From Candidatus Omnitrophota bacterium (GTDB lineage: Bacteria; Omnitrophota; Gorgyraeia; Pluralincolimonadales; Pluralincolimonadaceae), in the NCBI GenBank assembly GCA_003141835.1, contig PLNR01000009.1, positions 8,307 through 72,306 on the forward strand: a stretch of 64,000 nucleotides of DNA, in the 5' to 3' direction. The translations under genes were made by a program, and so were the position numbers. Positions within the stretch are counted from its first letter, which is position 1; each line of letters opens with the position of its first letter. The notes under the pieces were generated by a model that searched no databases, was not told the origin of the DNA, and saw nothing but the letters and a program-made list of their open reading frames with translations. Shown here one piece after another: positions 1-64,000 of this stretch.

Positions 1-170
1 TTTGTGTAGTCGGTGAGGCTTATCTCTTCGGACTGCGGCTGCTGCAGGTTCATCGGCTCGCGGAAGACGTACATTATCACCAAACCGAAAAGCAAGAAAA
101 CTACCAGGCGCTGTATTACGAAAGAGGCCTGTTTTTTGTCATTTTTCTTCTTTTTCTGTCCGTTTGCCAT
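1..170 (-). CDS. ftsH: ATP-dependent zinc metalloprotease FtsH, N-terminal fragment (runs off window start)
   Basis: The minus-strand ATG at 168-170 translates to MANGQKKKKNDKKQASFVIQRLVVFLLFGLVIMYVFREPMNLQQPQSEEISLTDYT. This gives a basic N-terminus, one TM helix and an xEISYxxF-like periplasmic start typical of FtsH. It lies directly downstream of tilS, the classic tilS-(hpt)-ftsH arrangement. It is absent from the ORF track because it is under 60 aa. Confidence 0.55.
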   Translation of the reverse strand, partial: MANGQKKKKNDKKQASFVIQRLVVFLLFGLVIMYVFREPMNLQQPQSEEISLTDYT

Positions 171-229
171 TGGGTTTTTCCTTTAGAGGTTTTGATTATA
201 ACAGAAAGCCGGCGCAAAAGGCAAGAAAA

Positions 230-1618
230 TTAGGCCGTCTTGTATGAGACTTTGAGGATGCGTTCCGTGCAACGGCCGATCTTTACCGAGTCGGAAAGGC
301 GCAGGCCGCAGACCCAGATTATATCCCTGCCGGAGACGAGCAAAGGCACCTTCTCCCTTTTGCCGCGGGGGATCTTCAGGTCGATAAAGAGGTCCTGCAA
401 TTTCTTCTCTTTCGCCATCCCGAGCGGCCTGAACCTGTCGCCCTTCTCCCATGTCCTTACATAGAGCGGGCCCTTTAACTTCGCAAAATCGATATATTCG
501 GCGGCTTTCGACCCGCCGAATTTAACGTCCGATCCGGTGAACTTCGCGTCAAATGTCAATTTCAGCCCTGGGATGAACGTCGATCCCGGGACTGATATCC
601 GTTTCCGCACCTTAGGGGAAACCGCCTCGGCTTTCACCTTTCCGAACAACAGGGAATCTCCCGTCTTTACGACCCTCGTCTTCCCGGGAAGGTCCATGGC
701 GCCTTTTCCCGTTTTTATGAGGCCCTCTATATCCTCGATGTGGGAATAATCTATGTTACGCAGGTCCCCTTTCGATATCTCTATGGCCTTCCGCAGTATG
801 CCGCGGCGTATGCCTGCCTGTTTGGTTTTCAATCGCCGCAGGTCCACGGCCACGGACCCGCCCTTGGCCCTGAGGCATCCCTTGCATGACCTGTCTACTG
901 CGTCGGAGAGTGCCTCGTAGTCATAGCTGAAATTCTGCGCGCTCCTGGCGAGGACCTCTTTGATGTTCGGGTTATATTCTTTTAGAATGGCGATCAGTTC
1001 GTGCCTGATCCTGTTCCGCAGGAATTTACGCATAGAGTTGGTGGCATCCAGGCGCGGTTTTACGTCCATCCCCTCCAGGTATTCCTCGACATCTTTCCTC
1101 CAAGCCTCTATAAGCGGCCTCACTATTAACGCGCCGCCAAGCGGGCGCTTCGGCGGTATGCCGCGCAGGCCTCCCAAACCCGAGCCACGGATGAGCCTCA
1201 TCAGGACCGTCTCGGCCTGGTCGTCCATAGTATGGCCGAGCGCGATCTTTTTCGCACCGGCATCCCTGGCTGACTCGAGCAGAAATTCATATCTTTTTTC
1301 ACGCGCCGCTTCCTCAAGGGAAAACCCGCTCTCTTCGGCGTAAGCCGGGACATCGATCCGCTTAAAAATGAACGGGATACCGAGTCTTTTGGAAAGAGAC
1401 GATACGTATTCGCGGTCCCTCTTCGTCTCACCGGCCGCGCGAAACATGTGGTCGAGATGGGCTACGCGGAGCTTTAGGCAGTACTCGCGCTTCAAGCTGT
1501 CGAGCGCGAGCAGGAGCGCGGTAGAGTCCGGGCCTCCGGAGACGGCGACTATCACGTTGTCGCCTTTCCCTATTAACCCGAACTTTTTTATTGTCTTTAT
1601 TACCGTATCGATAAGCAT
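230..1618 (-). CDS. tilS: tRNA(Ile)-lysidine synthetase TilS
   Basis: PP-loop SGGPDS motif in ...NVIVAVSGGPDSTALL.... Length and C-terminal substrate-binding region match TilS. The track start at 1645 is a TTG. I prefer the ATG at 1616-1618 (MLIDTVIKT...), which sits 4 nt after the upstream gene's stop. Confidence 0.85.
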   Translation of the reverse strand: MLIDTVIKTIKKFGLIGKGDNVIVAVSGGPDSTALLLALDSLKREYCLKLRVAHLDHMFRAAGETKRDREYVSSLSKRLGIPFIFKRIDVPAYAEESGFSLEEAAREKRYEFLLESARDAGAKKIALGHTMDDQAETVLMRLIRGSGLGGLRGIPPKRPLGGALIVRPLIEAWRKDVEEYLEGMDVKPRLDATNSMRKFLRNRIRHELIAILKEYNPNIKEVLARSAQNFSYDYEALSDAVDRSCKGCLRAKGGSVAVDLRRLKTKQAGIRRGILRKAIEISKGDLRNIDYSHIEDIEGLIKTGKGAMDLPGKTRVVKTGDSLLFGKVKAEAVSPKVRKRISVPGSTFIPGLKLTFDAKFTGSDVKFGGSKAAEYIDFAKLKGPLYVRTWEKGDRFRPLGMAKEKKLQDLFIDLKIPRGKREKVPLLVSGRDIIWVCGLRLSDSVKIGRCTERILKVSYKTA

Positions 1619-1622
1619 ACTA

Positions 1623-2222
1623 TTATTCGTAGAATACGCCGCCAAAATAGAAGATCACGGTCCCTTTATTTACCTTGCTGTCCGCCGTCCAGCAGAAACC
1701 CCCTGCGACGTTGGACATGTCCTTGTTTGAGAGGTCTATAGTATACTGCTTCCATTCGGAGGAAAGCTTGACGCCTTTCAGTTCTTTAATGAACGAATCC
1801 GGGACTTCCCCCTTTATGCCGCCGGCCGTAATATTTATGACTTCCTTGCCTGTTTCTCCCCTTGCCCAGAAAGTAAGTTTTTTGTGGCCGGTGAGATCGA
1901 GCCCTTTCTTGGCCCCCCAATTGTTCGCCGGATACTGCCAATAGACGCCGGCCCAGCCGTTCTTTGAGTCCTTGGAGATGTCATATGTCCATTTCATGCA
2001 TTGTTTGCCGCTCTTCGGCTTTACTGTGCAGTTGGCGTCGACTTTTATCGCTCCGACATCGCCCATCCACCCGCTCGGGGCAAAAGTGCCCTTCCCTTCG
2101 TCGTATACCGCGACCTTCTGGATGGGTTTGAGCGAGCCGCGCGGGGTATTCTTCAGGACCTGGGCATGGCCGTAAGACACCAACATCAATAACGCTAAGA
2201 CGCATACAAAGACCTTTTTCAC
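1623..2222 (-). CDS. Secreted stand-alone carbohydrate-binding-module-like protein (CBM11/CBM4_9-like beta-sandwich)
   Basis: The track ORF starts at a TTG at 2252 that would run through a terminator hairpin. A GTG at 2220-2222 is preceded by a perfect AAGGAGG 8 nt upstream and yields MKKVFVCVLALLMLVSYGHA|Q, a clean signal peptide. The body (GWAGVYWQYPANNWG..., FWARGE...) resembles the two C-terminal modules of the 1325-aa protein at 16821-20798. Confidence 0.6.
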   Translation of the reverse strand: MKKVFVCVLALLMLVSYGHAQVLKNTPRGSLKPIQKVAVYDEGKGTFAPSGWMGDVGAIKVDANCTVKPKSGKQCMKWTYDISKDSKNGWAGVYWQYPANNWGAKKGLDLTGHKKLTFWARGETGKEVINITAGGIKGEVPDSFIKELKGVKLSSEWKQYTIDLSNKDMSNVAGGFCWTADSKVNKGTVIFYFGGVFYE

Positions 2223-2240
2223 CAGTTTTCCCTCCTTAGT

Positions 2241-2274
2241 AACAAAAAGCAACCCTTAATTTTACCGGGTTGCT
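2241..2274 (-). terminator. Rho-independent terminator downstream of the tRNA gene
   Basis: Minus-strand RNA reads AGCAACCC-GGUAAAAUUAA-GGGUUGCU, a perfect 8-bp stem, followed by UUUUUGUU. Confidence 0.6.
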
Positions 2275-2280
2275 CTTGAA

Positions 2281-2357
2281 TGGTGGCGGCGATCCGGATC
2301 GAACGGATGACATAGCGGGTATGAGCCGCTCGCTCTAACCATCTGAGCTACGCCGCC
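2281..2357 (-). tRNA. tRNA with CAU anticodon (elongator tRNA-Met, or tRNA-Ile2 that TilS converts to lysidine-CAU); CCA encoded
   Basis: The reverse complement folds as a cloverleaf: acceptor GGCGGCG/CGCCGCC, D arm GCUC-AGAUGGUUA-GAGC, anticodon arm AGCGG-CUCAUAC-CCGCU (anticodon CAU), variable loop AUGUC, T arm AUCCG-UUCGAUC-CGGAU, then ACCA. It is not an initiator: 1:72 is a G-C pair and the anticodon stem lacks the 3x G-C signature. Confidence 0.85.
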
Positions 2358-2398
2358 ATAATCTTTAAGTTTAGGTTTCATATGTTATCACAAAACCG

Positions 2399-3103
2399 TC
2401 AAAAAGCAATAGTTTCCTGAGCCGGTACACCCGCCCCGGCCGGAAGCAAGTCGCAGACATAATAACGGTTATCCCTGAGGGTTACTTCGCCTTTTACGAA
2501 CGGTATCTTGTAACGGAACATCGGGCCCGCGTAAACGAACGAATGGAATTCACCCTTCTCGCCGCAGGGGTCGACGCCTGAAGGCAGATCTGCAAGAAAG
2601 GAATCGTCGAACTCCCTGCCTACGAATTCCTTGGCGAGCAATGTGGAATCCACGCAGGTGACGATAGCCTTAAAACCAAGGTCTATAAATCTGCGGGCTA
2701 ATTGGCTGCTATTACGCTTCCAAATGGGGTATACCCCTTTCATGCCTATGCGCGCCAGGTTATCATCCCTGTATTTTTTAACATCTTCAAGCCATATATC
2801 TCCCGCTGCGCTCAGGAGGGTGCCTTTCGCAAGATATCTCTCGAGAATCTCGCGAACCTTCGACTCGTATTCCCCGTTGGGGGCGTTTTTCGATATGAGC
2901 GCTTTTTCGAGCCTGATGCCGAGTGCCGCGGCCTGTAGCTCAAGGAGAACGGTCCTTACGCCGTGCATGCTTATCCTGTCGTAATCCTTTGTGATGGTCG
3001 TAAGCAACGCCGCAACATCATAATCGCCGGCCTGCTTCAGATCATAAAGCGCGAGCGCACTATCCTTGCCGCCGCTCCAAGAGAATATAACTTTTTCTTT
3101 CAT
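2399..3103 (-). CDS. PP-loop ATPase of the MJ0570/Dph6 (diphthine-ammonia ligase-like, COG2102) family
   Basis: N-terminal SGGKDS PP-loop (VIFSWSGGKDSALAL). The ~230 aa size and C-terminal region match the MJ0570 family. The bacterial function is unknown. Confidence 0.65.
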   Translation of the reverse strand: MKEKVIFSWSGGKDSALALYDLKQAGDYDVAALLTTITKDYDRISMHGVRTVLLELQAAALGIRLEKALISKNAPNGEYESKVREILERYLAKGTLLSAAGDIWLEDVKKYRDDNLARIGMKGVYPIWKRNSSQLARRFIDLGFKAIVTCVDSTLLAKEFVGREFDDSFLADLPSGVDPCGEKGEFHSFVYAGPMFRYKIPFVKGEVTLRDNRYYVCDLLPAGAGVPAQETIAF

Positions 3104-3906
3104 TTAACCCTTCTACTTAAGACCTCGTTCATGCTGCCGCTGCGGTAACCATGCAGATCTATGGTGACATATTTAAAACCCAGTTTTTGTAGGCGTTTTG
3201 CCGCGCCTGAAGCCGCTCCGCCCTTGAAGAATTTCCTGATCTCGCGCCGGGCTACTTCTATCCTCGCGATATCGCCGTGGCAACGGACCCGCACCTGGCT
3301 GAAACCGTATTTATCCCGCAGGACATCTTCCGCTTTTCCTATCATCCCCAATTTCCGCCTGGTTATAGTATCATGATAAGGTATGCGCGATGCCAGGCAG
3401 GCGTAAGAAGGCTTATTCCATGTCGGCAATCCCAGCCTCCTCGATAACTTGCGTATTTTATCCTTTGTCAGGCGCGCCTCTTTTAACGGGCTGGCTACGC
3501 CGCCCTCTTTCGCGGCGCGGCTGCCCGGCCGGAAATCTTTCCTGTCGTCATAATTTGAGGCGTCGGCAATATACTTGTAGCCCTCACGCCGCGCTATCTC
3601 CCTTATCCGGCCGAATAGCTCTTTTTTGCAATAGTAGCATCTCTGCGGGGGGTTCTTCCTGAACCTGGGATCGTTGAACTCGCCGGTCCTTATCACCATC
3701 TGCCTGACGCCTATTTTTTTCGCGAGCCTCCTGGAATCCTTAAGCTCCGAAGACGGGTAGGTCTCCGACGCAGCGGTGACTGCCAGAACGTTGCCGCTGC
3801 CGAGCGCCTCTTTCGCGGCTTTAAGCAGGAACGTCGAATCCACACCGCCGGAGAAAGCGATCACCACCTTGCCCATCTTCTTTAAAATCTTCTTTAATCT
3901 ATCCAT
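3100..3906 (-). CDS. PP-loop ATP-utilizing enzyme of the TIGR00268/LarE family (ATP-dependent sulfur-transferase-like)
   Basis: SGGVDS PP-loop. Family motifs [34 protein letters not shown] and [14 protein letters not shown] are present. Confidence 0.7.
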
Positions 3907-4952
3907 CCGCCGCCCAATATCTTCTCGCCTTCATAAAATACGAACGCCTGGCCCGGGGTTATTGCGTACTGCGGCTCATCGAATAAAGCTTTCACCTTAT
4001 TCCCGGATACAGGCATAACCTCGCAGCCTGCTTTCGGATGGTTATACCTTATCTTCACCTCAGCGCGGATGGCAGAATCCAGCCCTCGGACAGCCATCCA
4101 CGATACGCCGCTCGCCGTCAATTCCCTGCCCTTCGCCTCAGCGGCATCGCCTAACACGATCTCGTTCTTTTCAGCGTCTATCTTCACGACATAGACCGGC
4201 TTGCCTGCCGCGATTCCCAGGCCCTCCCTCTGCCCTACGGTGTAGAACGCTATGCCTTTATGCTCTCCCAAAACCTTGCCTTCTGTATCTGTTATCCTGC
4301 CCGGCCTCGCCGCTTTTATCCTGTCCTTTATAAAATCGCGATAGTCACCTTTTATCACAAAACAGATATCCTGGCTCTCGGGTTTATCATGGATTTTGAG
4401 GCCGTTTGACCTGGCTATCTCCCTGACCTCCTTCTTTGATAAACCGCCAAGCGGGAAGAGCGTATGCTCAAGCTGTTCCTGGGTTAGGTCGAAGAGGAAA
4501 TACGACTGGTCCTTCGTCTTATCAGCGGCCTCGCTCACGAAATACCTGCCGCCGCTTCCGAGCCTGGCGTAATGGCCGGTCGCGACATAGTCCGCGCCGA
4601 GGACCTTCGCCCTCTCCAGTACCTTGCCGAATTTCATTCTGCTGTTGCAGACGACGCAGGGATTAGGCGTCCGCCCCTTTCCATACTCGGAGCAGAAATA
4701 TTTGATGACGGAATCGTTGAATTCCTTCTCGAGGTTCATGACGTAATGCGGAATATCGAGCCGCGAGGCGACCTTCCTCGCGTCCTCTATCGCATCGAGG
4801 GAACAGCAGCTCTTCTCGCCGTGCTTTCCGCAGAGGTCCTTCGACCAGAGCTGCATAGTGATCCCGATGACCTCGTATCCCTCTTCTTTCAATAAAAAAG
4901 CGGCGACGGATGAATCTACGCCGCCGCTCATAGCGACAACGGCTTTCTTCAC
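3894..4952 (-). CDS. mnmA: tRNA-specific 2-thiouridylase MnmA
   Basis: [12 protein letters not shown]-loop, catalytic cysteines ([12 protein letters not shown], ...DICF) and ~350 aa length typical of MnmA. Confidence 0.9.
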
Positions 4953-6025
4953 TTATTTTTCCGTTCCTTCTTATACATTGCCAGCAATATCACCGCCAGG
5001 ACCACCGCCGCGGCGCCGATGCCTGCCGGGTTGAGTTTACGCGACTTCGCCCGGAGCGTGAATTCCTTAAGGATAAAATCATCGTTCTTGAATTCCCATT
5101 TCGCGGAATTCGAAACTATCTTCCCTGCTTCTGCCTCGAAGACTCGTCCCGGCATGACGACCGACACATCGAACGAATAGCCCATAAACACCGGCAAGCC
5201 GTATACGCCGAAAGCGTCATCGTAATTGGCGCCGTTCATCGCGGTGCTGTAATCCGAAAGCTGTTTGTCGATGCTCGCGTGCACCGCCATAAGTTTCTCC
5301 CAAACGGCTTCCTTGCCGGCCGCTTTATCCGCGGATATTATGTAGTCGGCGAATATCGCGGAGAATTCCTCGGCGGAGCATTTCTTCTCGAACCCTTCCA
5401 TCTTCGCCTTGAATTGCGTATTCTTCTCATTGAACGCCTGCCGGCCGGCCCTGGTCAACTCGGCCGCTATATAGTCGAAATACGGGCGATATACGGCCTC
5501 CAGCAGCTCCCTGGCTTTCTCCTTTTTTACCGCCTTCGGAAAAGCCCGCGCCACTTCGGTGGAAGCCGTATCCATGGCGTGCCCGTACCAGCTATCGCAT
5601 AATTTCTTGATCCTCCCGCTGTCGGTGCAGTCCTTATACGTCTCCTCGTATTCGTAAGTCGTAAATAATATGCCCTTGTTGATCTTGAGGGAGAATTTGT
5701 TGGACGAGACATCGCCGGGTTTCGTCCCTGACCTAAAATAGTCAGGGACCAGTTTATTCAGGTCGGTAAATACCTGCTTCGCCTCGTAAATATGTTGGGG
5801 AGGGGAATCCTTTACGTACTGGTTAAGCCTCCACTCGCCGCCCGGAGGCAGGACGTAATTCTTAAGGACTTCCTCTTTCTCAGTCGCGCCGTCGGCGGTG
5901 TAGGTAGTAATGCGGAAACCTGAGCCGTCGTCGTTTATCTTAGTCGTCGCAGCCATATTTATGAAACAACCGCTGGCTGAAAGGACGACAAACGGCAAGA
6001 ACGCTAAGAAGAGAAACTTCTTCAC
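4949..6025 (-). CDS. Hypothetical lipoprotein with an additional C-terminal TM anchor
   Basis: Signal peptide [20 protein letters not shown] with a lipobox-like SASGC, and a C-terminal hydrophobic helix [18 protein letters not shown] followed by KKERKNK. No recognizable catalytic motif. Confidence 0.5.
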
Positions 6026-6028
6026 TTG

Positions 6029-7423
6029 TTATCCTTTAAGATACCTGTCTATTGCCGCGGCGGCTTTTTTGCCCGCGCCCATAGCCGCGATGACCGTGCC
6101 CTCGCCGGTCGTTATATCCCCGCCGGCGAATATGCCCTTGATCGAGGTCATACAGTTCTCATCTATCTTAAGCTCGCCGGACCTTTCGTCGACCGCGAGC
6201 TCTTTTGTCGTATGCGCTATCAACGGGTTCGGCCCCTGGCCGACCGCAATAATGACCGTGTCTACCGGCATCTCGTATTCTGAGCCCTTGATCGGGACCG
6301 GACGCCTTCTGCCGCTCGCGTCCGGTTCACCGAGCTCCATCTTCAGGCAGGTCATGCTCTTTACTTCGCCTTTTTCATTTCCCTCTATTTTGATAGGGGC
6401 GGTCAGGAACCTGAATTCTATCCTTTCTTCTTTTGCGTGCTCGAGTTCTGCGCGCCTCGCCGGGGCCTCGGCCTCACTCCTCCTGTAGATGATCATCGCG
6501 TCCTTGGCGCCAAGGCGTTTGGCCACGCGCACGCAGTCCATGGCTGTGTTACCAGCGCCGACTACAGCGACGCGGCCGCCGATCTTTACCGGAGTTTTAT
6601 ACTTCGGGAACTCGTACGCGTGCATCAGGTTGACGCGCGTCAGGAACTCGTTCGCGGAATAGACGCCGTTCAAGTTCTCTCCCGGGATGCCCAGGAAATA
6701 CGGCAGCCCTGCGCCTGTCCCGAGGAATATCGCTTTGTATCCGTCCTTGAAAAGGTCGGCTATCGAGAATGTCCGCCCTATAAGGATATTATATTTTATG
6801 TCGACGCCGAGAGACCTGATATATTCCGTCTCGCGGTCGAGTATGACCTTGGGCAGCCTGAACTCCGGTATGCCGTACCTTAAAACGCCGCCGCTGGAGC
6901 TCAACGACTCGAAGAGCGTGACCTTGTAGCCGTACCTGGCAAGGTCTGCCGCCGCTGTCAGGCCGGCCGGACCCGCGCCGACCACCGCGACTTTAATATC
7001 TTTCGTTTCTTTCGCGGCAGGCACTTCCTTAAGTCCGGGATAGGCGGCTTCCCAGTCTGCAACGAACCTCTCGAGCGCGCCGACCGCTACCGGCTGTCCT
7101 TTAGCCGCCAGTGCGCAAAGCGATTCGCACTGAGTCTCTTGCGGGCATACGCGGCCGCAGATGGCGGGAAGGTTATTCTTCTCTTTTATCTTTTGTATGG
7201 CGCCTTTATAGTCTTTCTTGGCGACGAGTTTTATGAATTCGGGTATGTCTATCTCGACCGGGCATCCGTTGCAGCAGGGCTTCTTCTTGCACGCTATGCA
7301 GCGCTGCGCCTCGAGCACCGCCTGCTCTTCGGTGAAACCCAATGATACTTCCTTGAAATCCTTGTTCCTCTCGTCCGGATTGCGTGCCGGTATCTCTTGC
7401 CTGGGTGTCTTATTGGTAGCCAT
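6029..7423 (-). CDS. nfnB: NADPH-dependent oxidoreductase large subunit, GltD family (NfnB / SudA-like)
   Basis: N-terminal Cys cluster (CIACKKKPCCNGCP...CGRVCPQETQCESLC) and two Rossmann GxGxxG motifs (VAVVGAGPAGL, VAVVGAGNTAMD), as in glutamate synthase beta / NfnB. Confidence 0.7.
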   Translation of the reverse strand: MATNKTPRQEIPARNPDERNKDFKEVSLGFTEEQAVLEAQRCIACKKKPCCNGCPVEIDIPEFIKLVAKKDYKGAIQKIKEKNNLPAICGRVCPQETQCESLCALAAKGQPVAVGALERFVADWEAAYPGLKEVPAAKETKDIKVAVVGAGPAGLTAAADLARYGYKVTLFESLSSSGGVLRYGIPEFRLPKVILDRETEYIRSLGVDIKYNILIGRTFSIADLFKDGYKAIFLGTGAGLPYFLGIPGENLNGVYSANEFLTRVNLMHAYEFPKYKTPVKIGGRVAVVGAGNTAMDCVRVAKRLGAKDAMIIYRRSEAEAPARRAELEHAKEERIEFRFLTAPIKIEGNEKGEVKSMTCLKMELGEPDASGRRRPVPIKGSEYEMPVDTVIIAVGQGPNPLIAHTTKELAVDERSGELKIDENCMTSIKGIFAGGDITTGEGTVIAAMGAGKKAAAAIDRYLKG

Positions 7424-8232
7424 TATACCTCGAGTGCTCTCCTTTCTTCGTCCAAGAACCTCTTGTTCCTCGCCATGAGTTCGTCAAAATCCACTTTATA
7501 TCCGTCAAATTCCGGGCCGTCGACGCACGAGAACTTCGTCTTGCCCTCTATAGTGCAGCGGCAGCTCCCGCACATCCCTGTCGCGTCCAAAAGTATCGCG
7601 TTCAAACTCACTATCGCGGGGATATTATGCGGCTTCGCCGTCATTGTGACCGCTTTCATCATCGGTATCGGGCCGCAGCAGATGACGCGGTCGACCTTCT
7701 GTTCCGAGATGACCTTTTTAAGGGCGTCGGTCACGAAACCCTTGATGCCGTAACTGCCGTCGTCCGTGGTAATGAGCACCTCGTCAGCGATTGGCTTGAA
7801 TTCATCCTCGAGTATTATAAGGCTCTTGTTGCGGGCGCCGATTATGGTGATAACCTTATTGCCTTTTTCTTTCAGGGCCTTTGCCGCGGTATATAATTCA
7901 GCAGCGCCGACGCCTCCGCCGATTATCACGACCGTGCCGAATTTCTCTATCTCGGTAGGGTTGCCCAGCGGCCCCAGTATATCCCTTATCTGGTCCCCCG
8001 CCTTTAACGCGCAGAGGTCTTTCGTCGACCTGCCGAGCTGCTGTATGATGAGCGTCACGGTCCCGCGCGCCTTGTCAGCGTCGCATATCGTAAGCGGTAT
8101 CCTCTCGGCGAACTCATCGAGCCGAACGACGACGAACTGCCCGGGCTTCGACTCGCGCACGACCATCGGCGCCTCGACCTTCATTAAAGTTATCGTATCT
8201 GCCAGCTGCTTCTTCTCTACTATCTTGTGCAT
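7423..8232 (-). CDS. nfnA: Ferredoxin-NADP+ reductase-like small subunit (NfnA / SudB-like; FAD + [2Fe-2S])
   Basis: ~270 aa FNR-fold protein with C-terminal cysteines (GMCGSCRCTIEGKTKFSCVDGPEF). Paired and translationally coupled with the GltD-like subunit, the canonical NfnAB/SudAB arrangement. Confidence 0.65.
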   Translation of the reverse strand: MHKIVEKKQLADTITLMKVEAPMVVRESKPGQFVVVRLDEFAERIPLTICDADKARGTVTLIIQQLGRSTKDLCALKAGDQIRDILGPLGNPTEIEKFGTVVIIGGGVGAAELYTAAKALKEKGNKVITIIGARNKSLIILEDEFKPIADEVLITTDDGSYGIKGFVTDALKKVISEQKVDRVICCGPIPMMKAVTMTAKPHNIPAIVSLNAILLDATGMCGSCRCTIEGKTKFSCVDGPEFDGYKVDFDELMARNKRFLDEERRALEV

Positions 8233-9089
8233 GCTCTCCTCTTTGTTTTTATCTTTTTAAGCTCCGATCCGTTCATCGTAAAGCTGTGCTCTTCAGTGGG
8301 AAACTTACCGCTTTCTACCTCATCTTTATATCTCTTGAACGCATTCAGAAGCAACGGCCAAAGATCGGCGTATTTCTTCACGAACTTCGGCGTGAAGCGG
8401 TCGAATAATCCTATCATGTCGTTAGTGACGAGCGCCTGGCCGTCGCAATACGAGCCGGCGCCTATGCCTATCGTGGGTACCTGCAATTTTTCCGTTATCA
8501 ATTTCGCGAGTTTATCCGGGACGCACTCGAGGAGCACCGCGAAGCATCCGGCTTTCTCCAGTGCAAGCGCGGAATCGAGCAGCTTCTGCGCGCTCGCGGC
8601 ATCCTTGCCCTGGACTTTGAACCCGCCGAGCTGGGTCGCGGTCTGCGGCGTAAGGCCTATGTGCCCCAGGACCGGGATCCCTGCTTTGACCAATGCTTTT
8701 ACGACGCTGACCATCTCGGTGCCGCCCTCGATCTTTACGGCGCCGCAGCCGCCTTCCTTTATGAACCTGCCGGCGTTCCTTATGGTCTCTTTTTCGCCTA
8801 TGTTATATGTCATAAAAGGCATATCGCCTATTATAAGCCCGTACCTGACGCCGCGTTTTACGGCTTTGGCGTGGTGGACCATCTCGTCCATAGTTATGGG
8901 GACGGTCGATTCATAGCCCAGGACCGTCATCGCCAGCGAATCGCCTATAAGTATAATGTCCACGCCCGCCTCGTCGATCAACCGGCCCGAGGGATAATCA
9001 TAGGCGGTAAGGAGCGTTATCTTCCTGCCTTCCTTTTTCTTCTTCTGGATATCCGGTATAGTCAACTTCTTCCGCTCCATCGCCGTCAC
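8220..9089 (-). CDS. panB: 3-methyl-2-oxobutanoate hydroxymethyltransferase PanB
   Basis: LLTAYDYPSGRLIDEAGVDIILIGDSLAMTVLGYESTVPITMDEM... is a strong PanB signature. Confidence 0.85.
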   Translation of the reverse strand: MTAMERKKLTIPDIQKKKKEGRKITLLTAYDYPSGRLIDEAGVDIILIGDSLAMTVLGYESTVPITMDEMVHHAKAVKRGVRYGLIIGDMPFMTYNIGEKETIRNAGRFIKEGGCGAVKIEGGTEMVSVVKALVKAGIPVLGHIGLTPQTATQLGGFKVQGKDAASAQKLLDSALALEKAGCFAVLLECVPDKLAKLITEKLQVPTIGIGAGSYCDGQALVTNDMIGLFDRFTPKFVKKYADLWPLLLNAFKRYKDEVESGKFPTEEHSFTMNGSELKKIKTKRRACTR

Positions 9090-11503
9090 CTTCTTTCTTT
9101 CATGAGCGATTTTACGATATTGACCGCTTCTATTGCGTCGCGCGCGTAGGCTGAGGCGCCTATCTCCTTGGCGAACGCCTCGGTCACTACTGCGCCGCCG
9201 ACTATCGTCTTGAAATTATAACCCTTCTTCTTCAATTCCTTAATGACGCGCTCCATCTGGATCATCGTCGTAGTCATCAGCGCGCTCAAACCGATTATGT
9301 CGGCCTTGTTCTTCACCGCTTCTTTTATTATCGTATCCGCAGGCACGCCGCGGCCGAGGTCAAGTATCTTATATCCGTGGTTTTCCAGGACCGATATGAC
9401 GATATTCTTGCCGATATCGTGTATATCGCCCTCGACCGTCGCGATGACGATCGTCCCTTTATCCTCTTCCTCCCCGGGTTTTATCTCTTTCTTCAGCCGC
9501 CCGAACGCGCGCTGGACCGCTTCCGCGGATAATATAACCTGCGGGAGGAAATATTCCCTTTTGCCGAATTTTTCGCCGACTATCTCGAGCGAGGGGATAA
9601 GTATCTTGCTGTTTATCTCGAGCGGGGCGATGCCCTGTAAAAGAGCCTCTTCGATATATGAAACGATGTTTTCCTTGTCGCCGTAAAGGACCGCCTCTTT
9701 GAGCCGTGTCTTCACATCCTTATGCTCGCCCGGCTTTACTTCCAGTTTTTTCCTCGAGGCCTCCTGGACAGGGTTGAGCGCGGTTTTAAGGAATTTATTT
9801 ATCTCGGCATCCGTCGTCACGCGCTTCTTCTTTTGTTTCGCGACCCAGAACATGTTATCGTCGCTCGGGTTTATTATGGCTAGGTCGAGGCCGAACGCGA
9901 GCGCCAGCGAAAAGAAGTCCGCGTTTATCTTCCTCCTGTTCGGGAGGCCGAACGATACATTGCTCACGCCTAATGAAGACGAATATCCTTTTTTCTTTAA
10001 TTCCTTGATCGCTTTGAGCGTCTCTTTCGTCTGCTCAGGCTCCGCCGATATGGCAAGGGTAAGAGGGTCTACGATTATATCTTCTTTTTGTATGCCGAGA
10101 GCGGCCGCCTTGCTGATTACATAGTCCGCGATCTTTACGCGCGCCTTTGCATCTTTCGGGATGCCGCATTTGTCGAGGGCAAGGACGAGTATCGCCGCGC
10201 CGTATTTCTTCGCGAGAGGCAGGATCGAATCGATCTTATCCTTCTCGCCGTTCACGGAATTTATAAGGGGCTTTCCGGCAACCTCCTTCAACGCTTCCTC
10301 GATAGCCGCGGTATTGGCGCTGTCTATGGATATGGGAGCTTCGCTTACCGCCTGGACCGCCTCGATTGCCGCGGCGATCGTCTCCTGCTCGCGCGTCCCC
10401 GGCACGCCTACATTGACGTCCAGGATATCCGCGCCTTTCTTCGTCTCCTCTATCGCCTCGCGCCTTATTATTACGGTCTTGCCGCTCTTAATCTCATCCT
10501 GGAGCTCTTTCTTACCGGTCGGGTTGATCCGCTCGCCTATTATCAGCGGCCGGGTCATCGAGTTAAGCTCAACGACCTTTGTCCTCGACGATAACCTGAA
10601 GGCAGGGAGATACTTCCTCTTTGCCGGCCTTTTATTCCTTAATATCTTTTTCAGCGCATTTATATGCTCCGGCGTCGTCCCGCAGCAGCCGCCGATAAGG
10701 TTTACCCCGAGACCGGCGAATTCCACCGCGTACTTCGCGAATGATTTCGGGCTCTCAGGAAAAAAAGTCTTACCGCCGCGCAGCTCGGGAAGCCCGGCGT
10801 TTGGCAGGCACGATATATATTTATCCGTATATGGCGAGATCTCTTTAATGACTTTTACGAGTTCTTTCGGCCCGGTAGAGCAGTTCGTCCCGATGATATC
10901 GGAGCCGAGGCTGTTGAACAGCACGGCAAAAGCCGAAGGCGACGTACCGTAAGTGCTCCGCTCCCCGCCCTCGAATGTCATCTGGGCCTGGACCGGGATT
11001 TTTCTGTCGACATGCCGGGCAGCGACAAACGCCGCTTTCAATTCCTTTATGTCTGCAAATGTCTCCAGTAGTATGATGTCGCATCCGCCTTCTTTAAGTT
11101 TCCTTATCTGGTCCTCGAATATCTTGACCGCTTCATCGAAAGTGAGGTCGCCCAACGGTGTTATCTGCCTGTCGAGAGGCCCTACCGAACCCGCGACATA
11201 CGCCTTACCGGCGGCCGCCGACCTCGCGATGCGCGCCGCCTCGTAATTTATCCTGTCAGCTTCTTTCTCAAGCCCGTACGCGGCTAGCTTTAACCTGCTG
11301 CCGCCGAATGAATTAGTTTCGATTATATCCGCGCCGGCTTTTATGTAATCGAGATGTACGGCCTTCAGGATATCGGGCCTCGAGAGGTTCAATTCCTCGG
11401 GGCAGGCTCCCGCCTTCAGCGCCCCGGTCTCCTGTAAGACCGTTCCGAGCGCGCCGTCGTATATCAATATCTCATTTTTTAAGCGGGCTAATATTTTTTT
11501 CAT
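9086..11503 (-). CDS. metH: Cobalamin-dependent methionine synthase MetH core: Hcy S-methyltransferase, pterin-binding and B12-binding domains, no reactivation domain
   Basis: N-terminal Hcy-binding barrel (ILIYDGALGT..., GGCCGTTPEHI), central pterin-binding region, C-terminal B12 module with ...TVEGDIHDIGKNIV (DxHxxG) and ...SALMTTT.... At 805 aa it lacks the AdoMet-binding domain. Confidence 0.85.
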   Translation of the reverse strand: MKKILARLKNEILIYDGALGTVLQETGALKAGACPEELNLSRPDILKAVHLDYIKAGADIIETNSFGGSRLKLAAYGLEKEADRINYEAARIARSAAAGKAYVAGSVGPLDRQITPLGDLTFDEAVKIFEDQIRKLKEGGCDIILLETFADIKELKAAFVAARHVDRKIPVQAQMTFEGGERSTYGTSPSAFAVLFNSLGSDIIGTNCSTGPKELVKVIKEISPYTDKYISCLPNAGLPELRGGKTFFPESPKSFAKYAVEFAGLGVNLIGGCCGTTPEHINALKKILRNKRPAKRKYLPAFRLSSRTKVVELNSMTRPLIIGERINPTGKKELQDEIKSGKTVIIRREAIEETKKGADILDVNVGVPGTREQETIAAAIEAVQAVSEAPISIDSANTAAIEEALKEVAGKPLINSVNGEKDKIDSILPLAKKYGAAILVLALDKCGIPKDAKARVKIADYVISKAAALGIQKEDIIVDPLTLAISAEPEQTKETLKAIKELKKKGYSSSLGVSNVSFGLPNRRKINADFFSLALAFGLDLAIINPSDDNMFWVAKQKKKRVTTDAEINKFLKTALNPVQEASRKKLEVKPGEHKDVKTRLKEAVLYGDKENIVSYIEEALLQGIAPLEINSKILIPSLEIVGEKFGKREYFLPQVILSAEAVQRAFGRLKKEIKPGEEEDKGTIVIATVEGDIHDIGKNIVISVLENHGYKILDLGRGVPADTIIKEAVKNKADIIGLSALMTTTMIQMERVIKELKKKGYNFKTIVGGAVVTEAFAKEIGASAYARDAIEAVNIVKSLMKERR

Positions 11504-12092
11504 AGACCTTTCTTATGGGCCTTTGGCCTTTCTTTACGAGGCCGATGCATGCCGTGACCGATTTCTCCGGGAGCATGATATAGCTTTTTGTCGCCTTTAC
11601 GCCTATCTTGCCTGACTTCAGAATTTTCAGGACCTTTACCTGGTCGAATATCGTCCAGTCACCGTATCCCGGGCTGAACCGCGCCGTTGCCGCGTAGCCG
11701 TCGGCCTTTGCTTTCGTCTTTATCACGCCATCTATGTAATCTGCCAGCGCCTCGACCGCTTCCGAACCTGCCGCGTCGAGCACTGTCGCGCGTGCTACTT
11801 CACCTTTAGTAACGTATTTATTAACCATATCCACAAAGTCGCTTCCGATCGTGCACACAAATAGCGCGGCCCTGCCCGCCCCTTTTAGGCGCTTTGCCAA
11901 GGCGCTGCTCTTTATGGTAAGGTTCACTGAAGCGAACCTTACCACTTCGCGGCTCACCGCGACATCAAATATCCCGTAGGCGGCCTTCGGCCCTATGAGC
12001 GAATGGCCCTCTTCGATCACGCCGGATATGAAATCGAGTATCTTCTTGTCTGCCTTTGTCTTGTATTTTGCGAATTTGAGGCGAGATAGCAC
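11472..12092 (-). CDS. Stand-alone methionine synthase reactivation (AdoMet-binding activation) domain protein
   Basis: ~200 aa protein matching the MetH C-terminal activation-domain fold (...RFSPGYGDWTIFDQ...). Immediately upstream of, and overlapping, the truncated metH. Confidence 0.65.
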   Translation of the reverse strand: MLSRLKFAKYKTKADKKILDFISGVIEEGHSLIGPKAAYGIFDVAVSREVVRFASVNLTIKSSALAKRLKGAGRAALFVCTIGSDFVDMVNKYVTKGEVARATVLDAAGSEAVEALADYIDGVIKTKAKADGYAATARFSPGYGDWTIFDQVKVLKILKSGKIGVKATKSYIMLPEKSVTACIGLVKKGQRPIRKVYEKNISPLKK

Positions 12093-12146
12093 GAGGTCCG
12101 TCGGTATCTTTATAGGGACGTTCTTAAGAAAGACGATTTTAGTCTC

Positions 12147-13013
12147 CTAGAGGCCGGCTTTGTCCAGGATCTGCGGAACAAGCTTGTTCCAGCCCAATGA
12201 CATTATATGGACGCCCTGCGCCAGGCCCTTCAACTCTTTTATGGTGCGCGCCGCGATCTCAACGGCCTTCTGCTGTTTGTCAGGCGCGGCTTCGACTTCC
12301 TTTATCAGGTCATCCGGTATGAATATGCCGGCCACGTTCTTGTTCATGAACCTGGCCATGTCCGGGGATTTGATAAGTATGATCCCTGCGATGATGCAGG
12401 TATTATGATGTTTGACCTGGCCGATGAATTTCGAGAACGCCTTGACGTCATATACGCCCTGCGTCTGGAAGAATTCGGCGCCGGCCTTTATCTTCTTCTC
12501 GAATTTAATAAGTTCCGGTTCGATCGGGTCCGCGCCCGGGTTCACGACCGCGCCGATGCAGAATTTAGGTGCGCCTTTAAGTTCTTTCCCTGCGAGGTCC
12601 TTACCGCTCTCGAGCTTTTTTAAGGTCTCGATCAATTGTACCGAGTCGAGGTCGAATACGGGTTTCGCTTCCGGATGGTCGCCGCGCGACGGATGGTCGC
12701 CGGTCAGTACCAGGATATTCTCTATCCCGAGCACGGCCGCGGACAACGCGTCAGACTGCAGCGCTATCCTGTTCCTGTCGCGGCAGGTCAGCTGGTATAT
12801 CGGCTCGATGCCCTCTTGTTTAAGAAGGCGGCTTACGGCAAGCGAACCAAGCCTCATAACGGCGCTCTGGGAGTCGGTCACGTTCATTGCGTCGACCCTG
12901 CCTTTGAGGAGCCGCGCCTCGTCAAGGTTCGCCTTGACGTCGATACCCTTAGGCGGGCCTATTTCGGCCGTGACTATGAATTTTTTATTATTTATCTTTT
13001 CTTTTAAAGTCAT
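12147..13013 (-). CDS. metF: Methylenetetrahydrofolate reductase MetF (acetogen-type)
   Basis: MTHFR TIM-barrel motifs (FIVTAEIGPPKG, NILVLTGDHP). 288 aa and paired with a metV gene. Confidence 0.8.
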   Translation of the reverse strand: MTLKEKINNKKFIVTAEIGPPKGIDVKANLDEARLLKGRVDAMNVTDSQSAVMRLGSLAVSRLLKQEGIEPIYQLTCRDRNRIALQSDALSAAVLGIENILVLTGDHPSRGDHPEAKPVFDLDSVQLIETLKKLESGKDLAGKELKGAPKFCIGAVVNPGADPIEPELIKFEKKIKAGAEFFQTQGVYDVKAFSKFIGQVKHHNTCIIAGIILIKSPDMARFMNKNVAGIFIPDDLIKEVEAAPDKQQKAVEIAARTIKELKGLAQGVHIMSLGWNKLVPQILDKAGL

Positions 13014-13676
13014 CTATATCCTTTTCTTCGCCGCGTCCACCACGACCTTGCGCGGTTTTATCGATTTAGAGTGGTCCTTCGGGGGATGGACCTTTTTCAT
13101 CTTATCCAGTTCCCCGAGGTCCTTGAGGCGATTATATATCAACAGCCAGCCGCAGTCAATATCAGGGCTGACTTCGCATTTGCCGTCCTTGACGCCGCCG
13201 CACGGCCCGTTCTGCAGCCCCTTGGGGCAGAACGTATTGGGACAGTAACCGCCGGTCATGAATAACGTGCAGTCGCCGCAGAGTGAACACGCTTCGGCAA
13301 AATGTCCGGCCCTCTCTGCCTCGCCCAAGAAGAGCGTGTCGGTCGCCGGGATCACCTTTTTGCCGGTCCCGTGGAATATCGTAAAACAGCCGTCGCCGCA
13401 GCTCATAGAAAGTATCACGTCGGCCTTATCGAGCACAGCTATATTGTCGCGCGCGCGTTTCTTTACCTCGAGCAGGTGGCACGGCGGATCCCAGATCTCT
13501 GTGGCCACGATATTCTTGCCGTGTCCCTTGAGGAGCTCCTCCATCTTCTTTACTTCATCCTCGCCGCCTGTCTTGCAGACGGTCGCGCACTGGGCGCAGC
13601 CGGCTATGAAGACGTTCTTGACGCCCTCCAGGTATTTAAGTATCTCGTCTATGGGTTTTTGTTTTGTGATTATCAT
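13014..13676 (-). CDS. metV: MetV, the Cys-rich MTHFR C-terminal-domain-like subunit of MetVF
   Basis: Cys-rich ~220 aa protein (GCAQCATVC..., CGDGC, CSLCGDCTLFMTGGYCP..FCPKGLQNGPCGG). Immediately upstream of metF, as in acetogen metV-metF loci. Confidence 0.7.
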   Translation of the reverse strand: MIITKQKPIDEILKYLEGVKNVFIAGCAQCATVCKTGGEDEVKKMEELLKGHGKNIVATEIWDPPCHLLEVKKRARDNIAVLDKADVILSMSCGDGCFTIFHGTGKKVIPATDTLFLGEAERAGHFAEACSLCGDCTLFMTGGYCPNTFCPKGLQNGPCGGVKDGKCEVSPDIDCGWLLIYNRLKDLGELDKMKKVHPPKDHSKSIKPRKVVVDAAKKRI

Positions 13677-14488
13677 CTTTTCACCTGCTCCTTAAAGAGC
13701 GCGATGCAATTGCACATCGACATTATCACGGTAAGCGGCCCGACGCCTCCGGGTACCGGGGTTATGAAGCCCGCGCGCTTCTTCGCCGCCTCGAATTCCA
13801 CGTCGCCTACTATCCTGTCGCCCACCTTGCTTATGCCAACATCGACCACGATAGCGCCTTTCTTTATCCAGGCGCCTTTTATCAGGCCCGGCTTCCCGAC
13901 CGCGACGACCAGTATTTCGGCCCGCGCTATATGGTCTTTTAGATTTCCGCGGGTGGCCGTGCCGATGTGGCATACGGTCACAGTCGCCAGCTTATCCAGC
14001 AAAGACATCGCTATCGGCTTGCCTACCAGCTCGCCATGCCCCACAACAACCGCTTCCCTGCCGAATAGGCTTATCCCAGTCGACCTTATTATCTCCATGA
14101 CCGCCGACGCCGTCGGGTTGACCCTCTCGACGTTCTTGGACGGATCTATGTAAAATATCGTCTGCTTAAGGTTTATCGTCTTCGGCAGAGGCAGGCCGAG
14201 CATTATAGCTGTTGTCTTTTTATCCCCGTTCAGTTTCTTTATCGCGCGGATAAGCTCGTCCTGCGAGACCGAAGAGCTTAAACCTACCTTCCTGTACTTT
14301 ATGCCGAGTTCCTTTGCCAGTTTCTCCTGCGAATTTATATAGATAGTCGCGGGTTTCTGCACTCCCACCTGAATGACCGAGAGCATGGGCGTCCTGCCGT
14401 ATCTTTTCTTTATGGCGGCCACCTCGCGCTTCAATTGCGCTTTCAATTTGGAAGCAAGAACCTTGCCGTTCAGGACTTTAGCCGTCAT
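13673..14488 (-). CDS. folD: Bifunctional methylene-THF dehydrogenase / methenyl-THF cyclohydrolase FolD
   Basis: FolD signatures (KVLNGK..., VVVGHGELVGKP, PVPGGVGPLT). Start moved to MTAKVLNGK. Confidence 0.85.
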   Translation of the reverse strand: MTAKVLNGKVLASKLKAQLKREVAAIKKRYGRTPMLSVIQVGVQKPATIYINSQEKLAKELGIKYRKVGLSSSVSQDELIRAIKKLNGDKKTTAIMLGLPLPKTINLKQTIFYIDPSKNVERVNPTASAVMEIIRSTGISLFGREAVVVGHGELVGKPIAMSLLDKLATVTVCHIGTATRGNLKDHIARAEILVVAVGKPGLIKGAWIKKGAIVVDVGISKVGDRIVGDVEFEAAKKRAGFITPVPGGVGPLTVIMSMCNCIALFKEQVKR

Positions 14489-14973
14489 CTGACGACCCAC
14501 CTCTTCTTTTTCTGTTTTACCAGTTTCCCTGCCGCTTTGACCGACGCCCGCAGGAATAATTCCGCGGCCGCCATATCTCCCTTGAGGTTCTTATTACCTA
14601 TCTTTTTGAGCCTCATGCATATCCTCACGCCTCTCTCTGAAAGCGCCGATATCTCTTGCGCGCAATCCGAGGCCTTTTTCATGGAGATATTGCTTCTTGT
14701 CCTTGCGTATTCATTATATGTCTTTGCGTCTTTTTCAATATACGCGCTTAATTTATCCCTGACCGCGCCGGCATTTTTCGAAATGGCCTTGGCTTCGTTA
14801 TCGTATCTTTTATATTTCTTTTTCCCGATCGTAAAATTCGCGACTTTTACGATCAGGGCAGCACCGAGTGCGCCGACCAAAGCTGCTGCCGCGCCTCCGC
14901 CCGGCGAGGGCTTCCTCTCTCCCAGCTCTTTTACAAAAAGATCGATCCTGTTCTTCGCGCATATTTTAATCAT
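14485..14973 (-). CDS. fchA: Methenyl-THF cyclohydrolase FchA (formiminotransferase-cyclodeaminase family)
   Basis: ~160 aa helical protein with PSPGGGAAAALVGALGAAL, typical of the FTCD_C/FchA family. Lies between fhs and folD. Confidence 0.7.
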   Translation of the reverse strand: MIKICAKNRIDLFVKELGERKPSPGGGAAAALVGALGAALIVKVANFTIGKKKYKRYDNEAKAISKNAGAVRDKLSAYIEKDAKTYNEYARTRSNISMKKASDCAQEISALSERGVRICMRLKKIGNKNLKGDMAAAELFLRASVKAAGKLVKQKKKRWVVR

Positions 14974-16652
14974 CAGAATAACCCCGTTATATTGCCATCG
15001 TTATCGACATCCACGCGCTCGGCGAGAGGGACCTTCGGCATCCCCGGCATCAGGTTCATCTCGCCGGTCAAGGCGACCAGGAAGCCCGCGCCTGCAGAGA
15101 CCTTCACCTCTTTTACCTTGAGGCGCCATCCGGTCGGGGCGCCTTTCACCTTCGGGTCGTCTGTGAATGACAGGTGCGTCCTCGCCATATTCACCGGAAG
15201 CTCATCGTAATTATTTTCCGTAAGGAAATTTATATCGTCCTCGGACGTCCCGACATATACCACGCCCTCGGCTCCGTATACCTCGGTGGCGATCTTCTCT
15301 ATCTTCTCCTTTATCGAAAGGCTCGGGTCATAAAGCGGCTTGAATTTCGAGGGATGCTCCTGCATCGTCGCGATGACCGCCTGCGCGAGCTTCTCGCCGC
15401 CCTCCCCGCCCTTGGCGACCACTTCGGCGATCTCGGCCAGGACGCCTTTGCTCCTGCAAAATTCCTTTATCCTGTTCAACTCGTTATCCGTATCCTTAGG
15501 GAACCTGTTTATCGCCACGACCAGCCATATCCCGAACTTCTTTACGTTCTCAATGTGCCGTTCGAGGTTCGGCAGGCCCTTATTGAGCGCTTCCAGGTCT
15601 TCCTTCTCCAGGTCGATTTCAGCCATGCCGCCGTGCGCTTTTAACGCGCGGGCGCTCGCGACCACTACTGCGCAGTCGGGCCTGAATTTCCCCTGCCGCG
15701 TCACGACATCGCAGAATTTCTCGAAACCCAGGTCGGTCCCGAAGCCTGTCTCGACTACCGCATAATCGGCAAGTTTGAGCGCCATCTGCGTAGCGAGGAT
15801 GCTGTTCGTCCCGTGCGCGATATTCCCGAACGGCCCCATGTGCACGAATGCCGGCTGGCCCTCGAGCGTCTGAACCATATTGGGCTTTACCGCTTCCTTT
15901 AAGATGGCGGCCATCGCGCCGACGATTTTCAACTCGGACGCGGTGACGGGCCTGCCCTTATTCGTGAAACCGATTATTATCTTTCCGAGCCTCTCCTTCA
16001 GGTCTTTGTATCCGGTGGTAAGCGCCAGGCACGCCATTATCTCCGAAGCGGCCGTGATATCGAAACCTTCGCGGCGCTTTACCGCGCCCTCGGTTATCCC
16101 GACCTGCACCTCGCGCAAACTCCTGTCGCAAAGGTCTATCGTCCTGCGCCAGATCACCCTTTTCGGGTCGAGTTTTAACTCGTTGCCCTTTGCCAGGTGG
16201 TTATCTATTATGGCAGCCAAAAGATTGTGCGCTGCAGTGACCGCGTGTATGTCTCCCGTGAAATGGAGATTGATATCCTCCATCGGCAGGACTTGCGCGT
16301 ATCCCCCGCCGCATCCGCCGCCCTTAAGCCCTAATGCCGGGCCCAGCGACGGTTCGCGAAGGCATAAAATGACGCGTTTCTTCAGCCGGCCAAGCGCCTG
16401 GGTCAGGCCTATCGAGATACAGGTCTTGCCTTCTCCGTGCTTAGTCGGGGTCATGGCCGTGACAAGGATAAGTTTACCGTCAGGGCGCTGCTTCAGCCTC
16501 TGGAGGACGACGAGCGTGATCTTAGCCTTAAAATTACCGTAAAGCTCAAGCTCGTCGGCGTTCAAGCCGGCTTTTGTCGCAACCCCAACGATCTGCTTGG
16601 GATGCGTGAGTTTCGCGATCTCTGATGTGGAATGCGGTTTTTTAGCGAACAT
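14973..16652 (-). CDS. fhs: Formate--tetrahydrofolate ligase
   Basis: 559 aa with hallmark FTHFS motifs (PTKHGEGKTC, GGGYAQVLPMEDINLHFTGD, FGNIAHGTNS). Confidence 0.9.
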   Translation of the reverse strand: MFAKKPHSTSEIAKLTHPKQIVGVATKAGLNADELELYGNFKAKITLVVLQRLKQRPDGKLILVTAMTPTKHGEGKTCISIGLTQALGRLKKRVILCLREPSLGPALGLKGGGCGGGYAQVLPMEDINLHFTGDIHAVTAAHNLLAAIIDNHLAKGNELKLDPKRVIWRRTIDLCDRSLREVQVGITEGAVKRREGFDITAASEIMACLALTTGYKDLKERLGKIIIGFTNKGRPVTASELKIVGAMAAILKEAVKPNMVQTLEGQPAFVHMGPFGNIAHGTNSILATQMALKLADYAVVETGFGTDLGFEKFCDVVTRQGKFRPDCAVVVASARALKAHGGMAEIDLEKEDLEALNKGLPNLERHIENVKKFGIWLVVAINRFPKDTDNELNRIKEFCRSKGVLAEIAEVVAKGGEGGEKLAQAVIATMQEHPSKFKPLYDPSLSIKEKIEKIATEVYGAEGVVYVGTSEDDINFLTENNYDELPVNMARTHLSFTDDPKVKGAPTGWRLKVKEVKVSAGAGFLVALTGEMNLMPGMPKVPLAERVDVDNDGNITGLF

Positions 16653-16663
16653 AGTGAATCTTT

Positions 16664-16692
16664 ATTATAGGAAAATAAACGACTTGCGTCAA
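16664..16692 (-). promoter_or_regulatory. Near-consensus sigma70-type promoter for the fhs operon
   Basis: Read on the minus strand: TTGACG (16692-16687), 17-nt spacer, TATAAT (16669-16664). Only 11 nt separate the -10 from the fhs ATG (16652) and there is no SD, so the transcript may be leaderless or near-leaderless. Confidence 0.5.
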
Positions 16693-16820
16693 GGCATATA
16701 TATTAATTTTCTGGTCACAAGAGGAGAAGGGGCTTACAGAATGTTTACAATTGCGAGAATCAGGAGTTAAAATTGATTGTAGATTGTTAAAATTTCAAGC
16801 GAAATACGCTACGTTAGATT

Positions 16821-19800
16821 TCACTGATCTGGAAATAAGGTAAGAAACTGTATATCGTCAATGTATACAACTCCTTCCATATCGTCCCACTCAAAAACTA
16901 TCTTAAACATCTTAAGTCGACTTATATCTACGTGGCGTTTTACAAAATCTATCAATGGTATATTAACTTTCTGCCAAGAGGTGGTAACAGTTACGTATTT
17001 TTCTAAATCTACGCAGTTCTTTGTATATTCCGCATTTGAACCATCATCTAAATATATATTAGGCTTTTCCCCCCCATTTTTACCCTTTATCCAGAAAGAT
17101 AAAGTGTTGTAATCGGAAACATTTAATCCGTTCAACATCGAAAGATAACCACAGTATGTGCCCGGGGTACCGTCTCTTTTTGCTGCTTTGACGCCAAAAT
17201 AGGATATTTGATAACAATATCCTCTTTCTTTATCATCGAAATAACTTGTTCGTATCTTGCTAAGTCCGTCCCCAAAAACCCAATTACCTCCACCAATTAA
17301 ATTTATAGATTCTCTCCCGACGTTGAAGTCATCCACGATAATAGGCTGTACCTGTTTTGTTAACTGGATATTCTTTATATAAACTATCCCTTCCCTCATT
17401 CCCATCCAATTTTCAAAAGCGAAAGAGAGCCTCGCTATTTTAGACAAATCCAATTCTCCGCCAAAACTTGACAAAGGAATTGCCACCTTTTGCCATTCTT
17501 TTGAAAATTCGCCTGTCAAATAACCCCCTAATGTTACTTTCGGCTCAATTCCATTTGAATCTCTAAGGCCTACTCGTATAAGCTTATTGGCATCCACATT
17601 TTTTACCCAAAAAACCAATGAATTGTAGGCTCGAAAATCCGCCTTCTCTAAGGACGTCCAATAACCCGCATAATCCTTCAAACCAGGAACTTTATAATTT
17701 AGGGCTAATGAATAACCGACTTCTTCACTATTGTAGTCGGCTTTGCATTCTCCGCCTGCCTTCGGATTTGTAAAATAATAAGATTTCCCGCCAAGTTTAT
17801 TCGGAGGTCCTCCGGCATTGAAATCGTCTATGAGGAGTATAGATTTATCTTTTGTATCTTTTACGACTATTTTATAATGTACCGTCTCTGACCAGGCACC
17901 AGCTTTATCTTGGTAGCGAATATGAAAATACCATACCCCGGCTTCCAAATCGCTGAAAATTTTTGACGCGGTACAGCTATCTACCTCATCACCAGGTAAG
18001 GTATCCGGATTTTGGTCTATTAGAGAAGAATAACCCTTTATGGAAACCGCGTCCTCGGTTTCCCAACAAAACAACACTAAATTTGCCTCTTTATTATAGG
18101 ATACGAGGGAATATATTCTTGGTAAATCTAGTTTTTTCGGCTTTTTGGAATAATCCACAATAAAACTGAATCTAGATGTTCCATTTAGCGGATTGCCACA
18201 AAGATCCTCAGCTTCGATTAACTGAACATTAACTTTATCTTTATCCCCAAAAACAATACCGGCCAAGCTGGGACTAAAAGTCAATATCTTGTAATCCGGA
18301 TTGTAACTTAACACTGGGGGGGCGGTCCTGAATATTTTATCGTTTATTTTCACCTTTATCGTTTCTGGATTAACACCTACGCCATTCCCATCTGTTAGAT
18401 TAAAGATTATTTTATCCGGAAATGAATGGCTGCCATCGGAAGGAATAGTTGAATTTACAACCGGCCCTTTGGTATCTACCTTTATCCAATAATGATTTGC
18501 CCTGCCCCAATTTCCCGCCTCATCCTCAGCGCGAACGTGAAAATACCATTCGCCGTCAGCTACATTTTGATAGGAAACAGAATTGTTTCTACCTTCGCTT
18601 TTCGCACGAGGCAAAGTGTCCGGATTTTGATCAAGGCAGTAACTATATTCTAAATCTTTGCTTAAATCATCTTCCGCGAAAAAGGTAAACTTAACATTAG
18701 AATTGGCGAAGCCCAGTTTGGATATTCTGAAATTATCCATAAAATAGGTGGCACCCGTTTTATTTTTCCCATACTCCAATTTCATATACCCCGCCTCATC
18801 CCAATCCGCCATCACTAATTCCTCTATGATAAACACGCCCAACTTTTGCTTGAGCATTTGGTAAAGATTAAATTGAGCAGTATGCCATTTACCATCGGCA
18901 ATGATGCCCTGAACATGTCCTATCTCTTCTATGTTAAGCCGGCGATATCTCTTCGGGTCATCGTTAAATCTAATTTCATACCATCTTCCTTCGATTTTTG
19001 CCAAAAAATCTATTTTTACATCCTTCGGAATTTTATAATCGAAAGAAACTAAGGGATATTCTTTCGCGTCAAATGGTTTTGAGATAACCGTGGAGGAAAA
19101 ATTCCCTCTCTCATTTTGGTTGGTAAATTTCAGGCAATATCCACCCTCTTTAGCCGTATCATCTAACGATAATAGAGCTCCCCTTCCTCTATCACGATCC
19201 GACCAAGAGCCTAAGCCATCTTCGAAGGTATCTTGTATTAAGGAGGGATGCGTAGCGGAGGCAATCTTTGGCGCAGAAGGCGGAGTAAGATCAAGGAAAG
19301 GGATTTTATCCTGTTTATCCGGATCGGCTTTTGATACTACGATGATCATTTCTTTTTCTTGTTTTACGGCAATTATTCTTTCTTTGGGGGAGCTTTCTTT
19401 TGAAACCGCAGCGACGCCTCTGTATATCCCGGTATTGCTACCTGTCTCCAATAACTGAATTGTTATGCCCTTCGGGTCCGAAATACTGCTTAAAATCTTT
19501 ACTTCCGCGGCGTCAATCGTATTAGAGTTTGCATCTTTTCCTTTCATCTCGATATATAGTCTATCCTCCAATTTCAAAGGCTCAGTCCTATGGCTTAAAA
19601 AATCTTTATTCATAACCTTTAGATATTCTATCTGCTGAGGCGAATTCTGGATTACCTCGCATACCACATTTTCAGAGGGCAGGCTTACCTGCCCAAATGG
19701 GTCGGTTGCCCGAGAATAAATAATATTTTCCCCGTCGTTCAACAAAATGTTACTTAAATTAAAAATACCCGTGTCTTTGTCCGATTCTGCTTTACCCTGG

Positions 19801-20798
19801 CTTTGTCCGTTTACAAATACCTCCACCTCTGTATTTGGGTCGGACTCGCCTTTTACGGTTATTAATTTTAACGGAGTAGGCGAATAGGGTTTATAGATAA
19901 TAGGGGGCTGAGGCGGCTTGACTTTAGCCAGTATACAATAATAAGCGACGCCTGAGGTTATACTTGAAACGGGAGTCCTCAGGATATTCTTTTCGATATC
20001 GGAGACGCCGGCCAGATAGTCCCAATTGCCCGTTCTCGGCTCATATGCATATATGCCCAACTTTTTCTCTTCATCCGGCGACTTTAAATCTGTATTTAAA
20101 TAATTCATTTCCAATACAGCGTCTTTGGTAAAACTCTCGCCCTGCGGCCTAATCACATATACTTGCCCTACTAATATATAGCCTTCGGGAATAGTAGCAT
20201 TTTTGTCTATAACAGACCTTATCCCAAAGACCTTGAAAGGGCCATCCATGGCCTGTTCGGGAACGGTTAAAACCACTTTGTTATCCTTGCTTTCAACCTT
20301 TCCGCCGTAAACATTAGGAATTACTCTTCCTACTTCCACGGTAACTCTATCCTCTGCTTTTTCCCCGCCCTTTCCAAATACTGAAAGCTTTACCGTATAT
20401 ATCCCGTTTAAATCAACAGGATGCTCTCCGTAGACATAATTGGAAAGCCCCGTGCCCCAAGTGGCTAAATTGCCATGGATGGTCTGGTCTCCTATGGCGA
20501 GCTCGTCGATATCCACGTTTTCCATCTGAGGACTGGTTGAAGCGATAATTTCAACCCATTCCCTTGGGTCAGGGCCTTCTCCATATTCTACCCTGTATCT
20601 TTCAAAATCTCTGCCGTAGGCTTTGCCGAATATGGGAACATCTCCCCTTACTAATGTGTCTTTGCCGGGAAGATCTATCTTAGCAATAAGTAAGGCAGGA
20701 TTGGACTTTGGATTGGAGGAATTCTCCGCAAAGACCGAGGAATGCGAAATGGCAATTAATCCTATGATAATTACAAACGCTGCCTTCTTGATATTCAC
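16821..20798 (-). CDS. Large secreted surface protein (1325 aa) with Ig/FN3-like repeats and two C-terminal CBM-like modules
   Basis: N-terminal signal peptide (MNIKKAAFVIIIGLIAISHSSVFA). The body is rich in beta-sandwich-type segments. Two C-terminal ~150-aa modules resemble the stand-alone CBM-like protein at 1623-2222. Low GC. Confidence 0.6.
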   Translation of the reverse strand: MNIKKAAFVIIIGLIAISHSSVFAENSSNPKSNPALLIAKIDLPGKDTLVRGDVPIFGKAYGRDFERYRVEYGEGPDPREWVEIIASTSPQMENVDIDELAIGDQTIHGNLATWGTGLSNYVYGEHPVDLNGIYTVKLSVFGKGGEKAEDRVTVEVGRVIPNVYGGKVESKDNKVVLTVPEQAMDGPFKVFGIRSVIDKNATIPEGYILVGQVYVIRPQGESFTKDAVLEMNYLNTDLKSPDEEKKLGIYAYEPRTGNWDYLAGVSDIEKNILRTPVSSITSGVAYYCILAKVKPPQPPIIYKPYSPTPLKLITVKGESDPNTEVEVFVNGQSQGKAESDKDTGIFNLSNILLNDGENIIYSRATDPFGQVSLPSENVVCEVIQNSPQQIEYLKVMNKDFLSHRTEPLKLEDRLYIEMKGKDANSNTIDAAEVKILSSISDPKGITIQLLETGSNTGIYRGVAAVSKESSPKERIIAVKQEKEMIIVVSKADPDKQDKIPFLDLTPPSAPKIASATHPSLIQDTFEDGLGSWSDRDRGRGALLSLDDTAKEGGYCLKFTNQNERGNFSSTVISKPFDAKEYPLVSFDYKIPKDVKIDFLAKIEGRWYEIRFNDDPKRYRRLNIEEIGHVQGIIADGKWHTAQFNLYQMLKQKLGVFIIEELVMADWDEAGYMKLEYGKNKTGATYFMDNFRISKLGFANSNVKFTFFAEDDLSKDLEYSYCLDQNPDTLPRAKSEGRNNSVSYQNVADGEWYFHVRAEDEAGNWGRANHYWIKVDTKGPVVNSTIPSDGSHSFPDKIIFNLTDGNGVGVNPETIKVKINDKIFRTAPPVLSYNPDYKILTFSPSLAGIVFGDKDKVNVQLIEAEDLCGNPLNGTSRFSFIVDYSKKPKKLDLPRIYSLVSYNKEANLVLFCWETEDAVSIKGYSSLIDQNPDTLPGDEVDSCTASKIFSDLEAGVWYFHIRYQDKAGAWSETVHYKIVVKDTKDKSILLIDDFNAGGPPNKLGGKSYYFTNPKAGGECKADYNSEEVGYSLALNYKVPGLKDYAGYWTSLEKADFRAYNSLVFWVKNVDANKLIRVGLRDSNGIEPKVTLGGYLTGEFSKEWQKVAIPLSSFGGELDLSKIARLSFAFENWMGMREGIVYIKNIQLTKQVQPIIVDDFNVGRESINLIGGGNWVFGDGLSKIRTSYFDDKERGYCYQISYFGVKAAKRDGTPGTYCGYLSMLNGLNVSDYNTLSFWIKGKNGGEKPNIYLDDGSNAEYTKNCVDLEKYVTVTTSWQKVNIPLIDFVKRHVDISRLKMFKIVFEWDDMEGVVYIDDIQFLTLFPDQ

Positions 20799-23095
20799 GG
20801 AAGAATGCGGGACGAGACGGTTAAATTCTGTTTGTGTGGATGGGCTGGGCTTTCTAACTCAGCGATAACCTTTTTTTCGGCACCGAGTTCTTTAAGGTGA
20901 GATGCCAATTCGTAATTAGAGCCTTCGTAGGTTTGTCTTTGGCTTAGGCGGTACCTATCCGCTCGTTGTTTTAAGCGGTTTTGTATGTTATCTGAGAAGA
21001 AGTCGATACCTAATTCTTTAGAATGCTGGATGAAGGTTGGGTCTGCTGATATTATGTCCATAAATGGCGTATCCCAACTTGTCCCAAGGAGAAGTTGTTT
21101 TGTTACAGGGGGATCTGCGTGGGGATAGATATAAGGATCGGCGCTTGTAGGCTTAGCAAGCAAGAAAAGTCTATAAACAACTTGAGAAGTTAGCCACTCA
21201 GGAACGTAATTTCCATTTTTATCTTTACCATCCCACGCAGTGAAGTTCGTAACTGTTTTGGAATAACCGCCTGAGTTACGATCTAAAACCTGCACTTCGT
21301 CCTTGAGAACTACAAGGGGATTTATAATCTTTAGCCCTTCTGGCGTATTTACATATAATGAAGCGGATACATTCATATTTTCTGACTGAGCCTCTGTTAC
21401 CGCTTCATCCGTAATAGTAAATTGTGAGAGTGTACCGGAATTCTTTAGCGCGTCTATAAATGGATCTCTGTCTTCATCATAAGGGGGCACATCTATTCCC
21501 CAGCCGTAACTCGCAGGAGGATAATCACCAAAGGTAAAATATACATCTCCGATTATTGGTCGGGACAGATACGCCGTAACCTCATCCGTAAATGTGTCGT
21601 TTTGAGCAAATTCCTCAGCAGGGTTCTTAATTTTTAGACTTAAGGTATTTACGCCAGGGCTCAAAGTAGCCTTAACAAAGAACTCCCCAGGCTCTAATTT
21701 TATCTTTGTTTTATTGCCAAGAATATCTATAACTTCAGGGCCATCTCTTGATTTTAGGAAACCTCTGCCGGGGTACGCATAATAGGGCATGTTAGCTACA
21801 AAATTACCAGGAATGATGTTTTTACCGTTTAATCTCATATATTCCAGCTCTATATCTGCCAATAGGTATTCCTTTATCTTGACTACTATATAGTAATCCA
21901 TATTAGGAGCTCTTTGAGATTCGTCTAATGCAATAACTTTTATGCGCTCAATCTGAGGTTTATCTTCAATGGCCTCAAGGGTCTCTTTAATGGCATTGTC
22001 AGCAACCCCCACATGAAACCCACTTACTTGATAATCAGCTCTAGCTATCTCACCAACTTTTGTTTGACTTGACATAGTCACAATACCATCGCCATTAAAG
22101 ATGGCATTATCTAATGACTGCGATTCGCCAGCTAATGTAGAAAACGTAAAAGGAGAGCTAAGTTTCGACAGTTTATCTACTGACCATATCGCGATTTGAT
22201 GCCCCACAGGGTTGCTTCCGGTTATAACTTTATAATCTGTCGGTACAGCAAGACTATTATTATTCCCTAAAAAGGTATCGTTTGCTGCATAATCTGTGTG
22301 TAATGTAACTGCAAAATTGCTTAAAAGTCCAGAATATGTAGCTTCATAACGTGTAAATGCTGGCGTGCGAAGATCTTTTATTGCATCCCCTCTAGGCTTC
22401 GGCCCTGTAAAATCTAAGGGTGTTAGTAACAAATTAATATGTAGTTGGTTATTAAAAATTTTAGCATAAATCGACGCCCTTTCAACAGCTTCTTTATTAG
22501 CAAAAAGAAGCGGAGAAAATGCTGTATAGGAATTATACGTTATACTTTTAACTGGAGAATCCATCTGCGCATTTCCGTCCCTAACTTGGTTAAGTAACCA
22601 CAAAATACTTGCATACGGAGAACCTAAGTGCGGCGTATCAATAAATACCACACGAAATATTTTATTCTGGTAGGACGGATGTAGAGCTAATAACGAACGG
22701 GTAACCAATCCTCCCATGCTGTGACAAACTATTATAACTTTTCGGTCATTTGCAGATATTTCAGGTGGATAATAAGAGAGGGCTCTATCTATCAAATAAC
22801 TTAATCTAGTTATAATATCAGGAATATGGCTATTATTTTGATTTTCATAATCGCAATTTACAAAATAATAATTTTCACTAACCTGACCAGGATATTTAAA
22901 TTTTTCTTCGATTCCAGTCGTCCAAAAATATCGCCTTAGCTCATCTCTCATCCCTCTCCACATCGCATCGCTTGAATTTAAACCGTGAACAAAAACAATT
23001 GGGTATGGGTAATACGTTTGCTCAGCGTAAGCAAAATTTATGTTTATCATTATAAGAAATGAAATGAGCATAAACTTTCCCGAAATTTTCTTCAT
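20795..23095 (-). CDS. Secreted alpha/beta-hydrolase (lipase/esterase, GHSMGG type) with a long C-terminal extension
   Basis: Signal peptide, then IVFVHGLNSSD (oxyanion region) and the nucleophile-elbow VIIVCHSMGGLVTRS, typical of lipase class 2 / PGAP1-like hydrolases. The ~500-aa C-terminal beta-rich tail has no identified function. Confidence 0.65.
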   Translation of the reverse strand: MKKISGKFMLISFLIMININFAYAEQTYYPYPIVFVHGLNSSDAMWRGMRDELRRYFWTTGIEEKFKYPGQVSENYYFVNCDYENQNNSHIPDIITRLSYLIDRALSYYPPEISANDRKVIIVCHSMGGLVTRSLLALHPSYQNKIFRVVFIDTPHLGSPYASILWLLNQVRDGNAQMDSPVKSITYNSYTAFSPLLFANKEAVERASIYAKIFNNQLHINLLLTPLDFTGPKPRGDAIKDLRTPAFTRYEATYSGLLSNFAVTLHTDYAANDTFLGNNNSLAVPTDYKVITGSNPVGHQIAIWSVDKLSKLSSPFTFSTLAGESQSLDNAIFNGDGIVTMSSQTKVGEIARADYQVSGFHVGVADNAIKETLEAIEDKPQIERIKVIALDESQRAPNMDYYIVVKIKEYLLADIELEYMRLNGKNIIPGNFVANMPYYAYPGRGFLKSRDGPEVIDILGNKTKIKLEPGEFFVKATLSPGVNTLSLKIKNPAEEFAQNDTFTDEVTAYLSRPIIGDVYFTFGDYPPASYGWGIDVPPYDEDRDPFIDALKNSGTLSQFTITDEAVTEAQSENMNVSASLYVNTPEGLKIINPLVVLKDEVQVLDRNSGGYSKTVTNFTAWDGKDKNGNYVPEWLTSQVVYRLFLLAKPTSADPYIYPHADPPVTKQLLLGTSWDTPFMDIISADPTFIQHSKELGIDFFSDNIQNRLKQRADRYRLSQRQTYEGSNYELASHLKELGAEKKVIAELESPAHPHKQNLTVSSRILP

Positions 23096-24240
23096 TTTAC
23101 CTTAACCGTTCCTTCATCTTTGAACAAATCTTCAAGGCTCATGATAGTAATTTTTCTCCCTGCGAATAATGGCCGACTGTGTGCGTCTTTTTTCATCAAC
23201 ACATCAATATATGCTAACTTTTCCCCAGCAGAAGATACAGATGGGTATTCTTTGTAAAAGTCTTTTACTAGCACCCAACCATCATCTTTCTTTCCATATA
23301 TTCCAAAATTTCCGGCAATCAGAAATTTCTCATCTTTTGTGATAGCGAAGCTACTGGGAAGAGCGATTGCATATTCATCGCCATAATAATTAGCTATGGA
23401 GTCAAAATGAGAACTCGATAAAAACAACTTATCTACTAATTCAACATTGCCGTCAGGAATATTTATTAAATAAATATAATTCCCCCTATCCAGCTTGCTG
23501 GAATCACCCGTATAAGAAAATGCTAGCTTATTCTTTGATATTAATTTCAAATCTTTCACATCTCCCCTTTTTGAACCTTCAAATCTATTTTCGGTTATTT
23601 CAGTCAATTTCTTGACAGTATTATCTCTTATAGAATATTCCAAAATGTAATTCTCATGACGCTCATAAAAGTTATCATATCGAACCCCATATAGCTTTTC
23701 CCCATCCTGTGAGATATCAAAAGGAATTATCTCCGGAACTCTTTCTTTAAAATTTCTTCCTGTTATATCAAGGGTGATATAGCGATAATCGCTTGGGATA
23801 CCGCCATAATAGTTATAATACAGAAATATCTTTTTGCCGTTATCATATACTCTAAACCCCAAATTCTCATCCAAGGAGCCCTCAAGCGATTGACTCGGTT
23901 GGATATGCCTTCTGGCGATATGTTTTATCAGTTTTTTCGTTTCGGGATGACTTGCCCTTTCACGATATATGTAAATATCCATTATGGGATTCTTTATTAA
24001 TAAGATAAACTTACCTTGTTCAAAAACCGTCTTATCCCTATGAAGAACAAGCTCAACATAGCAAATTTCATCGTTACTTATCCATTGCGGAAAGGTTGTC
24101 CTTCGCTGTATTTCCTCATATGGCGTAAGTTTAAGTAGAAATACCGGCCCCCAGGCATAAAGCAATATAAAAACTATAAAGGCAATCACAACTAACACAG
24201 GCGTTGTTATTATTCCTATTAATATTTTATTACTTTTCAA
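23092..24240 (-). CDS. Hypothetical membrane-anchored protein (single N-terminal TM, beta-rich ectodomain)
   Basis: N-terminal TM ILIGIITTPVLVVIAFIVFILLYAW and no catalytic motifs. Very AT-rich coding sequence, translationally coupled to the lipase gene. Confidence 0.45.
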   Translation of the reverse strand: MKSNKILIGIITTPVLVVIAFIVFILLYAWGPVFLLKLTPYEEIQRRTTFPQWISNDEICYVELVLHRDKTVFEQGKFILLIKNPIMDIYIYRERASHPETKKLIKHIARRHIQPSQSLEGSLDENLGFRVYDNGKKIFLYYNYYGGIPSDYRYITLDITGRNFKERVPEIIPFDISQDGEKLYGVRYDNFYERHENYILEYSIRDNTVKKLTEITENRFEGSKRGDVKDLKLISKNKLAFSYTGDSSKLDRGNYIYLINIPDGNVELVDKLFLSSSHFDSIANYYGDEYAIALPSSFAITKDEKFLIAGNFGIYGKKDDGWVLVKDFYKEYPSVSSAGEKLAYIDVLMKKDAHSRPLFAGRKITIMSLEDLFKDEGTVKVK

Positions 24241-24261
24241 AGTTGCCTTCTTTCCTATAAA

Positions 24262-27200
24262 TTATTGGAATTCACTATCGGGTATACCAGTATTAATATA
24301 AACATTTGAATATATGTGTGTGGTTGTATACAATAGCTTACCGCCTTCTCCATATACTTTATCAACTTCATTCTGATAACCCCAGGCATTTTCCATTTGT
24401 ACAAAATCTGAATATTCACTTGTATTAATTGTTTCAAAGCCATTTTGTAATATGTGGTACTCAGTTTTTATAATGACCCCTTTCCCATAATCTATATAAT
24501 TAACTACGTAGGGGTATTCGTCAGTTTGCCCTTCCTTTTTAATTTTAACAACATAGATGTTCGATGTAGAATCACCTGAAACGATCTCTTTGCTCATTGT
24601 CGCTACGCTTTCTTCAATAATTGGTCTTATATAAACTCCAGGATTAGGTGAAATTTCTTGTACCTTTTGTTTATTCCCCTTTATCCATATCTTAAGATAC
24701 GTTATAGGCGCGAGAAATGGTGAATTTGAGGTGACTGTAATATCTGCTTTTGTATCCTGTATCATAGAGTCATTTAAGTTTACTCTGGCAATAATATCAT
24801 CTGCGGTCACCGTCAGAAGCGCTGAAGTCGTAATATTAAAGGTCACGGCTACAAAAGGATTGGCATTCGTTGATACCTGAATCTGGGTCAAAGCTAAAGC
24901 TAAGTTTGGACATGTTAAATTTACTTCTGCTTCGCCATAATCAGTAGTAACAGTCGTTGGTGAGGATATAGTTCCTGCGCCTTGTATCACCTGGAAGTTT
25001 ATAGTTTCATTCTGTATTGGATTATTGTTTGAATCAGTCAGTTTTACTATTAAGGGTATTGTGACGGCGGGTGCAGGAGTTACTGAGTCATCTGTAATCT
25101 TCGTAAGTACAGAAGGTTGCGCTGGCTTTGTAGCTACGGAGAAAACAGTTTTGACTAACGGATTGCTGACGGAATGAGCTTCAACCTGGTTTGTTGTCTC
25201 AGAATTAGTATCTGTAGTCAAGGTTATAGCTGCTTCCCCGTTTGCATCGGTAAAGGAGGACGTAGATGATAAGGAGCCGTTCCCTTGGGTTATGCTAAAT
25301 AAGATCTCTTCATTTGGCTCGTGTTGATTATTTTTATCAAGTCTTACCTTTAACGTCTGGTTCGAGCCGGCGCTTGGACAGTTTGGGTCGCCTTGAGTTA
25401 CATCGCCTGAAACTTTAAATAATTCATAATTGGCCAGGTCTGGTGAATTAACTAATATTGAATCGCAAAATTGATTGTTATTGGCATCATAGCCAGAGGC
25501 GGTTACGACTGTTTTAATTGTATCTAAAACTATCTCCTCTGCCGTAAAATTAGTGTTATTAATGAGGGCGGTTGTGGAATTAACCATTATAAGTGAGAGA
25601 TCCGTGGTATTTGTTCCCTGAACATTTATGGGCGATATATCCTGTTCTGCGTTATCCACAGGCGAGGTTATTGTTACTTTTGGAGTTTGGGTGTTATACG
25701 TTATATTAATTTGTTTTTGGTTGGTGTTCCCTGCCTGGTCAGTTGCCTGAATTGTGATCGTATCCGCCCCCTCACTTAAAGTCGGCCTTGCGATGAATCT
25801 AAAGTCAGCTAATGGTTCAATAACTGCACCATTTATTGTAACTATTTGAGCATCATCTGAAACTCTTCCACAGACTATATTGCTTCTGGTAGTTGAGTTA
25901 TTATCCGGGGCATAAATACTTATGCCCGGTGGTGTCGTATCTAATATGACATTTATAATAGCTTGTGTACTTATAGTATCCTTGACTGCCCACGCTGTTA
26001 TTATATTTGTGCCTTCAGTCAAAGGTATATTCGAGGCGATAAAGGTATTATCTGCTACATCGGCTTGTATGTCCCCTATCGTAACAGTTGCTGTATTGTC
26101 ACTTACCGTGCCCGAGATGGTTATTGTGGGGGTATTTACCAAAACATTATCTGCCGGAAAAGTTATGGCAATTGAGAGCGTTACTTCCTCTTGTTGATAG
26201 TTTACGGTTATGGAATTTGAGTTAGATGAGTTGGTTGCCGGGTCGGTTGCAACCGCGACAATTGTATTTGTGCCTTGGGTTAATGGGACACTCGCAGAAT
26301 ATGCCCCGTTTACCGGCACGGGTGTCGCTTTAACCACGTCATTTACCTTGATCACGACAGTCGCCGTGTTGTCATCTACCGTGCCTGATACGGTTATCGG
26401 CGATACAGTTGATGTAGAATTATTTTCGGGAGACGTGATCGCGATTACTGGTGAGGCAGTATCTAATATTATAGTATCGGATACAGCTGCTGACCAGTTT
26501 CCGGCAACATCCTTGAACTTGGCATAGGCTGTCTTGATGCCCTCTCCTGTTGTCAATGTCCAGGATTTAGAAGTTGCATAGACTTCTGGTGTTGACCAAT
26601 TAATGTTATCATTTGAGAACTGCATCTGGCTTAGATCTGAACCGTTATCAGTTGCGGACAGAGTTAGGGTAACTGCGACCGAGTTGGTATATTGTGCCCC
26701 ACTATTGATCGTGACTGTTCCTGACGGGGCTGCAGCATCCAAAAGGATATTGGTTGTAGCAGGGCCGCTCTGATTTCCGGCGGCATCTTCGGCCTTTACG
26801 CTTATACTATTCTCGCCTTCCGCTAAACTTGATAATAAGCAAGACCAGGTAGTGGATGTGGGATAGGTTACCGTGCCTATCGTTGCCGTAGAACAGGTCA
26901 CTATTATAGCGGCTGCATCTTCTGTCTTTGTGCCTGTCACGGTCTGCGAGTTTGCGTTCGTAGGAGAAGTGACTGCATCTATGGTCGGCTGTGCAGGTGC
27001 CGTTGTATCCAATATTATGGTATCGCTTGCGGCTCCGGACCAGTTACCGGCGCCGTCTTTTGCCTTGGCATAGACGGTCTTAGTACCGCTTCCGGAAGGC
27101 AGTGTGTAATTTATTTCCGACGTAGCGGGCTCCGGATCCGACCAGTTAACGTTATCGTTGGAGAACTTCATTTCAGTTATACCGGATTGCGTATCGTAAG

Positions 27201-30200
27201 CATAGAACCGGAGGATCACGGAGGTGCTATTGGTGTAGGGATCATCGAAATTTATACTTAGACTTGTATATACTGGAGGGCTTGTGTCAAGAATTATCGA
27301 GTCATTTGCGGCACCAGACCAGTTACCGGCGACGTCTTTGAACTTGGCATAGACGGTCTTGGTGCCGTTCCCTGTTGCCAGGGTCCAGGATTTCGAGGTC
27401 GAGTAGGCCTCAGCGTCGGACCAAGTGGAATTGTCGTTTGAGAACTGCATCTGGCTTAGCCCGCTACCTGTATCTGTTGCCGAAAGAGTTAAGCTAACGT
27501 TTGCTGAATTGGTATATTGCTCGTCGTTATTTATTACGACTGTACCTGTAGGTGCTGTTGTGTCCGATGGGGTTATCTGTATATTATAAATCTTAAGCTC
27601 ATCAAATATGGCATCGGAGGGCACTCCTCCTTCGCCTCCTCCGCCTATGTATATGTCAGAATTGAAAGTGTCAGGAAGTGCGCCGGTATAGGCAGGTTCA
27701 CCGTTAAATGTCCAACTAACAGGGAGTTGCTGGTAATCAAGGTAGAGTTTCATGCCTGCCGGGCCGTAGGAGGTCGCCAGGTGATGCCAAGTGTTTGCAT
27801 CCCAGAGCCTTGAGGTGGCTGAGACTATGCCGTGCTGGACGCCGTCTTTTACTATCTTAAAATAGAGCGCGTTATCGGAATGTTTGAATATCTCTATACA
27901 GCTGTCCCAGCTCCAGTTGGTTGAGAATAAATGGTGCCAGACGTTATCATCTGAGTTCCAGACAGGCTTAAACCAGAACTCTATCTCCCCTTCCTTCTTA
28001 TTTAGGTCGGCTGAGGAGAATTGGACTAACCCCTCGTTACTACTATCAGAACCGGAGAGATATACTCCGTTTGAGAACTTGGCCGGTACGAAGTTAACGG
28101 TGCCTGTGCCGGTCTGAATTATAGATCCGGAATGGCCGATTGCTTCCGGGGTCTGGATAGAGGCCGCGCTATTTAAGGAGCAATGGAGATTTAATGAGGC
28201 GTCCTCTTCTGAAAGGGTTGTCCTTAAGTGATCCTGGGGAATTGCCATCTTTGGCGTTGAGGCCGAGGAATAGGAGACTTTTGCCGTCGCAAGGCCGCTG
28301 CCATTATAATACTCGACCTTTATATCGTGCCAGCCGGAGGTTAGGTTGACTGTGGCGCTTGTCTCCCCTACACCGTGGTCATACCAGGTGTCTATAAGAA
28401 GTGAGTTATCCACCCAGAGCTTTAGGCCGTCATCTGAGTTGGCATAGAAGGAGTATGTTTCGTTATAGTCGGCTTTGACCTGGCCTGTCCATCTTATAGA
28501 GTATGTGGAGCCCTCTATCGAGCTGTCGGGATAGAACGATAACCAGTCAAAGTCTATGTTCGGGTCAATGCGTCTTATCTTAAGGTTGGTTAAGTCTGAG
28601 TTATCGTAGTATTCGGCCAAGAGGCCGCCGGAGGAGCTATCATTGTTATAATAGAGGTTGGTTGACGGAATAACGGATTTAGCTATGGCAGTTGAGCTCC
28701 AGAGGAGCTTACATACCGCTGAACCGGTGTTCTCAAAATAATCTAGTTCTATATCATAGAGGCCGGGCGATAGGGCAACACTTGCCTGTCTCTCTGTTGC
28801 TCCTCCATTCTGCCAGGCGTCAATTAAGACCTGGCCGTTGACCCAGAGCCTGACTCCGTCATCTGTTGTAGCATAGAAGGTGTAGGTGTCAGAGGCATCT
28901 ATCTTTATCTTGCCCTTCCATTTGGCTGTATAGAGGTCGTTTCCTAAGGCGGCATCGGCCATATTCTCGCCCCAGTCGAAGTTTATTTGGGGGTCTATCT
29001 TAGTCAGGACGTATGAGGTTGGGCCGTAGATGTTAGTATATTTGCTATAGATGCCTTTAAGACCGCCCTGGTTGTATCCTGCCTGGGGCAGCTTGTCGTA
29101 ATAATAGAGATGATCCGAGGGGATTATGGTCTTGTTCGTAGATGAGGTGTTCCAGTAGAGCTTGGCGACAGCCCAGCCTGAACTATTGTAATATTCATAT
29201 TTAATGACATGAAGGCCGGGGTTTAAGTATACGGTCGCCTGGTGGTCTGAAGGGCCGTGGTCGTACCACTCATTTATTATAAGCTGGTTGTCTATCCAGA
29301 GCCGTGAGCCGTCATCTGTAGTCAAATAAAAGGTATAGCTGTCGGCAAAGTCTACCTTTACCTTCCCTGTCCACCGTACTGAGAATGTGGTGGGAGCTAT
29401 CGAGGCCTCCGGAGAATAGTTGCCCCAGTCAAAGTCTATCCTGGGATCGATGCGAGCAACTTTTAAGCCGGTAAAGTCTGAGTTATCGAAGTACTCTGCC
29501 GAAAGCCCGCCTTGGACAGGATCATGGCTATAGAGATCGTAGGCGCCTATGTCTATCCTATTACCTGGTATAGAGGACTCATCGGATGGCGAGCCGGAAT
29601 CTATGCAGGGACTCTCGTTTGCGTCGTTATTGGCTAAGTATTGGAGCTTTAGGAAGTCTGCGGATTCAGGGTCGGTTGATTTAAATAAGGGGTCTAGGAC
29701 AATATCGCCAGGACCAGGAAGTATTCCTCCATAATTCTTTGTGCCGCCTTGGCCGTTATTATAGAGGTCATTATAGCTTAAGACAGCTGAACAATCAGGG
29801 TCCATAACTATGCCATAGCAGGAGGGGTTGTTCAGACCGTTATTTACTATGATGTTGTTTTTGAGATAATTGGGACCGCTGTAATTATTTGACTGTATGC
29901 CGTTTGTGCCGTTGTTATAGATTGTGTTGTTAGAAATAGCGTTGTCATGAGAACCATAACTTAAGTCCACACCCAGCTGGCCGTTAGAGTAGATGAGATT
30001 ATTGTTTACCGCGTTATTACTGGTTCCTCCTACGACTATTATTCCGCCGTAGCCGTTTGAATAGGATTTGTTGCCCTTTACAGTGCAGTAGCTTGAGGAG
30101 CCCTCAAGCCATATGCCTGTGGATGTGTTATTGCGGCAAATATTAGTATCTATAATATTATAGTTGCAGGAGGTATATAGGTATATGCCGCAGGGACGGT

Positions 30201-31176
30201 CGCCTAAGGCGCCTGTTGAGCCGGAGCCGTTTGAGTAACAGGTATTATTTGAGATAACGTTATGATCGGAGGCGTTAACAAGAAAGATACCGCTGTTTGC
30301 GGCATTACGGACGGTAAAGCCGTCTATTTTGATATAGGATGCGCCGTCTAATTTAAAGCCATAGGGGAGTGTGGACTGACCGTCTATTATTACCTCTCCA
30401 TCGGCATGGAAGGTCAATAGCTGGTTGGCAAGACCTGAACGGGTAATTACTACCTGTTCATTATAGGCGCCGGGCTCGACTAGGACTAGATCAGAGGGGT
30501 TAGCGGTATCTGCAGCATGCTGGATGGTAGCCCAGGCGCCGGAAGAGCTGTTCTCGGTTCCGGGGTTATCGTCATCGCCATCAGCACGCACATAGTAGAT
30601 GTTCGCCTGGATGAGCTCGGCGTCGTCGAACTTGGCAGTCAAGTTTGCGTTTGTGCTTATAAAGACAACCCTTACCTTGTTCGCATTAGAAGGCGATATG
30701 GCAGAAATAGCCTGCTTAGCCCAGGCATTGGAAGGGATATTAATAAGCTTGTCCTCCTCGCCCAGCGTAAGGGTATCTTGGCACCAGTAAAGCTTGATGT
30801 AATAATTACCCGTTAGGGTGCCTTGATCCCTTAAGGTCCATATTGAAAATACATAAGGGGTATTTGGCGAGACGCTTACTTCCTGGTATTCGGCGCCGTT
30901 GCCTGAATTTATCCAGGAACACATGGCCGCGCCCCAGCTATCGGTATGATTAGCCCAGGATTCTGTTGTTACGCAGCCGTAGTTCGTCCAATTAGCGGCA
31001 GTTCCCCCGCTTCCGGTGTTGTCCTCGAAGGAAGGATTTAATAATAGATTGGTTGCCGATGCCGAAGGAAAGATGGCAAGCGTGGCGAGCATGAAATAAA
31101 AAAACCAGCGAAAAGCTGGTTTATTGATCAATGACTTATTTGTTCTTGTTACCGCTGGATGCGGGGAGCAATCCAT
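24262..31176 (-). CDS. Giant multidomain surface adhesin-like protein (2304 aa): parallel beta-helix, 3x PA14, LamG-like lectin, repeated Ig-like/FN3-like modules
   Basis: Signal-like N-terminus (KPAFRWFFYFMLATLAIFPSASA). A right-handed beta-helix repeat region (NAANSGIFLVNASDHNVISNNTCYSNG...). Three tandem PA14 domains (GGLSAEYFDNSDFTG...WTGKVKVDFADSYTFYLTTDDGSRLWIDN...). A ConA/LamG-like segment. Three ~97-aa repeats (TAPTGTVVINNDEQYTNSANVSLTLSATDTGSGLSQMQFSNDNSTW...). The C-terminal ~180 aa are very AT-rich. Confidence 0.7.
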   Translation of the reverse strand: MDCSPHPAVTRTNKSLINKPAFRWFFYFMLATLAIFPSASATNLLLNPSFEDNTGSGGTAANWTNYGCVTTESWANHTDSWGAAMCSWINSGNGAEYQEVSVSPNTPYVFSIWTLRDQGTLTGNYYIKLYWCQDTLTLGEEDKLINIPSNAWAKQAISAISPSNANKVRVVFISTNANLTAKFDDAELIQANIYYVRADGDDDNPGTENSSSGAWATIQHAADTANPSDLVLVEPGAYNEQVVITRSGLANQLLTFHADGEVIIDGQSTLPYGFKLDGASYIKIDGFTVRNAANSGIFLVNASDHNVISNNTCYSNGSGSTGALGDRPCGIYLYTSCNYNIIDTNICRNNTSTGIWLEGSSSYCTVKGNKSYSNGYGGIIVVGGTSNNAVNNNLIYSNGQLGVDLSYGSHDNAISNNTIYNNGTNGIQSNNYSGPNYLKNNIIVNNGLNNPSCYGIVMDPDCSAVLSYNDLYNNGQGGTKNYGGILPGPGDIVLDPLFKSTDPESADFLKLQYLANNDANESPCIDSGSPSDESSIPGNRIDIGAYDLYSHDPVQGGLSAEYFDNSDFTGLKVARIDPRIDFDWGNYSPEASIAPTTFSVRWTGKVKVDFADSYTFYLTTDDGSRLWIDNQLIINEWYDHGPSDHQATVYLNPGLHVIKYEYYNSSGWAVAKLYWNTSSTNKTIIPSDHLYYYDKLPQAGYNQGGLKGIYSKYTNIYGPTSYVLTKIDPQINFDWGENMADAALGNDLYTAKWKGKIKIDASDTYTFYATTDDGVRLWVNGQVLIDAWQNGGATERQASVALSPGLYDIELDYFENTGSAVCKLLWSSTAIAKSVIPSTNLYYNNDSSSGGLLAEYYDNSDLTNLKIRRIDPNIDFDWLSFYPDSSIEGSTYSIRWTGQVKADYNETYSFYANSDDGLKLWVDNSLLIDTWYDHGVGETSATVNLTSGWHDIKVEYYNGSGLATAKVSYSSASTPKMAIPQDHLRTTLSEEDASLNLHCSLNSAASIQTPEAIGHSGSIIQTGTGTVNFVPAKFSNGVYLSGSDSSNEGLVQFSSADLNKKEGEIEFWFKPVWNSDDNVWHHLFSTNWSWDSCIEIFKHSDNALYFKIVKDGVQHGIVSATSRLWDANTWHHLATSYGPAGMKLYLDYQQLPVSWTFNGEPAYTGALPDTFNSDIYIGGGGEGGVPSDAIFDELKIYNIQITPSDTTAPTGTVVINNDEQYTNSANVSLTLSATDTGSGLSQMQFSNDNSTWSDAEAYSTSKSWTLATGNGTKTVYAKFKDVAGNWSGAANDSIILDTSPPVYTSLSINFDDPYTNSTSVILRFYAYDTQSGITEMKFSNDNVNWSDPEPATSEINYTLPSGSGTKTVYAKAKDGAGNWSGAASDTIILDTTAPAQPTIDAVTSPTNANSQTVTGTKTEDAAAIIVTCSTATIGTVTYPTSTTWSCLLSSLAEGENSISVKAEDAAGNQSGPATTNILLDAAAPSGTVTINSGAQYTNSVAVTLTLSATDNGSDLSQMQFSNDNINWSTPEVYATSKSWTLTTGEGIKTAYAKFKDVAGNWSAAVSDTIILDTASPVIAITSPENNSTSTVSPITVSGTVDDNTATVVIKVNDVVKATPVPVNGAYSASVPLTQGTNTIVAVATDPATNSSNSNSITVNYQQEEVTLSIAITFPADNVLVNTPTITISGTVSDNTATVTIGDIQADVADNTFIASNIPLTEGTNIITAWAVKDTISTQAIINVILDTTPPGISIYAPDNNSTTRSNIVCGRVSDDAQIVTINGAVIEPLADFRFIARPTLSEGADTITIQATDQAGNTNQKQINITYNTQTPKVTITSPVDNAEQDISPINVQGTNTTDLSLIMVNSTTALINNTNFTAEEIVLDTIKTVVTASGYDANNNQFCDSILVNSPDLANYELFKVSGDVTQGDPNCPSAGSNQTLKVRLDKNNQHEPNEEILFSITQGNGSLSSTSSFTDANGEAAITLTTDTNSETTNQVEAHSVSNPLVKTVFSVATKPAQPSVLTKITDDSVTPAPAVTIPLIVKLTDSNNNPIQNETINFQVIQGAGTISSPTTVTTDYGEAEVNLTCPNLALALTQIQVSTNANPFVAVTFNITTSALLTVTADDIIARVNLNDSMIQDTKADITVTSNSPFLAPITYLKIWIKGNKQKVQEISPNPGVYIRPIIEESVATMSKEIVSGDSTSNIYVVKIKKEGQTDEYPYVVNYIDYGKGVIIKTEYHILQNGFETINTSEYSDFVQMENAWGYQNEVDKVYGEGGKLLYTTTHIYSNVYINTGIPDSEFQ
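26400..27560 (-). repeat. Three near-identical ~290-bp intragenic tandem repeats encoding Ig-like modules of the giant adhesin
   Basis: DNA segments near 26460, 27010 and 27300 share long identical runs (...gaccagttaccggc...tttgccttggcatagacggtctt...). They encode the TxSxxVTINSGAQYTNS...AKFKDVAGNWS repeats. Boundaries are approximate. Confidence 0.6.
28220..29510 (-). repeat. Three tandem PA14-domain-encoding repeats (~370 bp each) inside the giant adhesin gene
   Basis: Three consecutive PA14 domains in the protein; the DNA-level similarity is visible (e.g. ...ccagtcaaagtctat...gggtcgat... recurring). Boundaries are approximate. Confidence 0.5.
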
Positions 31177-31234
31177 AGAGTGAGGTGCTCGCTTAAATTT
31201 GACGGGTTAAGTTACTTTGTGCCCACGTGAGCAT

Positions 31235-31262
31235 ATATTAGCACCTATTTTTCCTTTGTCAA
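31235..31262 (-). promoter_or_regulatory. Near-consensus sigma70-type promoter driving the low-GC adhesin/lipase island operon
   Basis: On the minus strand: TTGACA (31262-31257), 16-nt spacer, TAATAT (31240-31235). It lies in the rlmN-adhesin intergenic region, ~55 nt upstream of the adhesin ATG (31176). Confidence 0.5.
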
Positions 31263-31277
31263 GAAAAATTCTTATGC

Positions 31278-32348
31278 TTAACTTTTGCCTGTTTCGCGCA
31301 GGCGCAACTGTCCGCAGGCGGCGTCGATGTCGGCGCCTTTTTCTGCCCTTACGGTGGAATTGATCCCCGCTTTTTCAAGTATCTCCTGGAAAATCTTGAC
31401 GTCCTTAAAAGAAGGCGGGGCAAATTTAAAATCGGAGACCGCGTTGAACGGAATGAGGTTCACTTTGCAGTTTAATCCCTTCAGCAGTTTGGCGAGGTTC
31501 TGCGCGTCGGTAGGCGAAGAATTGACGTCCTTGATGAGGATATATTCGAAGGTTATTATCCTTCCCTTCCCTTTGGTGTATTCGCGGCAGAATTCCATAA
31601 GTTCGGCCAGGGGATATTTTTTGTTTATGGGCATGAGCCTTGAGCGTTTTATGTCGTCGGCTGAGTGCAGCGAAACGGAAAGCTCGAACTGTTCTTTCTC
31701 CTGCATGAACCGTTTCATTCCCGGGATGTATCCTGCGGTCGAGACGGTTATCTTCCTGGCGCCGATGCCCAACCCCAACGGGGAATTCATTATCCCGATC
31801 GCCTTGATGACGTTATCATAATTGGCAAGCGGCTCGCCTGTGCCCATCATCACCACATTGGTTATGCGCTTGGCCGCGCCGATATCATCCTGTATGGCGA
31901 GCGCTTGGTCGAGTATCTCGCCGCAGCGCAGGTCCCTCTTGAACCCGAGGAGCCCGCTGGCGCAGAAATAACAGCCAAACGCGCACCCAGCCTGCGACGA
32001 AAGGCATATCGTATGCCTGCCTGTCCCGCCGCCTGCGGGATCTTTGGCCGGGATATAAACACCCTCGACCTCCTCGCCGTCATTTAATTTGAAGAGGTAT
32101 TTCCGCGTGCCGTCGGACTTTGAGACCTGTTTTTTTATTATCTCAGAACCGGAAATTAAGAATTTGTTGGTGAGGTAGTCGCGTAGTTTGGAGGGCAGGT
32201 CTGTCATCAGCCCGAATGTCCTGGCCCCTTTTTTATGTATCCACTCGAAGACCTGTTCGGCCCTGTACGGCGGCTCATTGAGGCTTTTAATGCGCGCCGT
32301 AAGCTCGACGAGCGAGAGGTCCTTTATATCCTCTTTATTTTCGGCCAT
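31278..32348 (-). CDS. rlmN: 23S rRNA / tRNA (adenine-C2)-methyltransferase RlmN (radical SAM)
   Basis: Radical-SAM CxxxCxxC (GCAFGCYFCASG) plus RlmN-specific C-terminal motifs. 356 aa. Confidence 0.85.
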   Translation of the reverse strand: MAENKEDIKDLSLVELTARIKSLNEPPYRAEQVFEWIHKKGARTFGLMTDLPSKLRDYLTNKFLISGSEIIKKQVSKSDGTRKYLFKLNDGEEVEGVYIPAKDPAGGGTGRHTICLSSQAGCAFGCYFCASGLLGFKRDLRCGEILDQALAIQDDIGAAKRITNVVMMGTGEPLANYDNVIKAIGIMNSPLGLGIGARKITVSTAGYIPGMKRFMQEKEQFELSVSLHSADDIKRSRLMPINKKYPLAELMEFCREYTKGKGRIITFEYILIKDVNSSPTDAQNLAKLLKGLNCKVNLIPFNAVSDFKFAPPSFKDVKIFQEILEKAGINSTVRAEKGADIDAACGQLRLRETGKS

Positions 32349-32354
32349 CGGTTC

Positions 32355-33668
32355 CTATTCTACTTTGAAGGACCTGTTCGCCGTGGCGGCGTTCCCGTTG
32401 CCGTCGTTCACGAAGAGATATAGCCTGTAGAGGCCTTTTACTGCGGGCGCGGTCATCCTGAATTTTGCCCCGACGTTCTCGAACTTGGCCGGCACTTCTT
32501 CGTTCACGTAATACTGCAGTATCCCTTCCTGCGCGGTGGAAACGGAGAATGAATAATCGAGCGGGTTGCTGTCGATATCAACGGCCTCAGCCGTGATATC
32601 GATGGTCTCGCCCGGGGCGATATTTTTGGTCTTGCTCAATTTTAACTCAACGACGCGGGGCGGAAGGTTGACCTGCCTGCTTCCCGTATATATCTTGTAT
32701 AATTCCCAATACGAGGCCTTCTTCAGCAATTTTTGGTTTATGTTCCACCACGTGAACGATTCCTGCGAGGTCTCCCCGAGATGGAACGCGAAACCCCCGA
32801 TATCGTATCCCTTGAAGTTCATTATCTCATGCGTCATGTTCCTGTATATCGCCGCCTTTGCCTGGTCCGATTCTTCCAACGAGGCGCCGTTCTGGTCCTT
32901 CTTTACGTCCCAGGGCCCGTGCGGGCCGTATTCGGTCACGCAATAAGGGATGTTCAGCCCTGACTTATCCCACTTGGTGTGGGAGATCCTCACACTGCCG
33001 TATATATTCATCCCGAATATATCCAGGCTCGGTACGTATTGCTGGATATAAGGCAACGCCGTCGTATCGGCCGAGGTATAGATTACCGGGTGGTTTGGGT
33101 CGAGTTTATGGACCATCTGCACCGTCTCCTCGAGGAATTTAGCCAAGGCCACGCGTTCCTCCTCGTCCTTCGTGAAGAATAACGCCTCGTTGCCTATGTT
33201 CCACATCAAGAGCGCAGGATGGCCCTTGAATTTAATGACATAATCCATTATCTCCTGCGTCTTCTTCTTTTTATATTCGTTATCTCCGATATACGTGTAC
33301 TCCGTGTCTTTCTTGGCGTAATTTATCCATATCCCGGCGTCGACCATGAGGTCGTACTTCTGAGCCGCATCGAAATATTCCTGCGTGCCCTGGTCGGTGC
33401 CCCAGGTGCGGACCGCGTTTGCTCCCAGCTCCTGCGCCATTTTGAGGTAATCCGCGCCGCCGAGGCCGGCCATTTTACCGACGCCGACGCCTTTGATGTA
33501 GAACGGCTTGCCGTTGACTTCCAAACTCCAGTTGCCTTTCTTTCCGGTGATCTTTACCATGGTTGGAACCACGTCAGTGGTTCCAACCAGACCATCTCCA
33601 TAACATGGCGCGGTAAAAAATAACAATATTAAAGCGATCAGGAGAAATGACGGGTATCGTTTATGCAT
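32355..33668 (-). CDS. Secreted clan GH-A glycoside hydrolase (GH2-TIM-barrel-like) with a C-terminal Ig-like domain
   Basis: Signal peptide from MHKRYPSFLLIALILLFF, an internal start that avoids the overlap with the upstream gene. Acid/base motif HPALLMWNIGNEA and nucleophile motif CVTEYGPHG, as in GH2/GH5 TIM barrels. Confidence 0.55.
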   Translation of the reverse strand: MHKRYPSFLLIALILLFFTAPCYGDGLVGTTDVVPTMVKITGKKGNWSLEVNGKPFYIKGVGVGKMAGLGGADYLKMAQELGANAVRTWGTDQGTQEYFDAAQKYDLMVDAGIWINYAKKDTEYTYIGDNEYKKKKTQEIMDYVIKFKGHPALLMWNIGNEALFFTKDEEERVALAKFLEETVQMVHKLDPNHPVIYTSADTTALPYIQQYVPSLDIFGMNIYGSVRISHTKWDKSGLNIPYCVTEYGPHGPWDVKKDQNGASLEESDQAKAAIYRNMTHEIMNFKGYDIGGFAFHLGETSQESFTWWNINQKLLKKASYWELYKIYTGSRQVNLPPRVVELKLSKTKNIAPGETIDITAEAVDIDSNPLDYSFSVSTAQEGILQYYVNEEVPAKFENVGAKFRMTAPAVKGLYRLYLFVNDGNGNAATANRSFKVE

Positions 33669-34243
33669 TGTATTATTGCCTTTCCGTTCATGTAGGAAAC
33701 TTCGCTGATGCCGCAATTATCCACCCTTATCCCCTGGAAGATGCGGTCGAAATCCGCATCGAGCGTCTTCGCGAGGTGCGCGGCTATCACGCCCCAGTGC
33801 GTCACGACGCAGATATTTCCGGCGGGATCTTTTCCCAGTATCGACTTGAACGCGCGGTTTACCCTCTTCCTGAATTTCGGCACGCCCTCCCAGCCCGGGA
33901 TCCCTGCCTTCGAAGGGTCCTTAAGCCACATCGCGTATGACCTGGGATAAAGCCTTTTCACCTCGTTCATTGTCTTTCCCTGCCAGACGCCGAGGATTAT
34001 CTCCTGTAAACCGTGATCGAATTTTATCTTCGCCCCGGTCCGCCTCGAGATGATGCGCGCGGTCTGCGCGCAGCGCTTAAGCGGGCTGGAATAAATGATA
34101 TCTACCTTTTTCTTCTTAAGCCGTTTGCCGGCGCTGTTCGCCTGCCGTTTCCCTTTTTCGCTTAAGCCCGGGTCCTTGCTTCCCTGGACCCTCTTCTCCC
34201 TGTTCCAGACCGACTCGCCGTGCCTCAATATGAATAAGTTCAT
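33638..34243 (-). CDS. Histidine phosphatase family protein (phosphoglycerate-mutase-like)
   Basis: The catalytic RHGES motif (LFILRHGESVWN) is near the N-terminus, and a conserved His lies in VVTHWGVI. Confidence 0.75.
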   Translation of the reverse strand: MNLFILRHGESVWNREKRVQGSKDPGLSEKGKRQANSAGKRLKKKKVDIIYSSPLKRCAQTARIISRRTGAKIKFDHGLQEIILGVWQGKTMNEVKRLYPRSYAMWLKDPSKAGIPGWEGVPKFRKRVNRAFKSILGKDPAGNICVVTHWGVIAAHLAKTLDADFDRIFQGIRVDNCGISEVSYMNGKAIIQCINDTRHFS

Positions 34244-34842
34244 TTTATCAGCGTGAAACTCCGCCTATGAATCGGCGACGGCCCGAATCTCCTTATTGCC
34301 AGGAAATGCAAACGCGTCCCGTAGCCTTTGTGCCTCGCAAACCCGTATTCGGGATAGATTATATCGTAATAAGACATTATGAAGTCCCTCGTCACCTTCG
34401 CGATGATAGAAGCGCAGGCGATCGAAATGGAATGGGATTCGCCGTGTATAATAGTCTTCTTTGGATGGGGCAATTCAGGAGAGATGTTGCCGTCTATGAG
34501 GAGGTAGTCCGGATCTACTCCGAGGTCGTAGACCGCCAGCTCCATCGCGTGAAGGCTCGCCCGCAGGATATTGACCCTGTCTATATCTTTTTCGCCCACT
34601 ATGCCGATCCCGACGACCGCCTTCCGCAATATCTCCTCGTAAGCCCTCTCGCGCGAGAGCCTGGTAAGGGCCTTGGAATCGGCTATCCTGTTCTTGAACC
34701 TGAAATTCCTCAATATGACCGCGGCAGCCACGACCGGGCCTGCCAGGGGGCCGCGGCCTGCCTCATCGATCCCCGCGATCTGTTTTTTGCCCTGCCTGGT
34801 TAGTTTGCGCTCATTATACAACATCGGCCTTTTTGCCGACAT
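34240..34842 (-). CDS. rnhB: Ribonuclease HII
   Basis: IAGIDEAGRGPLAGPVV carries the DEAGRG catalytic motif. 200 aa. Confidence 0.85.
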   Translation of the reverse strand: MSAKRPMLYNERKLTRQGKKQIAGIDEAGRGPLAGPVVAAAVILRNFRFKNRIADSKALTRLSRERAYEEILRKAVVGIGIVGEKDIDRVNILRASLHAMELAVYDLGVDPDYLLIDGNISPELPHPKKTIIHGESHSISIACASIIAKVTRDFIMSYYDIIYPEYGFARHKGYGTRLHFLAIRRFGPSPIHRRSFTLIK

Positions 34843-35146
34843 TTTTACGCATGTAATAGAGTTTGGCCCTCTTCGGATTCGAGGATTTTATAACCTCTAC
34901 CTTATCCACGGAAGGCGAATGGAGCGGGAAAGTCCTCTCTACGCCCTCGCCGTAAGAAACGCGGCGAACAGTGAAGCTCGACGAGATGCCGCTTCCCCTC
35001 TTTTTTATCACTACGCCCTCGAATGACTGGAGGCGGAACTTGTCCTCTTCCCTGATCTTTACGAAGACCTTTACCGTATCGCCGACCTTGAACGCCGGGA
35101 CCTCTTTTTTCATGTAATCTTTTTCTGCGGCTGCGCACTTATTCAT
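34814..35146 (-). CDS. rplS: 50S ribosomal protein L19
   Basis: ...VPAFKVGDTVKV...LQSFEGVVI...FTVRRVSYGEGVERTFPLHSP... aligns with bacterial L19. Confidence 0.85.
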   Translation of the reverse strand: MNKCAAAEKDYMKKEVPAFKVGDTVKVFVKIREEDKFRLQSFEGVVIKKRGSGISSSFTVRRVSYGEGVERTFPLHSPSVDKVEVIKSSNPKRAKLYYMRKNVGKKADVV

Positions 35147-35886
35147 TACTTCTTCTCCTTATTTATCCCGCTGAGGCGGGATTTCCCCGCTGAGGCGGGA
35201 CTCCGCGCCCCGAATGCGGGGCTCAACATGTCCGGACGCCTTGATCTCGTCCTGCTCAATGCCATCTTCCTTCTCCAAACATCTATTTTATTATGGTCGC
35301 CGGATAAAAGTACATCCGGCACCTTAAGGCCCCTGAAATCCGCCGGCCTCGTGTACTGGGGATATTCCAGCAGGCCCGACTCGAACGACTCGTGCTCGAG
35401 CGAACCCTTATCCCCGACGACTCCCGGCACAAGCCTTACCACGCTGTCGACCAGCGCCATCGCCGGTATCTCCCCGCCTGTCAGCACGAAATCCCCGAGA
35501 GATATTTCATCCGTCACGAGCTTCTTGCGGAACCGTTCGTCGATCCCCTCGTAATGCCCGCAGACTATTATGATGTGCTTATATCCGGACATCTTTTTTG
35601 CGGCCGGCTGGTCGAGCCTCTTGCCCTGCGGCGTCATAAGGACGACCCTCGACGACTTCGTCTTCAAATCCCCTACAGCATCAAAGAGCGGCTGCGGCTT
35701 TATCACCATCCCAGGCCCGCCGCCGAACGGCTTGTCGTCGACTTTTTTATGCTTGTCGTCCGTCCAGTCCCGCAGGTTGTGGACCCGTATATCGACCTTC
35801 CCCGCCTTGCGAGCCCGTTTGATTATCGATTCACCGAGCACGCCTTCGAACATCCCGGGGAAGAGCGTAAGTATATCTATCCGCAT
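35146..35886 (-). CDS. trmD: tRNA (guanine37-N1)-methyltransferase TrmD
   Basis: [13 protein letters not shown]... with SPOUT-knot motifs ([26 protein letters not shown]). Confidence 0.9.
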
Positions 35887-35890
35887 CGAG

Positions 35891-36133
35891 TTAAATTATG
35901 CCGGACTTCCTGAATATGTTCGCGCACGCTGAAGAAGGTTTCGCGCCGAGCTTGATCCAGTGCAGAATCCTCTCCTTCTTGAGGTTGCCGAATGCCGGCG
36001 TCTTCGTCGGGTCGTAATAGCCGAGCTCTTCGATCGCCTTCATGTCGCGTCCCCTGCGGGAATCTATGACTATGATCCTCTGATGGGGCATCTTCTTTGT
36101 GCCTAACCTCTTTAACCTGATCACTGCTGCCAT
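35891..36133 (-). CDS. rpsP: 30S ribosomal protein S16
   Basis: [30 protein letters not shown]...GYYDP is a canonical S16 N-terminus. Confidence 0.85.
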
Positions 36134-36136
36134 TGA

Positions 36137-37402
36137 TTACTCCTCCCTTTCTCTGTGTATATTCGCTCCCAATTGCGACAATTTATTCTCTATCCTATCA
36201 TAACCCCTGTCCAAATGGTAGACCCTTGAGACGTCGGTCCTGCCTCTCGCGGCCATGCCGGCCAATACCAGCGCGGCCGAGGCGCGCAGATCCGACGCCA
36301 TCACCGGGGCGCCGCTCAGCTGTTTTATGCCTTTTACTATAGCCGAGTCGCCCTCGAGTTTTATCTGCGCTCCCATCCTTGCCAATTCGCTCACATGCAT
36401 ATACCTATCGGGATAGATCTTCTCTGTTATGACGCTTATCCCGTTTATTGTAGTCATCAGGGCCATCATCTGCGCCTGAAGATCGGTCGGGAACCCCGGG
36501 TATGGCAGCGTCGTGATATCTACAGGCCTAAGCTGCCGCTGGACCCTGACGCGTATATCCTTCCCGTGGCGCGTTATAGTGACGCCGGAATCCTGCAATT
36601 TATCGACGAGCGCCCCGAGATGGTCGAACCTGGCGCCTTTTACGGTGATATCGCCCCGGGTTATGGCAGCAGCCACCATGAAAGTTCCGGCCTCTATCCT
36701 GTCGGGTATCACCTCGGCCTCGGCCCCGCCGAGTTTCTTTACGCCCTCTATCTCGATAAAATGCGTACCCGCTCCTTTTATCTTCGCGCCCATCTTATTA
36801 AGAAAATCCGCGAGGTCCACGACTTCCGGCTCGCAGGCCGCGTTCTCTATGACCGTCCTGCCTTTGGCCAGTGTCGCGGCCATCATGACGTTATCGGTCG
36901 CCAGGACCGACGAGCCGAACGCCCCGCCCAAATATACATGCGCGCCTTTAAGCTGCTTCGTCTCGCCCATGACGTAACCGTGCTCTATCTTAAGGTCTGC
37001 GCCGAGCGCCTTTATGCCTTTAAGGTGGAGGTCCACCGGGCGGTTGCCGATGGCGCAGCCTCCGGGATACGACACCTGCGCTCTCTTGTGTTTTGCGAGG
37101 ATCGGACCCAGGACGCAGAACGAGGCGCGCATCTCCTTGACGTATTTATACGGCGCTATGTAATTCTTATATCCTTTCGGCTCTATCACCAGCCGCCCTG
37201 ACTCGACCTGCACCTTCACGCCAAGGTTGCGCAGGATCTTTATCATGGTGTTGACGTCGCGCAGCGGCGGGACCCGTTTTATCACGCATTTCTCGTCGGT
37301 GAGCAGCGTGGCGGCCATTATCGGCAGCGCGGAGTTCTTGGCCCCGCTTACCTCGACCGATCCTTTTAACCGCGTCGGGCCTTCTATTACTATCTTATCC
37401 AT
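36137..37402 (-). CDS. murA: UDP-N-acetylglucosamine 1-carboxyvinyltransferase MurA
   Basis: 421 aa with EPSP-synthase-fold MurA motifs (LSGAKNSALPIMAA, catalytic Cys in GGCAIGNRPVDLH). Confidence 0.9.
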   Translation of the reverse strand: MDKIVIEGPTRLKGSVEVSGAKNSALPIMAATLLTDEKCVIKRVPPLRDVNTMIKILRNLGVKVQVESGRLVIEPKGYKNYIAPYKYVKEMRASFCVLGPILAKHKRAQVSYPGGCAIGNRPVDLHLKGIKALGADLKIEHGYVMGETKQLKGAHVYLGGAFGSSVLATDNVMMAATLAKGRTVIENAACEPEVVDLADFLNKMGAKIKGAGTHFIEIEGVKKLGGAEAEVIPDRIEAGTFMVAAAITRGDITVKGARFDHLGALVDKLQDSGVTITRHGKDIRVRVQRQLRPVDITTLPYPGFPTDLQAQMMALMTTINGISVITEKIYPDRYMHVSELARMGAQIKLEGDSAIVKGIKQLSGAPVMASDLRASAALVLAGMAARGRTDVSRVYHLDRGYDRIENKLSQLGANIHREREE

Positions 37403-38188
37403 TTAACGCCTCTTCGCGAAGACTATCCTGTCTATATCGTTATAATCTTTTAATATCTCTATATCGCAGTATGACCCGTCCGACTCGAGGAGATCCTTGA
37501 TCGCCCGAGCCTGGCCGAATCCTATCTCCAGTATAAGGAATCCTCCGCGGCCCAGCCTCTTCGCCGCGCCGGGGATTATCCTTTTATAAAACTCGAGGCC
37601 TTTCAGCCCGCCGTCCAGGGCGATCCTCGGCTCGCTCCTCACTTCCGGGGGCAAAGAGTCGTAATCTTCGCTCGGTATGTACGGAGGGTTCGAGATGACC
37701 AGGTCGAACTTCTTCTTCCCGGGAATGCGCTCAAAAAGGTCCGAGAGGACGAATTCTATCCTGTCGCCTACGCCGTTTGCCGCGGCGTTCTCCCTGCCGA
37801 CTTCCAGGGCCTCCTCAGAGACGTCGGAAGCTACTATTTTACAGGACGGGCTCAATTTTGTCAAACTTACGGCTATGGCGCCGGAACCGGTCCCAAGGTC
37901 GAGGATCGACGGTTCGGAGATGCCTTCCCTCTCCATGAGAGTCAGGACCCTCTCGACGAGTATCTCAGTTTCCGGTCTCGGTATAAGGACGGAAGGGTTT
38001 ACGTCGAAATCAAAACCCATGAACTCCGCCTCGCCGGTAATATATTGGACCGGGATACCGCGGGCGTATGAATCGAGCGCTTCGTGGAAGAGCTTTATGT
38101 TCTCCTCGTCGGCCTCGTAATCACCCGTATATAATTGCGCGCGGTCGCAGTTGAACGCCCAGCACGCCAGTTGTTCGAATGAATCCAT
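37403..38188 (-). CDS. prmC: Release factor glutamine N5-methyltransferase PrmC (HemK)
   Basis: NPPY motif (VISNPPYIP) and the SAM-binding LDLGTGSGAI. Immediately downstream of prfA. Confidence 0.85.
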   Translation of the reverse strand: MDSFEQLACWAFNCDRAQLYTGDYEADEENIKLFHEALDSYARGIPVQYITGEAEFMGFDFDVNPSVLIPRPETEILVERVLTLMEREGISEPSILDLGTGSGAIAVSLTKLSPSCKIVASDVSEEALEVGRENAAANGVGDRIEFVLSDLFERIPGKKKFDLVISNPPYIPSEDYDSLPPEVRSEPRIALDGGLKGLEFYKRIIPGAAKRLGRGGFLILEIGFGQARAIKDLLESDGSYCDIEILKDYNDIDRIVFAKRR

Positions 38189-38190
38189 AT

Positions 38191-39261
38191 TTATTTTGCC
38201 TCTTTAAGCCTGAGGTCCTTCTCCTGTTTTAACAGCGCCATTATCACTTCTTCCAGGTCGCCTTCGAGCACGTTCTCGAGGTTATGGACCGTAAAACCTA
38301 TCCTGTGGTCGGTGATGCGCCTGTCCGGGTAATTATAAGTGCGGATCTTCTCGCTGCGTTCGCCCGTGCCTATCTGCGTCTTGCGCTCTTTAGCTATCTT
38401 CTGCTGCTGTTCGGAAACCGCTTTATCCATGATCCTCGCGCGCAGGACCTTCATAGCCTTGTTCTTATTCTTCAACTGGGAACGCTCGTCCTGGCACTGG
38501 ACGACTATCCCGGTCGGGATGTGCGTGATCCTGACCGCTGAGTCCGCGGTATTTACGGACTGGCCGCCTGCGCCCGACGACCTGAATACGTCCACTTTCA
38601 GATCTTTCGCGTCGATCTTTATGTCTACGTCCTCGGCTTCGGGGAGCACAGCTACCGAGACCGTCGAGGTATGTATCCTGCCCGACGCTTCGGTGGCCGG
38701 GACCCTCTGCACCCTGTGGACGCCCGACTCGAATTTCATCTTCCTGTAGACGCCGTTTCCGTCCACTCCGAAGACGACTTCCTTGAACCCGCCGGCCTCG
38801 GATAAGCTCGAGCTCAGCATCTCGACTTTCCAGCCCTGGCTCGCGGCGTATCTGGAATACATCCTGAAAAGGTCTGAAGCAAAAAGCGACGCCTCCTGCC
38901 CCCCGGTGCCGGCGCGGATCTCGACGATTATATTTTTATCCGCATCCGGGTCGTTCTCGAGGAGCATCTCCTCAACCTCTTTTTCGAGGCCCGGCCTTAT
39001 CTTCCTGAGGCCGGATAATTCATCCTTGGCCATCTCGGCGAATTCCGCGTCGGATGACTTCTTCTCCAGGAGATCCTCGAGCTCGACAATCTCGGAGTCT
39101 ATTTTCCTGTACTCCTTATACTTGGAGACTATGCGCCTGAGCGAAGCCAATTCCTTCATATGCCGCTGGTAGGCGTACGAATCCGCTATCACCTTCGGAT
39201 CAGTGACTAGCTTCTCGAGCTCCTCATAGCGCCTGACTTTGGTCTCTAAAGCTTCGAACAT
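38191..39261 (-). CDS. prfA: Peptide chain release factor 1
   Basis: The GGQ motif (SGAGGQSVNT) and RF1 tripeptide-anticodon region are present. 356 aa. Confidence 0.9.
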   Translation of the reverse strand: MFEALETKVRRYEELEKLVTDPKVIADSYAYQRHMKELASLRRIVSKYKEYRKIDSEIVELEDLLEKKSSDAEFAEMAKDELSGLRKIRPGLEKEVEEMLLENDPDADKNIIVEIRAGTGGQEASLFASDLFRMYSRYAASQGWKVEMLSSSLSEAGGFKEVVFGVDGNGVYRKMKFESGVHRVQRVPATEASGRIHTSTVSVAVLPEAEDVDIKIDAKDLKVDVFRSSGAGGQSVNTADSAVRITHIPTGIVVQCQDERSQLKNKNKAMKVLRARIMDKAVSEQQQKIAKERKTQIGTGERSEKIRTYNYPDRRITDHRIGFTVHNLENVLEGDLEEVIMALLKQEKDLRLKEAK

Positions 39262-39276
39262 CCGGTATAAGCCCTT

Positions 39277-39477
39277 TTACTTCTTGTTGTATTTCTTTTT
39301 GAATTTCTCGACCCTGCCGGCGACATCCATCAGCTTTGAAAGGCCGGTGAAGAACGGGTGGCATTTCGAGCAGATCTCGACCCTTATGTTCTGTTTTGTC
39401 GAGCGGGTATGGATGACCTCGCCGCACGCGCAGGAGATAGTCGTCTCCTCGTATTTCGGATGGATCTTCTCTTTCAT
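39277..39477 (-). CDS. rpmE: 50S ribosomal protein L31 (zinc-ribbon type)
   Basis: MKEKIHPKY...CACGEV...[10 protein letters not shown] is a canonical L31 with CxC...CxxC. Confidence 0.85.
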
Positions 39478-39495
39478 TTTCGTTTCTCCTTTTTG

Positions 39496-40827
39496 TTATT
39501 TTGCCTGCATGTTCATCAGGAACTCGGCGTTGTTCTTGGTCTTTCCCAACCTGTCGACCAACAGCTCCATCGCCTCGTCCGAATTCATCTCGTTTAACAC
39601 CTTCCTCATGATCCAGATGCGCTTCAGTTCGTCTTCCTTGAAGAGCAGGTCTTCCTTCCTGGTGTTGGAACGCTTGATGTCAATGGCCGGGTATATCCTC
39701 TTCTGGAACATGTTCCTGTCGAGCTGCAACTCCATGTTGCCGGTGCCCTTGAACTCCTCAAAGATAACCTCATCCATGCGGCTTCCCGTATCGACGAGCG
39801 CGGTAGCGATGATAGTAAGCGATCCGCCCTCTTCGACTGCGCGGGCCGCTCCGAAGAACCTCTTCGGCTTATGCAGCGCGCTTGAATCGACGCCGCCGGA
39901 GAGTATCTTACCGCTGTGCGGGGCGACCGTGTTGTAGGCGCGCGCGAGGCGCGTTATCGAGTCGAGGAGGACAACGACATCCTTCTTGTTCTCGACGAGC
40001 CTCTTCGCCTTCTCGAGGACTATCTCGGCGACCTGTATGTGCCTTTCGGCCGGTTCATCGAAAGTCGAGCTGACGACCTCGCCTTTGACCGAACGCTGCA
40101 TATCGGTGACTTCCTCGGGGCGCTCGTCGATCAAAAGGACTATCAGCACAACCTCGGGATAGTTATTCATGATGGAGTTCGCGATCTTCTGGAGCAGGAT
40201 AGTCTTTCCGCTGTACGGCTGGGCGACAATAAGGCCCCTCTGGCCTTTTCCTATAGGGGTCAACATGTCCATGATCCTCATCGAAATCTCTTCCGTATCG
40301 GTCTCGAGGACATACCTTTGGTTAGCGTAGAGCGGCGTCAGGTTATCGAATAAAGTGCGCTCCTTCATCGATTCCGGATGCTCCATATTCACGACTTCCA
40401 CTTTGAGCAGCGCGAAATAACGTTCGCCCTCTTTGGGCGGGCGTATCTGTCCGCTGACCGTGTCGCCTGTGCGCAGGTCGAACCTCCTTATCTGGCTCGG
40501 CGAGACGTAGATATCGTCCGGCGACGGCAGGTAATTATAGTTCGACGACCGCAGGAAGCCAAACCCGTCCGGAAGGATCTCGAGGACGCCCTCGCCGAAC
40601 ATGAAACCTTCTTTTTCGGCCTGCGCCTGGAGTATCTTGAAGATCAGGTCCTGCTTCTTGAGCCCGCTTATGGAATTGACGCTCAGGTCCTTGGCGGCTT
40701 TAGTGAGCTCCTGGATCGTCATCTTCTTGAGCTTCGTTATATTGAAACCCGTACCCGACGGCTCTTTCGTCTCGGCCGCCTCTTTTGCAGGTTGTTTCCC
40801 GTTTGTCTCTTCGTTATTAGTCTTCAT
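39496..40827 (-). CDS. rho: Transcription termination factor Rho
   Basis: N-terminal RNA-binding OB region, a Walker A GKT ([10 protein letters not shown]) and the RecA-like core. 443 aa. Confidence 0.9.
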
Positions 40828-41335
40828 TCCATTCCTCCTCTTCCATGAACACCTTGAATGTTCCTCCCTCTTTTTGTGCCAACGCTAAAGCCTCTACGGC
40901 GCATCCCAGCAATTCATCACCCGAGAAAGCGAAAGAAAAATAATGCGCTATCCCGATCGAAGCCGAGATCTTCAGCCTGTCCGAGGCGAAATCGTGGTTC
41001 TTTAAAGATTCTATTATCTTTGACGCCTTCTCCTTCGCTTCTTTAAGCGTGATCTCGCGCAACAGGAGAAGGAACTCATCCCCGCCGAACCTTGCTAGAA
41101 GGTCCGCCGGCCTCAGCATGTGGTTCAGCACATTAGCCGTAGCGGCCAGCACCTCATTGCCGGTGTTCCTGCCGTACCACCGGTTGACCCTCTCCAAGTT
41201 GTCTATATCGACCAAAAGAAGCGCGATAGGCGGAAGTATTCTCTTGTTCTTTGATCCCGATATCTCACTGTTAAGGACATCGAGGACATCCTCTATCCCG
41301 TGAGGACAGTTTACGCTCCCACTAGCTTCTTCCAT
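40817..41335 (-). CDS. Minimal stand-alone GGDEF-domain protein (putative diguanylate cyclase), no sensor domain
   Basis: Intact GGDEF motif ([11 protein letters not shown]) preceded by a DxD-type metal site ([13 protein letters not shown]). 172 aa. Overlaps the coaE 3' end by 25 nt and the rho 5' end by 11 nt. Confidence 0.65.
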
Positions 41336-41910
41336 ATAGCCCTTGATTGTTTTGCCGTAGAGACGAAGCTGCCGCCGTTGTCAATCACGAAATCAGCGGC
41401 CTTTATCTTTTCCTTTATCGGCATCTGCATCTTTATGCGCCGCAATATTTCGGATTTGCCGAGCCCGAATTTCCCGCCGGCCCTGACGAGTTGCACGCTT
41501 CTCGGCGCGGCGACTACCACCACTTTGTCCACCTGTTTTTGGCCGCCGCTCTCCAGCAAGAGCGGGACATCGACGACGACTATCGCCGAGGGATCGGACC
41601 TTTTTATCCTGGCGATCCTGCCGCGGATCTCCTTGTATACAAGCGGGTGGATGATCCCGCCTAATTTCTTAAGGAGCCGACGGTCCGCAAAGACTTTCCG
41701 GCCCAGGGCTTTCCTGTCTATGAAATGGTCGCGCCTCAGGATCGTCTTACCGAAAACCGAGACGACTTTCTTCCACGCGGGTTTTCCCGGATAAATAAGC
41801 TGGTGGGAGATCTCGTCCGCGTCGATCACCGCCGCTCCCATCCTCCTGAACATCCCCGAGACGGTCGTCTTACCCGTGCCTATGCTTCCCGTCACCCCGA
41901 TTATGACCAT
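41311..41910 (-). CDS. coaE: Dephospho-CoA kinase
   Basis: Walker A at MVIIGVTGSIGTGKTT. The start was moved from the track's 41976 to the ATG at 41908-41910, 2 nt after the glgA stop. Confidence 0.8.
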   Translation of the reverse strand: MVIIGVTGSIGTGKTTVSGMFRRMGAAVIDADEISHQLIYPGKPAWKKVVSVFGKTILRRDHFIDRKALGRKVFADRRLLKKLGGIIHPLVYKEIRGRIARIKRSDPSAIVVVDVPLLLESGGQKQVDKVVVVAAPRSVQLVRAGGKFGLGKSEILRRIKMQMPIKEKIKAADFVIDNGGSFVSTAKQSRAIWKKLVGA

Positions 41911-41912
41911 CG

Positions 41913-43307
41913 TCACACCAGCTTCTTGTATACTTCGAGATATTTTTCCGCGGACCTGTCCCACGAGAAATCGCATTTCATCGCATTGGATACGAGCTTA
42001 GCCCAAAGACCCCTCTGCTTGTAAAGGCCTATCGCCTTCTTTATCTCATCCAAAAGCTCCCACGCGTCGTACATCTCGAAAACGAATCCGTTGCCGCGCG
42101 TCGTCTCCGGGTCGTATTCGGTTATCGTATCGGCGAGCCCGCCTGTCCTGCGCACGACCGGGATCGTCCCGTACCTTAGCGATATCATCTGGCCGAGGCC
42201 GCACGGTTCGTAACTTGATGGTACTAAGAAAAGATCTGTACCAGCATATATCTTTTTCGCCAGGACCTCGTCGAACTTAAGGTTTATCGACGCTTTGCGC
42301 GGGAACTTCTTTTTTATCCCCTCAAACAGCCGGTGGTACTTCTCTTCGCCTGTGCCGAGCAATATGAATTGGACGTCGTGGTCCAGGAGCGGGTCTATTA
42401 TCCGGGCGACCAGGTCGAGGCCTTTCTGGTCCGCGAGCCTCGATATGATCCCGACGATCGGGACGTCCCGCCTCTCGTCCAAGCCCGCTTCCTTTTGGAG
42501 CAGGGCTTTATCCTTGTATTTTCCTTCCGGTTTCGGCTGCGAAAAATGGTATTTAAGCTCTTTATCCTCCGAGGGATCCCAATCGCCGTAATCGATGCCG
42601 TTCAAGATGCCGAAAAGGTCCTTCTTCCTCTCGGATAGCAGCCCGTTGAGTCCCCATCCGAATTCGGGCGTCTGTATCTCCTTCGCGTAGGTCGGCGAGA
42701 CCGTCGTTATTGCGTCCGCGAATACGAGCCCGCCTTTAAGGATATTCACCTTGTCATAAAATTCGAGCCGATTAATAGTGAAATATTCCCAACCGAGGCC
42801 GGTCTTGGGCAATTCCTGTTTCGGGAATACCCCCTGATAGCCAAGGTTGTGGATCGTGAGCACACTCTTCATATTTTCGTAGAACTTATCTTTCTTTCCG
42901 TATATCTCCTTCAAATAGACCGGGACGAGCGCAGTTTGCCAGTCGTTGCAATGGATCACGTCCGGCTTAAAATCCAGTTCCTTTAACTGCTCGATCACGC
43001 TCCTCGAGAAGAACGAGAACCTGTCGAGGTTATCGGCGTAGTCGCCGTTCTTGTCGGAGTAGAGCTTATCCCTCATGAAAAATTTGTCGTTCTTTACGAA
43101 ATAGACCGGCACCTTATCGGCCAGCATCGCCTCGTTGCCGAAGGCCCTTACGCATTTGTAATGGGGGGTTATTACCCTGACGTCAACCCCGGCCTTGTCC
43201 AGGGCCACCGGAAGGCTGCCCGCCACATCGGCAAGTCCTCCGGTCTTGGAGAAAGGGTCTACCTCGCTTGAGGCGAAGAGCACTTTTATTCTCTTGCCTT
43301 TAGCCAT
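41913..43307 (-). CDS. glgA: Glycogen synthase (ADP-glucose type)
   Basis: N-terminal KTGGLADVAGSLP motif and GT-B fold length (464 aa). Confidence 0.85.
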   Translation of the reverse strand: MAKGKRIKVLFASSEVDPFSKTGGLADVAGSLPVALDKAGVDVRVITPHYKCVRAFGNEAMLADKVPVYFVKNDKFFMRDKLYSDKNGDYADNLDRFSFFSRSVIEQLKELDFKPDVIHCNDWQTALVPVYLKEIYGKKDKFYENMKSVLTIHNLGYQGVFPKQELPKTGLGWEYFTINRLEFYDKVNILKGGLVFADAITTVSPTYAKEIQTPEFGWGLNGLLSERKKDLFGILNGIDYGDWDPSEDKELKYHFSQPKPEGKYKDKALLQKEAGLDERRDVPIVGIISRLADQKGLDLVARIIDPLLDHDVQFILLGTGEEKYHRLFEGIKKKFPRKASINLKFDEVLAKKIYAGTDLFLVPSSYEPCGLGQMISLRYGTIPVVRRTGGLADTITEYDPETTRGNGFVFEMYDAWELLDEIKKAIGLYKQRGLWAKLVSNAMKCDFSWDRSAEKYLEVYKKLV

Positions 43308-43308
43308 A

Positions 43309-45978
43309 TCAGGCCGCCTCCAGCCAGTTCTTCCCCGCTTTTACCTGGACCTTGACCGGGACGGTAAGCTTTATGACCTCTTCCATCCCTTTCCTAACTA
43401 TCTTCTTCATCTCGTCGGCCTCAGCATCCGGGACCTCAAAGACCAGCTCGTCGTGCACCTGTAGTATCATCTTTGAGGCAAGCTTCTTCTCCTTCAGGAT
43501 ATTATGTATGTTTATCATGGCTATTTTTATGAGGTCGGCGGCCGAGCCCTGTATCGGGGCGTTTATGGCTGCCCTCTCGGCGAATTGCCTCACGGAATTA
43601 TTCTGGCTGTTTATCTCCGGCAGGTATCTCCTGCGGTTCAATATGGTCGTAACATAGCCGTTCTCCCTCGCCTCGTCAACGAGGTCCCCGAGGAACGTCT
43701 TTACGCGGCCGTATTTTTCGAAATAGGCGTCTATGAATTCCTTCGCCTTCGATACCTCTATCTTCAGTTCTTTGGAAAGGCCGAACGGGCTCATGCCGTA
43801 GATGATCCCGAAGTTGACCGTCTTCGCTATCGAGCGCATCTCCTGGGTGACTTCGCTCTCCTTGACGCCGAAGATGAGCGATGCCGTATGCGTGTGGATA
43901 TCGCGGTCGTTCTCAAAGGCCTCAAGCAGTTCCTTGTCCTGCGAGAAATGCGCGAGTATCCTCAGCTCTATCTGGGAATAATCGGCCGACATGATAACCC
44001 ATCCCTTTTCCCCCGGGATGAACGCCTTCCTTATCTGCCTTCCCGTCTCGGTCTTTATCGGTATATTCTGGAAATTAGGATCGGAAGAGCTTAGCCTTCC
44101 CGTCGCCGTGACCGTCTGGTTGAACGAAGTGTGCACCCGGCCCGACCTCGGGTTGATAAGCTTGGGCAGCGCGTCCACGTACGTCGATTTCAATTTCGAG
44201 ATCTCCCTGTATTTCAGCAGCAGAGCCGGCAGCGCGTGGACCGCCGAAAGCGCCTCGAGGACCTCGACATCTGTCGAATGGCCGGTCTTGGTCTTCTTTA
44301 CGACGGGAAGCTTCATCTTCACGAATAATATCTCGGATAATTGTTTCGGCGAATTTATGTTAAACTCGGTCCCGGCGATCTCATAGATCTCGGAGGTCGT
44401 CTTCTCGAGCAGCTTCTCCATCTCTTTCGACATCTTAGCCAGGTAATCCACGTCTATGGCCACTCCGGTCAACTCCATGGAGGCCAAGCAGCCGAGCAGC
44501 GGCATCTCGACCTCGTGGAAAAGCTTGGCCAGGTTCTTCTCCTCGAGCTGGGCTTCGAGGACGTTCTTTAGCCTGAAGGCCGCGTCTGAGTCCTGGCAGC
44601 AGTAATCCTTTATCTTTTCTATCTCCACTTCCTTCATCGTTATCTTCTTCTTGCCTTCGCCTATGAGGTCGGTTATCGGCGTTTTTTTGAAGCTAAGGTA
44701 TTCCAGTGTTATGTCCTCGAGGTTATGGTTAAATTTCGAGGGGTTTAGCAGGTACGAAGCGACCATCGTATCGAAGACCGGCCCTTCCATGTTGATGCCG
44801 TTCACCGCGAGCAGGAGCTGTTCATATTTGATGTTCTGCCCTATCTTAAGCTTCCTCGTGTCTTCCAGAACAGGCTTGAGCTTCTTGAAAAGGGCTTCTT
44901 TGCCGAAACCTCCTTTAACGTCCCCTATCGGCACGTAATCCGCGGAGCCTTCTTCCCGGCAGAAAGATATACCCACCGGCTCGCATGAAAGGGGATCTGT
45001 CCCGGTAGTCTCGAAATCCAGCGCGAATCCCTTGCTGCCGGCCAATTTCTCCACAAGGCCGTCAAGCGCGGCCTCATCCTCTATTAGGCGGTATTTCCCG
45101 GTAAGCTGCTTCCCCGGGCCGGAAAGATCCTTGAGCAGGCGCTTGAACTCAAACTCGTTGAATAATTCGTAGAGCCTGGCGCTGTCCGGCTCCTTTACCT
45201 TAAGTTCGTCGAAATCTATTTTTATAGGGACATCCCTGTCCACGGTAGCGAGCTCCTTGCTTAATATCGCCTGGTCCCTGTATTCGGTAAGCTTTTTGCG
45301 CAGGCTCTCGGATTTTATCTTATCCCCGGCCGAAAGGACCTTATCGAGGCTGCCGAAATCCTCCATCAGCTTCTTCGCGGTGACCTCGCCTATACCGGTG
45401 ACGCCGGGTATATTATCCGAAGAATCTCCCATGAGCGCGATCAGGTCGACCATACCTTCCGGCGGGACGCCGTAGCGTTCTTTCACCTTATCCTTGTCGT
45501 AGATGAGCCCTTCCTTGTGGACGTTATACACTTTTATGCGCGGCCCGACGAGCTGGAGCATGTCCTTATCGCCGGTCACGATGTAGACCTCATATCCCTT
45601 CTCCGCCGCCTTTACCGCCAGCGTCGCCAGGACGTCGTCTGCCTCATAGCCCTGCATCTCGAAGAGCTGGATATTATAACCCCTGACCACTTCCTTTATA
45701 AGCGGCATCTGGTCGACCAGTTCGTCCGGCATCGGCTTCCTGTGGATCTTGTATTCCTCGAACTTCTTATGCCGAAACGTCGGCCCTTTGAGGTCAAACG
45801 CTATAGCCAGGTATCCGGGCTTCTCGTCCTCGATCAATTTCTTGATCATGGTTATGAACCCGTATATCGCGTTCGTCGGCTGGCCTTTTGAGTTCGTGAG
45901 GCTGCGGATAGCGTAGAATGCCCTATAGCAGAATGAATTACCGTCTATTAAGAAAAGGCGATCTGGATTTTCCGTCAT
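43309..45978 (-). CDS. polA: DNA polymerase I
   Basis: 889 aa with a 5'-3' exonuclease N-terminus (LFLIDGNSFCYRAFYA), a 3'-5' exonuclease region and polymerase motifs (...DYSQIELRILAH..., QVHDELVFE). Confidence 0.9.
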   Translation of the reverse strand: MTENPDRLFLIDGNSFCYRAFYAIRSLTNSKGQPTNAIYGFITMIKKLIEDEKPGYLAIAFDLKGPTFRHKKFEEYKIHRKPMPDELVDQMPLIKEVVRGYNIQLFEMQGYEADDVLATLAVKAAEKGYEVYIVTGDKDMLQLVGPRIKVYNVHKEGLIYDKDKVKERYGVPPEGMVDLIALMGDSSDNIPGVTGIGEVTAKKLMEDFGSLDKVLSAGDKIKSESLRKKLTEYRDQAILSKELATVDRDVPIKIDFDELKVKEPDSARLYELFNEFEFKRLLKDLSGPGKQLTGKYRLIEDEAALDGLVEKLAGSKGFALDFETTGTDPLSCEPVGISFCREEGSADYVPIGDVKGGFGKEALFKKLKPVLEDTRKLKIGQNIKYEQLLLAVNGINMEGPVFDTMVASYLLNPSKFNHNLEDITLEYLSFKKTPITDLIGEGKKKITMKEVEIEKIKDYCCQDSDAAFRLKNVLEAQLEEKNLAKLFHEVEMPLLGCLASMELTGVAIDVDYLAKMSKEMEKLLEKTTSEIYEIAGTEFNINSPKQLSEILFVKMKLPVVKKTKTGHSTDVEVLEALSAVHALPALLLKYREISKLKSTYVDALPKLINPRSGRVHTSFNQTVTATGRLSSSDPNFQNIPIKTETGRQIRKAFIPGEKGWVIMSADYSQIELRILAHFSQDKELLEAFENDRDIHTHTASLIFGVKESEVTQEMRSIAKTVNFGIIYGMSPFGLSKELKIEVSKAKEFIDAYFEKYGRVKTFLGDLVDEARENGYVTTILNRRRYLPEINSQNNSVRQFAERAAINAPIQGSAADLIKIAMINIHNILKEKKLASKMILQVHDELVFEVPDAEADEMKKIVRKGMEEVIKLTVPVKVQVKAGKNWLEAA

Positions 45979-46036
45979 TAGTATAATTTTTTACGGGGAA
46001 AAATGAAAAAGGCGTGGTCTTTCCGGATTATTCTTC

Positions 46037-46363
46037 CTATTCCTTGATCTTTACGGCCGTCCCATAGGCATATACGTAGCCGCTGTAGGTGAAATACTGT
46101 ATGCCTATCACGGCATCGGCCCCCAATTCCTTTCCCGCGTCCTTAAGCTTGCTGTTTAGGGCGTCGAGATTCACTTCGCCGCCGCGGATCGAGACGATCC
46201 CTATGACCTTATAGGAATCTTTTATGTCCGCGGTGGTGAGGACAATGTCCTTCTGTTTGGCACTCTTTGTAATCATGGTAGAAGTAGGGGGCTGGGCCAT
46301 CACGGTTGACGATAATATGATAGCGCATAAAAGGACGGATATCAGTAATATTGTGCGTTTCAT
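46037..46363 (-). CDS. Small secreted YbjQ/DUF74 (UPF0145)-like protein
   Basis: Signal peptide MKRTILLISVLLCAIILSSTVMA, then ...YKVIGIVSIRGGE...GADAVIGIQYFTYSG... resembling the YbjQ_1 fold. Overlaps the 3' end of the second secretin gene by 4 nt. Confidence 0.5.
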   Translation of the reverse strand: MKRTILLISVLLCAIILSSTVMAQPPTSTMITKSAKQKDIVLTTADIKDSYKVIGIVSIRGGEVNLDALNSKLKDAGKELGADAVIGIQYFTYSGYVYAYGTAVKIKE

Positions 46364-47475
46364 AACACCGGTTCTCCTCTTGAGTCCAATATCGTGGCTG
46401 TCAGGAAGATCAACAGGTTCTTCTTGGTCTTATCCGTATGGTCGGTCGTAAATAAATATTTGCCTATGACGGGTATATCGCCCAGGAAGGGGATCTTCCT
46501 TTTTGTGACCTTTTCATCTTCCCTTATCAATCCGCCCAGGACAACGGTCTCTCCGCTCTTTACGACTACCGACGTCTGCGTAGTCCTCGTGTCGATGACC
46601 GGGTACCCTAAATCCGCGGGAAAGTCTGCCGAAGCGGAGATCGGGATCTGGTCGACCAGGACGCTAACCTCCGGGTGTATATCCATAGTGACCACTTTAT
46701 TGTCGCCGCCGACCGAAGGCGTGACTTCAAGGGATATCCCCGTGACCTTTTCCGCGACTTTGTATATCTCTACCATGACCGGCAAATCTGCGGTCCCGAT
46801 GTTCGTCCTCGTAAAATCAGACGCGTAAGGGACTATGTTGGCCACCTGGATGTTCGCCATCTGTCCCGACAATGTAGTGACCGAAGGCGAAGACAAGAGG
46901 CTGGCTTTTCCCTCTTCGATAAGCGCCTTTATATACGCCCTGTATATATCTCCCGAGTTTGTCATCCTTCCGATAGTCAAACCCAGTCCTGAAGTCTCGT
47001 TTGCCTGGCCGAATAAAGCTGCGGCGGTCTGGTCTTCGCTTATCGACCCGCTGTTAACCTCGCCACCGAAATTGCTCCAGTGGCCGTTCTTATCCATGGG
47101 GTATCTTTGCGCTTTATGGATCTCCCATTGGACGCCCAGTTCCTGCAGATTTGTGACCTGGATCTCCACAAACCTCGCTTGTATCTTTACCTGGGTAGGC
47201 CCGGTATCCCATAATTTGACCAGGTCCTTGGCCATCGACTGGTTGGTCGGGGTATCGGTAACGGTAAGCACGCCGGTTATCCCGTCATAAACGATCTTCC
47301 TCTCCGGATTTTCAGGTAAAGCCTCTTGCAGGTATTGCTCGATACCGGAACCCTCTCCGCCGGATGACGCCTCGGCATCGGCCGCCGCAAAGACCGGCCC
47401 GGATGCCAGTGAAAGAAGGATAACTGCGGAGTATAAGATTATCGATCTCAAAGAAATGCCGTATTTATATTTCAT
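46360..47475 (-). CDS. Minimal secretin (GspD/PilQ family), paralog B: signal peptide, one N-domain and the secretin domain
   Basis: The C-terminal secretin signature VVVKSGETVVLGGLIREDEKVTKRKIPFLGDIPVIGKYLF...KNLLIFLTATILD. Only ~370 aa, lacking N0-N2 domains. ~50% identical to the adjacent gene. Confidence 0.75.
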   Translation of the reverse strand: MKYKYGISLRSIILYSAVILLSLASGPVFAAADAEASSGGEGSGIEQYLQEALPENPERKIVYDGITGVLTVTDTPTNQSMAKDLVKLWDTGPTQVKIQARFVEIQVTNLQELGVQWEIHKAQRYPMDKNGHWSNFGGEVNSGSISEDQTAAALFGQANETSGLGLTIGRMTNSGDIYRAYIKALIEEGKASLLSSPSVTTLSGQMANIQVANIVPYASDFTRTNIGTADLPVMVEIYKVAEKVTGISLEVTPSVGGDNKVVTMDIHPEVSVLVDQIPISASADFPADLGYPVIDTRTTQTSVVVKSGETVVLGGLIREDEKVTKRKIPFLGDIPVIGKYLFTTDHTDKTKKNLLIFLTATILDSRGEPVL

Positions 47476-48596
47476 CTTATAGCCTCGCCTTTCGAGTCAA
47501 TGATGCTCGCCGTAATGAATATAAGCAGGTTTGTCTTGGTCTGGTTTTTGTAATCATACCGGAAAGCCTGCCCGAGCAAGGGGATGTCCCCCAGGACCGG
47601 GATCTTCCTCTTCGTCACGGTCTCGCTGTCCTTGATCAACCCGCCGAGCACTATCGTCGCCCCGCTGTCAACCGAAACGCTCGTCTGGGTGGTCCTCACG
47701 TCCACAACAGGCCAGCCTAACGCAGCCGGTATGACTTTTACCGAGGTGGTAGAAGTTACGTTGCCGAGATTACCGGTTTGGCCGCTCGTATTTAAGTTCG
47801 AGATGGGCACCTGGTTCCGCAGGACGCTTACTTCGGGATGCAAGTCCAGCGTTATGGTATTCGAACCCTCTGTCACATAAGGGGTCGCTTCAAGGAATAT
47901 ACCTATCGGTTTTTCGGCAAGCGTCAATTTATAAGTCCAGATAGGGAACTCAGCCGTTCCTATGTTCTCAAGAGTGAAATCCGAAACATACGGATAGGTC
48001 CTAACCACCTGTATGTTCGCCATCTGTCCGGAGATCGTGGTGATCTTGGGAGCGGAAAGGAGGTTCGCCTTCCCCTGCTGCTCTAAAAACCTGAGGTTCG
48101 CGATATACTGTTCGCCGTTTGCCAGGACTTTGGATATCAAAAGCTGTCCGGCGAAATTCCCTGTCACAGGGAACGTGGAAAGGAGATCGTTGTTCCAGTG
48201 TACGTTCTGGTAGTTTTGATGTCCGGGGGAGCCGATAGTGAACCCGCTATTGTTGCCGTTGGCGTTTGCCGGATGGAAAAAATCCCATTCTATGCCGAGC
48301 TCGTCCAGATCGTTGACCGAGATCTCCACGAACCGCGTCTCGATCATTACCTGTTTGGGGCCGACCTCGAACTCCTTTATCAGCCTCTTTATGAGCTCCT
48401 GGTTATCCTTGGTATCCGTGACGGTCAGGAGTTTGCTGCTGTCGTTATAGGTTATCTTCCTGCCATCTTGGCTGGGGAGGCTTTGCTCAAGATACTGTTT
48501 AATGTCGCGGCTGCCGCCGTCATCAGCCGCAAAGACCGCAACAGCCGGGATCGCCAAAAAGACCGATAACGCTGCCGCGATAAGTTTTCTTGTCAT
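47472..48596 (-). CDS. Minimal secretin (GspD/PilQ family), paralog A
   Basis: Signal peptide plus secretin signature VSVDSGATIVLGGLIKDSETVTKRKIPVLGDIPLLGQAF...TNLLIFITASIID. Tandem paralog of 46360-47475. Confidence 0.75.
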   Translation of the reverse strand: MTRKLIAAALSVFLAIPAVAVFAADDGGSRDIKQYLEQSLPSQDGRKITYNDSSKLLTVTDTKDNQELIKRLIKEFEVGPKQVMIETRFVEISVNDLDELGIEWDFFHPANANGNNSGFTIGSPGHQNYQNVHWNNDLLSTFPVTGNFAGQLLISKVLANGEQYIANLRFLEQQGKANLLSAPKITTISGQMANIQVVRTYPYVSDFTLENIGTAEFPIWTYKLTLAEKPIGIFLEATPYVTEGSNTITLDLHPEVSVLRNQVPISNLNTSGQTGNLGNVTSTTSVKVIPAALGWPVVDVRTTQTSVSVDSGATIVLGGLIKDSETVTKRKIPVLGDIPLLGQAFRYDYKNQTKTNLLIFITASIIDSKGEAIR

Positions 48597-49729
48597 TTCT
48601 TCTCTTTCGTTTCGGAGGTAGCCCCGAATTCCATCGGCGGTTTGATAGAATGGGTCGAACGCTGCCCGTATTTGAGTTTGTATGTCCTCGTGACAAGATC
48701 TTCCTTCTCTCTATTTGCCCTACTCGTCACATAAACGTAATTCGTCTCGACCTTATAAGCGAGCTGTGTGGTCTTGAATGCGATGTCGAGGACATCGAGC
48801 AAAGGCATCGGGGAAACGGTACTTATCGTGATCTTCATCGGCTGCTCTTTGGTAAGGGCCGCCAAAGATTTCTCGTCTATGACGATCGTTACGCCGGTCA
48901 TTTCGGTCAGCTGGCGGATAAGGTCCTGGACGTCGGCGTCGGTAACGGATATGGCCGGGACGATAACGCTCGCCATCTTCTCCTGGAGCTTCTTCCTTGC
49001 CTCCGCGTCGAGCCTTTCCTGCTCCGGGATCACCTCTTCGATCACCATCTCTTCCTTACTGGTCTTCTCAGGAGGCAGCCATCCCCTATCCACATCAAGG
49101 AGCGCCTTCTGTTCGGATGTATCTTTCTCCTCGTTGGTGACGTGCCTGTCTTTTACGACGTACTTGCGTTCTTCCTTGGTAACTTTTTCCCTGGTCGATA
49201 ATCCATCGGCCTGCTGCGCCTTGGCCAGCCACGCCTGCGCTTCCTGGTCGTTAGGATTGGCCGCGAGGGCGCTCTCAAAATCCGCTATTGCCGCGGAATA
49301 TTCTTTGCTCACGTAATTCGCTTTTCCGCGCTTGACCATAGAGCCGGTTATCGTCTCCGGGACGGTCGAAACTATCCCTTCCTTGCATAATTGGACATAA
49401 TGTACGGCTTGTTTATTCTTGGGGTCTATCTGGACTATCTTTTCGAAGATCTGCTGTGCGGTTTCGAAATTTTTAGCATCGTATTCGGCCTTGGCCTGGT
49501 TGAAGAGGTCCGTAACGATGGATTTGTGTTCGGCTTTCTTTTCCTTGGCCAGGTCCTGGGCTATTAACCTTGCCTCGACCGAATCTCCGGCCGAGCCCGA
49601 ATCGCCCACGGCGTAAACCTTGGCGCAAAAACCGTTACATAATGAGATAATAAAGAACAAACCAAAAGCCAAAAAGATGCAAACAAAGAACCTGCCTGCT
49701 GTTCTTTTAACCTCATTGGTTATACTCAT
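48593..49729 (-). CDS. Secreted TPR-repeat protein carrying a secretin-N (STN/N0-like) domain
   Basis: N-terminal signal/TM, TPR-like helical repeats (...AKAEYDAKNFETAQQIFEKIVQIDPKNKQAV...AAIADFESALAANPNDQEAQAWLAKA), then an STN-like domain (ISVTDADVQDLIRQLTEMTGVTIVIDEKSL...LLDVLDIAFKTTQLAYKVETNYVYVTS). It sits between the pilP-like gene and the secretins. Confidence 0.6.
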   Translation of the reverse strand: MSITNEVKRTAGRFFVCIFLAFGLFFIISLCNGFCAKVYAVGDSGSAGDSVEARLIAQDLAKEKKAEHKSIVTDLFNQAKAEYDAKNFETAQQIFEKIVQIDPKNKQAVHYVQLCKEGIVSTVPETITGSMVKRGKANYVSKEYSAAIADFESALAANPNDQEAQAWLAKAQQADGLSTREKVTKEERKYVVKDRHVTNEEKDTSEQKALLDVDRGWLPPEKTSKEEMVIEEVIPEQERLDAEARKKLQEKMASVIVPAISVTDADVQDLIRQLTEMTGVTIVIDEKSLAALTKEQPMKITISTVSPMPLLDVLDIAFKTTQLAYKVETNYVYVTSRANREKEDLVTRTYKLKYGQRSTHSIKPPMEFGATSETKEKK

Positions 49730-49734
49730 TTATA

Positions 49735-50409
49735 TCATCTCCCCTTTGTTATGACCCACTCTTTATTTTGGCCGTATAATACCACAGAATCAGTTTTTAT
49801 GTCAAGAACTTTATACTCTCCGACCATCTCATCCTTCTTTACCTCAATATCCCTATTATTCATTGAGTCGTGCAGCGTTACGACCAATTCCCTGCCCTTT
49901 GCGACCTTCTTATATTCGAGGGTAATCTGGCCGTCCTTGTTTTCTATCTTGAGAATCTTGCTATTGATCTCGATCACCTTAAAATCCTTGAACTTATCCC
50001 CCTTCTTTACGAAATATGTCTTGCCTGACCAGTTGATCTGGCCTATTATCGTCCCGTCTGACCTCGCGATAAAACCGTTGTACATAAAAGGAAGCGGAAC
50101 GTAGGAGACGGATGTTATACTTAGCTTTTCAGGTGTAAAGACCGGCGGCGGAGTTTCGGGCTTTATGAACATATTCTTGTCGAAAAGCGGCTGGTATCTC
50201 GAGATCGTATAAGGCGATTTAAGCAAATTCTCCGCATACAATAATGAATCGGGAGCGACGTTTGGCTCTTCTTTGGGCTGCGCAGCCCCCTTGCCTTCTT
50301 CGGATTGGAACGGGATCTGCTTCGGTTCAAAGACCGAAGACGATTTCCACATCACGAATAGCCATAAGATGAACGCGACTGCTGCTATTATCCTGGCTGG
50401 GCCTTTCAT
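49735..50409 (-). CDS. PilP/GspC-like inner-membrane protein (N-terminal TM, C-terminal beta-sandwich HR-like domain)
   Basis: TM ARIIAAVAFILWLFVMW, a Pro-rich linker (IKPETPPPVFTPE) and a C-terminal ~90-aa beta-rich domain (TYFVKKGDKFKDFKVIEINSKILKIENKDGQITLEYK). Sits in the pilMNOP-Q gene order. Confidence 0.5.
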   Translation of the reverse strand: MKGPARIIAAVAFILWLFVMWKSSSVFEPKQIPFQSEEGKGAAQPKEEPNVAPDSLLYAENLLKSPYTISRYQPLFDKNMFIKPETPPPVFTPEKLSITSVSYVPLPFMYNGFIARSDGTIIGQINWSGKTYFVKKGDKFKDFKVIEINSKILKIENKDGQITLEYKKVAKGRELVVTLHDSMNNRDIEVKKDEMVGEYKVLDIKTDSVVLYGQNKEWVITKGR

Positions 50410-51161
50410 GTCTTCTCCGCGGGCAGTATTGCGGCAACTATGACCAGCTCCGCAGTCAGGTCGCCGGGGGCCACGGCTTCCTCGTTAGAAACTTTTATTT
50501 TGAACGAATCTATCCTGAAAGGCATATCCGCGACGCTCAACTTCTGTATAAAATTGACCAGGTTGTCGTTCTTGCATTTCAGGACCACCCTGACCGGGAA
50601 CTCCATATAAAGGCCGCTCTCCGCCGATACCTTCTTGACTTCAAGGAATTCGACGGTAGATATCTCAGGCACCTTCGAGGCCAGCGCTATATTACCGACC
50701 TCCCCTATGATATCGAGCTGCTTGACCCTGAACGGGAGGTCTGCAGCATTCGGTATGTCATGTTCGTACCTGTCGAAACCGAGCCAGAACGGGAATTGGA
50801 AATTTATGGAGGCGCCGTCCTCTTTCATCTTATTCTGGACCTTGTATAATTCTTCCTTGAATTTAAGCGGGTCGCCGGCCTCCTTCGCCATCCTGGAAAC
50901 CGGTTTAGAGAAAAGTATGCCGCTTATATCCTTGTCGGCCTCACGCAGGGAATTGAGCTGCCTTTGGAGCCGGTTCTTCTCGCTGTTCAGGAAAGCGAAG
51001 CCCTGGTTCTTATAAACCTTGAGCTGCTGCTGTTTCTGCTCGACAGCGTGTTCGATCCTCAATCTCTCATACACGACGATCCCCAGGAAAAGGAAAGAGA
51101 CCAGGATGACCGCGCCCAGCGTAACTTTAGTAGTAAGCGATTCGCTCATGCCTTTTGGCAT
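50406..51161 (-). CDS. PilO-like (GspM-like) bitopic membrane protein
   Basis: N-terminal TM (VTLGAVILVSFLFLGIVVY), a coiled-coil segment, then an alpha/beta periplasmic domain. Lies directly after pilMN. Confidence 0.55.
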   Translation of the reverse strand: MPKGMSESLTTKVTLGAVILVSFLFLGIVVYERLRIEHAVEQKQQQLKVYKNQGFAFLNSEKNRLQRQLNSLREADKDISGILFSKPVSRMAKEAGDPLKFKEELYKVQNKMKEDGASINFQFPFWLGFDRYEHDIPNAADLPFRVKQLDIIGEVGNIALASKVPEISTVEFLEVKKVSAESGLYMEFPVRVVLKCKNDNLVNFIQKLSVADMPFRIDSFKIKVSNEEAVAPGDLTAELVIVAAILPAEKT

Positions 51162-51164
51162 CTT

Positions 51165-52811
51165 TTATTTCTTGCCTTTCGTTTCGCTCTTCTCGACCTT
51201 CGGGGCCGGCGCGTCGCCCTGCCCCTTTAGTTTGAACTTTATGGAAAAATCCCTGTACTGTCCCGCGCCTTCTTCCGTCTCGCGCGGCAGGCTCGCGTAA
51301 ATTATCTCCACCGAATCGAATAACGGCGATGCGGCGAGCTTGTTCTTGAACTCATTGATGGTCAGGAGGCTTGATGTCGTCCTGCCTTCCAGCTGGAAAA
51401 GGTCCTTGTCCTTGGAGATCGATGTCAACCAGGTCTCCTCCGGCAGGAGTTTCCTTATCTCCAATATCGCCTCGAGCGAGATGCTTTTCTTCACGGCGAG
51501 GCTCTCAAAAGGCTTGAGCTTGGCTTCGCTGGATTTTATGTCTTCCTTAAGCTTGGCTATATCCTTGTTGACGTTCTCATAATCCGACAAAAGCGAATCC
51601 AGGAATGTCAATTCCTTCCTCAGGGTCGATGACTGGAACCAGATATTATACGCTATCGTTATCGGTATAACGGCTATGAGGAGGCCGGCCGAGATTATCC
51701 AGAACTTCTCTTTCTTGAAATCCCTCTCTTCCTTCCTTTCGACCGGCAGCAGGTCTATATTGGTCGGGCACTTCTGGAGCAGGCGCAGCGCCAGGCCGAT
51801 CGAGGAGCCGAAGCGGGTCTGGAAATCTATATCCACCCTGAGGGCAGACGGGCATTTTATCTTTTGGCCGAGGTTGGCGCGCCTTATCTGCATGCCCAGC
51901 CCCTTCGACAGGAAATCCTCTATACCCTTGAGCTTCGATCCGCCGCCGGATAATATGATCTCATTGAAGGCGGTATCGCGGGCATGCTTGGTTTTGTAGA
52001 ATTCCATCGACTGGATGACGGACGACACGAGGTCGGAGACGACCGGGTTCAGGGCATTGATGAGGTCTTTGCCGGCCGGGGTGATGCTCGAGGGAACGAG
52101 GCTGTCCGAGGCGACTACCATCCCCTCCTTGCGCTTAAGCTCTTCCGCCTTATCGAAAGGTATGTTCAACTTCGAGGCGATCGCATGGGTCATCTCGTCG
52201 CCGGCGATGAGTATCGAACGGACCCAGAACCCCTTGTCCGAGATCACGATAAGGTTGGTCGCCTTGGCACCTATATCCAGGATCAGCCCCTTGCCGAGAG
52301 GCTCATTGTAAGTCACGGCGTTGAGCAGGGCCAGCGGGCTTACATCGACGAACTCTATATCCAGGTTGGTCCTCGCCACGTACGAGAGCGTGGTCTCTAC
52401 GATCTCTTTTTTCGCGGCGACGAAAAGGACATCCTCTTCCGGGCCCGCGCCGGCGCGGAAGATCTGGTGGTCCCAGCTTATCTTATCGAGGGGGAACGGG
52501 ATCTGCTGCTGGGCTTCGTATTTTATTATCTTGTCTATCTTGCCTTGCTGTATCTTGGGGAGCTTGAGGAAGCGGATGAACACCGACTGGCCCGAGAGGG
52601 AGAGCGCCAGCCTGCCGGCTTTTATCTTTTCTGTTTTCAGCAACCCCTCTACGCCGTCCCTTACCAGCGTGTCCCTTTTTTCCTGGTCGGCGTATTGGGT
52701 CAAATCAAAAAATTTCGCCCGAATAAGCTGGATGCCCTCGGGTGTCTTTTCCAGCTCGACGAGCTTAATCGAGCCTGCGCCTATATCGATGCCTAGAGCA
52801 CGTTTTCCCAT
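51165..52811 (-). CDS. PilM-PilN fusion protein (actin-like ATPase-fold PilM fused to TM/coiled-coil PilN)
   Basis: N-terminal ~350 aa carry PilM/FtsA-like motifs (LGIDIGAGSIKLVEL, IILSGGGSKLKGI). Then a TM helix (FWIISAGLLIAVIPITIAYNIWF) and a coiled-coil/periplasmic PilN-like tail. Confidence 0.7.
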   Translation of the reverse strand: MGKRALGIDIGAGSIKLVELEKTPEGIQLIRAKFFDLTQYADQEKRDTLVRDGVEGLLKTEKIKAGRLALSLSGQSVFIRFLKLPKIQQGKIDKIIKYEAQQQIPFPLDKISWDHQIFRAGAGPEEDVLFVAAKKEIVETTLSYVARTNLDIEFVDVSPLALLNAVTYNEPLGKGLILDIGAKATNLIVISDKGFWVRSILIAGDEMTHAIASKLNIPFDKAEELKRKEGMVVASDSLVPSSITPAGKDLINALNPVVSDLVSSVIQSMEFYKTKHARDTAFNEIILSGGGSKLKGIEDFLSKGLGMQIRRANLGQKIKCPSALRVDIDFQTRFGSSIGLALRLLQKCPTNIDLLPVERKEERDFKKEKFWIISAGLLIAVIPITIAYNIWFQSSTLRKELTFLDSLLSDYENVNKDIAKLKEDIKSSEAKLKPFESLAVKKSISLEAILEIRKLLPEETWLTSISKDKDLFQLEGRTTSSLLTINEFKNKLAASPLFDSVEIIYASLPRETEEGAGQYRDFSIKFKLKGQGDAPAPKVEKSETKGKK

Positions 52812-52823
52812 ATAGTTATGTAT

Positions 52824-52852
52824 ATTTTATAGGATTAAACAAATGTTGTCAA
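52824..52852 (-). promoter_or_regulatory. Putative sigma70-type promoter for the pilMN...secretin operon
   Basis: Minus strand: TTGACA (52852-52847), 17-nt spacer, TAAAAT (52829-52824), in an AT-rich 81-nt gap. Only 12 nt to the pilMN ATG and no SD. Confidence 0.4.
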
Positions 52853-52892
52853 TTATTTCTTTTCAAAAAGCAAAAAAATACGAATCCGCTGT

Positions 52893-54128
52893 TTAATTCT
52901 TAGCGCGGGTCAATCTTCGCGCCTCTAATATCCGGTCGGCTATAACCTGCCTTATCTTCTCGTCTTTTGAGAAATTGTCCGCTAGTGAATAACAGAAAAG
53001 CGCGTCCTGGGCCTTCTGTCCTTTCAAGGGCTGCTTTAATTTTTTTGCCTTTTTGTACAGCAGGTCATCTCCTATTTTGAAATACCGGTTGGCTACGTTC
53101 GCCACGAAATCCCTGTCCTCGACTATGTTAAGATATTCCTCCATTTCCGCAAGTTTCGCGTCATCGCGGGGAATGGGGTTATCTTCGAAAAATCCTTTCA
53201 GCAGCAGCTGGACCCGGGATCTCGCAATTTCTTTTATGCTTGGTTCATCTAAACTCGAGAGCGCTTCGTAATAATTTATGGCATATCTGTAATAACCCAG
53301 CTTTTTTTCTTTCGCAACTTCTCCCGCCCTGTTCTCGTAATCCTTCGCTTTCGCCATGCATTTCGCGAGATATGCCTCCTTCATATCTTTATCGTCCATA
53401 TGGGAGGACGCCAAAGAAAGGGAATCAGCCGAGAAAACAACTTCCGGGAGGCCGTCTTTTGCGTTTAAGATCTTGGATGCTATATTACCGCCCCATATCT
53501 TTACCAGGAGATCTTTTGACTTATCGGCGTAAGCGGATTCCGGATAATCTGCTATTATCGAGAGCAGCATCCTCTCCGAATTAGGGTATTGCTCGATGTT
53601 GAAATCGACCTCTGCCCATTTATAGAGCTCCTTTGCCTTTCTGTCAACGGCATCTTTAAGGTCTTTTCCGGACTTCTCGGCAACAGCGGGGTCCAGCTCA
53701 TTAGCTTTGTTAAAATGCATTATCGCCATATCGGCGAGGCGGTTCTCGGGCGTGCTGTTTTTCAGGCACCACTCTGCCAGGGCAAGCTGCGCCTTAGCGT
53801 CTTTCGGGTCCGTATTTTCAAATTTCTTAAGATAGATATCCTGCACGGTATATAATTCACTTTCCGGGATATCTTCTTTCTTTATCTCCTTCACCCATGA
53901 TTTAGGGAATCTCACTGTCCCGCCGGTCTTTAGCTTGACTGTCATCTCAGTACCGGTCTCGTTAATTATCTTCCCGTTAAAAGTTTCGCTCCTGTTATTC
54001 AATGTGATTATATCGGCGAGGGCCGGCTTAAATCCATATAAAGGAAATACCAGGGAACAAATTAAAATAAACAACAAAAAAGAACTGCGCATGATCCCTC
54101 CTAAAAAATTGTTTTGGTAGCATTGCAA
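52893..54128 (-). CDS. Secreted TPR-like helical-repeat protein
   Basis: Signal peptide (SSFLLFILICSLVFPLYG) and a helical-repeat-rich body. No catalytic motif. Confidence 0.45.
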   Translation of the reverse strand: MQCYQNNFLGGIMRSSFLLFILICSLVFPLYGFKPALADIITLNNRSETFNGKIINETGTEMTVKLKTGGTVRFPKSWVKEIKKEDIPESELYTVQDIYLKKFENTDPKDAKAQLALAEWCLKNSTPENRLADMAIMHFNKANELDPAVAEKSGKDLKDAVDRKAKELYKWAEVDFNIEQYPNSERMLLSIIADYPESAYADKSKDLLVKIWGGNIASKILNAKDGLPEVVFSADSLSLASSHMDDKDMKEAYLAKCMAKAKDYENRAGEVAKEKKLGYYRYAINYYEALSSLDEPSIKEIARSRVQLLLKGFFEDNPIPRDDAKLAEMEEYLNIVEDRDFVANVANRYFKIGDDLLYKKAKKLKQPLKGQKAQDALFCYSLADNFSKDEKIRQVIADRILEARRLTRAKN

Positions 54129-56738
54129 CTACCTTAAATACAGGACACTGGCCTTCGGAAGGTACGTTATGGTTATATCCTCAAAAACCGGCGTCTCGCT
54201 GTAATCGTCATCCGAAGACGAGAGGTTCACCTTGAACACTTCAGAATTAGAAATACCTCCGATGGGCCCATTGATAGTCAGATTACCACTGAGCCCGCCG
54301 CCGGTATTTACCTGGACCAAGCACAGCTCCTTGCTTGCATCGGCCGTCTCGGGTATCGTAAGCGTCCAGGAGACCGTGCCCCAACGGACAGAACCGCCCG
54401 GACTGAAAGAAGGCGATTGGTAATAACCGCTGTCGGGTATGATCCTCAGGTCGTCCCAGCAAGGGTCGCAACTATTTCCGTATAAAACCAGGTACCAATA
54501 GGTGGTCCGCCAGGAATTAGGCTGGCTATTGGAATATGGCCAATAATTATATCTGTCACCCATGGCGGAATTAGCGCCATCGCTATGGAAAGGAACGAGG
54601 GTATAACCTGACGTCGGCGGACCACAAAGGTACGAACCCAGGCTCCAACCATTACTGTAATTATAATAACGATGCGATGCCGTTCCCAGCGCCAGCCAGA
54701 CGCGGTAGTTCGGCGTAAGAACACCTGGATTGCTGTTTACAACCAGTTTAAAAGTCTGGTAATCCGGAAATATCCCGTGATGCTGGTCATTATTCTGTTC
54801 CGTAGCCCAGCCGTAATAATGGCTGGGCGTCGTAGGAGGAGTATCGTAATGGTCGGTTATCGGGTCTACCAGGCCGTAGAGGTCCCCCATGCGATAAATA
54901 CGCTCATTCTGGGGCGGATCCAACAATTCAAGGAACACCCTGCTGTCATAAAAGTCCTTTCCCTCCTTCGGTTTGCTGTTGAACGTGTCACTCTTAGTCC
55001 AATCCCAAACGCCATCGGGGTCAATGGCGATAGAAGGCTTCCAGTAATCCGGCGGCCTTGTAATATCTCTCCGACCGGTATTTTTGTCATAATAAAAACC
55101 CCAGTGTTGTATCCACAGTTTGGCCTTGGAAGTTACGGGGGCCGAGTGAAATTCTACGGATCCGGTACTTTCATTCCCGTCGCCATAGACGTTCGGCTTC
55201 AAATATACGCGGAGCGAGAAGTTATTGCCGAACGCCCATCTGGCAGAATCGAGCGTGAATTTAGGAAACCCCGACCCCCAGAGTTTATTACTGCCGGTAC
55301 CGTTGAGACCTATATTCATCGGATACGTACTGGTTTCCTGGCTAAAGCTCTTCCAACTGTAACCGAATGAATTACTGTTGTCGTTATCTTCTTCAAAGTT
55401 ATCCCAATAACCCAATTTAAGCGAATTCGGGATAGTCTTGTAATTAGCCACTATGCTGCCGGCCGGATCCGCGTTATTCATTTCGACGGGGCAGCTGTTA
55501 AGCCATGTGGCTTTCAAGAAAACCGGTAGGCTGGGACCGGCAGCATAGGTATCGGCCCGGAATTGCTCCTTTGTAGTGTAATTCAATATCTTGTACACCT
55601 GCACGATGGCGGTTATTTGTTTCCGGGCCGGCCCGGCCGTCCCGGTCGAGGTTATCTCGTATATCCCGCTCGGATGGAAACAGAAATCCGTCGAATACCC
55701 CGATGGCTTGACCCTGTTCGGGTTGGCGTTATTCTTAATATTGGTCTTCTCCGTTGCGGTAAGCGCGGCCGCGGGCGATAAGTCTACTGTCTCTATGAAA
55801 TGGTCAAAACCCGCTACGGATACGCCGCCGGAAAACCCCTGGTCGTTCCATACCCTGAAAAAGGTTATCTCCCGCTCGGCCTTGATAGCATTGGCCAAAG
55901 CCAGGGCTTTATTGGTATCCGTTATTATCGGCCTTAAGACCGCCTGTAGGACCTCGGTGCTTGCTGAATTTATATTAATTGGGGCCTTGGCCTGATAAAT
56001 TGAGGAGGAGGGATTGCCCGAGATGTTCGGGTCGGCAAGTCCTGTCAAAGGCATAGCGGTAGTGCTTTCGCTGTTCTGGTCGATATAGCTGTTTACCGTT
56101 ATATAGGGCGCTATCGCGTTGTACTTAGCCGTTCTCGCGGCCAGGTTCGCGCTTGTCGGCGGGCTAGGGGGTATGGCGGAAATAATCTGTTCCTTGGTGA
56201 TGTAACCCCCGGCCGGGCGGTTCGCTATTATCGCGTTCCCGTCGCCTGCCTGCAACGGGCCTCCTAATATCGCGACAAGGTTTTCAAGCATTACGGCTTG
56301 CGGGGCAGTGGGGTTGTTGAGACCGATATTATCTACTACGTTTACGTTTATCTGGCTTGCGGTATCGGTTATCGTTACGGAGTAGGCGGCGGTATTGCCC
56401 ATCCCCACGTTCCCGAGGGAAATAGGGCCAATGGTAGCCGGTTGCGCTGGAATAACAGTATAAGGAGAAACACTGGTTGGCAGGGCAGTGAAATTTCCCA
56501 AGGCGGCGTTCCTGGCAGAGATGATGGCGAGATTAAGGCCGGCCTCGGCCGCGTCTTTGGCCTGCGCCGACACCGCCATATTCACGGCCGACTTATAATC
56601 AACAATCATATTGATAGTAAAGGACGTCCCGATGATCAGCATCATCGCGAGGATGCCAACCGTCACTATAAGGGCGATGCCTTTGTTATTTTTTCCGGTT
56701 CTCATTTTCATCTGCCTGAACGCCCTCGGGGGTAACAT
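54129..56738 (-). CDS. Giant GspK-like minor pseudopilin #2 (869 aa)
   Basis: GspK-type N-terminus (KGIALIVTVGILAMMLIIGTSF, no Glu5) and the GspK INxxxAsxEeL motif (ININSASTEVLQAVL). The C-terminus is paralogous to the 990-aa protein (SLKLGYWDNFEED..., ETPVFEDITITYLP). The true start is probably MKMRTG at about 56711. Confidence 0.65.
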   Translation of the reverse strand: MLPPRAFRQMKMRTGKNNKGIALIVTVGILAMMLIIGTSFTINMIVDYKSAVNMAVSAQAKDAAEAGLNLAIISARNAALGNFTALPTSVSPYTVIPAQPATIGPISLGNVGMGNTAAYSVTITDTASQINVNVVDNIGLNNPTAPQAVMLENLVAILGGPLQAGDGNAIIANRPAGGYITKEQIISAIPPSPPTSANLAARTAKYNAIAPYITVNSYIDQNSESTTAMPLTGLADPNISGNPSSSIYQAKAPININSASTEVLQAVLRPIITDTNKALALANAIKAEREITFFRVWNDQGFSGGVSVAGFDHFIETVDLSPAAALTATEKTNIKNNANPNRVKPSGYSTDFCFHPSGIYEITSTGTAGPARKQITAIVQVYKILNYTTKEQFRADTYAAGPSLPVFLKATWLNSCPVEMNNADPAGSIVANYKTIPNSLKLGYWDNFEEDNDNSNSFGYSWKSFSQETSTYPMNIGLNGTGSNKLWGSGFPKFTLDSARWAFGNNFSLRVYLKPNVYGDGNESTGSVEFHSAPVTSKAKLWIQHWGFYYDKNTGRRDITRPPDYWKPSIAIDPDGVWDWTKSDTFNSKPKEGKDFYDSRVFLELLDPPQNERIYRMGDLYGLVDPITDHYDTPPTTPSHYYGWATEQNNDQHHGIFPDYQTFKLVVNSNPGVLTPNYRVWLALGTASHRYYNYSNGWSLGSYLCGPPTSGYTLVPFHSDGANSAMGDRYNYWPYSNSQPNSWRTTYWYLVLYGNSCDPCWDDLRIIPDSGYYQSPSFSPGGSVRWGTVSWTLTIPETADASKELCLVQVNTGGGLSGNLTINGPIGGISNSEVFKVNLSSSDDDYSETPVFEDITITYLPKASVLYLR

Positions 56739-56823
56739 ATGCCGGTAATAATACCGCGTTTATCTTATGAATTTTATTTCTTTTCCTGGATAGGAAAAAG
56801 CCGCGATGCCGTTCCTTGGTACC

Positions 56824-58503
56824 TCAGCGTTGCCGTATTTGGGATCGGGGGTCCTGCCTCGGCGAACCTTCTTTATTGTTTACCTGGGGAGAAGGAACAT
56901 ATATTGCCAGCTTTCCGTCTCCCAAAAACGGCACTATACTACCCGCGCCGAATTTCATACCCTGTATTTCGATATTTTTTGAAGGCGAAACGCTCTTAAG
57001 CTTGGCTGAAGGATACAGATCTATTGCGCTGCCCTTTGGTAACTTTATGCCGTTTATTTCAGTATCCCTTGATAGTATCCCGCTCGATACCTTCCCCGAC
57101 TCAAAAAAGAATACCTTACCTGCGGCAAAAGGGAACCCCTGGATATCCTGGTCCTTGGGCAGATATACCACAAATAGCTTCCCTGAATCGCCGAAATACA
57201 CATCCGCGCCCTTCGGCAAAGCCACATCCTGCACCTTCTGGTCCTTGTCCAGGGCGCCTCCGTGTATCTTCCCGGATTGCAGCAGGCCTATCCTGCTCCC
57301 TTTAGAGAACGATAAACCCTGGACATCTATACTCCGGGTCAGGATGGCGTTATTGAGCTTTCCGGATTTATAGAAATAGGCGTCGCCTATGCACGGGATC
57401 CCCTGGATATTATGCTCCTGGCGCAGTACTGCTATCCTTATATTGCCCGTTTCGTAAAATAACAACCTCGTCCCCTTTTTAAAGTCTATGTCTTTTATTT
57501 TTTGGTCCTTAGCGAGCCTGGCCAGGGACAGCTGTCCCGAACCGTAAAATTCGACCTCTGTGCCTGCCGGGAACGCGATACCCTGGATGACCTTTGCCGA
57601 ATTCAGGGTCTCAGTGCTTGCCGTCTCCGCCCTCAAGTTGGATCTACCTTTTGAATACGGGAGAGCGCCCATATCATTCCTTGACCCGTCCGGCCCGTTA
57701 TACTTGGGATCGGGGTCGCCGGCACCGATACAGGGAGAATCGCCGTTAAGGTGGAAATCGCCTCCTTTGGGGGCCACGAATGCGGGATCGCGGGTGATGT
57801 CCTTCTCCCCTTTCTGGCAATTCTCAAAATCCTTGGCGTTATAAAAATCGTTATAAGCGAGGACCAGAGAGATGTCCTTCCTCGGCTCGTTTATCCCGGC
57901 GGGCTTAGATATCCCGCCGCCATATCCCGTGGAAGATAATATATTGATCCCGATCTTATTATTATAGAAGATCGAATTACGGACGGCTATCTCGGACGGC
58001 CCCCGCCACAACCTTAAGCCGCATTCGCTGTCGGCAAAAGTGCAGTTGACCACTTTTACATTAACGCTTGAATCCACCTTCAAAGATGCCAGGAGGCTCT
58101 TGGAGGTAAGTATACAATTGCTAATCGTAAATCCGTTGGCGCCCGAGACCTCAAGAGTTTCCTTATCGAACCGGAGGCTTAAGCCTTTTACCGCTATATT
58201 GACCAGCTTAGCACTCTGCGACGACACGCTTATCCCTTCGCCGCCTACCTCTAAAATAGTCTTATCGGCTCCCGCGCCGACAAGATTCATATCTGTCTTA
58301 AGTTTGAAACCGTCTTTCTCCTTATAGGTACCTTCCCCTATCGCTATCGTGTCGCCAGGCATCCCGCGCTCGACGGCTTCCTTGACCGTTTTATAATCAC
58401 CCGGAACGGCGACATCGTACCCGGGCGCCGCTTCGGAGCTCAGGGGCGCAAAAATGACCATACCGAAAAGCAATAACAGGGATATTTTTTTAGACATGAT
58501 CAA
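56824..58503 (-). CDS. Secreted parallel beta-helix protein with seven C-terminal ~30-aa tandem repeats
   Basis: Signal peptide, PbH1-like beta-helix region (NIAVKGLSL...FTISNCILTS...VVNCTFADSECGLRLW...VRNSIFYNN), then 7 repeats of the pattern xxDxxIQGxxFxxGxxxxFxxSGKLxxxxL. Confidence 0.55.
   Translation of the reverse strand: MIMSKKISLLLLFGMVIFAPLSSEAAPGYDVAVPGDYKTVKEAVERGMPGDTIAIGEGTYKEKDGFKLKTDMNLVGAGADKTILEVGGEGISVSSQSAKLVNIAVKGLSLRFDKETLEVSGANGFTISNCILTSKSLLASLKVDSSVNVKVVNCTFADSECGLRLWRGPSEIAVRNSIFYNNKIGINILSSTGYGGGISKPAGINEPRKDISLVLAYNDFYNAKDFENCQKGEKDITRDPAFVAPKGGDFHLNGDSPCIGAGDPDPKYNGPDGSRNDMGALPYSKGRSNLRAETASTETLNSAKVIQGIAFPAGTEVEFYGSGQLSLARLAKDQKIKDIDFKKGTRLLFYETGNIRIAVLRQEHNIQGIPCIGDAYFYKSGKLNNAILTRSIDVQGLSFSKGSRIGLLQSGKIHGGALDKDQKVQDVALPKGADVYFGDSGKLFVVYLPKDQDIQGFPFAAGKVFFFESGKVSSGILSRDTEINGIKLPKGSAIDLYPSAKLKSVSPSKNIEIQGMKFGAGSIVPFLGDGKLAIYVPSPQVNNKEGSPRQDPRSQIRQR
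56916..57561 (-). repeat. Seven ~90-bp tandem coding repeats (30-aa units) in the beta-helix protein gene
   Basis: Protein-level periodicity (KDQKIKDIDFKKGTRLLFYETGNIRIAVL / ...IQGIPCIGDAYFYKSGKLNNAIL / ...VQGLSFSKGSRIGLLQSGKIHGGAL / ...). Coordinates inferred from residue positions. Confidence 0.5.
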
Positions 58504-58512
58504 GGCCTCTCA

Positions 58513-61485
58513 CTAATAATGCACATAAAGAAATTCCACCGGCGGAAGATATGTCACCGTGATATCCTTAAAGACGGGCGTTTGGCTGGCCGTGGAATAA
58601 CCGGTTTCGTCCAAAGTGGCACTCCCTAAATTCCTGGTCTCTAACGTAGCTTTATACTGGATATTCCTGCCTGAAAAACCGGAGAGCGGATCGCCCTTAT
58701 TCTTCGCCTGCCAATTTACATCGTGCTCGCTCAGGCTATCAGCCGCCCTTAGGCCTATGCTCACCGAGGTGCCTGACGGCTCTGCTGAATTCCAAGTGAC
58801 CGTTCCCCACACGATATTCGAGTTATCATCGGCGGATTTAGCCGAGAACGGCGTCGAGGCAAGAAAACCCCTGGGATATATTACCCTTATATTATCGAAT
58901 ACGCTCACCAGTTCAGAGCGGCATCCATAGTACGGGCCTCCTCTTTCCTTAATTGTATTAATCCAATCTGCAGGCGAATTGGTATCAAATTTATACGCAT
59001 TCCGGCAGGCAAATTTAACCGATCCCGTAACGTTAGTCCCGACACTCGAATTGGTGCTCGCCGCAAGGAAATCTACATCTTGAACCGCCCCGTTAAGTTT
59101 AGTCAAGCGATAACGGAACGCGCGAAGGCTTGAGTCTTTCCACATCTCGCCCAGGACATAAGGAAGCGGTACACCGGTGCCGTAATCCATAGGATAGGTC
59201 GTATCCATAGTCAATCTATCGCCACCCACATTCAATTCCTGGCTATCCGAGCCGGTGTAGAGAACGCCATCCTCATCTTTGAGTTGGGTATAATAATCAT
59301 TTGGCTGGTCCAGTTCACTTTTTGCGACAAGCCAGGCTCCGCTCCACGGCGGTGCCGGACAGCGGGGAGAACCTCCCTCGTTACGCCCGCTTGCAGGAAA
59401 CTCCCAGCCGCCGCTTGGCTCGTATTGGCCCTTATCCTGGGTATATACCCTCACAAACATATCGTATCCCAAACCGAAATCATTACCCGAATGGTCACCC
59501 TTCGGCGAGTAATAGAACGGATTTAACGCATTCTGCCTCTCTTCCCTGGCTTTTGAATTGATCTTAAGGCAGAAGGTGCTGTGACCCGAAGAATCAACCG
59601 CTCCTTCCGGGGATGATAGCCCGTTGCCATCAGGGCCCATAAAAGTAGCCCAACAGATAGAGATAGTATCCGCAGGATAAGCTCCCGGAGCCGGAGCCGA
59701 TCCGTCAGAAGGGAGACTGGCAGGGTCGGGCGGTATTATTGTGGTAAGTACATCCCCTTTTAACATTATGACGTCATAGCCTATATCCTCGTCAAAATTG
59801 GTCCAATAACCGAGCTTGAGGGAATCGGGTGTGGTCGCGTAACTGCCCTCCCAATTCATCTTTTGGGTCGCATCAATAAACGAATCTTCGTCGGTGGGAC
59901 AGGAGTCCATCCAGTTCACGTTCCTTAGTTCGCCGTCGGAAAAACCGGCCCCGCCATAAGAATTCCCCTGAGCGTAATAATCGCTGAACCACGCCCCGGA
60001 AAACTCCGATCTTGTCGTTTGGGTCCAGGTGCCGAAGGCCCTGACCGTTGCCGTTATCTGTTTTGTCGCCAGTGTACTCCCGGACGCGTCCTTCACTTTT
60101 CCCGTGGAAGTTATCCTGAATACGCCGGCCTGGTCATACTGGATGCCTGTCGTCGTCGGCTGCAGGCTCTCCTCCATTATAAACTTTTGCACAGGAGCAC
60201 CGATATTTCCGTAATCATAGATCTTGCCGTAGAAGGAAGTCGGGCAATAGCCGAGATAATCGGAAAGGACTAAAAATCTTTGGTTGCCTCCGTAGGGGTC
60301 CCATGTATAAGGTAAAGCGTTCCACTCCAGGTACAACACGTTCTCGTGAGTATAATTAAAATATTCCATCCTTATCGGATGCCAGCCCGCATAGGTGAAC
60401 GTCACGTTCCCGCTCTCTTCCCTATTCCCGCCGGATGTAGACCAGTAAGATGTCACCTGGTTGCCGTCTATGTATAATTTGCCCCCGTCACGGCTCGTCA
60501 CCCAAAATTGAATATTCTGGTTTAACCTGCTCGATGGAATATAGATATAACCCGTAAAGACGGCCCCATACTGGTCAAGGCCTGCGCCCACCGACCAGTC
60601 GATGCCGATATATCCTCCCGCCCATTCTCCGTCATGGGCCTCGGACCAGCCCCCGTTGTCGCCGTCCACGCCGGCAAAGGTCTTGCCGGGCTCCCAGGAC
60701 TGGCAGCGCCTGCCTAACTCGATGATCTTTCCCCTGAAATTAGCCACGTTCAGGATCGTACTAGAATCCCAGCTTATCCTGTTCGAATAATATTTTGCTA
60801 TCAATCCGCCCCTTATTACCGGCGAGGCAATGGTTATCATGTCTTTAATAGCGTTATACCTGGCGTCGTTTAAATTAAGTACGAGCTTCACTTCTTCCAA
60901 GGAAGCGTAAGGGGCATATTTCACGGCCACTCCCTCGCTGTTGCATGCTTGTACCCATGGGTCATGGTAGCCCCTGGCGCTGTTCGTCAAAAGAAAAGAT
61001 GTGGAAGTGGGGCTGTCGCCGCGGTAATCTATTATCTTGGCTATTTCGTCATAAGAGAGGCCTGCAGCCTTCAGCCTGTCTATCCAGGGATAGTCGGTCT
61101 CGTCGAGAGTATTTATGTTTATCTTCTGCAGGGGTGTAGAGTCGACCGTCACCTCCTCGCGCTCGACCGTGACCTTGTAAGTATTTGTGGTGCCGGGTAT
61201 CACGACCTCGGGAGATGTCGTCGTCGAATAGTTATTCGCGATATTATCCAATACCGTTTGATAGTTGACGGTCTTCACCCAATTGCGGATGTCCGCAATG
61301 GCGATATCTGCGGCGCCTTTGGCGATCTGCGTGGCGACCGAGGAGTGATAGAAATTGGAGGCAGCCTTATATTCTATCTGCATGTTTATGGCGAAACTCG
61401 TGGCTACCATGGCAATGAGGGCCAGGACGCCCACAGAGATTATTAGGGCTATGCCTCTCTTCTGTTTATTCTTCTTGTTCTTCAT
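58513..61485 (-). CDS. Giant GspK-like minor pseudopilin #1 (990 aa) with an inserted PA14 domain
   Basis: GspK-type N-terminus (KRGIALIISVGVLALIAMVATSFAINM) and GspK motif (KININTLDETD...). PA14 domain (GAVFTGYIYIPSSRLNQNIQFWVTSRDGGKLYIDGNQVTSYW...GWHPIRMEYFN...LYLEW). C-terminal region paralogous to the 869-aa protein (QTPVFKDITVTYLP). Confidence 0.7.
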   Translation of the reverse strand: MKNKKNKQKRGIALIISVGVLALIAMVATSFAINMQIEYKAASNFYHSSVATQIAKGAADIAIADIRNWVKTVNYQTVLDNIANNYSTTTSPEVVIPGTTNTYKVTVEREEVTVDSTPLQKININTLDETDYPWIDRLKAAGLSYDEIAKIIDYRGDSPTSTSFLLTNSARGYHDPWVQACNSEGVAVKYAPYASLEEVKLVLNLNDARYNAIKDMITIASPVIRGGLIAKYYSNRISWDSSTILNVANFRGKIIELGRRCQSWEPGKTFAGVDGDNGGWSEAHDGEWAGGYIGIDWSVGAGLDQYGAVFTGYIYIPSSRLNQNIQFWVTSRDGGKLYIDGNQVTSYWSTSGGNREESGNVTFTYAGWHPIRMEYFNYTHENVLYLEWNALPYTWDPYGGNQRFLVLSDYLGYCPTSFYGKIYDYGNIGAPVQKFIMEESLQPTTTGIQYDQAGVFRITSTGKVKDASGSTLATKQITATVRAFGTWTQTTRSEFSGAWFSDYYAQGNSYGGAGFSDGELRNVNWMDSCPTDEDSFIDATQKMNWEGSYATTPDSLKLGYWTNFDEDIGYDVIMLKGDVLTTIIPPDPASLPSDGSAPAPGAYPADTISICWATFMGPDGNGLSSPEGAVDSSGHSTFCLKINSKAREERQNALNPFYYSPKGDHSGNDFGLGYDMFVRVYTQDKGQYEPSGGWEFPASGRNEGGSPRCPAPPWSGAWLVAKSELDQPNDYYTQLKDEDGVLYTGSDSQELNVGGDRLTMDTTYPMDYGTGVPLPYVLGEMWKDSSLRAFRYRLTKLNGAVQDVDFLAASTNSSVGTNVTGSVKFACRNAYKFDTNSPADWINTIKERGGPYYGCRSELVSVFDNIRVIYPRGFLASTPFSAKSADDNSNIVWGTVTWNSAEPSGTSVSIGLRAADSLSEHDVNWQAKNKGDPLSGFSGRNIQYKATLETRNLGSATLDETGYSTASQTPVFKDITVTYLPPVEFLYVHY

Positions 61486-62249
61486 TTCGCACCTACGATC
61501 CTGATGTAGTCGGTAAATGTCTTCGACTGGGTGCCGTCCCTGCTCTGGACGGTCAAAGACACTGAGACGGCGTCGGGAAGGCCGTCCGGTATCAACTTGT
61601 TGCCGTTGGAATCATAATTCTCGGTGGCGGCGCCGGTCAAGGCGTCCGAGCCTGAATTCCAGCTGGGCACGGTTGCGGTCGGCGCAGCGCCCGCGACGTG
61701 CCTGTAATAGTAGGTAAAACTCAGGGCCTTCACGTTGGTTGCGATCGGCGTATCCAGCGCGCCGGTATCGGCCGAGCCGTCAGCCCTTTTCGTGAAATCA
61801 TAGACGGCCGGCGCCCCGGGAACGTTGAAATACTCAAAATGGCGCATCAGCCTGTTATCATAGTCCCTTAACCAGTAGCCTACCTCACAGAGGTCCTGCA
61901 GGCCGGGATTATTGGCTATCGGCGCGACAAAATATATCTCATCGCCTGCGGAATTCGTTTTAAAACCGTGGGTGGCGGAATAGCCCTGGAACTTGGTCCG
62001 GTAAGATGTATTATTACTATTCTGCCATAGATAAGCGGAAGCCATCTCTTTCTCCATCATGTCGAGGGCAAAGCGCGCGTTCTGGTACATATCGAGGATA
62101 GTCTCGGCCTTGCGCCACGAATCGAGGCTGCCCTTAAAGACCATAAATATAGAGGTGACGAGAATGGAGAATATGACGGCCACGACCAGGATCTCTACCA
62201 AGGTCAGGCCGGAGGTGTTCCTCTTTATATGTCTATCTGGTCGCCACAT
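61482..62249 (-). CDS. GspJ-like minor pseudopilin (prepilin-type N-terminus)
   Basis: Class III signal G|LTLVEILVVAVIFSIL (prepilin peptidase site plus Glu5). Size and position after the gspI-like gene and before the gspK-like gene match GspJ. Confidence 0.6.
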   Translation of the reverse strand: MWRPDRHIKRNTSGLTLVEILVVAVIFSILVTSIFMVFKGSLDSWRKAETILDMYQNARFALDMMEKEMASAYLWQNSNNTSYRTKFQGYSATHGFKTNSAGDEIYFVAPIANNPGLQDLCEVGYWLRDYDNRLMRHFEYFNVPGAPAVYDFTKRADGSADTGALDTPIATNVKALSFTYYYRHVAGAAPTATVPSWNSGSDALTGAATENYDSNGNKLIPDGLPDAVSVSLTVQSRDGTQSKTFTDYIRIVGAK

Positions 62250-62589
62250 AGGTCGTGAATACCTGATGATAACCTTTGTTCCTATATTGCCAGCTTATTG
62301 TCAAGTCCACCTGCCTTAACGTGTCCGCGGATGCGCCTGTAGTTGAAACGCTCTGCGACCAGGTGTAAGCCGGGTCGGAAAATGAGCCTGTTGAAATACC
62401 TAAGACGGGAAATCCCGCGTTCCTCAGCTCTTCCATATGATTATGCCCGTAGATCGCCACTTGCGTGGAATTCACGGACCGCCTCGCCGCGTCGAAGCCT
62501 ATAGGGAAGAGGGACAATATCCCAACTAACCCTACGGCGAGTATCGCGAGCGAGATGACTATCTCTATTAAAGTGAAACCTTTTCTCAT
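62233..62589 (-). CDS. GspI-like (or GspH-like) minor pseudopilin
   Basis: MRKG|FTLIEIVISLAILAVGL prepilin N-terminus. 118 aa. Confidence 0.6.
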   Translation of the reverse strand: MRKGFTLIEIVISLAILAVGLVGILSLFPIGFDAARRSVNSTQVAIYGHNHMEELRNAGFPVLGISTGSFSDPAYTWSQSVSTTGASADTLRQVDLTISWQYRNKGYHQVFTTYVATR

Positions 62590-62602
62590 GATGCTTAAAG
62601 GA

Positions 62603-63088
62603 CTACCTTCTCCAGTTGGTTATATCGTCGCTGCCGCCGTTATTATCAGTTTTGTTGGGCCCGTTTGACCATATATCGACATAATTAGTGAAACCGCTGC
62701 GCGAGCTATCGCTTGGATTAGCGTAATGATAGGCGCTGCCCCAGGAATCGAGTATATTGCTACCGCTCACTTCATTCGTCTGGAAATTCATGTAAGGGCC
62801 TGACCAGTTGACAGTGCTTAAACCATAGGTCGTCAGATTAGCAGTTGAAGTGAGAGAGCTGTATAGTTTATCGATGCCGCTGGGCGGATAGATCCCCTCA
62901 TCCGCCTGGAGCATCCCAAGCGCCGTTTCAAGGGCGGCTATCATCGCCCTGGCCTTGGTAACCATCGCGCGCTCTTTAGCTTTCTGCGCGGCGCCGGTTA
63001 TGAGGCCTGCTAATATCAGGATGATCGTCATGACGACTATCAGCTCTATTATCGTGAACCCGCCTTTACGTTTTTCCATTTTAACCAT
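62603..63088 (-). CDS. gspG: Major pseudopilin GspG-like
   Basis: KGG|FTIIELIVVMTIILILAGLITGAAQKAKERAMVTKARAMIAALETAL is a near-canonical GspG N-terminal helix. 161 aa. Confidence 0.7.
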   Translation of the reverse strand: MVKMEKRKGGFTIIELIVVMTIILILAGLITGAAQKAKERAMVTKARAMIAALETALGMLQADEGIYPPSGIDKLYSSLTSTANLTTYGLSTVNWSGPYMNFQTNEVSGSNILDSWGSAYHYANPSDSSRSGFTNYVDIWSNGPNKTDNNGGSDDITNWRR

Positions 63089-64000
63089 TCCCTCCCAATG
63101 CGGTTATGAGGCCGAAGAGCGGCATGAACATCGAGACTACTATAAAGCCGACTATCAGGCCCATGCCGATTATCAAGAAAGGTTCCAGTAAGGACATAAG
63201 TCCCGTTACCGTGACATCCACTTCTTCATCGTACACATCGGCGATCTTCAACAGCATCTGGTCGAGGGCGCCGGTCTCCTCGCCTACGGATATCATGTTA
63301 ACGGCCATCGCCGGGAACAATCCGGCTTTCAGGAGCGGCTTGGCCACGGTCTCGCCTTCACGGACGCTGTCATGGACGTGGATTATCGACTGCGCCATGA
63401 CCTCGTTACCTGTCGTATCTTTCGCGACCATGAGCGACTGAAGTATCGGCACGCCGCTCGAAAGCAAAGTGCCCAACGTCCTCGAGAAGCGCGCGATAGC
63501 TATCCTCCGGATCAACGGCCCCATTACGGGAAGCTCCAATTTTATCCTGTCGATCACCAGCCTCGTCGCCGCTATCTTTGACAGGATCGTATAGGTCACG
63601 ATGAAAAAGATGATGAGCCCGAGGCCTATAAACCACCTGTCCTTCATCAAACTGCTGATGAAGAGGAGTACCCTTGTCGGAGGAGGCAAGGCGACGTTCA
63701 TTTCTTTGAATATCATCATGAATTTCGGGACTATGAAAGTTATCAGGAAAAATAATACCGAAAGAGCCAACGTCAGGACAAGGGCGGGATATATAAGCGC
63801 GGCCTTTATCCTGCTGTTCAATTTCTGCGATTTCTCTGCGAATTCGGCCAGTCGCGTCAATACGAGCTCAAGGACGCCGCCGGTCTCGCCGGCCTTTACC
63901 GTGTTTACATAAAGCGGCGGGAAGGCTTTCGGATATTTAGAGAGGGCTTCAGAGAAAGAACTTCCGCCTTCTACCTGTTCGGCCAGGCCGCGGATAGTCG
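63081..64000 (-). CDS. gspF: Type II secretion / type IV pilus platform protein GspF/PilC, C-terminal part (runs off window end)
   Basis: T2SS-F domain motifs: ...KYPKAFPPLYVNTVKAGETGGVLELVLTRLAEF... and a second-repeat C-terminus with 3 TM helices. The frame stays open upstream to 64000; the TTG 'start' at 63860 in the track is an artifact. Confidence 0.75.
   Translation of the reverse strand, partial: TIRGLAEQVEGGSSFSEALSKYPKAFPPLYVNTVKAGETGGVLELVLTRLAEFAEKSQKLNSRIKAALIYPALVLTLALSVLFFLITFIVPKFMMIFKEMNVALPPPTRVLLFISSLMKDRWFIGLGLIIFFIVTYTILSKIAATRLVIDRIKLELPVMGPLIRRIAIARFSRTLGTLLSSGVPILQSLMVAKDTTGNEVMAQSIIHVHDSVREGETVAKPLLKAGLFPAMAVNMISVGEETGALDQMLLKIADVYDEEVDVTVTGLMSLLEPFLIIGMGLIVGFIVVSMFMPLFGLITALGGNG

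What the first reader, a model, noticed from the sequence alone, without database searches (positions are those of the whole stretch)
6029..16692. One-carbon supercluster: Wood-Ljungdahl-type methyl branch (fhs-fchA-folD-metV-metF) ending in split MetH and PanB, co-operonic with NfnAB-like oxidoreductase
Seen in sequence: ten co-directional, tightly packed genes behind a consensus TTGACG-N17-TATAAT promoter. Established knowledge: fhs-fchA-folD-metV-metF is the acetogen methyl-branch arrangement, and MetVF-type MTHFRs lack their own NAD(P)H module and borrow electron-input partners (Hdr/Mvh-like or RnfC-like). Here there is no acsE/CFeSP/CODH. The methyl group is instead routed to methionine (metH + separate reactivation domain) and methylene-THF to pantoate (panB), with nfnA-nfnB immediately downstream. 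Inference: NfnAB (NADPH/ferredoxin) may be the redox partner of MetVF in this organism, an undescribed pairing. The locus is an anabolic formate-to-methyl module rather than an acetogenic one.
Basis: partly seen in the sequence, partly recalled or inferred. Interest (0 to 1): 0.6.

Follow-up and report, generated by a model that had tools for sequence, protein, structure and literature searches.

The report
Biosynthetic one-carbon operon beside NfnAB
An uncultured Omnitrophota bacterium packs the genes that turn formate into folate-bound one-carbon units, methionine and pantoate into one string next to an ordinary NfnAB transhydrogenase; comparison with relatives gives no support for NfnAB being a dedicated partner of the MetVF reductase.

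Summary
The gene content is real: fhs, fchA, folD, metV, metF, a TM0269-like MetH reactivation protein, core metH, panB, nfnA and nfnB lie on the minus strand behind a promoter-like element. That element is conserved in 8 of 8 related loci. Co-directionality means little here. Every gene identified in the 64-kb window is on that strand, and the tightly coupled string runs four genes further (a lipoprotein, mnmA, larE-like, dph6-like).

The organism is a Candidatus Omnitrophota MAG. One Omnitrophota clade keeps this order, usually as panB-panE-nfnA-nfnB, so nfnAB sits next to the ketopantoate reductase gene and 4-5 kb from metVF.

The two pairs separate. One clade member has metVF but no nfnAB at this locus. 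Another has nfnAB but metVF collapsed to a 172-aa remnant. An Omnitrophota genome outside the clade carries nfnAB beside V-ATPase genes. Only 1 of 80 MetV-centred loci has nfnA+nfnB, and only 1 of 80 NfnB-centred loci has metVF; both belong to this clade.

NfnA and NfnB align end to end with the crystallised stand-alone enzymes. An nfn-folD/fch neighbourhood is already described in Moorella and read as NADPH supply.

Verdict: an ordinary anabolic C1/methionine/pantoate operon with a two-subunit MetVF and a free-standing Nfn. The proposed MetVF-NfnAB pairing is not supported. Whether the genome holds CODH/ACS elsewhere could not be tested.

The parts
16664..16692 (-). Sigma-70-type promoter, TTGACG-N17-TATAAT. 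The -10 hexamer ends 11 nt before the fhs ATG and there is no SD, so the mRNA is probably leaderless or near-leaderless.
   Evidence: Conserved as TTGACG/TTGCAA-N17-CCTATAAT at a fixed distance from the ATG in 8/8 clade loci, while the flanking intergenic sequence is not alignable. No SD upstream of fhs, unlike most internal genes.
14973..16652 (-). fhs, formate-tetrahydrofolate ligase (559 aa)
   Evidence: PF01268 E 9.8e-240; NF010030 789 bits, above the cut-off of 652.
14485..14973 (-). fchA-like methenyl-THF cyclohydrolase, short form (162 aa)
   Evidence: PF04961 E 6.4e-31. The NCBIfam FchA equivalog matches only positions 4-97 of 207 and falls below its cut-off. The length is 158-172 aa throughout the clade.
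13673..14488 (-). folD homologue, atypical (271 aa). It has Q in place of the YxxxK lysine and a 17-residue deletion across the HPxNxGxL...PCTP loop. It is probably a monofunctional methylene-THF dehydrogenase; its cofactor is unknown.
   Evidence: PF00763 + PF02882. All FolD equivalog models score below their cut-offs. Alignments.
13014..13676 (-). metV, Fe-S/Zn subunit of MetVF-type MTHFR (220 aa)
   Evidence: PF12225 E 1.2e-34. The NGPCGG motif and 13 invariant Cys are conserved across 19 homologues.
12147..13013 (-). metF, flavin subunit of MetVF-type MTHFR (288 aa)
   Evidence: PF02219 E 2e-42. Only distant matches to NAD(P)H-type MetF structures, E 3e-9. It starts immediately after the metV stop.
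11472..12092 (-). Stand-alone MetH reactivation protein, TM0269-like (206 aa)
   Evidence: E 1.8e-12 to PDB 1J6R, T. maritima. Weak PF02965 hit, E 6e-5, below the cut-off.
9086..11503 (-). metH core, cobalamin-dependent methionine synthase without the AdoMet/reactivation domain (805 aa)
   Evidence: PF02574, PF00809, PF02607 and PF02310. TIGR02082 aligns over positions 2-861 of 1182.
8220..9080 (-). panB, ketopantoate hydroxymethyltransferase (286 aa)
   Evidence: PF02548 E 1.9e-116; TIGR00222 345 bits, above the cut-off of 207.
7423..8232 (-). nfnA (NfnS), FAD/NAD(H) and [2Fe-2S] subunit (269 aa)
   Evidence: E 9e-95 to 5JCA_S and 3.5e-84 to 4YLF_A, aligned end to end. The D-x-TGMCGxCR...C cluster motif is present.
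6029..7423 (-). nfnB (NfnL), FAD/NADP(H) and 2x[4Fe-4S] subunit (464 aa)
   Evidence: E 1e-163 to 4YLF_B and 1e-146 to 5JCA_L, aligned end to end. The motifs RCx2Cx4Cx3CPV and GRVCPQExQCx3C, as defined in PMC6405883, are present.
2399..6025 (-). Rest of the same tightly coupled string: a 358-aa lipoprotein-like ORF with no family hit, mnmA, a larE-like PP-loop ATPase and a dph6-like ATP pyrophosphatase. None is related to C1 metabolism.
   Evidence: Junctions are -4, -13 and -4 nt. The same order is kept in clade loci.

Best explanation
This is a biosynthetic folate one-carbon operon of an Omnitrophota bacterium, set inside a long one-strand array of housekeeping genes.

Proposed pathway:
1. 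Formate is activated by Fhs.
2. FchA performs the cyclohydrolase step.
3. An atypical FolD, probably dehydrogenase-only, reduces methenyl-THF to methylene-THF.
4. Methylene-THF is either used by PanB for pantoate/CoA or reduced to methyl-THF by a two-subunit (type II / 2S) MetVF. By analogy with purified enzymes of that type, MetVF takes electrons from reduced ferredoxin, not from NAD(P)H.
5. Methyl-THF is used by a split MetH (core enzyme plus a TM0269-like reactivation protein) to make methionine.

NfnAB is a free-standing NADH-dependent ferredoxin:NADP+ oxidoreductase. It was inserted after panE in the ancestor of one clade. It connects the ferredoxin/NADH pools to NADPH. Its placement most plausibly reflects co-expression with NADPH-consuming biosynthetic reductases: PanE directly beside it in most relatives, and possibly FolD. 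It does not reflect a physical complex with MetVF.

Shown here: gene identities, order, conservation, the conserved promoter, and the dissociation of nfnAB from metVF. Inferred: direction of flux, the ferredoxin donor for MetVF, the NADPH-supply role of Nfn, and transcription as one unit.
For: - Gene identities.
- Clade synteny fhs-fchA-folD-metVF-RD-metH-panB-(panE)-nfnAB-lipoprotein-mnmA. PanE identified by TIGR00745, 287 bits.
- metVF with panB(-panE) but without nfnAB in more distant Omnitrophota, Planctomycetia and Nitrospirota.
- Housekeeping context (rpsP-trmD-rplS-rnhB ... rlmN upstream; tilS-ftsH-folP-pdxJ-acpS downstream).
- No hdrABC/mvhD, rnfC2 or nuoEFG genes beside metVF, which is the 2S/type II arrangement. 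Type II enzymes use reduced ferredoxin and not NAD(P)H (PMC8760232, PMC8515935).
- Nfn is known to supply NADPH for methylene-THF dehydrogenase, and in M. thermoacetica it lies upstream of folD/fch (PMC6405883, PMC8760232). L098 also has folD directly after nfnB.
- FolD lacks the YxxxK lysine, which fits the need for a separate FchA (the role of that lysine is from my own knowledge of human and E. coli FolD).
- Omnitrophota with a formate-fed methyl branch and no formate dehydrogenase are already described (PMC10066038).
Against: - Transcription as one unit is inferred only from gene packing, one conserved promoter and the lack of convincing terminators.
- The FolD here has neither of the usual NADP 2'-phosphate ligands: GHG where human has GRS, and CHI where E. 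coli has HR and human has HS. FolD may therefore not use NADPH.
- This window and L089 have lost panE from the locus, which weakens the argument that an NADPH consumer sits next door for this particular genome.
- The electron donor of MetVF has not been assayed in any Omnitrophota.
- A CODH/ACS cluster elsewhere in the genome would add a catabolic role.
Confidence: 0.62

Rival explanations
1. The cluster is the methyl branch of a complete, energy-conserving Wood-Ljungdahl pathway. acsABCDE/cooS lie elsewhere in the genome, and methionine and pantoate synthesis are side uses.
For: - fhs-fchA-folD-metV-metF is the acetogen gene order, with a separate FchA and a MetVF-type reductase.
- Many Omnitrophota families encode partial or complete WLP, some fed by formate because they lack FDH (PMC10066038).
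- Only about 72 kb of a 443-kb contig could be inspected.
Against: - No acs/cooS/CFeSP gene was found in the window, in the 7.6 kb read beyond it, or within +/-10 kb in any clade locus.
- metH, its reactivation protein, panB and panE are embedded in the operon throughout the clade.
- The operon sits among ribosomal, tRNA-modification and cofactor genes.
- One clade assembly has metVF deleted while the rest is intact, which is hard to reconcile with a catabolic backbone.
Confidence: 0.2
2. One reading: NfnAB docks on MetVF and serves as its NAD(P)H/ferredoxin input module. That would be a new MTHFR subtype, possibly electron-bifurcating.
For: - Both pairs share one tightly packed string in at least eight clade loci (window, L002, L083/84, L087, L088, L089, L090).
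- Two-subunit MetVF has no NAD(P)H site, and its physiological donor in acetogens is debated (PMC8760232).
- Other lineages put NAD(P)H-binding modules next to metVF: RnfC2, HdrA, and NuoF::GltD-like fusions (PMC8515935).
Against: - nfnAB is separated from metVF by three or four genes and abuts panE/panB.
- L082 has metVF without nfnAB at the locus. L172 has nfnAB with metVF reduced to an in-frame 172-aa remnant.
- L171, an Omnitrophota genome outside the clade, has nfnAB beside V-ATPase genes and no metVF within 10 kb.
- 79/80 MetV loci lack nfnA+nfnB and 79/80 NfnB loci lack metVF.
- NfnA/B and MetV/F show no extra domains or extensions relative to enzymes that work alone.
[quoted passage not shown] That organism has an Nfn, but Nfn was not present in those purified-enzyme assays.
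Confidence: 0.05
3. The adjacency carries no functional meaning. nfnAB is a general redox-balancing unit that landed in a compact, one-strand housekeeping array of a streamlined genome.
For: - The same string also holds mnmA, larE-like, dph6-like and tilS genes.
- Every gene identified in the window shares one strand.
- In L171 nfnAB sits in the equivalent housekeeping array but after rny-ymdB and before V-ATPase genes.
- In 79 other loci its neighbours are unrelated to the genes of this operon.
Against: The position directly after panE is kept in at least six clade loci spanning 71-87% NfnA/B identity. An nfn-folD link recurs independently in Moorella (PMC6405883) and in L098.
Confidence: 0.13

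Closest known systems
Type II / '2S' MetVF methylenetetrahydrofolate reductase (Clostridium ljungdahlii, C. formicoaceticum, Thermoanaerobacter kivui, Eubacterium callanderi)
   Same: metV lies directly upstream of metF. MetV carries the NGPCGG motif and the Cys clusters. No rnfC2, hdrABC-mvhD or nuoEFG genes are adjacent. fhs-fchA-folD lie upstream (PMC8760232, PMC8515935).
   Different: It is found here in an Omnitrophota MAG, followed by metH/panB rather than lpdA/cooC/acs genes. The context is biosynthetic. The enzyme has not been assayed.
Moorella thermoacetica nfnAB next to fch/folD (NfnAB as NADPH supplier of the methyl branch)
   Same: Canonical two-gene nfnAB in the same neighbourhood as C1-folate genes. 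The accepted reading is NADPH provision, not complex formation (PMC6405883).
   Different: In Moorella nfn lies directly upstream of folD, and MTHFR is the separate six-subunit Hdr/Mvh type. Here nfnAB lies after panB/panE, 4-5 kb downstream of metVF, and the FolD cofactor is uncertain.
Thermotoga maritima NfnAB (4YLF) and Pyrococcus furiosus NfnI (5JCA)
   Same: End-to-end collinear alignment, E 1e-163 and 9e-95. All Fe-S ligand motifs are present.
   Different: None detected at sequence level. Activity has not been tested.
Thermotoga maritima split methionine synthase TM0268 + TM0269
   Same: The MetH core lacks the C-terminal activation domain and is paired with a separate ~200-aa reactivation protein that matches 1J6R.
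   Different: Here the reactivation gene precedes metH and overlaps it by 32 nt.
Partial Wood-Ljungdahl pathway of Omnitrophota (e.g. Velamenicoccus archaeovorus) as described by Seymour et al. 2023
   Same: An Omnitrophota methyl branch that starts from formate, with no formate dehydrogenase seen (PMC10066038).
   Different: That description includes acsBCDE. None was seen here, though the genome could not be searched.
'X-type' MTHFR gene arrangement (NuoEFG-like genes upstream of metFV in Desulfobacterales and Chloroflexi)
   Same: It shows that NfnB/GltD-like NAD(P)H modules can sit directly beside metVF. In L069 a 1038-aa NuoF::GltD-like fusion and an FdhA/NuoG-like protein precede metVF (PMC8515935).
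   Different: That module is a fusion immediately adjacent to metV. It is not a canonical NfnA+NfnB pair several genes away.

Membership tests
Wood-Ljungdahl pathway, methyl branch (acetogenic use) | fhs, fchA/folD and MTHFR genes clustered | tested here: met
Wood-Ljungdahl pathway, methyl branch (acetogenic use) | acsE, CFeSP (acsCD), ACS/CODH present with the cluster | tested here: not met
   None in the 64-kb window, in the 7.6 kb read beyond it, or within +/-10 kb in clade loci
Wood-Ljungdahl pathway, methyl branch (acetogenic use) | acs/CODH anywhere in the genome | not testable with these tools
   Only the window and +/-10 kb around window proteins are accessible.
Type II (2S) MetVF MTHFR | MetF (PF02219) plus MetV (PF12225 with NGPCGG and Fe-S cysteines), metV immediately upstream of metF | tested here: met
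Type II (2S) MetVF MTHFR | No adjacent rnfC2, hdrABC-mvhD or nuoEFG module | tested here: met
   Gene tables
Type II (2S) MetVF MTHFR | Reduced-ferredoxin-dependent, NAD(P)H-independent activity | not testable with these tools
   Biochemical property (PMC8760232, PMC8515935)
[quoted passage not shown] | Adjacent small PyrK-like and large GltD-like subunits, full-length similarity to characterised NfnAB | tested here: met
   (E 9e-95, 1e-163; aligned end to end)
[quoted passage not shown] | Cluster motifs: NfnB RCx2Cx4Cx3CPV and GRVCPQExQCx3C; NfnA D..TGMCGxCR..C | tested here: met
   Read from the alignments against the motifs given in PMC6405883
[quoted passage not shown] | Bifurcating transhydrogenase activity | not testable with these tools
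   Needs an enzyme assay
   1/80 MetV-centred and 1/80 NfnB-centred loci, both from this clade. L171, an Omnitrophota genome outside the clade, has nfnAB elsewhere.
   L082: metVF without nfnAB at the locus. L172: nfnAB with metVF deleted to a 172-aa remnant.
   No extra domain or extension in any of the four proteins. Multimer prediction and biochemistry are not available.
Split MetH (TM0268/TM0269 type) | Four-module MetH core without an activation domain, plus a separate TM0269-like protein | tested here: met
Bifunctional FolD (dehydrogenase/cyclohydrolase) | Catalytic YxxxK lysine and intact HPxNxGxL...PCTP loop | tested here: not met
   YINSQ in place of YxxxK, and a 17-residue deletion, conserved in the clade. 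All FolD equivalog models score below their cut-offs.

The most novel reading that the evidence does not exclude
In this Omnitrophota clade NfnAB is recruited, transiently or stably, as the electron-input module of a two-subunit MetVF. That would make a new NAD(P)H/ferredoxin-linked, possibly bifurcating or confurcating, methylene-THF reductase. It would also offer an answer to the open question of what reduces type II MetVF in vivo.
Probability: 0.05. Interest if true: 0.7.

Novelty: new member of a known kind. Interest (0 to 1): 0.2.

Why it matters
The comparative evidence argues against it.

What remains is a well-resolved example of how a streamlined, uncultured Omnitrophota lineage organises formate-based one-carbon anabolism. 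It combines a separate cyclohydrolase, a stripped-down FolD, a ferredoxin-type MTHFR, a split MetH and pantoate synthesis, next to the transhydrogenase that links catabolic reductants to NADPH. This is useful for metabolic reconstruction of Omnitrophota. It is not surprising to a specialist.

Tried and rejected
1. Riboswitch control. A gathering-threshold Rfam scan of the whole window found nothing, including no SAM or cobalamin riboswitch.
2. Internal promoter inside metV (TTGACT-N17-TATAAT, 13159-13131). It is not conserved in relatives and lies in the coding sequence for DIDCGWLLIYNRLK, so I treat it as chance.
3. I guessed that the MetV loci of other Omnitrophota and Planctomycetota (L048 type) were acs/CODH clusters. 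Pfam showed PheT, MgsA, NifU, 5-formyl-THF cyclo-ligase, RNase Y and YmdB instead. These are orphan MetV-like genes without metF.
4. They are ~1040-aa NuoF::GltD-like fusions next to an FdhA/NuoG-like protein. This is the 'X-type' arrangement already noted in PMC8515935, not NfnAB.
5. Walking the 443-kb contig. Only 7.6 kb beyond window position 1 could be read, and it is housekeeping. The look-up at the other end failed.
6. Using the metV allele swap (L089 is 91-95% identical to the window in every gene except MetV, at 71%) as evidence on partnership. I rejected this because MetF, the established partner, was not co-replaced either.
7. Reading FolD cofactor specificity from sequence. This was inconclusive, because both usual 2'-phosphate ligands are replaced.
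8. No solved structure matches MetV by sequence.

Full report
**Observation**

The region holds ten minus-strand genes whose identities are not in doubt:
- Fhs (PF01268, E 1e-239).
- A short FchA-like cyclohydrolase (162 aa).
- FolD.
- MetV (PF12225).
- MetF (PF02219).
- A 206-aa protein. It falls below the Pfam threshold for the MetH activation domain, but matches the stand-alone reactivation protein TM0269 of Thermotoga maritima (PDB 1J6R) at E 1.8e-12.
- An 805-aa MetH core with homocysteine-methyltransferase, pterin-binding, B12-cap and B12-binding modules.
- PanB.
- NfnA, matching the small subunit of crystallised P. furiosus NfnI (5JCA) at E 9e-95.
- NfnB, matching crystallised T. maritima NfnB (4YLF) at E 1e-163. 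Both subunits align end to end with their matches.

The Fe-S motifs that a review gives for Nfn (RCx2Cx4Cx3CPV and GRVCPQExQCx3C in the large subunit; PMC6405883) can be read in those alignments.

**Promoter**

The promoter-like TTGACG-N17-TATAAT is at 16692-16664. I aligned the fhs upstream regions of eight related loci. The -35/-10 pair and its distance to the ATG are conserved in all eight, while the rest of the spacer cannot be aligned. This is good comparative evidence for a real promoter.

The -10 hexamer ends 11 nt before the ATG and there is no Shine-Dalgarno sequence, unlike most internal genes. fhs is therefore probably read from a leaderless or near-leaderless mRNA.

**What needs correcting**

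- The tight string does not end at nfnB. A 358-aa lipoprotein-like ORF with no family hit, mnmA, a larE-like gene and a dph6-like gene follow, with junctions of +3, -4, -13 and -4 nt.
- Every ORF in the 64-kb window that I could identify as a gene is on the minus strand. The plus-strand ORFs are mostly embedded antisense in longer minus-strand ORFs.
- Upstream lie rlmN and the rpsP-trmD-rplS-rnhB block. Downstream the contig continues with tilS-ftsH-folP-pdxJ-acpS (and synteny).
- Being co-directional, or even co-operonic, is therefore weak evidence for a shared function. tRNA-modification genes qualify equally.
- No Rfam family, including the SAM and B12 riboswitches, reaches threshold.

**Organism and relatives**

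The exact sequence lies on a 443-kb metagenomic contig. The closest MetV and NfnB homologues that carry a source name are from Candidatus Omnitrophota MAGs.

I collected three sets of loci:
- 80 MetV-centred loci from species-representative genomes.
- 80 NfnB-centred loci from metagenomes.
- Thirteen gene-annotated loci of close and distant relatives, L082-L089 and L171-L173.

One Omnitrophota clade (MetV 68% identical or more, NfnB 72% or more) keeps the order fhs-fchA-folD-metV-metF-RD-metH-panB-panE-nfnA-nfnB-lipoprotein-mnmA. This holds in L002, L083/84, L087, L088 and L090. panE is confirmed by TIGR00745 at 287 bits. The window and its nearest relative L089 have lost panE. nfnAB is thus anchored next to panE/panB and sits 4-5 kb from metVF.

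More distant Omnitrophota (L085), a Planctomycetia MAG (L004) and Nitrospirota MAGs (L057, L067, L071) keep metVF with panB, and sometimes panE. They have neither nfnAB nor metH there.

**Test of the proposed MetVF-NfnAB partnership**

1. Among the 80 MetV-centred loci, only L002 (this clade) has nfnA+nfnB. Among the 80 NfnB-centred loci (830 kb of flank, 54-85% identity), only L090 (this clade) has metV/metF. One other locus (L098) has folD directly after nfnB.
2. Within the clade the pairs dissociate both ways.
   - L082 (GCA_041643015.1; MetV 87% identical to the window's) runs panB-panE-lipoprotein-mnmA with no nfnAB.
   - L172 (GCA_964625025.1) keeps fhs-fchA-folD, RD-metH, panBE and nfnAB. 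Its metVF, however, is collapsed to an in-frame 172-aa remnant that joins MetV residues 1-39 to MetF residues 154-288.
   - L172 is a single assembly, so an artefact cannot be excluded.
3. An Omnitrophota genome outside the clade (L171, GCA_043826625.1) has nfnAB in the equivalent housekeeping array, after rny-ymdB and before V-type ATPase genes, with no C1 genes nearby.
4. None of the four proteins carries an extra domain or extension that could serve as a docking module.
5. From the literature:
   - Two-subunit MetVF enzymes purified from several acetogens use reduced ferredoxin. They show no NAD(P)H-dependent activity, even with ferredoxin added (PMC8760232, PMC8515935).
   - Nfn's accepted role in the methyl branch is to provide NADPH for methylene-THF dehydrogenase.
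   - In Moorella thermoacetica nfn already lies upstream of folD/fch (PMC6405883).

**What I think is there**

This is a biosynthetic one-carbon operon:
- Formate is converted through 10-formyl-THF and methenyl-THF to methylene-THF.
- Methylene-THF branches to pantoate via PanB, and via MetVF and split MetH to methionine.

MetVF is of the 2S/type II arrangement, with no rnfC2, hdr/mvhD or nuoEFG genes beside it. By analogy it most probably draws on reduced ferredoxin.

NfnAB is a canonical, free-standing transhydrogenase that entered the array after panE in the clade ancestor. Its most plausible specific tie is co-expression with NADPH-consuming biosynthetic reductases.

I hold that last step loosely, for two reasons. 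The FolD of this clade lacks both usual NADP 2'-phosphate ligands. This particular genome has also lost the neighbouring panE.

**FolD detail**

FolD here is unusual. The YxxxK lysine is replaced by glutamine (YINSQ). From my own knowledge of the human and E. coli enzymes, that lysine is required for cyclohydrolase activity. A 17-residue stretch covering the conserved HPxNxGxL...PCTP loop is also deleted.

The deletion is conserved in all four clade sequences aligned, at 72-86% identity. The lysine replacement extends to more distant homologues that also have a separate fchA. This fits a dehydrogenase-only FolD that needs FchA.

**Limits**

- I could not search the genome for acs/CODH, formate dehydrogenase, PFL or a formate channel. 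The 'anabolic rather than acetogenic' reading rests on local context and on conservation of metH/panBE inside the operon.
- Omnitrophota with partial or complete Wood-Ljungdahl pathways, some fed by formate, are described (PMC10066038). I therefore leave about 0.2 for a catabolic role.
- No multimer structure prediction or biochemistry was possible.

**Verdict**

The anabolic routing is plausible and supported by comparative data. The novel pairing is not supported.

All components belong to known families. An nfn-C1 neighbourhood has a published precedent and explanation. I rate the locus as a new member of a known kind, with low interest (0.2). I leave 5% probability for the MetVF-NfnAB complex, which would be interesting if shown.

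Noticed in passing
window 13673-14488 (-); also L082:9189-10004, L083:9189-10004, L087:6965-7786: The clade's FolD has Q in place of the YxxxK lysine (YINSQ). It also has a conserved 17-residue deletion across the HPxNxGxL...PCTP loop, and changed residues at both usual NADP 2'-phosphate contact positions (GHG, CHI). It may be a minimal, dehydrogenase-only FolD of unknown cofactor preference.
   Followed up: partly
window 13014-13676 (-) versus L089:10001-10663: metV is a recombination mosaic. L089 is 91-95% identical in protein to the window for Fhs, FolD, MetF, MetH, PanB, NfnA and NfnB, but only 71% for MetV. Its MetV groups with the L002/L088 lineage instead (84%). Nucleotide identity drops from about 87% to about 69% over roughly 300 nt in the middle of metV (L001 10140-10439).
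   Followed up: partly
L172:3716-4234 (GCA_964625025.1): An in-frame 172-aa remnant joins MetV residues 1-39 to MetF residues 154-288, a deletion of about 1 kb. All neighbouring C1, metH, panBE and nfnAB genes are intact. This is either a recent loss of MTHFR or an assembly artefact.
   Followed up: partly
window 16821-31176 (-): A low-GC island (36-48% against ~53%) of four genes, three with surface-protein-type domains. The four are a 2304-aa PA14/beta-helix/Ig protein, a 382-aa ORF with no family hit, a 766-aa PGAP1-like hydrolase and a 1325-aa CBM protein. It is inserted between rlmN and fhs. At least the two genes nearest fhs are shared with L089. The same junction holds a 675-aa ORF in L083/L088, a RelB/YafQ toxin-antitoxin pair in L087, and nothing in L082. 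It looks like an insertion hot spot.
   Followed up: partly
window 8220-8232 junction; compare L083:15457-16419: panE (ketopantoate reductase) sits between panB and nfnA in at least seven loci of six related populations (L002, L083/84, L087, L088, L090, L172) and between panB and the lipoprotein gene in L082. It is missing from the window and from L089. The pantoate route here needs a reductase encoded elsewhere.
   Followed up: partly
L020, L025, L026, L030, L032, L048, L054, L055, L061, L068, L070, L080 (e.g. L048:9054-10780): Many Omnitrophota and Planctomycetota carry an orphan MetV-like gene (42-49% identical) with no metF hit found in the locus. In L048, the one locus checked with Pfam, it lies directly before a NifU-like gene and a 5-formyl-THF cyclo-ligase gene, in a pheT-mgsA ... 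rny-ymdB context; the others show the same gene-length pattern. A MetV-like Fe-S protein appears to work without MetF.
   Followed up: partly
L069:3726-9973; also L041, L066, L073, L079: In Dehalococcoidia and Desulfobacterota an FdhA/NuoG-like protein (890 aa) and a ~1040-aa NuoF::GltD(NfnB-like) fusion lie directly upstream of metV-metF. This matches the unstudied 'X-type' MTHFR arrangement mentioned in PMC8515935.
   Followed up: partly
window 16653-16692 (-): The fhs promoter leaves only 11 nt between the -10 hexamer and the ATG, with no SD. The arrangement is conserved in eight relatives and implies leaderless translation of the first gene of the operon.
   Followed up: partly
window 4949-6025 (-): A 358-aa protein with a lipoprotein-type signal (…LSASGC) and no Pfam or NCBIfam hit is conserved directly downstream of nfnB, or of panE in L082, in most clade loci, though it is not detected in L087. 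It diverges fast (42-71% identity).
   Followed up: no
window 46360-63860 (-): A pilus/secretion cluster of type IV pilus / type II secretion kind: two tandem secretins, a PilM-PilN fusion, a pseudopilin and a T2SS-F protein. It is interleaved with large proteins that have no family hit (869, 990, 411 and 559 aa).
   Followed up: no

Follow-up and report, generated by a model that had tools for sequence, protein, structure and literature searches.

Between the housekeeping genes rlmN and fhs of a Candidatus Omnitrophota contig lies an AT-rich island of four genes coding for exported proteins. Did these genes arrive laterally, or does their composition reflect the class of surface-protein genes to which they belong? 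We addressed this question in a stretch of 64,000 nucleotides, hereafter called the window, whose relevant features are collected in Table 1. GC contents in 1-kb windows are 0.35-0.49 over 17-31 kb vs 0.50-0.57 outside. The GC3 values of the four genes are 0.47, 0.32, 0.32 and 0.39, with z scores of -3.8 to -6.7 relative to the 41 other genes of the window (mean 0.672, sd 0.052, minimum 0.539). These values bear out the AT-rich block of four co-directional genes noted in a preliminary description of this DNA; the flanks, which it had put at 58-60% GC, are actually at ~50-57%.

Table 1. Coordinates of the island, its genes and neighbouring features in the window
Feature	Position	Strand	Basis or remark
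fhs flank	14973-16652		GC 56.7%
fhs promoter candidate, TTGACG-N17-TATAAT	16664..16692	minus	kept intact immediately outside island junction
Island proper	16700..31293	minus	no counterpart in closest island-free relative (L087)
ORF4, exported Ig-rich protein, 1325 aa	16821..20798	minus	Pfam
ORF3, exported lipase/esterase-like alpha/beta hydrolase, 766 aa	20795..23095	minus	Pfam PGAP1/DUF676
Predicted lipase triad	Ser126 22718-22720, Asp336 22088-22090, His361 22013-22015	minus	checked in sequence
Allele-swap block: last ~245 codons of the giant gene, ORF2, lipase catalytic domain	21968..25000	minus	nucleotide and protein identity profiles
ORF2 type P, 382 aa: N-terminal transmembrane helix, then beta-propeller	23092..24240	minus	AlphaFold2
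Giant exported adhesin-like protein, 2304 aa	24262..31176	minus	Pfam, NCBIfam
LolA-like domain (PF17131) at the C-terminus of the giant	24265..24564	minus	below-cutoff profile match
Sigma-70-like promoter candidate of the island, TTGACA-N16-(TG)cTAATAT	31235..31262	minus	just past rlmN stop codon
rlmN flank	31278-32348		GC 52.2%
Type IV pilus/T2SS-like locus, outside island	43309..62249	minus	Pfam

The boundaries of the island are exact. Collinear homology with L087 (86-87% nucleotide identity) breaks off at 16699 and picks up again at 31294, leaving 14.6 kb between these points. In the alignment, one junction falls in the last codons of rlmN and the other just upstream of the -35 box of fhs. 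The candidate fhs promoter is common to island-bearing and island-free relatives, with divergence starting just upstream of it. At the opposite edge we recovered the near-consensus promoter described earlier upstream of the genes. It is a candidate by consensus match (10 of 12 positions, with a TG extension before TAATAT) and is missing from the island-free relatives in the junction alignment. Translational coupling by 4-nt overlaps had also been proposed and holds at two of the three gene junctions (ATGA, GTGA). The giant gene and ORF2 are separated by a 21-nt gap, with a ribosome-binding-like motif, GGAAAGAAGG, followed by a TTG start codon.

Comparing fhs-rlmN synteny among relatives, as the preliminary description had suggested, revealed a different occupant. 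In four related lineages, L087, L088-91, L003 and L092-95, whose Fhs proteins are 95, 92, 90 and 87% identical to that of the window, respectively, the slot holds one unrelated gene of normal GC content coding for a 675-aa protein (GC3 of 0.74 in L087). The four-gene island stands in place of this 2.0-kb gene, and we found the cassette in the rlmN-fhs slot of only one lineage other than that of the window (L096/L083). The core genes adjacent to the island are ~85% identical between the window and L096 at the nucleotide level. Core identities are near-equidistant (window-L087 86.3%, window-L096 84.8%, L096-L087 85.0%), and thus the window and L096 do not form a sister pair with L087 outside it. 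At fourfold sites, ORF4 is 84.3% identical between the window and L096, vs 50-69% for nine core genes. The cassette is thus younger than the divergence between its two hosts, which argues for lateral exchange. ORF4 and the C-terminal half of the lipase gene are 91.9% identical to L083 at the nucleotide level, with most 400-nt bins at 91-96% and the lowest at 86.5%. The ORF4 protein is 91% identical to that of L083 and 58-62% to those of L085 and L185. Horizontal acquisition, as first proposed, is therefore supported both by the content of the slot in the four related lineages and by the fourfold sites.

We weighed acquisition against a gene-class effect, which the preliminary description had itself raised. 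In its full form, this reading holds that the genes were inherited vertically, that selection or mutation bias on such surface genes made them AT-rich and that the relatives lost them. Versions of the cassette are present in six further contexts (L083/L096, L084, L085/86, L185, L187 and L189), and the named homologues belong to Omnitrophota, plus one to Aureabacteria. At each of the five other loci that have flanks, which include the low-GC hosts L085, L185, L187 and L189, the ORF2-lipase pair is on average AT-richer than its non-cassette neighbours, the difference in GC3 being ~0.10-0.34; at four of these loci, the pair lies below every such neighbour. Across hosts, cassette GC is nearly constant (ORF2 0.31-0.39, lipase 0.35-0.40) while flanking genes span about 0.37-0.57, and within the cassette GC3 peaks in the N-terminal part of the giant gene, both in L189 and in the window. 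Low GC alone is thus no proof of recent arrival, and the AT-richness of the cassette may be partly intrinsic. Nevertheless, the other large surface-protein genes of the window (PA14, beta-helix) have GC3 values of 0.59-0.61, and therefore a simple gene-class effect within the genome fails to explain the shift. Furthermore, loss does not suffice to account for the different slot gene of four lineages, which requires replacement; the gap between ORF4 and core genes at fourfold sites is incompatible with co-divergence; and a conflict between cassette gene tree and species tree is already indicated for three genomes. We thus regard vertical inheritance as unlikely.

As for the route of lateral entry, the preliminary description was accurate in seeing no mobility determinants. 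With Pfam and NCBIfam, no integrase or transposase domains were found in the four proteins of the island, neither direct nor inverted repeats flank it, and the only tRNA gene of the window (2281-2357) is 14.5 kb away. These absences fit replacement through flanking homology. A Y1 transposase gene after the lipase gene in L187 and GIY-YIG ORFs flanking the giant gene in L189 might evoke a classical integrative element that has since lost its recombinase or transposase, be it a degenerate genomic island, an ICE, a prophage or a transposon. In addition to the absences just listed, the clean gene-for-cassette replacement, with neighbouring promoter and coding sequence intact, and the finding of no family member on viral contigs make such an origin very unlikely. 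Rather than by site-specific integration, the cassette would most likely have entered its ~53% GC host lineage through recombination between homologous, conserved flanks, taking the place of the 2-kb gene between rlmN and fhs. It would have carried its own promoter and retained a donor-like composition of ~35-45% GC. We infer the direction of transfer and, from the absence of alternatives, the mechanism, L096 having been compared on the fhs side; no tract of raised window-L096 identity indicative of recombination was seen inside fhs.

An abrupt change of composition in a metagenome assembly might also betray a chimera, with the DNA of a low-GC organism joined to a 53% GC genome at assembly or binning. 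However, both junctions lie within continuous, conserved core sequence, and identical proteins are found on five contigs, four of them of 0.2-1 Mb. The fhs-side junction sequence is common to the window and L096. L096-type Fhs is present on 21 contigs from several independent assemblies, and among the places listed, all those whose contig extends upstream of fhs carry genes of the homologous cassette there. We consider an artefact of this kind extremely improbable.

Replacement-type surface loci exchanged via flanking homology include the O-antigen cluster between galF and gnd and the pneumococcal cps locus between dexB and aliA. Like these, the island occupies a fixed slot between housekeeping genes with non-homologous contents in related genomes, has a low GC content, lacks an integrase, tRNA or repeat, codes for cell-surface products and is a recombination mosaic inside. 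In contrast, its cargo consists of four large exported proteins and not of a polysaccharide-synthesis cluster, and the genomes compared here, at ~85% identity, represent different species rather than strains. Thus, the lateral surface-protein cassette is real, and its evolutionary kind is already familiar.

The domain content described earlier for the four proteins was matched by Pfam. The giant protein comprises a signal peptide, a beta-helix (Beta_helix/NosD), three PA14 domains, a LamG domain (Laminin_G_3), an Ig-like stalk (OmpL47-type, Big_13, four Glucodextran_B and Big_1) and a LolA-like C-terminal domain. The match to the latter is at 19.4 bits in the window copy (E = 9e-4; Pfam cutoff 30), and the tails of the L084 and L187 homologues reach 25.7 and 35.3 bits, respectively, the second value being above the cutoff. 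All cassettes share residues 1669-2304, at 44-65% amino acid identity, and the L189 giant matches residues 191-1426 at 53% identity. The GC3 of the gene drops from 0.48-0.61 to 0.31-0.38 near codon ~1650. The AT-rich tail thus covers about the last 650 codons and not ~180, as initially estimated.

The AlphaFold2 model of ORF2 (pLDDT 82.6, pTM 0.84) shows a helix at residues 2-30, the remainder being all-beta. No Pfam or NCBIfam family was found for ORF2; Foldseek returned generic propellers only, and a few of its 16 homologues have PD40. In some other cassettes, an unrelated polytopic membrane protein of 182-220 aa occupies the ORF2 slot. The lipase is composed of a catalytic domain (residues 1-376) and a beta-sandwich/helical tail (residues 377-766), and its predicted triad residues are invariant across 24 homologues. 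The nearest solved folds are the BlEst2 lipase, the Archaeoglobus fulgidus lipase, Bacillus subtilis LipA and PhaZ7. BlEst2 of Bacillus licheniformis (6wpx) and the A. fulgidus lipase (2zyh) are the best matches in both sequence and fold. Like the window lipase, they begin with an alpha/beta-hydrolase domain that bears a Ser-Asp-His triad and end in a beta domain. Nevertheless, they are only ~12% identical to it and superpose poorly over the whole chain (TM 0.2-0.35). Unlike them, the window lipase has the PGAP1/DUF676 signature and a longer C-terminal part, which evolves as a separately exchangeable module. Lastly, ORF4 harbours a CBM_4_9-like domain and a C-terminal CBM11/CBM30-like domain (Pfam CBM30/CBM_11).

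Identity profiles along the island revealed a discontinuity. Over 21968-24474, no nucleotide similarity to L083/L096 was found, and 24400-25000 is only 70-74% identical, vs 83-96% on either side of the block. Over 22,001-24,800, identity to L084 is 67-81%. In its N-domain, the lipase shares 32% identity with P0002 and 80% with P0003; in its C-part, the values are 88.5 and 29%, respectively. Since the two parts have opposite nearest relatives, in agreement with the nucleotide profiles, the lipase is chimeric. To judge from these profiles, the block of ~3 kb, whose left edge is placed to within about +/-100 nt, derives from a cassette lineage different from that of the rest of the island. It would have been swapped for a divergent allele after or during the spread of the cassette. 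The swapped C-terminal adhesin module of the preliminary description thus holds in substance, but the block is larger, as it spans three genes and starts ~245 codons before the end of the giant gene.

The joint exchange of ORF2 and the lipase catalytic domain might have another reason, namely that the lipase acts as a membrane toxin against bacteria or a host, with ORF2 as its cognate immunity protein or dedicated foldase. Both proteins are predicted to be located in the envelope, and two unrelated membrane proteins alternate in the position of ORF2, a pattern typical of immunity slots. The arrangement recalls the T6SS Tle-Tli and the LipA-Lif pairs, in which a hydrolase gene beside an envelope-protein gene is exchanged together with it. 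However, no T6SS, Rhs or CDI genes are present within the window, and neither in sequence nor in fold did the two proteins match Tle, Tli or Lif. Moreover, ORF2 is located upstream of the lipase and is a beta-propeller or a polytopic membrane protein, unlike the alpha-helical Lif-type foldases. Pairing is not strict either, as a type P ORF2 also accompanies a distant lipase clade in L185. An effector pair thus appears rather doubtful.

A link of the island to the secretion locus of the window had been suggested and is strengthened by the other genomes. That locus encodes a pseudopilin, PA14 and beta-helix proteins, a T2SSK-like protein, a PilM-PilN fusion, a TPR protein and two tandem secretins, and is followed by polA. 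It is syntenic with L189, in which giant, ORF2 and lipase genes stand between the PA14 gene and pilMN. Similarly, the cassette adjoins PilMN-secretin genes in L185 and pseudopilin genes in L187. In view of this recurrent linkage, the type IV pilus/T2SS-like locus is probably the functional partner of the cassette.

Large adhesin-like or giant ORFs of Omnitrophota have been connected with type IV pili and with a lifestyle inferred to be epibiotic or predatory, and the mobility of their loci has been noted (PMC10066038; bioRxiv 10.1101/2023.11.21.568195; bioRxiv 10.64898/2026.06.07.730766). The same reports do not mention the four-gene lipase cassette, with zero occurrences of 'lipase' and 'PA14'. 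The island shares with these ORFs the phylum and the association with T4P/T2SS-type machinery, and in both cases the products are exported proteins of several domains, Laminin_G_3 and further adhesion domains among them. Nevertheless, its giant is far smaller, at 2304 aa, than the 'giant ORF' class (>20 kb).

Taken jointly, a laterally acquired cassette of exported proteins, with an internal ~3-kb swap and a presumed pilus-linked role in contact, is in our view quite a probable explanation. Domain and fold similarities, together with gene neighbourhood, are the basis for all functional statements. The four proteins would be exported by Sec and form a contact module with the type IV pilus/T2SS-like secretin machine. 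The long adhesin would present carbohydrate-binding heads, and the esterase/lipase and the CBM protein would act on the bound surface, either the envelope of another cell or a polymer. The 'lipid attack' on another cell envisaged in the preliminary description may be one form of this activity. The cassette would thus serve pilus-linked attachment and the hydrolysis of esters or lipids.

The AT-rich block between rlmN and fhs, two flanking genes identified by their NCBIfam matches, comprises four ORFs as reported in the preliminary description, all on the minus strand. The giant, adhesin-like protein harbours Pfam domains Beta_helix/NosD, PA14 (three copies), Laminin_G_3, Big_13, Glucodextran_B (four copies) and Big_1. 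Residues 32-200 of ORF3, the putative lipase, match PGAP1/DUF676 and further models of alpha/beta hydrolases, and ORF4 ends with a CBM30/CBM_11 domain. No Pfam match was found for ORF2. Direct reading of the N-termini revealed signal-peptide-like sequences in the giant protein, the lipase and ORF4, and a membrane anchor at the start of ORF2. Coupling of the genes by 4-nt overlaps had been proposed throughout; it holds at two of the three junctions (ATGA and GTGA), but 21 nt separate the giant gene from ORF2, and a ribosome-binding-like motif there precedes a TTG start. The proposed promoter-like site was located. No Rfam family was detected across the whole window, and its sole tRNA gene lies 14.5 kb from the island.

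Positions of the features of the window and of the related loci discussed in the text
Feature	Sequence	Position	Strand	Length (aa)
Folate methyl-branch cluster	window	9086-16652	minus	
fhs	window	14973-16652		
ORF4 (CBM-bearing protein)	window	16821-20798	minus	1325
ORF3 (lipase)	window	20795-23095	minus	766
Dissimilar stretch	window	21968-24474		
ORF2 (membrane protein)	window	23092-24240	minus	382
Giant adhesin-like gene	window	24262-31176	minus	2304
Divergent stretch	window	24400-25000		
Direct repeats of the giant gene	window	26446-29511		
Promoter-like site, TTGACA-N16-TGcTAATAT	window	31262-31235		
rlmN	window	31278-32348		
Secretin and PilM-PilN genes	window	46360-52811	minus	
Pilus-locus gene a	window	49735-50409		
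Pilus-locus gene b	window	52893-54128		
675-aa slot gene	L087	7927-9954		
MetH-like gene	L088	15379-17117		
ORF4 position and GT2 gene	L084	12199-15920		
Y1 transposase gene	L187	12361-13041		
Small GIY-YIG ORFs	L189	2813-3085 and 8813-9130		

We compared the fhs-rlmN region with those of related genomes. In the clade of Fhs proteins at 77-95% identity, Candidatus Omnitrophota is the only name wherever names are given. The loci L087, L088-91, L003 and L092-95, whose Fhs proteins are 95, 92, 90 and 87% identical to that of the window, respectively, are collinear with it on both flanks, and the cassette is absent from this conserved site in all of them. Their slot contains a single gene that overlaps the end of rlmN and codes for a protein of about 675 residues with a signal peptide. 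This protein has no match in Pfam, and NCBIfam has no family for it, for ORF2, for the lipase or for the short type of ORF2 described below. The L087 gene has a GC3 of 0.74, and no homologue of it was found in the window. The L087 and L003 copies are 71% identical, and in L088-91 the slot contains, on the opposite strand, a Methyltransf_21 gene as well.

The window and L087 are homologous (86-87% nucleotide identity) up to 16699 and again from 31294. Alignments place the first junction just upstream of the fhs -35 box common to the relatives, and the second in the final codons of rlmN. Thus, 2.0 kb has been replaced by 14.6 kb, with the incoming block including its own promoter-like site, and the same slot harbours either one 675-aa signal-peptide protein or four exported proteins. 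An assembly chimera was considered as an explanation of the island and rejected; a metagenomic contig of 443 kb (ENA ERZ27254250) matches the window, and the same proteins are present on five contigs.

How the block might have entered was addressed next to these junctions. Integrase-mediated insertion of a genomic island, ICE or prophage was rejected because no integrase or recombinase gene, no tRNA or att target and no flanking direct repeats were found at the island, the latter in agreement with the preliminary description. Apart from domain repeats within the giant gene, the repeat search retrieved nothing; these are diverged direct repeats, 50-287 nt long and 60-78% identical, that match its tandem PA14/Ig-like domains. 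They are domain duplications, not mobile-element repeats. Viral contigs yielded weak generic matches and no close relative of the cassette, and thus no evidence for a phage vehicle. Given the lack of integrase, att-like repeat and tRNA and the intact neighbouring genes, recombination within the conserved flanks would be the simplest mechanism. We looked for a tract of raised identity within fhs between the window and L096, a locus of another lineage with the cassette in the same slot, and found none. The core flank at 5001-16600 is itself mosaic, with bins of 5001-8200 nearer L087 (85-94%) than L096 (73-88%) and some bins of 9401-12200 nearer L096, which suggests that homologous recombination may be ongoing among these ~85%-identical lineages.

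In this flank, the genes of the folate methyl branch form a compact cluster that all relatives conserve. It is headed by fhs, followed by genes for an FTCD_C cyclohydrolase-like protein, FolD, DUF5981 (MTHFR C-terminal-like) and MTHFR, and it ends with a Met_synt_B12-like protein of 206 residues and a MetH-like or corrinoid methyltransferase of 805 residues. The cluster fits an acetogenic or Wood-Ljungdahl-type metabolism, as reported for some Omnitrophota. In L088, one assembly of the relative whose Fhs is 92% identical, the MetH-like gene seems disrupted, with a 388-aa ORF on the opposite strand and only an 86-aa B12-binding remnant, whereas it is intact in L089. An insertion or a difference between assemblies could account for this.

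The distinct composition of the island was clear from windowed GC and GC3 analyses. GC is 0.35-0.49 over 17-31 kb versus 0.50-0.57 elsewhere in 1-kb windows, so that the 58-60% first estimated for the flanks was too high. The GC3 values of the giant gene, ORF2, lipase gene and ORF4 are 0.47, 0.32, 0.32 and 0.39, respectively, compared with a mean of 0.672 (sd 0.052, minimum 0.539) for the reference set, the remaining 41 genes of the window (z = -3.8 to -6.7). Two genes of the pilus locus with no family match (a and b of the table) show mild dips (GC 0.45 in both, GC3 0.58 and 0.54, respectively), the lowest values of the window outside the island. Across the cassettes of all loci, GC remains low, with 0.31-0.39 for ORF2, 0.35-0.40 for the lipase and 0.34-0.41 for ORF4, the flanking genes of these loci ranging from about 0.37 to 0.57. 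In each of the other five loci that have flanks, the mean GC3 of the ORF2-lipase pair is below that of the non-cassette genes, by about 0.10 (L085, L185 and L189), 0.16 (L187) and 0.34 (L084). The pair lies under every non-cassette neighbour in four of them, the exception being L185, where the GC3 of one neighbour falls between the values of ORF2 and the lipase. This steady low GC fits a module that moves too often to ameliorate. As the pair is AT-rich in other loci as well, low GC alone does not prove recent arrival, and we base that claim on the slot comparison and on sequence divergence.

The second lineage with the cassette in the same slot is represented by L096/L083 (Fhs P0177, 95% identical). 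Over 11.6 kb of core sequence, nucleotide identities are 86.3% between the window and L087, 84.8% between the window and L096, and 85.0% between L096 and L087. With the three genomes nearly equidistant, the two cassette bearers do not form a pair of sisters that excludes the island-free L087. Nevertheless, the window and L083 share 91.9% identity across ORF4 and the C-terminal half of the lipase, most 400-nt bins being at 91-96% and the lowest at 86.5%. At fourfold-degenerate sites, ORF4 is 84.3% identical to its L096 counterpart, compared with 50-69% for nine adjacent core genes. Surface-protein genes are not normally better conserved than fhs, and the cassette therefore moved once the lineages had diverged, either passing between them or coming out of a common pool. 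The proposed horizontal acquisition thus agrees with the composition of the block, its absence from relatives and an age younger than that of the core genes, the latter as judged from fourfold-site identity and the near-equidistant core.

Comparison of the two cassettes also revealed internal recombination. The dissimilar stretch of the table has no nucleotide similarity to L083/L096, and the divergent stretch has 70-74% identity to them, versus 83-96% to either side. The region made up of these two stretches is matched at 67-81% by L084, whose cassette has an unrelated genomic setting. Residues 1-376 of the lipase are 32% identical to the sister protein P0002 and 80% to P0003, while residues 377-766 are 88.5% identical to P0002 and 29% to P0003. 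The lipase is thus, at the protein level, a domain-precise chimera. The swapped block of ~3 kb corresponds to the last ~245 codons of the giant gene, ORF2 and the catalytic domain of the lipase. The swapped C-terminal module proposed for the adhesin therefore holds in substance, but the break in composition within the giant gene is a separate, earlier feature. It is located at about codon 1650, where a lineage-specific N-terminal extension meets a core of about 640 residues common to every cassette.

At the ORF2 position, the sister cassette codes for a wholly unrelated polytopic membrane protein of 220 residues. Across all cassettes, two types alternate in this slot, type P (transmembrane helix and beta-propeller) in the window, L084 and L185, and type M (multi-pass membrane protein of 182-220 residues) in L083/L096, L187 and L189. 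The 211-aa membrane protein found there in L085 has no detectable similarity to either. The en-bloc exchange of the LolA-like tail of the giant protein, ORF2 and the catalytic domain suggests that the three parts may interact, and they could form a lipid-handling unit or an enzyme with its cognate inhibitor or chaperone.

Homologues of the lipase and ORF2 are few, and the named ones belong to Omnitrophota and one Aureabacteria. A profile search at E <= 1e-30 collected 76 representatives among 1.84 billion. Six other contexts (L083/L096, L084, L085/86, L185, L187 and L189) show the same order of Big/giant gene, small membrane protein and lipase gene, usually with an ORF4-like gene after them. 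A metagenome scan with the lipase alignment yielded only distant generic alpha/beta hydrolases and no further cassette loci, the back-translated patterns (IV[AC]HSMGG and similar) being too unspecific. In L084, the ORF4 position is occupied by a 707-aa protein that has two segments in common with ORF4 and lacks the CBM30 end, followed by a GT2 glycosyltransferase gene of equally low GC; the content of the cassette is thus variable at its 3' end. Small GIY-YIG ORFs are present on both sides of the giant gene in L189, and in L187, which has no ORF4, a Y1 (IS200-like) transposase gene follows the lipase gene. These are possible traces of other routes by which cassettes move or break.

In three of these genomes, the cassette adjoins or sits within a type IV pilus/T2SS-like locus. 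It lies immediately downstream of the PilMN and secretin genes in L185, behind pseudopilin genes in L187, and between a PA14 gene and pilMN in L189. The L189 locus is syntenic with 43-62 kb of the window (PA14 protein, PilMN, two small ORFs, TPR protein, two secretins and PolA), with amino-acid identities of 35-68%, from 35% for the PA14 protein to 68% for PolA. This conserved neighbourhood supports the link that the preliminary description drew to a secretion locus at a distance of 15 kb. In the window, two tandem paralogous secretin genes (371 and 374 residues) lie with a PilM-PilN fusion gene (548 residues), and large PA14 and beta-helix proteins and a weakly T2SSK-like protein of 869 residues are encoded upstream; L189 has the same secretin/PilM-PilN/PA14 arrangement. 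To our knowledge, T2SS substrates have no defining sequence motif. The Sec-signal-like N-termini and the conserved linkage to pilus genes are consistent with an accessory of a T4P/T2SS-like system, and we propose with moderate confidence that the cassette works with the pilus/secretin machine.

Ser126 (HSMGG), Asp336 (GDG) and His361 of the lipase are found in the window and do not vary among 24 homologues. The enzyme thus combines a G-x-S-x-G nucleophile elbow and conserved Asp and His with a predicted fold that matches lipases. Its nearest solved structures are the two-domain BlEst2 and the A. fulgidus lipase, followed by B. subtilis LipA and the PHB depolymerase PhaZ7; PDB sequence searches gave only marginal matches (BlEst2, PGAP1 and one unnamed alpha/beta hydrolase). 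The model of ORF2 shows a helix followed by a beta-propeller (pLDDT 82.6), for which Foldseek retrieved generic propellers and no functional lead. The LolA-like tail of the giant protein scores 19 bits in the window, under the Pfam threshold, and 35 bits, above it, in the L187 homologue. A T6SS Tle effector with its Tli immunity protein would be expected to show homology to Tle1-5 and Tli and linkage to T6SS, VgrG or PAAR genes. There was no such match by PDB sequence or fold and no T6SS gene in the 64-kb window. ORF2 was also considered as a Lif. Both are membrane-anchored, but Lif is an all-alpha-helical steric chaperone and ORF2 a beta-propeller, and no Lif relationship appeared among the sequence or fold matches of the lipase.

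With high confidence, the island is a surface-protein cassette that has been exchanged laterally and recombined internally, and that took the place of another exported-protein gene at a fixed slot. With low to moderate confidence, we predict a role in attachment to another cell or a polymer and in the hydrolysis of esters or lipids there. It would be a further and rather improbable step to view the cassette as a lipid-harvesting or membrane-attack attachment of an Omnitrophota type IV pilus-like machine, in which the LolA-like, lipid-binding tail of the adhesin, ORF2 and the catalytic domain are co-adapted. The adhesin and the CBM protein would hold a host or prey cell, and acyl chains would be stripped or taken from its envelope. 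Such a co-adapted unit would explain the en-bloc exchange between lineages.

The island fits the published picture of adhesin-rich, pilus-linked Omnitrophota loci (PMC10066038; bioRxiv 10.1101/2023.11.21.568195; bioRxiv 10.64898/2026.06.07.730766). These three reports describe neither the cassette nor any lipase, and a literature search on a lipase cassette in Omnitrophota or Velamenicoccus found nothing specific. The evolutionary behaviour of the island is that of replacement-type flexible islands and surface-structure loci, although the genomes compared here are about 85% identical in nucleotide sequence and are not strains of one species. Such islands and loci are exchanged through flanking homology, and the phenomenon is ordinary and will not surprise specialists. 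The present case is a clean, well-bounded gene-for-cassette replacement between uncultured genomes ~85% identical in their sequenced core genes, with one enzyme that is a domain-precise chimera.

The Omnitrophota, a group of uncultured and mostly ultra-small bacteria, are suspected to live on other cells or to prey on them, and as far as we know the molecular tools of this suspected lifestyle are largely unknown. The cassette is small and rare, recurs across the phylum, moves between lineages and is repeatedly tied to a pilus/secretin apparatus. It thus offers an adhesin, an enzyme whose catalytic triad is intact, and membrane partners of two alternative types as candidates for experimental work, and is a candidate toolkit for the cell-surface interactions of Omnitrophota.

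Follow-up and report, generated by a model that had tools for sequence, protein, structure and literature searches.

The window analyzed here, a 64,000-nucleotide stretch of DNA from an uncultured Omnitrophota bacterium, encodes between position 46037 and its end, together with the adjoining flank, a complete type IV filament machine (pilus or secretion). We favor, with a probability of roughly 0.6, the reading that this locus belongs to a kind of type IV filament machine found across the PVC superphylum and represents it in Omnitrophota, that its secretin is split and duplicated, and that it assembles a pilus. Most likely, this pilus serves adhesion and bears large adhesins at its tip; protein secretion is a less probable function.

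Operon organization and genomic setting

All genes of the machine found in the window lie on the minus strand, from 46037 to 64000. Neighboring genes are at most 85 nt apart or overlap by up to 17 nt, four of the overlaps, at the secretin end, being ATGA, and this tight spacing marks the genes as one operon. It comprises 17 genes in the order E1-E2-F-G-I-J-K-BH-K-X-PilMN-O-P-TPR/N0-SecA-SecB-Y, of which E1, E2 and part of F lie outside the window and the remaining ones within. A public contig, L087, is 100% identical to window positions 51482 to 64000. The gene order is identical in L005, L006, L009, L013, L015 and L017 and also in L081 to L083, L085 and L086.

In every Omnitrophota locus compared, polA adjoins the operon; the flanking genes polA-coaE-rho-rpmE-prfA represent ordinary housekeeping synteny. 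The constant presence of polA could point to a DNA-uptake (competence) pilus of the Thermus/Vibrio T4aP type in a DNA-scavenging organism with a reduced genome, the more so as the secretin and PilMNOP machines of Thermus and Vibrio are also DNA translocators (PMC5745081, PMC7545093). We regard this as very improbable, since polA is accounted for by the housekeeping synteny, comEA, comEC, dprA and comF are found neither in nor beside the operon, and the PA14-bearing putative tip proteins described below suggest binding of glycans rather than of DNA.

ATPases, platform and pilins

An ATPase gene had been predicted just past position 64000 in a preliminary description of this DNA. Indeed, the gene for the 422-aa GspF in contig L087 is directly preceded by those for two ATPases of the PilB/GspE type (569 and 577 aa), each of which has Walker A and a pair of CxxC motifs. 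E2 passed the cutoff of the GspE equivalog (641.1 bits; cutoff, 630.25) and stayed below that of PilB. Neither PilT nor a prepilin peptidase is encoded within the operon or by the 4.4 kb that precede E1 in L087. The gene for the inner-membrane platform, gspF/pilC, is represented in the window by its 3' part (63081 to 64000, minus strand; ORF to 63998; Pfam T2SSF, 3.9e-50) and runs past the window end. The full-length protein from L087 scored 405.9 bits with the GspF model TIGR02120, under the cutoff of 424, and 377 and 373 bits with the PilC models. GspF is 93% identical to a protein of an Omnitrophica MAG, followed by proteins of Verrucomicrobiota and Planctomycetota at about 45 to 54%.

The major pilin (62603 to 63088, minus strand; T2SSG, 3.7e-11; N_methyl, 1.6e-06) is GspG-like and has 161 aa (158 aa in the public record), no cysteines and the C-terminal sequence GGSDDITNW, a motif of the T2SS type. 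Its score with the GspG model TIGR01710 was 63 bits, below the cutoff of 88.85. Downstream are encoded a GspI/PilV-like minor pilin of 118 aa (62233 to 62589, minus strand; N_methyl, 2.7e-07), with weak matches to PilV, Verru_Chthon cassette B, XpsI and GspI that are each below cutoff, and a GspJ/PilW-like minor pilin of 255 aa (61482 to 62249, minus strand; N_methyl, 6.1e-06; weak T2SSJ, 0.0018), with a weak match to Verru_Chthon cassette C. As described before, the locus contains no GspH.

Two giant GspK/PilX-like minor pilins follow. The first (990 aa; 58513 to 61485, minus strand; NF037980 GspK N terminus, 1.2e-07) also matches Verru_Chthon_A (TIGR02600, 3.6e-06) harbors an inserted PA14 domain (Pfam, 2.6e-06) and is extended at the C terminus by about 500 aa; we presume that it is a tip adhesin. 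The second (869-aa ORF, 860 aa in the public record; 54129 to 56738, minus strand; GspK N terminus, 6.5e-06) gave weak Pfam matches to T2SSK (3.2e-04) and PilX_N (0.005). The two paralogues have three colinear blocks in common, and both lack Glu5, as does GspK. Their GspK fold was unconfirmed in a comparison with PDB 3ci0_K (E value, 2.1). The class III signal peptides expected of the pilins can be read from the sequence in all five proteins: KGG↓FTIIE in the major pilin, G↓FTLIE and G↓LTLVE in the I- and J-like proteins, and RG↓IALI and KG↓IALI in the 990- and 869-aa proteins, respectively.

Behind each K gene lies a gene for an exported protein. Both of these had been overlooked in the preliminary description, all of whose named genes were otherwise recovered at their coordinates on the minus strand. 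The first encodes a Sec-exported right-handed beta-helix protein of 559 aa (56824 to 58503, minus strand; Beta_helix, 6.6e-07) with a C-terminal repeat extension of about 270 aa; its orthologues in relatives have 286 to 299 aa and keep their position. This protein may be secreted as a substrate or else work together with the K-like pilin encoded before it. The second encodes a mostly helical 411-aa protein (52893 to 54128, minus strand) without family matches above threshold in Pfam and NCBIfam, which is kept in position at 40 to 46% identity in L005, L006, L009, L013, L015 and L017. Its gene and that of the 869-aa K-like protein go together, and both are missing from one nearly identical strain contig.

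Alignment proteins and kinship with PVC machines

The PilM-PilN fusion (548 aa; 51165 to 52811, minus strand; PilM_2, 1.7e-34; PilN, 4.1e-09) joins an actin-like domain in the cytoplasm, through a transmembrane (TM) segment, to a PilN domain in the periplasm. GspL is built in this way, and the equivalence of the two is well established. The best NCBIfam match of the fusion was Amuc_1101_fam (1.5e-79; 268 bits, below the cutoff of 650), it scored above the cutoff of the pilM model TIGR01175 (138.1; cutoff, 133), and a verrucomicrobial orthologue matches the GspL model weakly. The adjacent PilO/GspM-like protein (251 aa; 50406 to 51161, minus strand) had been called PilO-like and proved to be a homologue of the Amuc_1100 family (NF038287, 2e-08). 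In the window it has no Pfam support and a weak GspM/XpsM match at the C terminus; the profile of its family retrieved the Amuc_1100 structures 6lad and 6kny (1.5e-10), and its orthologues carry the precomputed Pfam assignment PF28028 (Amuc_1100).

The call of a PilP/GspC-like protein was likewise borne out, here by predicted structure. This 224-aa protein (49735 to 50409, minus strand) gave no sequence-level matches. Beyond a TM helix at the N terminus, it has beta-rich C-terminal domains, with 12 strands predicted, and its AlphaFold model (mean pLDDT, 77.8) matched, with a Foldseek probability of 1.00 in each case, both the PilP beta-domain (2y4y_B; root mean square deviation [rmsd], 2.5 Å) and the GspC HR domain (3oss_C; rmsd, 2.0 Å). 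The family has 51 members, and those with an organism name all come from Omnitrophota/Omnitrophica MAGs. The locus thus does not lack GspL, GspM and GspC, as had been claimed: the PilMN fusion, the Amuc_1100-like protein and the PilP/GspC-fold protein take those places. Since these counterparts are present, whether the locus seems to mix two inventories depends largely on which profile wins.

The window's alignment and secretin proteins have their best matches in the Amuc_1101, Amuc_1100 and Amuc_1098 families, and their genes are arranged colinearly with the Akkermansia Amuc_1101-1100-1099-1098 cluster, known as a "type IV pili" cluster (PMC4960237, PMC10688800). Pili-like structures are seen in Akkermansia, where the Amuc_1098 secretin is abundant (PMC4960237). 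The E-(PilT)-E-F core was found in about 70 PVC loci and recurs, together with pilins, in Planctomycetota, Verrucomicrobiota and Hydrogenedentota. In L023, E-PilT-E-F adjoins an Amuc cluster (Amuc_1101, 579 bits; Amuc_1100, 108; Amuc_1099, 34; fused 915-aa Amuc_1098, 562), and bona fide PilT lies inside the orthologous operons of both L086 and L023 (436 to 462 bits; cutoff, 319). Using TXSScan, Seymour et al. (2023) had already counted clusters for a "type-4a pilus" in almost all Omnitrophota (PMC10066038). Of the proposal that this is an undescribed T2SS/T4P hybrid, the colinear Akkermansia cluster, the PVC-wide core and the T4aP surveys leave standing the apparent novelty of the secretin.

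A split and duplicated secretin

The proposal that the N0 domain resides on a separate TPR protein agrees with both profile search and predicted fold. This periplasmic protein (378 aa; 48593 to 49729, minus strand; TPR in Pfam plus weak STN) carries N0/STN at residues 255 to 340 approximately, as well as LVTRTYKLKYG, a strand motif conserved at the C terminus; its N-terminal Cys is not conserved, so that it is no lipoprotein. All significant PDB matches of its C-terminal profile were secretin N0 domains (XcpQ, 5e-04), and the top folds for its AlphaFold model (core pLDDT, about 80) were the N0 domains of PilQ (4ar0), LspD and XcpQ/GspD. Residues 135 to 352 align to positions 162 to 370 of the 805 of Amuc_1098_fam. 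Its nearest N0-domain relatives are stand-alone proteins of 357 to 485 aa, whereas seven of the eight distant matches sampled are fused TPR+N0+Secretin_N+Secretin proteins of 745 to 924 aa. By BLAST, the TPR-N0 protein and the secretins are colinear with the fused protein of L023. Hence, TPR, N0 and secretin are joined in PVC relatives, but in Omnitrophota TPR and N0 form one protein and the truncated secretin another, a split that appears to be Omnitrophota-specific and undescribed.

The two tandem minimal secretins of the preliminary description are secretin A (374 aa; 47472 to 48596, minus strand; Secretin, 3.7e-39; Secretin_N, 3.2e-06) and its paralogue secretin B (371 aa; 46360 to 47475, minus strand; Secretin, 3e-42). 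Both score best with the GspD model. Behind its signal peptide, secretin A has a single N3-type domain and the secretin domain, with both N0 and S domains missing; secretin B likewise combines one N3-type domain with a secretin domain. Both match Amuc_1098_fam at profile positions 661 to 804. Secretin A aligns to the C-terminal part of GspD as well and is 29% identical to residues 561 to 907 of a 915-aa verrucomicrobial TPR-secretin. In trees, A and B of one genome are never sisters, and L085_A with L086_A, as well as L085_B with L086_B, group with 100% bootstrap support. The tandem duplication is therefore old, and it is kept in all Omnitrophota loci examined; it, too, appears to be Omnitrophota-specific and undescribed.

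The A/B identity of merely 44% and an insertion of about 18 residues in A raise the question of whether the copies act apart, one for this machine and one for another system elsewhere in the genome (a Tad pilus, competence or filamentous-phage-like export), or whether one is decaying. Tad-type systems are also present in Omnitrophota (PMC10066038). Such separate fates nevertheless seem improbable, because the copies are adjacent and ATGA-coupled in every Omnitrophota locus examined, even where the TPR neighbor falls to 32 to 33% identity, because they are equally conserved between the window and L081 (about 83 to 84%), and because in each the signal peptide is intact and the secretin domain is full. 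Moreover, a Tad system usually comes with an RcpA of its own.

Pilus or secretion piston

Several features would suit a functional T2SS, in which a short periplasmic endopilus with an I-J-K cap pushes folded exoproteins through the secretin. The pilin is of the GspG type, the K-like pilins lack Glu5, E2 exceeds the GspE cutoff, GspF and the secretins score best with the GspF and GspD models, and the operon of this clade is without PilT. Candidate substrates would be the Sec-exported beta-helix protein conserved inside the operon or large PA14/CBM surface proteins encoded 20 to 30 kb away, and preprints on Omnitrophota giant genes tie nearby T2SS-like loci to cell-wall degradation (10.1101/2023.11.21.568195). 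Most of these features, together with the absence of a prepilin peptidase from the operon and the unconfirmed GspK fold, count against a pilus. We still consider a T2SS unlikely. The preprint's locus has RcpC and a rotamase and is thus a different one; a T2SS has no use for the PilT found in orthologous operons of other Omnitrophota and PVC lineages; the alignment proteins score as PilM (above the TIGR01175 cutoff), PilN and Amuc_1100 rather than GspL and GspM; and K-like subunits of 869 to 990 aa with a lectin-type PA14 suit a surface adhesin better than a piston tip. A pilus is further favored by the T4aP class given to such clusters by Seymour et al. (PMC10066038), by the Akkermansia structures and secretin (PMC4960237) and by the variation of the K/partner block among near-identical strains. 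Judged from sequence, an adhesive pilus is thus a plausible choice over an exoprotein piston.

In the adhesive pilus that we propose, the two ATPases, as hexamers, would power the GspF/PilC platform to polymerize the GspG-like pilin, with the I-J-K minor-pilin complex priming the fiber. The giant K subunits would probably be tip adhesins, and the exported products of the genes right after them possible partners. An alignment complex of the PilM-PilN fusion, the Amuc_1100-family protein and the TM-anchored PilP/GspC-fold protein may contact N0 not on the secretin but at the C terminus of the TPR protein, the HR-like protein being the predicted binder. The TPR-N0 protein may in turn dock onto one or both of the truncated secretins, from which the outer-membrane channel would be built. 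Such a surface pilus could serve attachment to surfaces or to host or prey cells.

The last gene of the operon

Gene Y encodes a small exported protein of 108 aa (46037 to 46363, minus strand) that possibly has a YbjQ-like fold; the YbjQ_1/DUF74 call is borderline, as its 23.0 bits exactly equal the gathering score. Against PDB, its profile gave as best match a selenium-binding protein (E value, 0.07). Proteins of 97 to 110 aa are likewise encoded behind secretin B in L081, L085 and L086, and secretin B always precedes them.

The operon encodes a complete machine with two ATPases

The operon at window positions 46037-64000 is real, complete and conserved, and the genes named in the preliminary description were recovered with Pfam and NCBIfam models. 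It comprises 15 genes, all on the minus strand and separated by -17 to +85 nt, and ATGA overlaps couple the genes of a TPR protein (48593-49729), secretin A (47472-48596), secretin B (46360-47475) and a 108-aa protein. The remaining matches identified the 3' part of gspF/pilC (T2SSF, 3.9e-50), a GspG-like major pilin, I-like and J-like minor pilins, two giant proteins of 990 and 869 aa whose N termini match GspK without Glu5, and a fusion of PilM_2 and PilN (1.7e-34 and 4.1e-09; 51165-52811). The secretins (374 and 371 aa) matched at 3.7e-39 and 3e-42, and the TPR protein showed a weak STN match. Two minus-strand genes absent from the earlier gene list encode a Sec-exported beta-helix protein (56824-58503) and a 411-aa exported protein (52893-54128). 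The 108-aa exported protein is a borderline YbjQ/DUF74 member, scoring 23.0 bits against YbjQ_1, which is exactly the threshold; the best match of its profile in the PDB had an E value of only 0.07.

The pilin calls were borne out by class III-type motifs (G|F/LT(L/I)(I/V)E) and N_methyl matches. The major pilin is a 161-aa ORF; in the public record, translation begins further downstream, giving 158 aa. A 118-aa GspI/PilV-like pilin gene (window 62233-62589; about 9650-10000 in L087, a public contig identical to part of the window) shows an uninterrupted reading frame and a clear prepilin motif; it was left uncalled in the annotation of that contig.

L087 (ENA, 443 kb) is 100% identical to window positions 51482-64000 and continues upstream. 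There, gspF encodes 422 aa and is preceded by two tandem ATPase genes, E1 (569 aa) and E2 (577 aa), so that the prediction of an ATPase just beyond position 64000 was correct, with two genes in place of one. Both proteins harbor MshEN and T2SSE domains, a Walker A motif and two CxxC motifs, and they share 45% identity; MshEN occurs generally at the N terminus of ATPases of this family. E1 scored 622.9 against GspE (cut-off, 630.25) and 629.6 against PilB (cut-off, 675.65), E2 scored 641.1 and 625.8 against the same models, and the platform protein scored 405.9 against GspF (cut-off, 424) and 377 against PilC (cut-off, 700). The scores of E1, E2 and F thus lie between T2SS and T4aP. PilT and a prepilin peptidase, which the preliminary description had also proposed to look for, were not found in the 4.4 kb that precede E1 in L087, and PilT was not found within this genome's operon. 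The genes located 5' of E1 are larC, larB, an HTH gene and a bactofilin gene.

Two further observations may bear on regulation. In another Omnitrophota locus (L005, 7829-9580), the E2 orthologue has an MshE-type motif for c-di-GMP binding (63.7 bits; cut-off, 38). Additionally, a 172-aa stand-alone GGDEF protein is encoded on the minus strand at window 40817-41335, between coaE and rho and a few kilobases downstream of the operon, and it recurs at the same place in related Omnitrophota. Taken together, these are hints that the machine may be controlled by c-di-GMP.

Components of T2SS and T4P in the operon

In structural terms, GspL combines a PilM-like and a PilN-like domain joined by a transmembrane segment, GspM is the counterpart of PilO, and the HR domain of GspC is that of PilP. 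The locus had been described as a hybrid of the two systems that lacks GspH, GspL, GspM and GspC. A GspH gene was indeed not found in the locus with Pfam and NCBIfam models, but equivalents of the other three are present, since the PilMN fusion, the Amuc_1100-like 251-aa protein and a 224-aa protein each correspond to one of them. The hybrid character is thus mostly an effect of naming. The PilM-PilN fusion has the GspL architecture, and its orthologue in L023, a Verrucomicrobiia locus, matches GspL weakly; the GspL model gave no match to the 548-aa PilMN of the window. The 251-aa protein has a weak C-terminal GspM match (19.4 bits; cut-off, 60). The 224-aa protein gave no sequence match, and its family profile retrieved nothing meaningful from PDB sequences. 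Its AlphaFold model (mean pLDDT, 77.8) shows a transmembrane helix followed by beta-rich domains and resembles both the PilP beta-domain and the HR domain of GspC (probability, 1.00; rmsd, 2.0-2.5 A; TM-score on the target, 0.64-0.75), the E values of this fold search being poor (0.12-0.31) because the domain is small.

Generic type IV filament systems were defined as in Denise et al. 2019 (PMC6668835), by an ATPase, a platform and a class III pilin occurring together, with a secretin in diderms. The locus contains all of these: AAA+ ATPases, a GspF platform, class III pilins and two secretins.

Like a T2SS, it has an ATPase above the GspE cut-off (E2), a GspF-like platform, a GspG-like pilin with a C-terminal DDITNW-type motif, I-, J- and K-like minor pilins with K devoid of Glu5, and a GspC HR-like fold placed beside an N0 domain. 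Unlike a classical T2SS, it does not encode a single-chain GspD with N0-N3: the GspD model TIGR02517 matched the secretins at 171-177 bits (cut-off, 351) and over profile positions of about 300-596 only, and N0-N2 are missing from both. Nor did we find a recognizable GspL/GspM/GspC set, GspC being seen at the fold level only, or a full G-H-I-J-K pseudopilin set at the equivalog level. Indeed, F and D as well as the pilins stay under their equivalog cut-offs (GspG, 63, cut-off 88.85; GspI, 25, cut-off 44; GspK, 26-32, cut-off 130; GspJ, a weak Pfam match), and the K proteins are three times the normal size.

As in T4aP, counterparts of PilM, PilN, PilO and PilP are encoded ahead of the secretin, which gives the canonical M-N-O-P-Q order, M and N being fused and O and P recognized remotely. 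PilM scored 138.1 (cut-off, 133) and Pfam PilN 36.8 (cut-off, 22.8), the PilO position is occupied by the Amuc_1100/GspM-like protein, and the PilP fold is present. Unlike T4aP, the machine has this PilM-PilN fusion, two PilB-type ATPases, and a GspG-like major pilin without a disulfide-bonded D-region. A PilQ with AMIN/N0/N1 domains accompanied by PilB and PilT was not found in the locus; the secretins, which are duplicated, scored 143-164 bits against the PilQ model TIGR02515 (cut-off, 284) and carry neither AMIN nor N0. An MSH pilus set at the equivalog level was likewise not found (MshL TIGR02519, 145; cut-off, 250).

Verrucomicrobia and Chthoniobacter have four-gene cassettes of the prepilin type, whose products are the Verru_Chthon cassette proteins A-D (TIGR02596-TIGR02600). 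Weak matches to cassette proteins B (TIGR02598), C (TIGR02599) and A (TIGR02600) were obtained with the I-, J- and K-like proteins, respectively, and both systems have a very large subunit at the K position, the TIGR02600 profile spanning 1296 positions. However, the matches are confined to the N-terminal pilin segments (25-33 bits; cut-offs, 51-332), and the protein bodies are unrelated in sequence.

The locus belongs to a type IV filament system of the PVC superphylum

GspF of the locus is 93% identical to that of a Candidatus Omnitrophica MAG, followed by Verrucomicrobiota, Akkermansia and Planctomycetota at about 45-54%. A tblastn analysis of 80 related loci recovered an E-(PilT)-E-F core throughout the PVC superphylum. 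The arrangement is E-PilT-E-F in Planctomycetota, Gemmataceae, Hydrogenedentota, some Verrucomicrobiota and the Omnitrophota locus L086, and E-E-F in Akkermansia and the clade of the window. The inserted gene encodes a true PilT (436-462 bits; cut-off, 319), so that orthologous operons, unlike that of the window, share this component with T4aP and differ by it from T2SS. Prepilin-type genes follow F in Planctomycetota and Akkermansia as well.

In L023, four genes of the Amuc_1098-1101 families, named from the "type IV pili" cluster of Akkermansia muciniphila, lie convergent to E-PilT-E-F and encode Amuc_1101 (594 aa, 579 bits), Amuc_1100 (313 aa, 108 bits), Amuc_1099 (262 aa, 34 bits) and Amuc_1098 (915 aa, 562 bits). 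A 5'-3' exonuclease gene abuts the fused secretin gene there. The colinear order 1101-1100-1099-1098 is identical in the window and L023: a PilM-N fusion, an Amuc_1100-like protein, a transmembrane protein of about 225-260 aa and then TPR, N0 and secretin. The best family match of the window PilMN is Amuc_1101 (1.5e-79; 268 bits, cut-off 650) and that of the 251-aa protein is Amuc_1100 (2e-08; 34 bits, cut-off 180). A PDB search with the single 251-aa sequence returned noise only; its family profile reaches the solved Amuc_1100 structures (PDB 6lad) at 1.5e-10. Amuc_1098 matches the TPR protein (45 bits) and the secretins (130-155 bits; cut-off, 750) with different parts, and the Amuc_1099 family does not match the 224-aa protein. 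Because the scores lie far under the cut-offs of the four families, we consider the locus to be distantly homologous to the Akkermansia cluster and no equivalog or member. It also differs in uniting this cluster with ATPases, platform and pilins in one operon, and in having a 378-aa TPR-N0 protein plus two secretins of about 370 aa in place of the Akkermansia-type TPR-N0-secretin chain of 805-915 aa.

Amuc_1100 has been studied for its effects on the host. The locus puts this protein at the PilO/GspM position of a complete single-operon machine, which aids the reading of the Akkermansia cluster.

The Akkermansia genes have been described as a type IV pili cluster whose secretin Amuc_1098, the most abundant outer-membrane protein, has an N-terminal TPR region (PMC4960237, PMC10688800). 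TXSScan "type-4a pilus" clusters were found in nearly all Omnitrophota by Seymour et al. (PMC10066038), and according to Denise et al. (PMC6668835), type IV filament systems that are "generic" and in part chimeric number in the hundreds outside the model phyla. The locus therefore belongs to a known, barely characterized PVC-type type IV filament system. The reading as an "undescribed variant" put forward in the preliminary description is thus supported in part: the system itself is known, but its split, duplicated secretin appears to be undescribed; a search of the available literature library for tandem, paralogous or heteromeric secretins found nothing relevant.

A split and anciently duplicated secretin

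The assignment of an N0-like domain to a separate TPR protein was upheld by profile and by fold. The C-terminal 147 residues of this protein matched, in a profile search of the PDB, significantly only secretin N0 domains (XcpQ, 5e-04). The AlphaFold model of the C-terminal region (core pLDDT, about 80) has the element order beta-alpha-beta-alpha-beta-alpha-beta-beta, and its best folds are the N0 domains of PilQ, LspD, XcpQ and GspD and the STN domains of TonB-dependent receptors. Residues 135-352 of the TPR protein align with positions 162-370 of the Amuc_1098 profile and the secretins with positions 661-804. BLAST against the fused 915-aa L023 protein was also colinear, TPR protein 245-362 aligning with L023 332-489 and secretin A 48-374 with L023 561-907.

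When 1.8 billion cluster representatives were searched with the N0 profile, the closest matches were separate proteins (357-485 aa) that carry the domain C-terminally, whereas seven of eight sampled remoter matches (745-924 aa) combined TPR, N0, Secretin_N and Secretin in a single chain. Fusion is thus the common state and the split the Omnitrophota state. A word search yielded 69 stand-alone members of the TPR family, and all those with an organism name come from Omnitrophota/Omnitrophica MAGs. The best 120 secretin homologues all measure 343-414 aa. The same N0/STN profile also found BlaR1-type M56 peptidase proteins with one to several N0/STN repeats (P0254, P0279), which is an unrelated use of the domain.

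A role of the TPR protein as lipoprotein pilotin was considered and rejected. It has a Sec signal peptide, and because the candidate lipobox cysteine is not conserved, it is no classical lipoprotein pilotin, unlike PilF/PilW/Tgl of T4aP.

The two secretins are paralogues with 44% identity and one N3-type domain each, in agreement with the duplication noticed initially. In a neighbor-joining tree of the copies from four Omnitrophota loci, with L023 as outgroup, A and B of one genome were never sisters, and the A copies of L085 and L086 grouped with 100% bootstrap, as did their B copies. Conservation between the window and L081 is 83% and 84% for the two copies. From this grouping and the near-equal conservation, we infer that the duplication is older than these lineages and that both copies have been maintained.

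The last conserved element of the TPR protein, LVTRTYKLKYG, is nearly invariant and is not confidently folded in the isolated model. Whether the secretin is divided within its first N-domain was tested by grafting this tail onto the mature secretins, which raised the Secretin_N scores from 31.0 to 33.3 and from 25.1 to 28.4 bits and completed the profile match. However, fused homologues likewise begin their Secretin_N match at profile position 14-18. Because the gain is only 2-3 bits and the fused proteins are equally short in the profile, strand donation in trans is a hypothesis only.

Secretins are considered homo-oligomeric, the signal of PilP/GspC being received by an N0 domain of their own. 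It is possible, if on balance doubtful, that the Omnitrophota pilus channel is made of three gene products: the two anciently diverged, truncated secretins would form a hetero-oligomeric ring, the TPR-N0 protein would be a soluble adaptor linking it to the inner-membrane alignment complex, and the adaptor strand LVTRTYKLKYG would complete or dock on the first N-domain of the secretins in trans. If so, Omnitrophota would provide the first example of a naturally split secretin and also of a heteromeric one. A separate N0 and two secretins, kept since before the major lineages diverged, represent a natural experiment that bears on the coupling of the channel to the inner-membrane machine and on mixed secretin rings.

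A conserved machine with variable K proteins

Gene order is shared with Omnitrophota loci whose GspF is 69-85% identical. Furthermore, the block formed by PilMN, the Amuc_1100-like protein, the protein of about 225 aa, the TPR protein (about 370 aa), two secretins and the protein of about 100 aa is kept in L085 and L086, where the TPR protein is 32-33% identical to that of the window. In L081, L085 and L086, this block is always followed by polA, coaE, rho, rpmE and prfA. The machine is lineage-wide and vertically inherited. Within the window, the genes polA, (glycosyltransferase), coaE, rho, rpmE and prfA occupy 38191-45978, in synteny with these three deeply diverged loci. Many Omnitrophota T4aP loci adjoin a type 2/3 F-ATPase (PMC10066038); none was seen next to the locus in the window or L087.

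In contrast to this conserved block, the segment between the J-like gene and pilMN varies among Omnitrophota loci. A GspH-like pilin is encoded in L086, where a giant K is missing, and L085 and L015 have one K-like gene each. Even among near-identical strains, window 52893-61485 (K, beta-helix, K and 411-aa genes) varies: one contig carrying a 98%-identical relative of the window's TPR protein is without the 869-aa K and the 411-aa gene. Owing to a C-terminal repeat extension, the beta-helix protein of the window exceeds its relatives (286-299 aa) by about 270 aa. The N-terminal profile of the giant K proteins matched only PA14 structures in the PDB, with GspK (3ci0) at an E value of 2.1, so that the basis for calling these proteins GspK is their N-terminal segment together with weak HMM matches, an IIDYR...SLEEV motif recognized by eye, and gene order.

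We favor a machine of the pilus/adhesion type, with a probability of about 0.6. A T2SS-like secretion role would fit the GspG-type pilin, the scoring of E2 as GspE, the operon of this genome without PilT and the exported beta-helix protein encoded within it, but we consider it unlikely given that orthologous operons carry PilT, that the alignment proteins are PilM-type, that the literature classifies these clusters as T4aP and that Akkermansia shows pili-like structures. It also accounts poorly for subunits of 869-990 aa at the K position, one with a PA14 lectin-type domain, and for the strain-variable block in which each K is followed by a large Sec-exported non-pilin protein, an arrangement like that of the T4aP genes pilX-pilY1. 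As a pilus-type system, a conserved machine with large, strain-variable, PA14-bearing tip proteins would be a prime candidate for the attachment organelle of Omnitrophota, which are ultra-small and probably host-dependent.

Elsewhere in the window, a low-GC island on the minus strand (16821-31176; 36-44% GC; flanks, about 52%) contains the genes of four proteins whose N termini are hydrophobic and resemble signal peptides: one of 2304 aa with three PA14 domains, a beta-helix, and Ig-like, LamG and Glucodextran_B domains, one of 382 aa without matches, a PGAP1-like lipase/esterase of 766 aa, and one of 1325 aa with CBM11/CBM30. Candidate roles for them are those of surface adhesin, hydrolase or substrate of the machine nearby. 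Finally, the genes at window 9086-16652 include those of a formate-tetrahydrofolate ligase and of a MetH-like methyltransferase bearing corrinoid-binding domains, which agrees with the acetogenic C1 metabolism that some Omnitrophota are reported to have.
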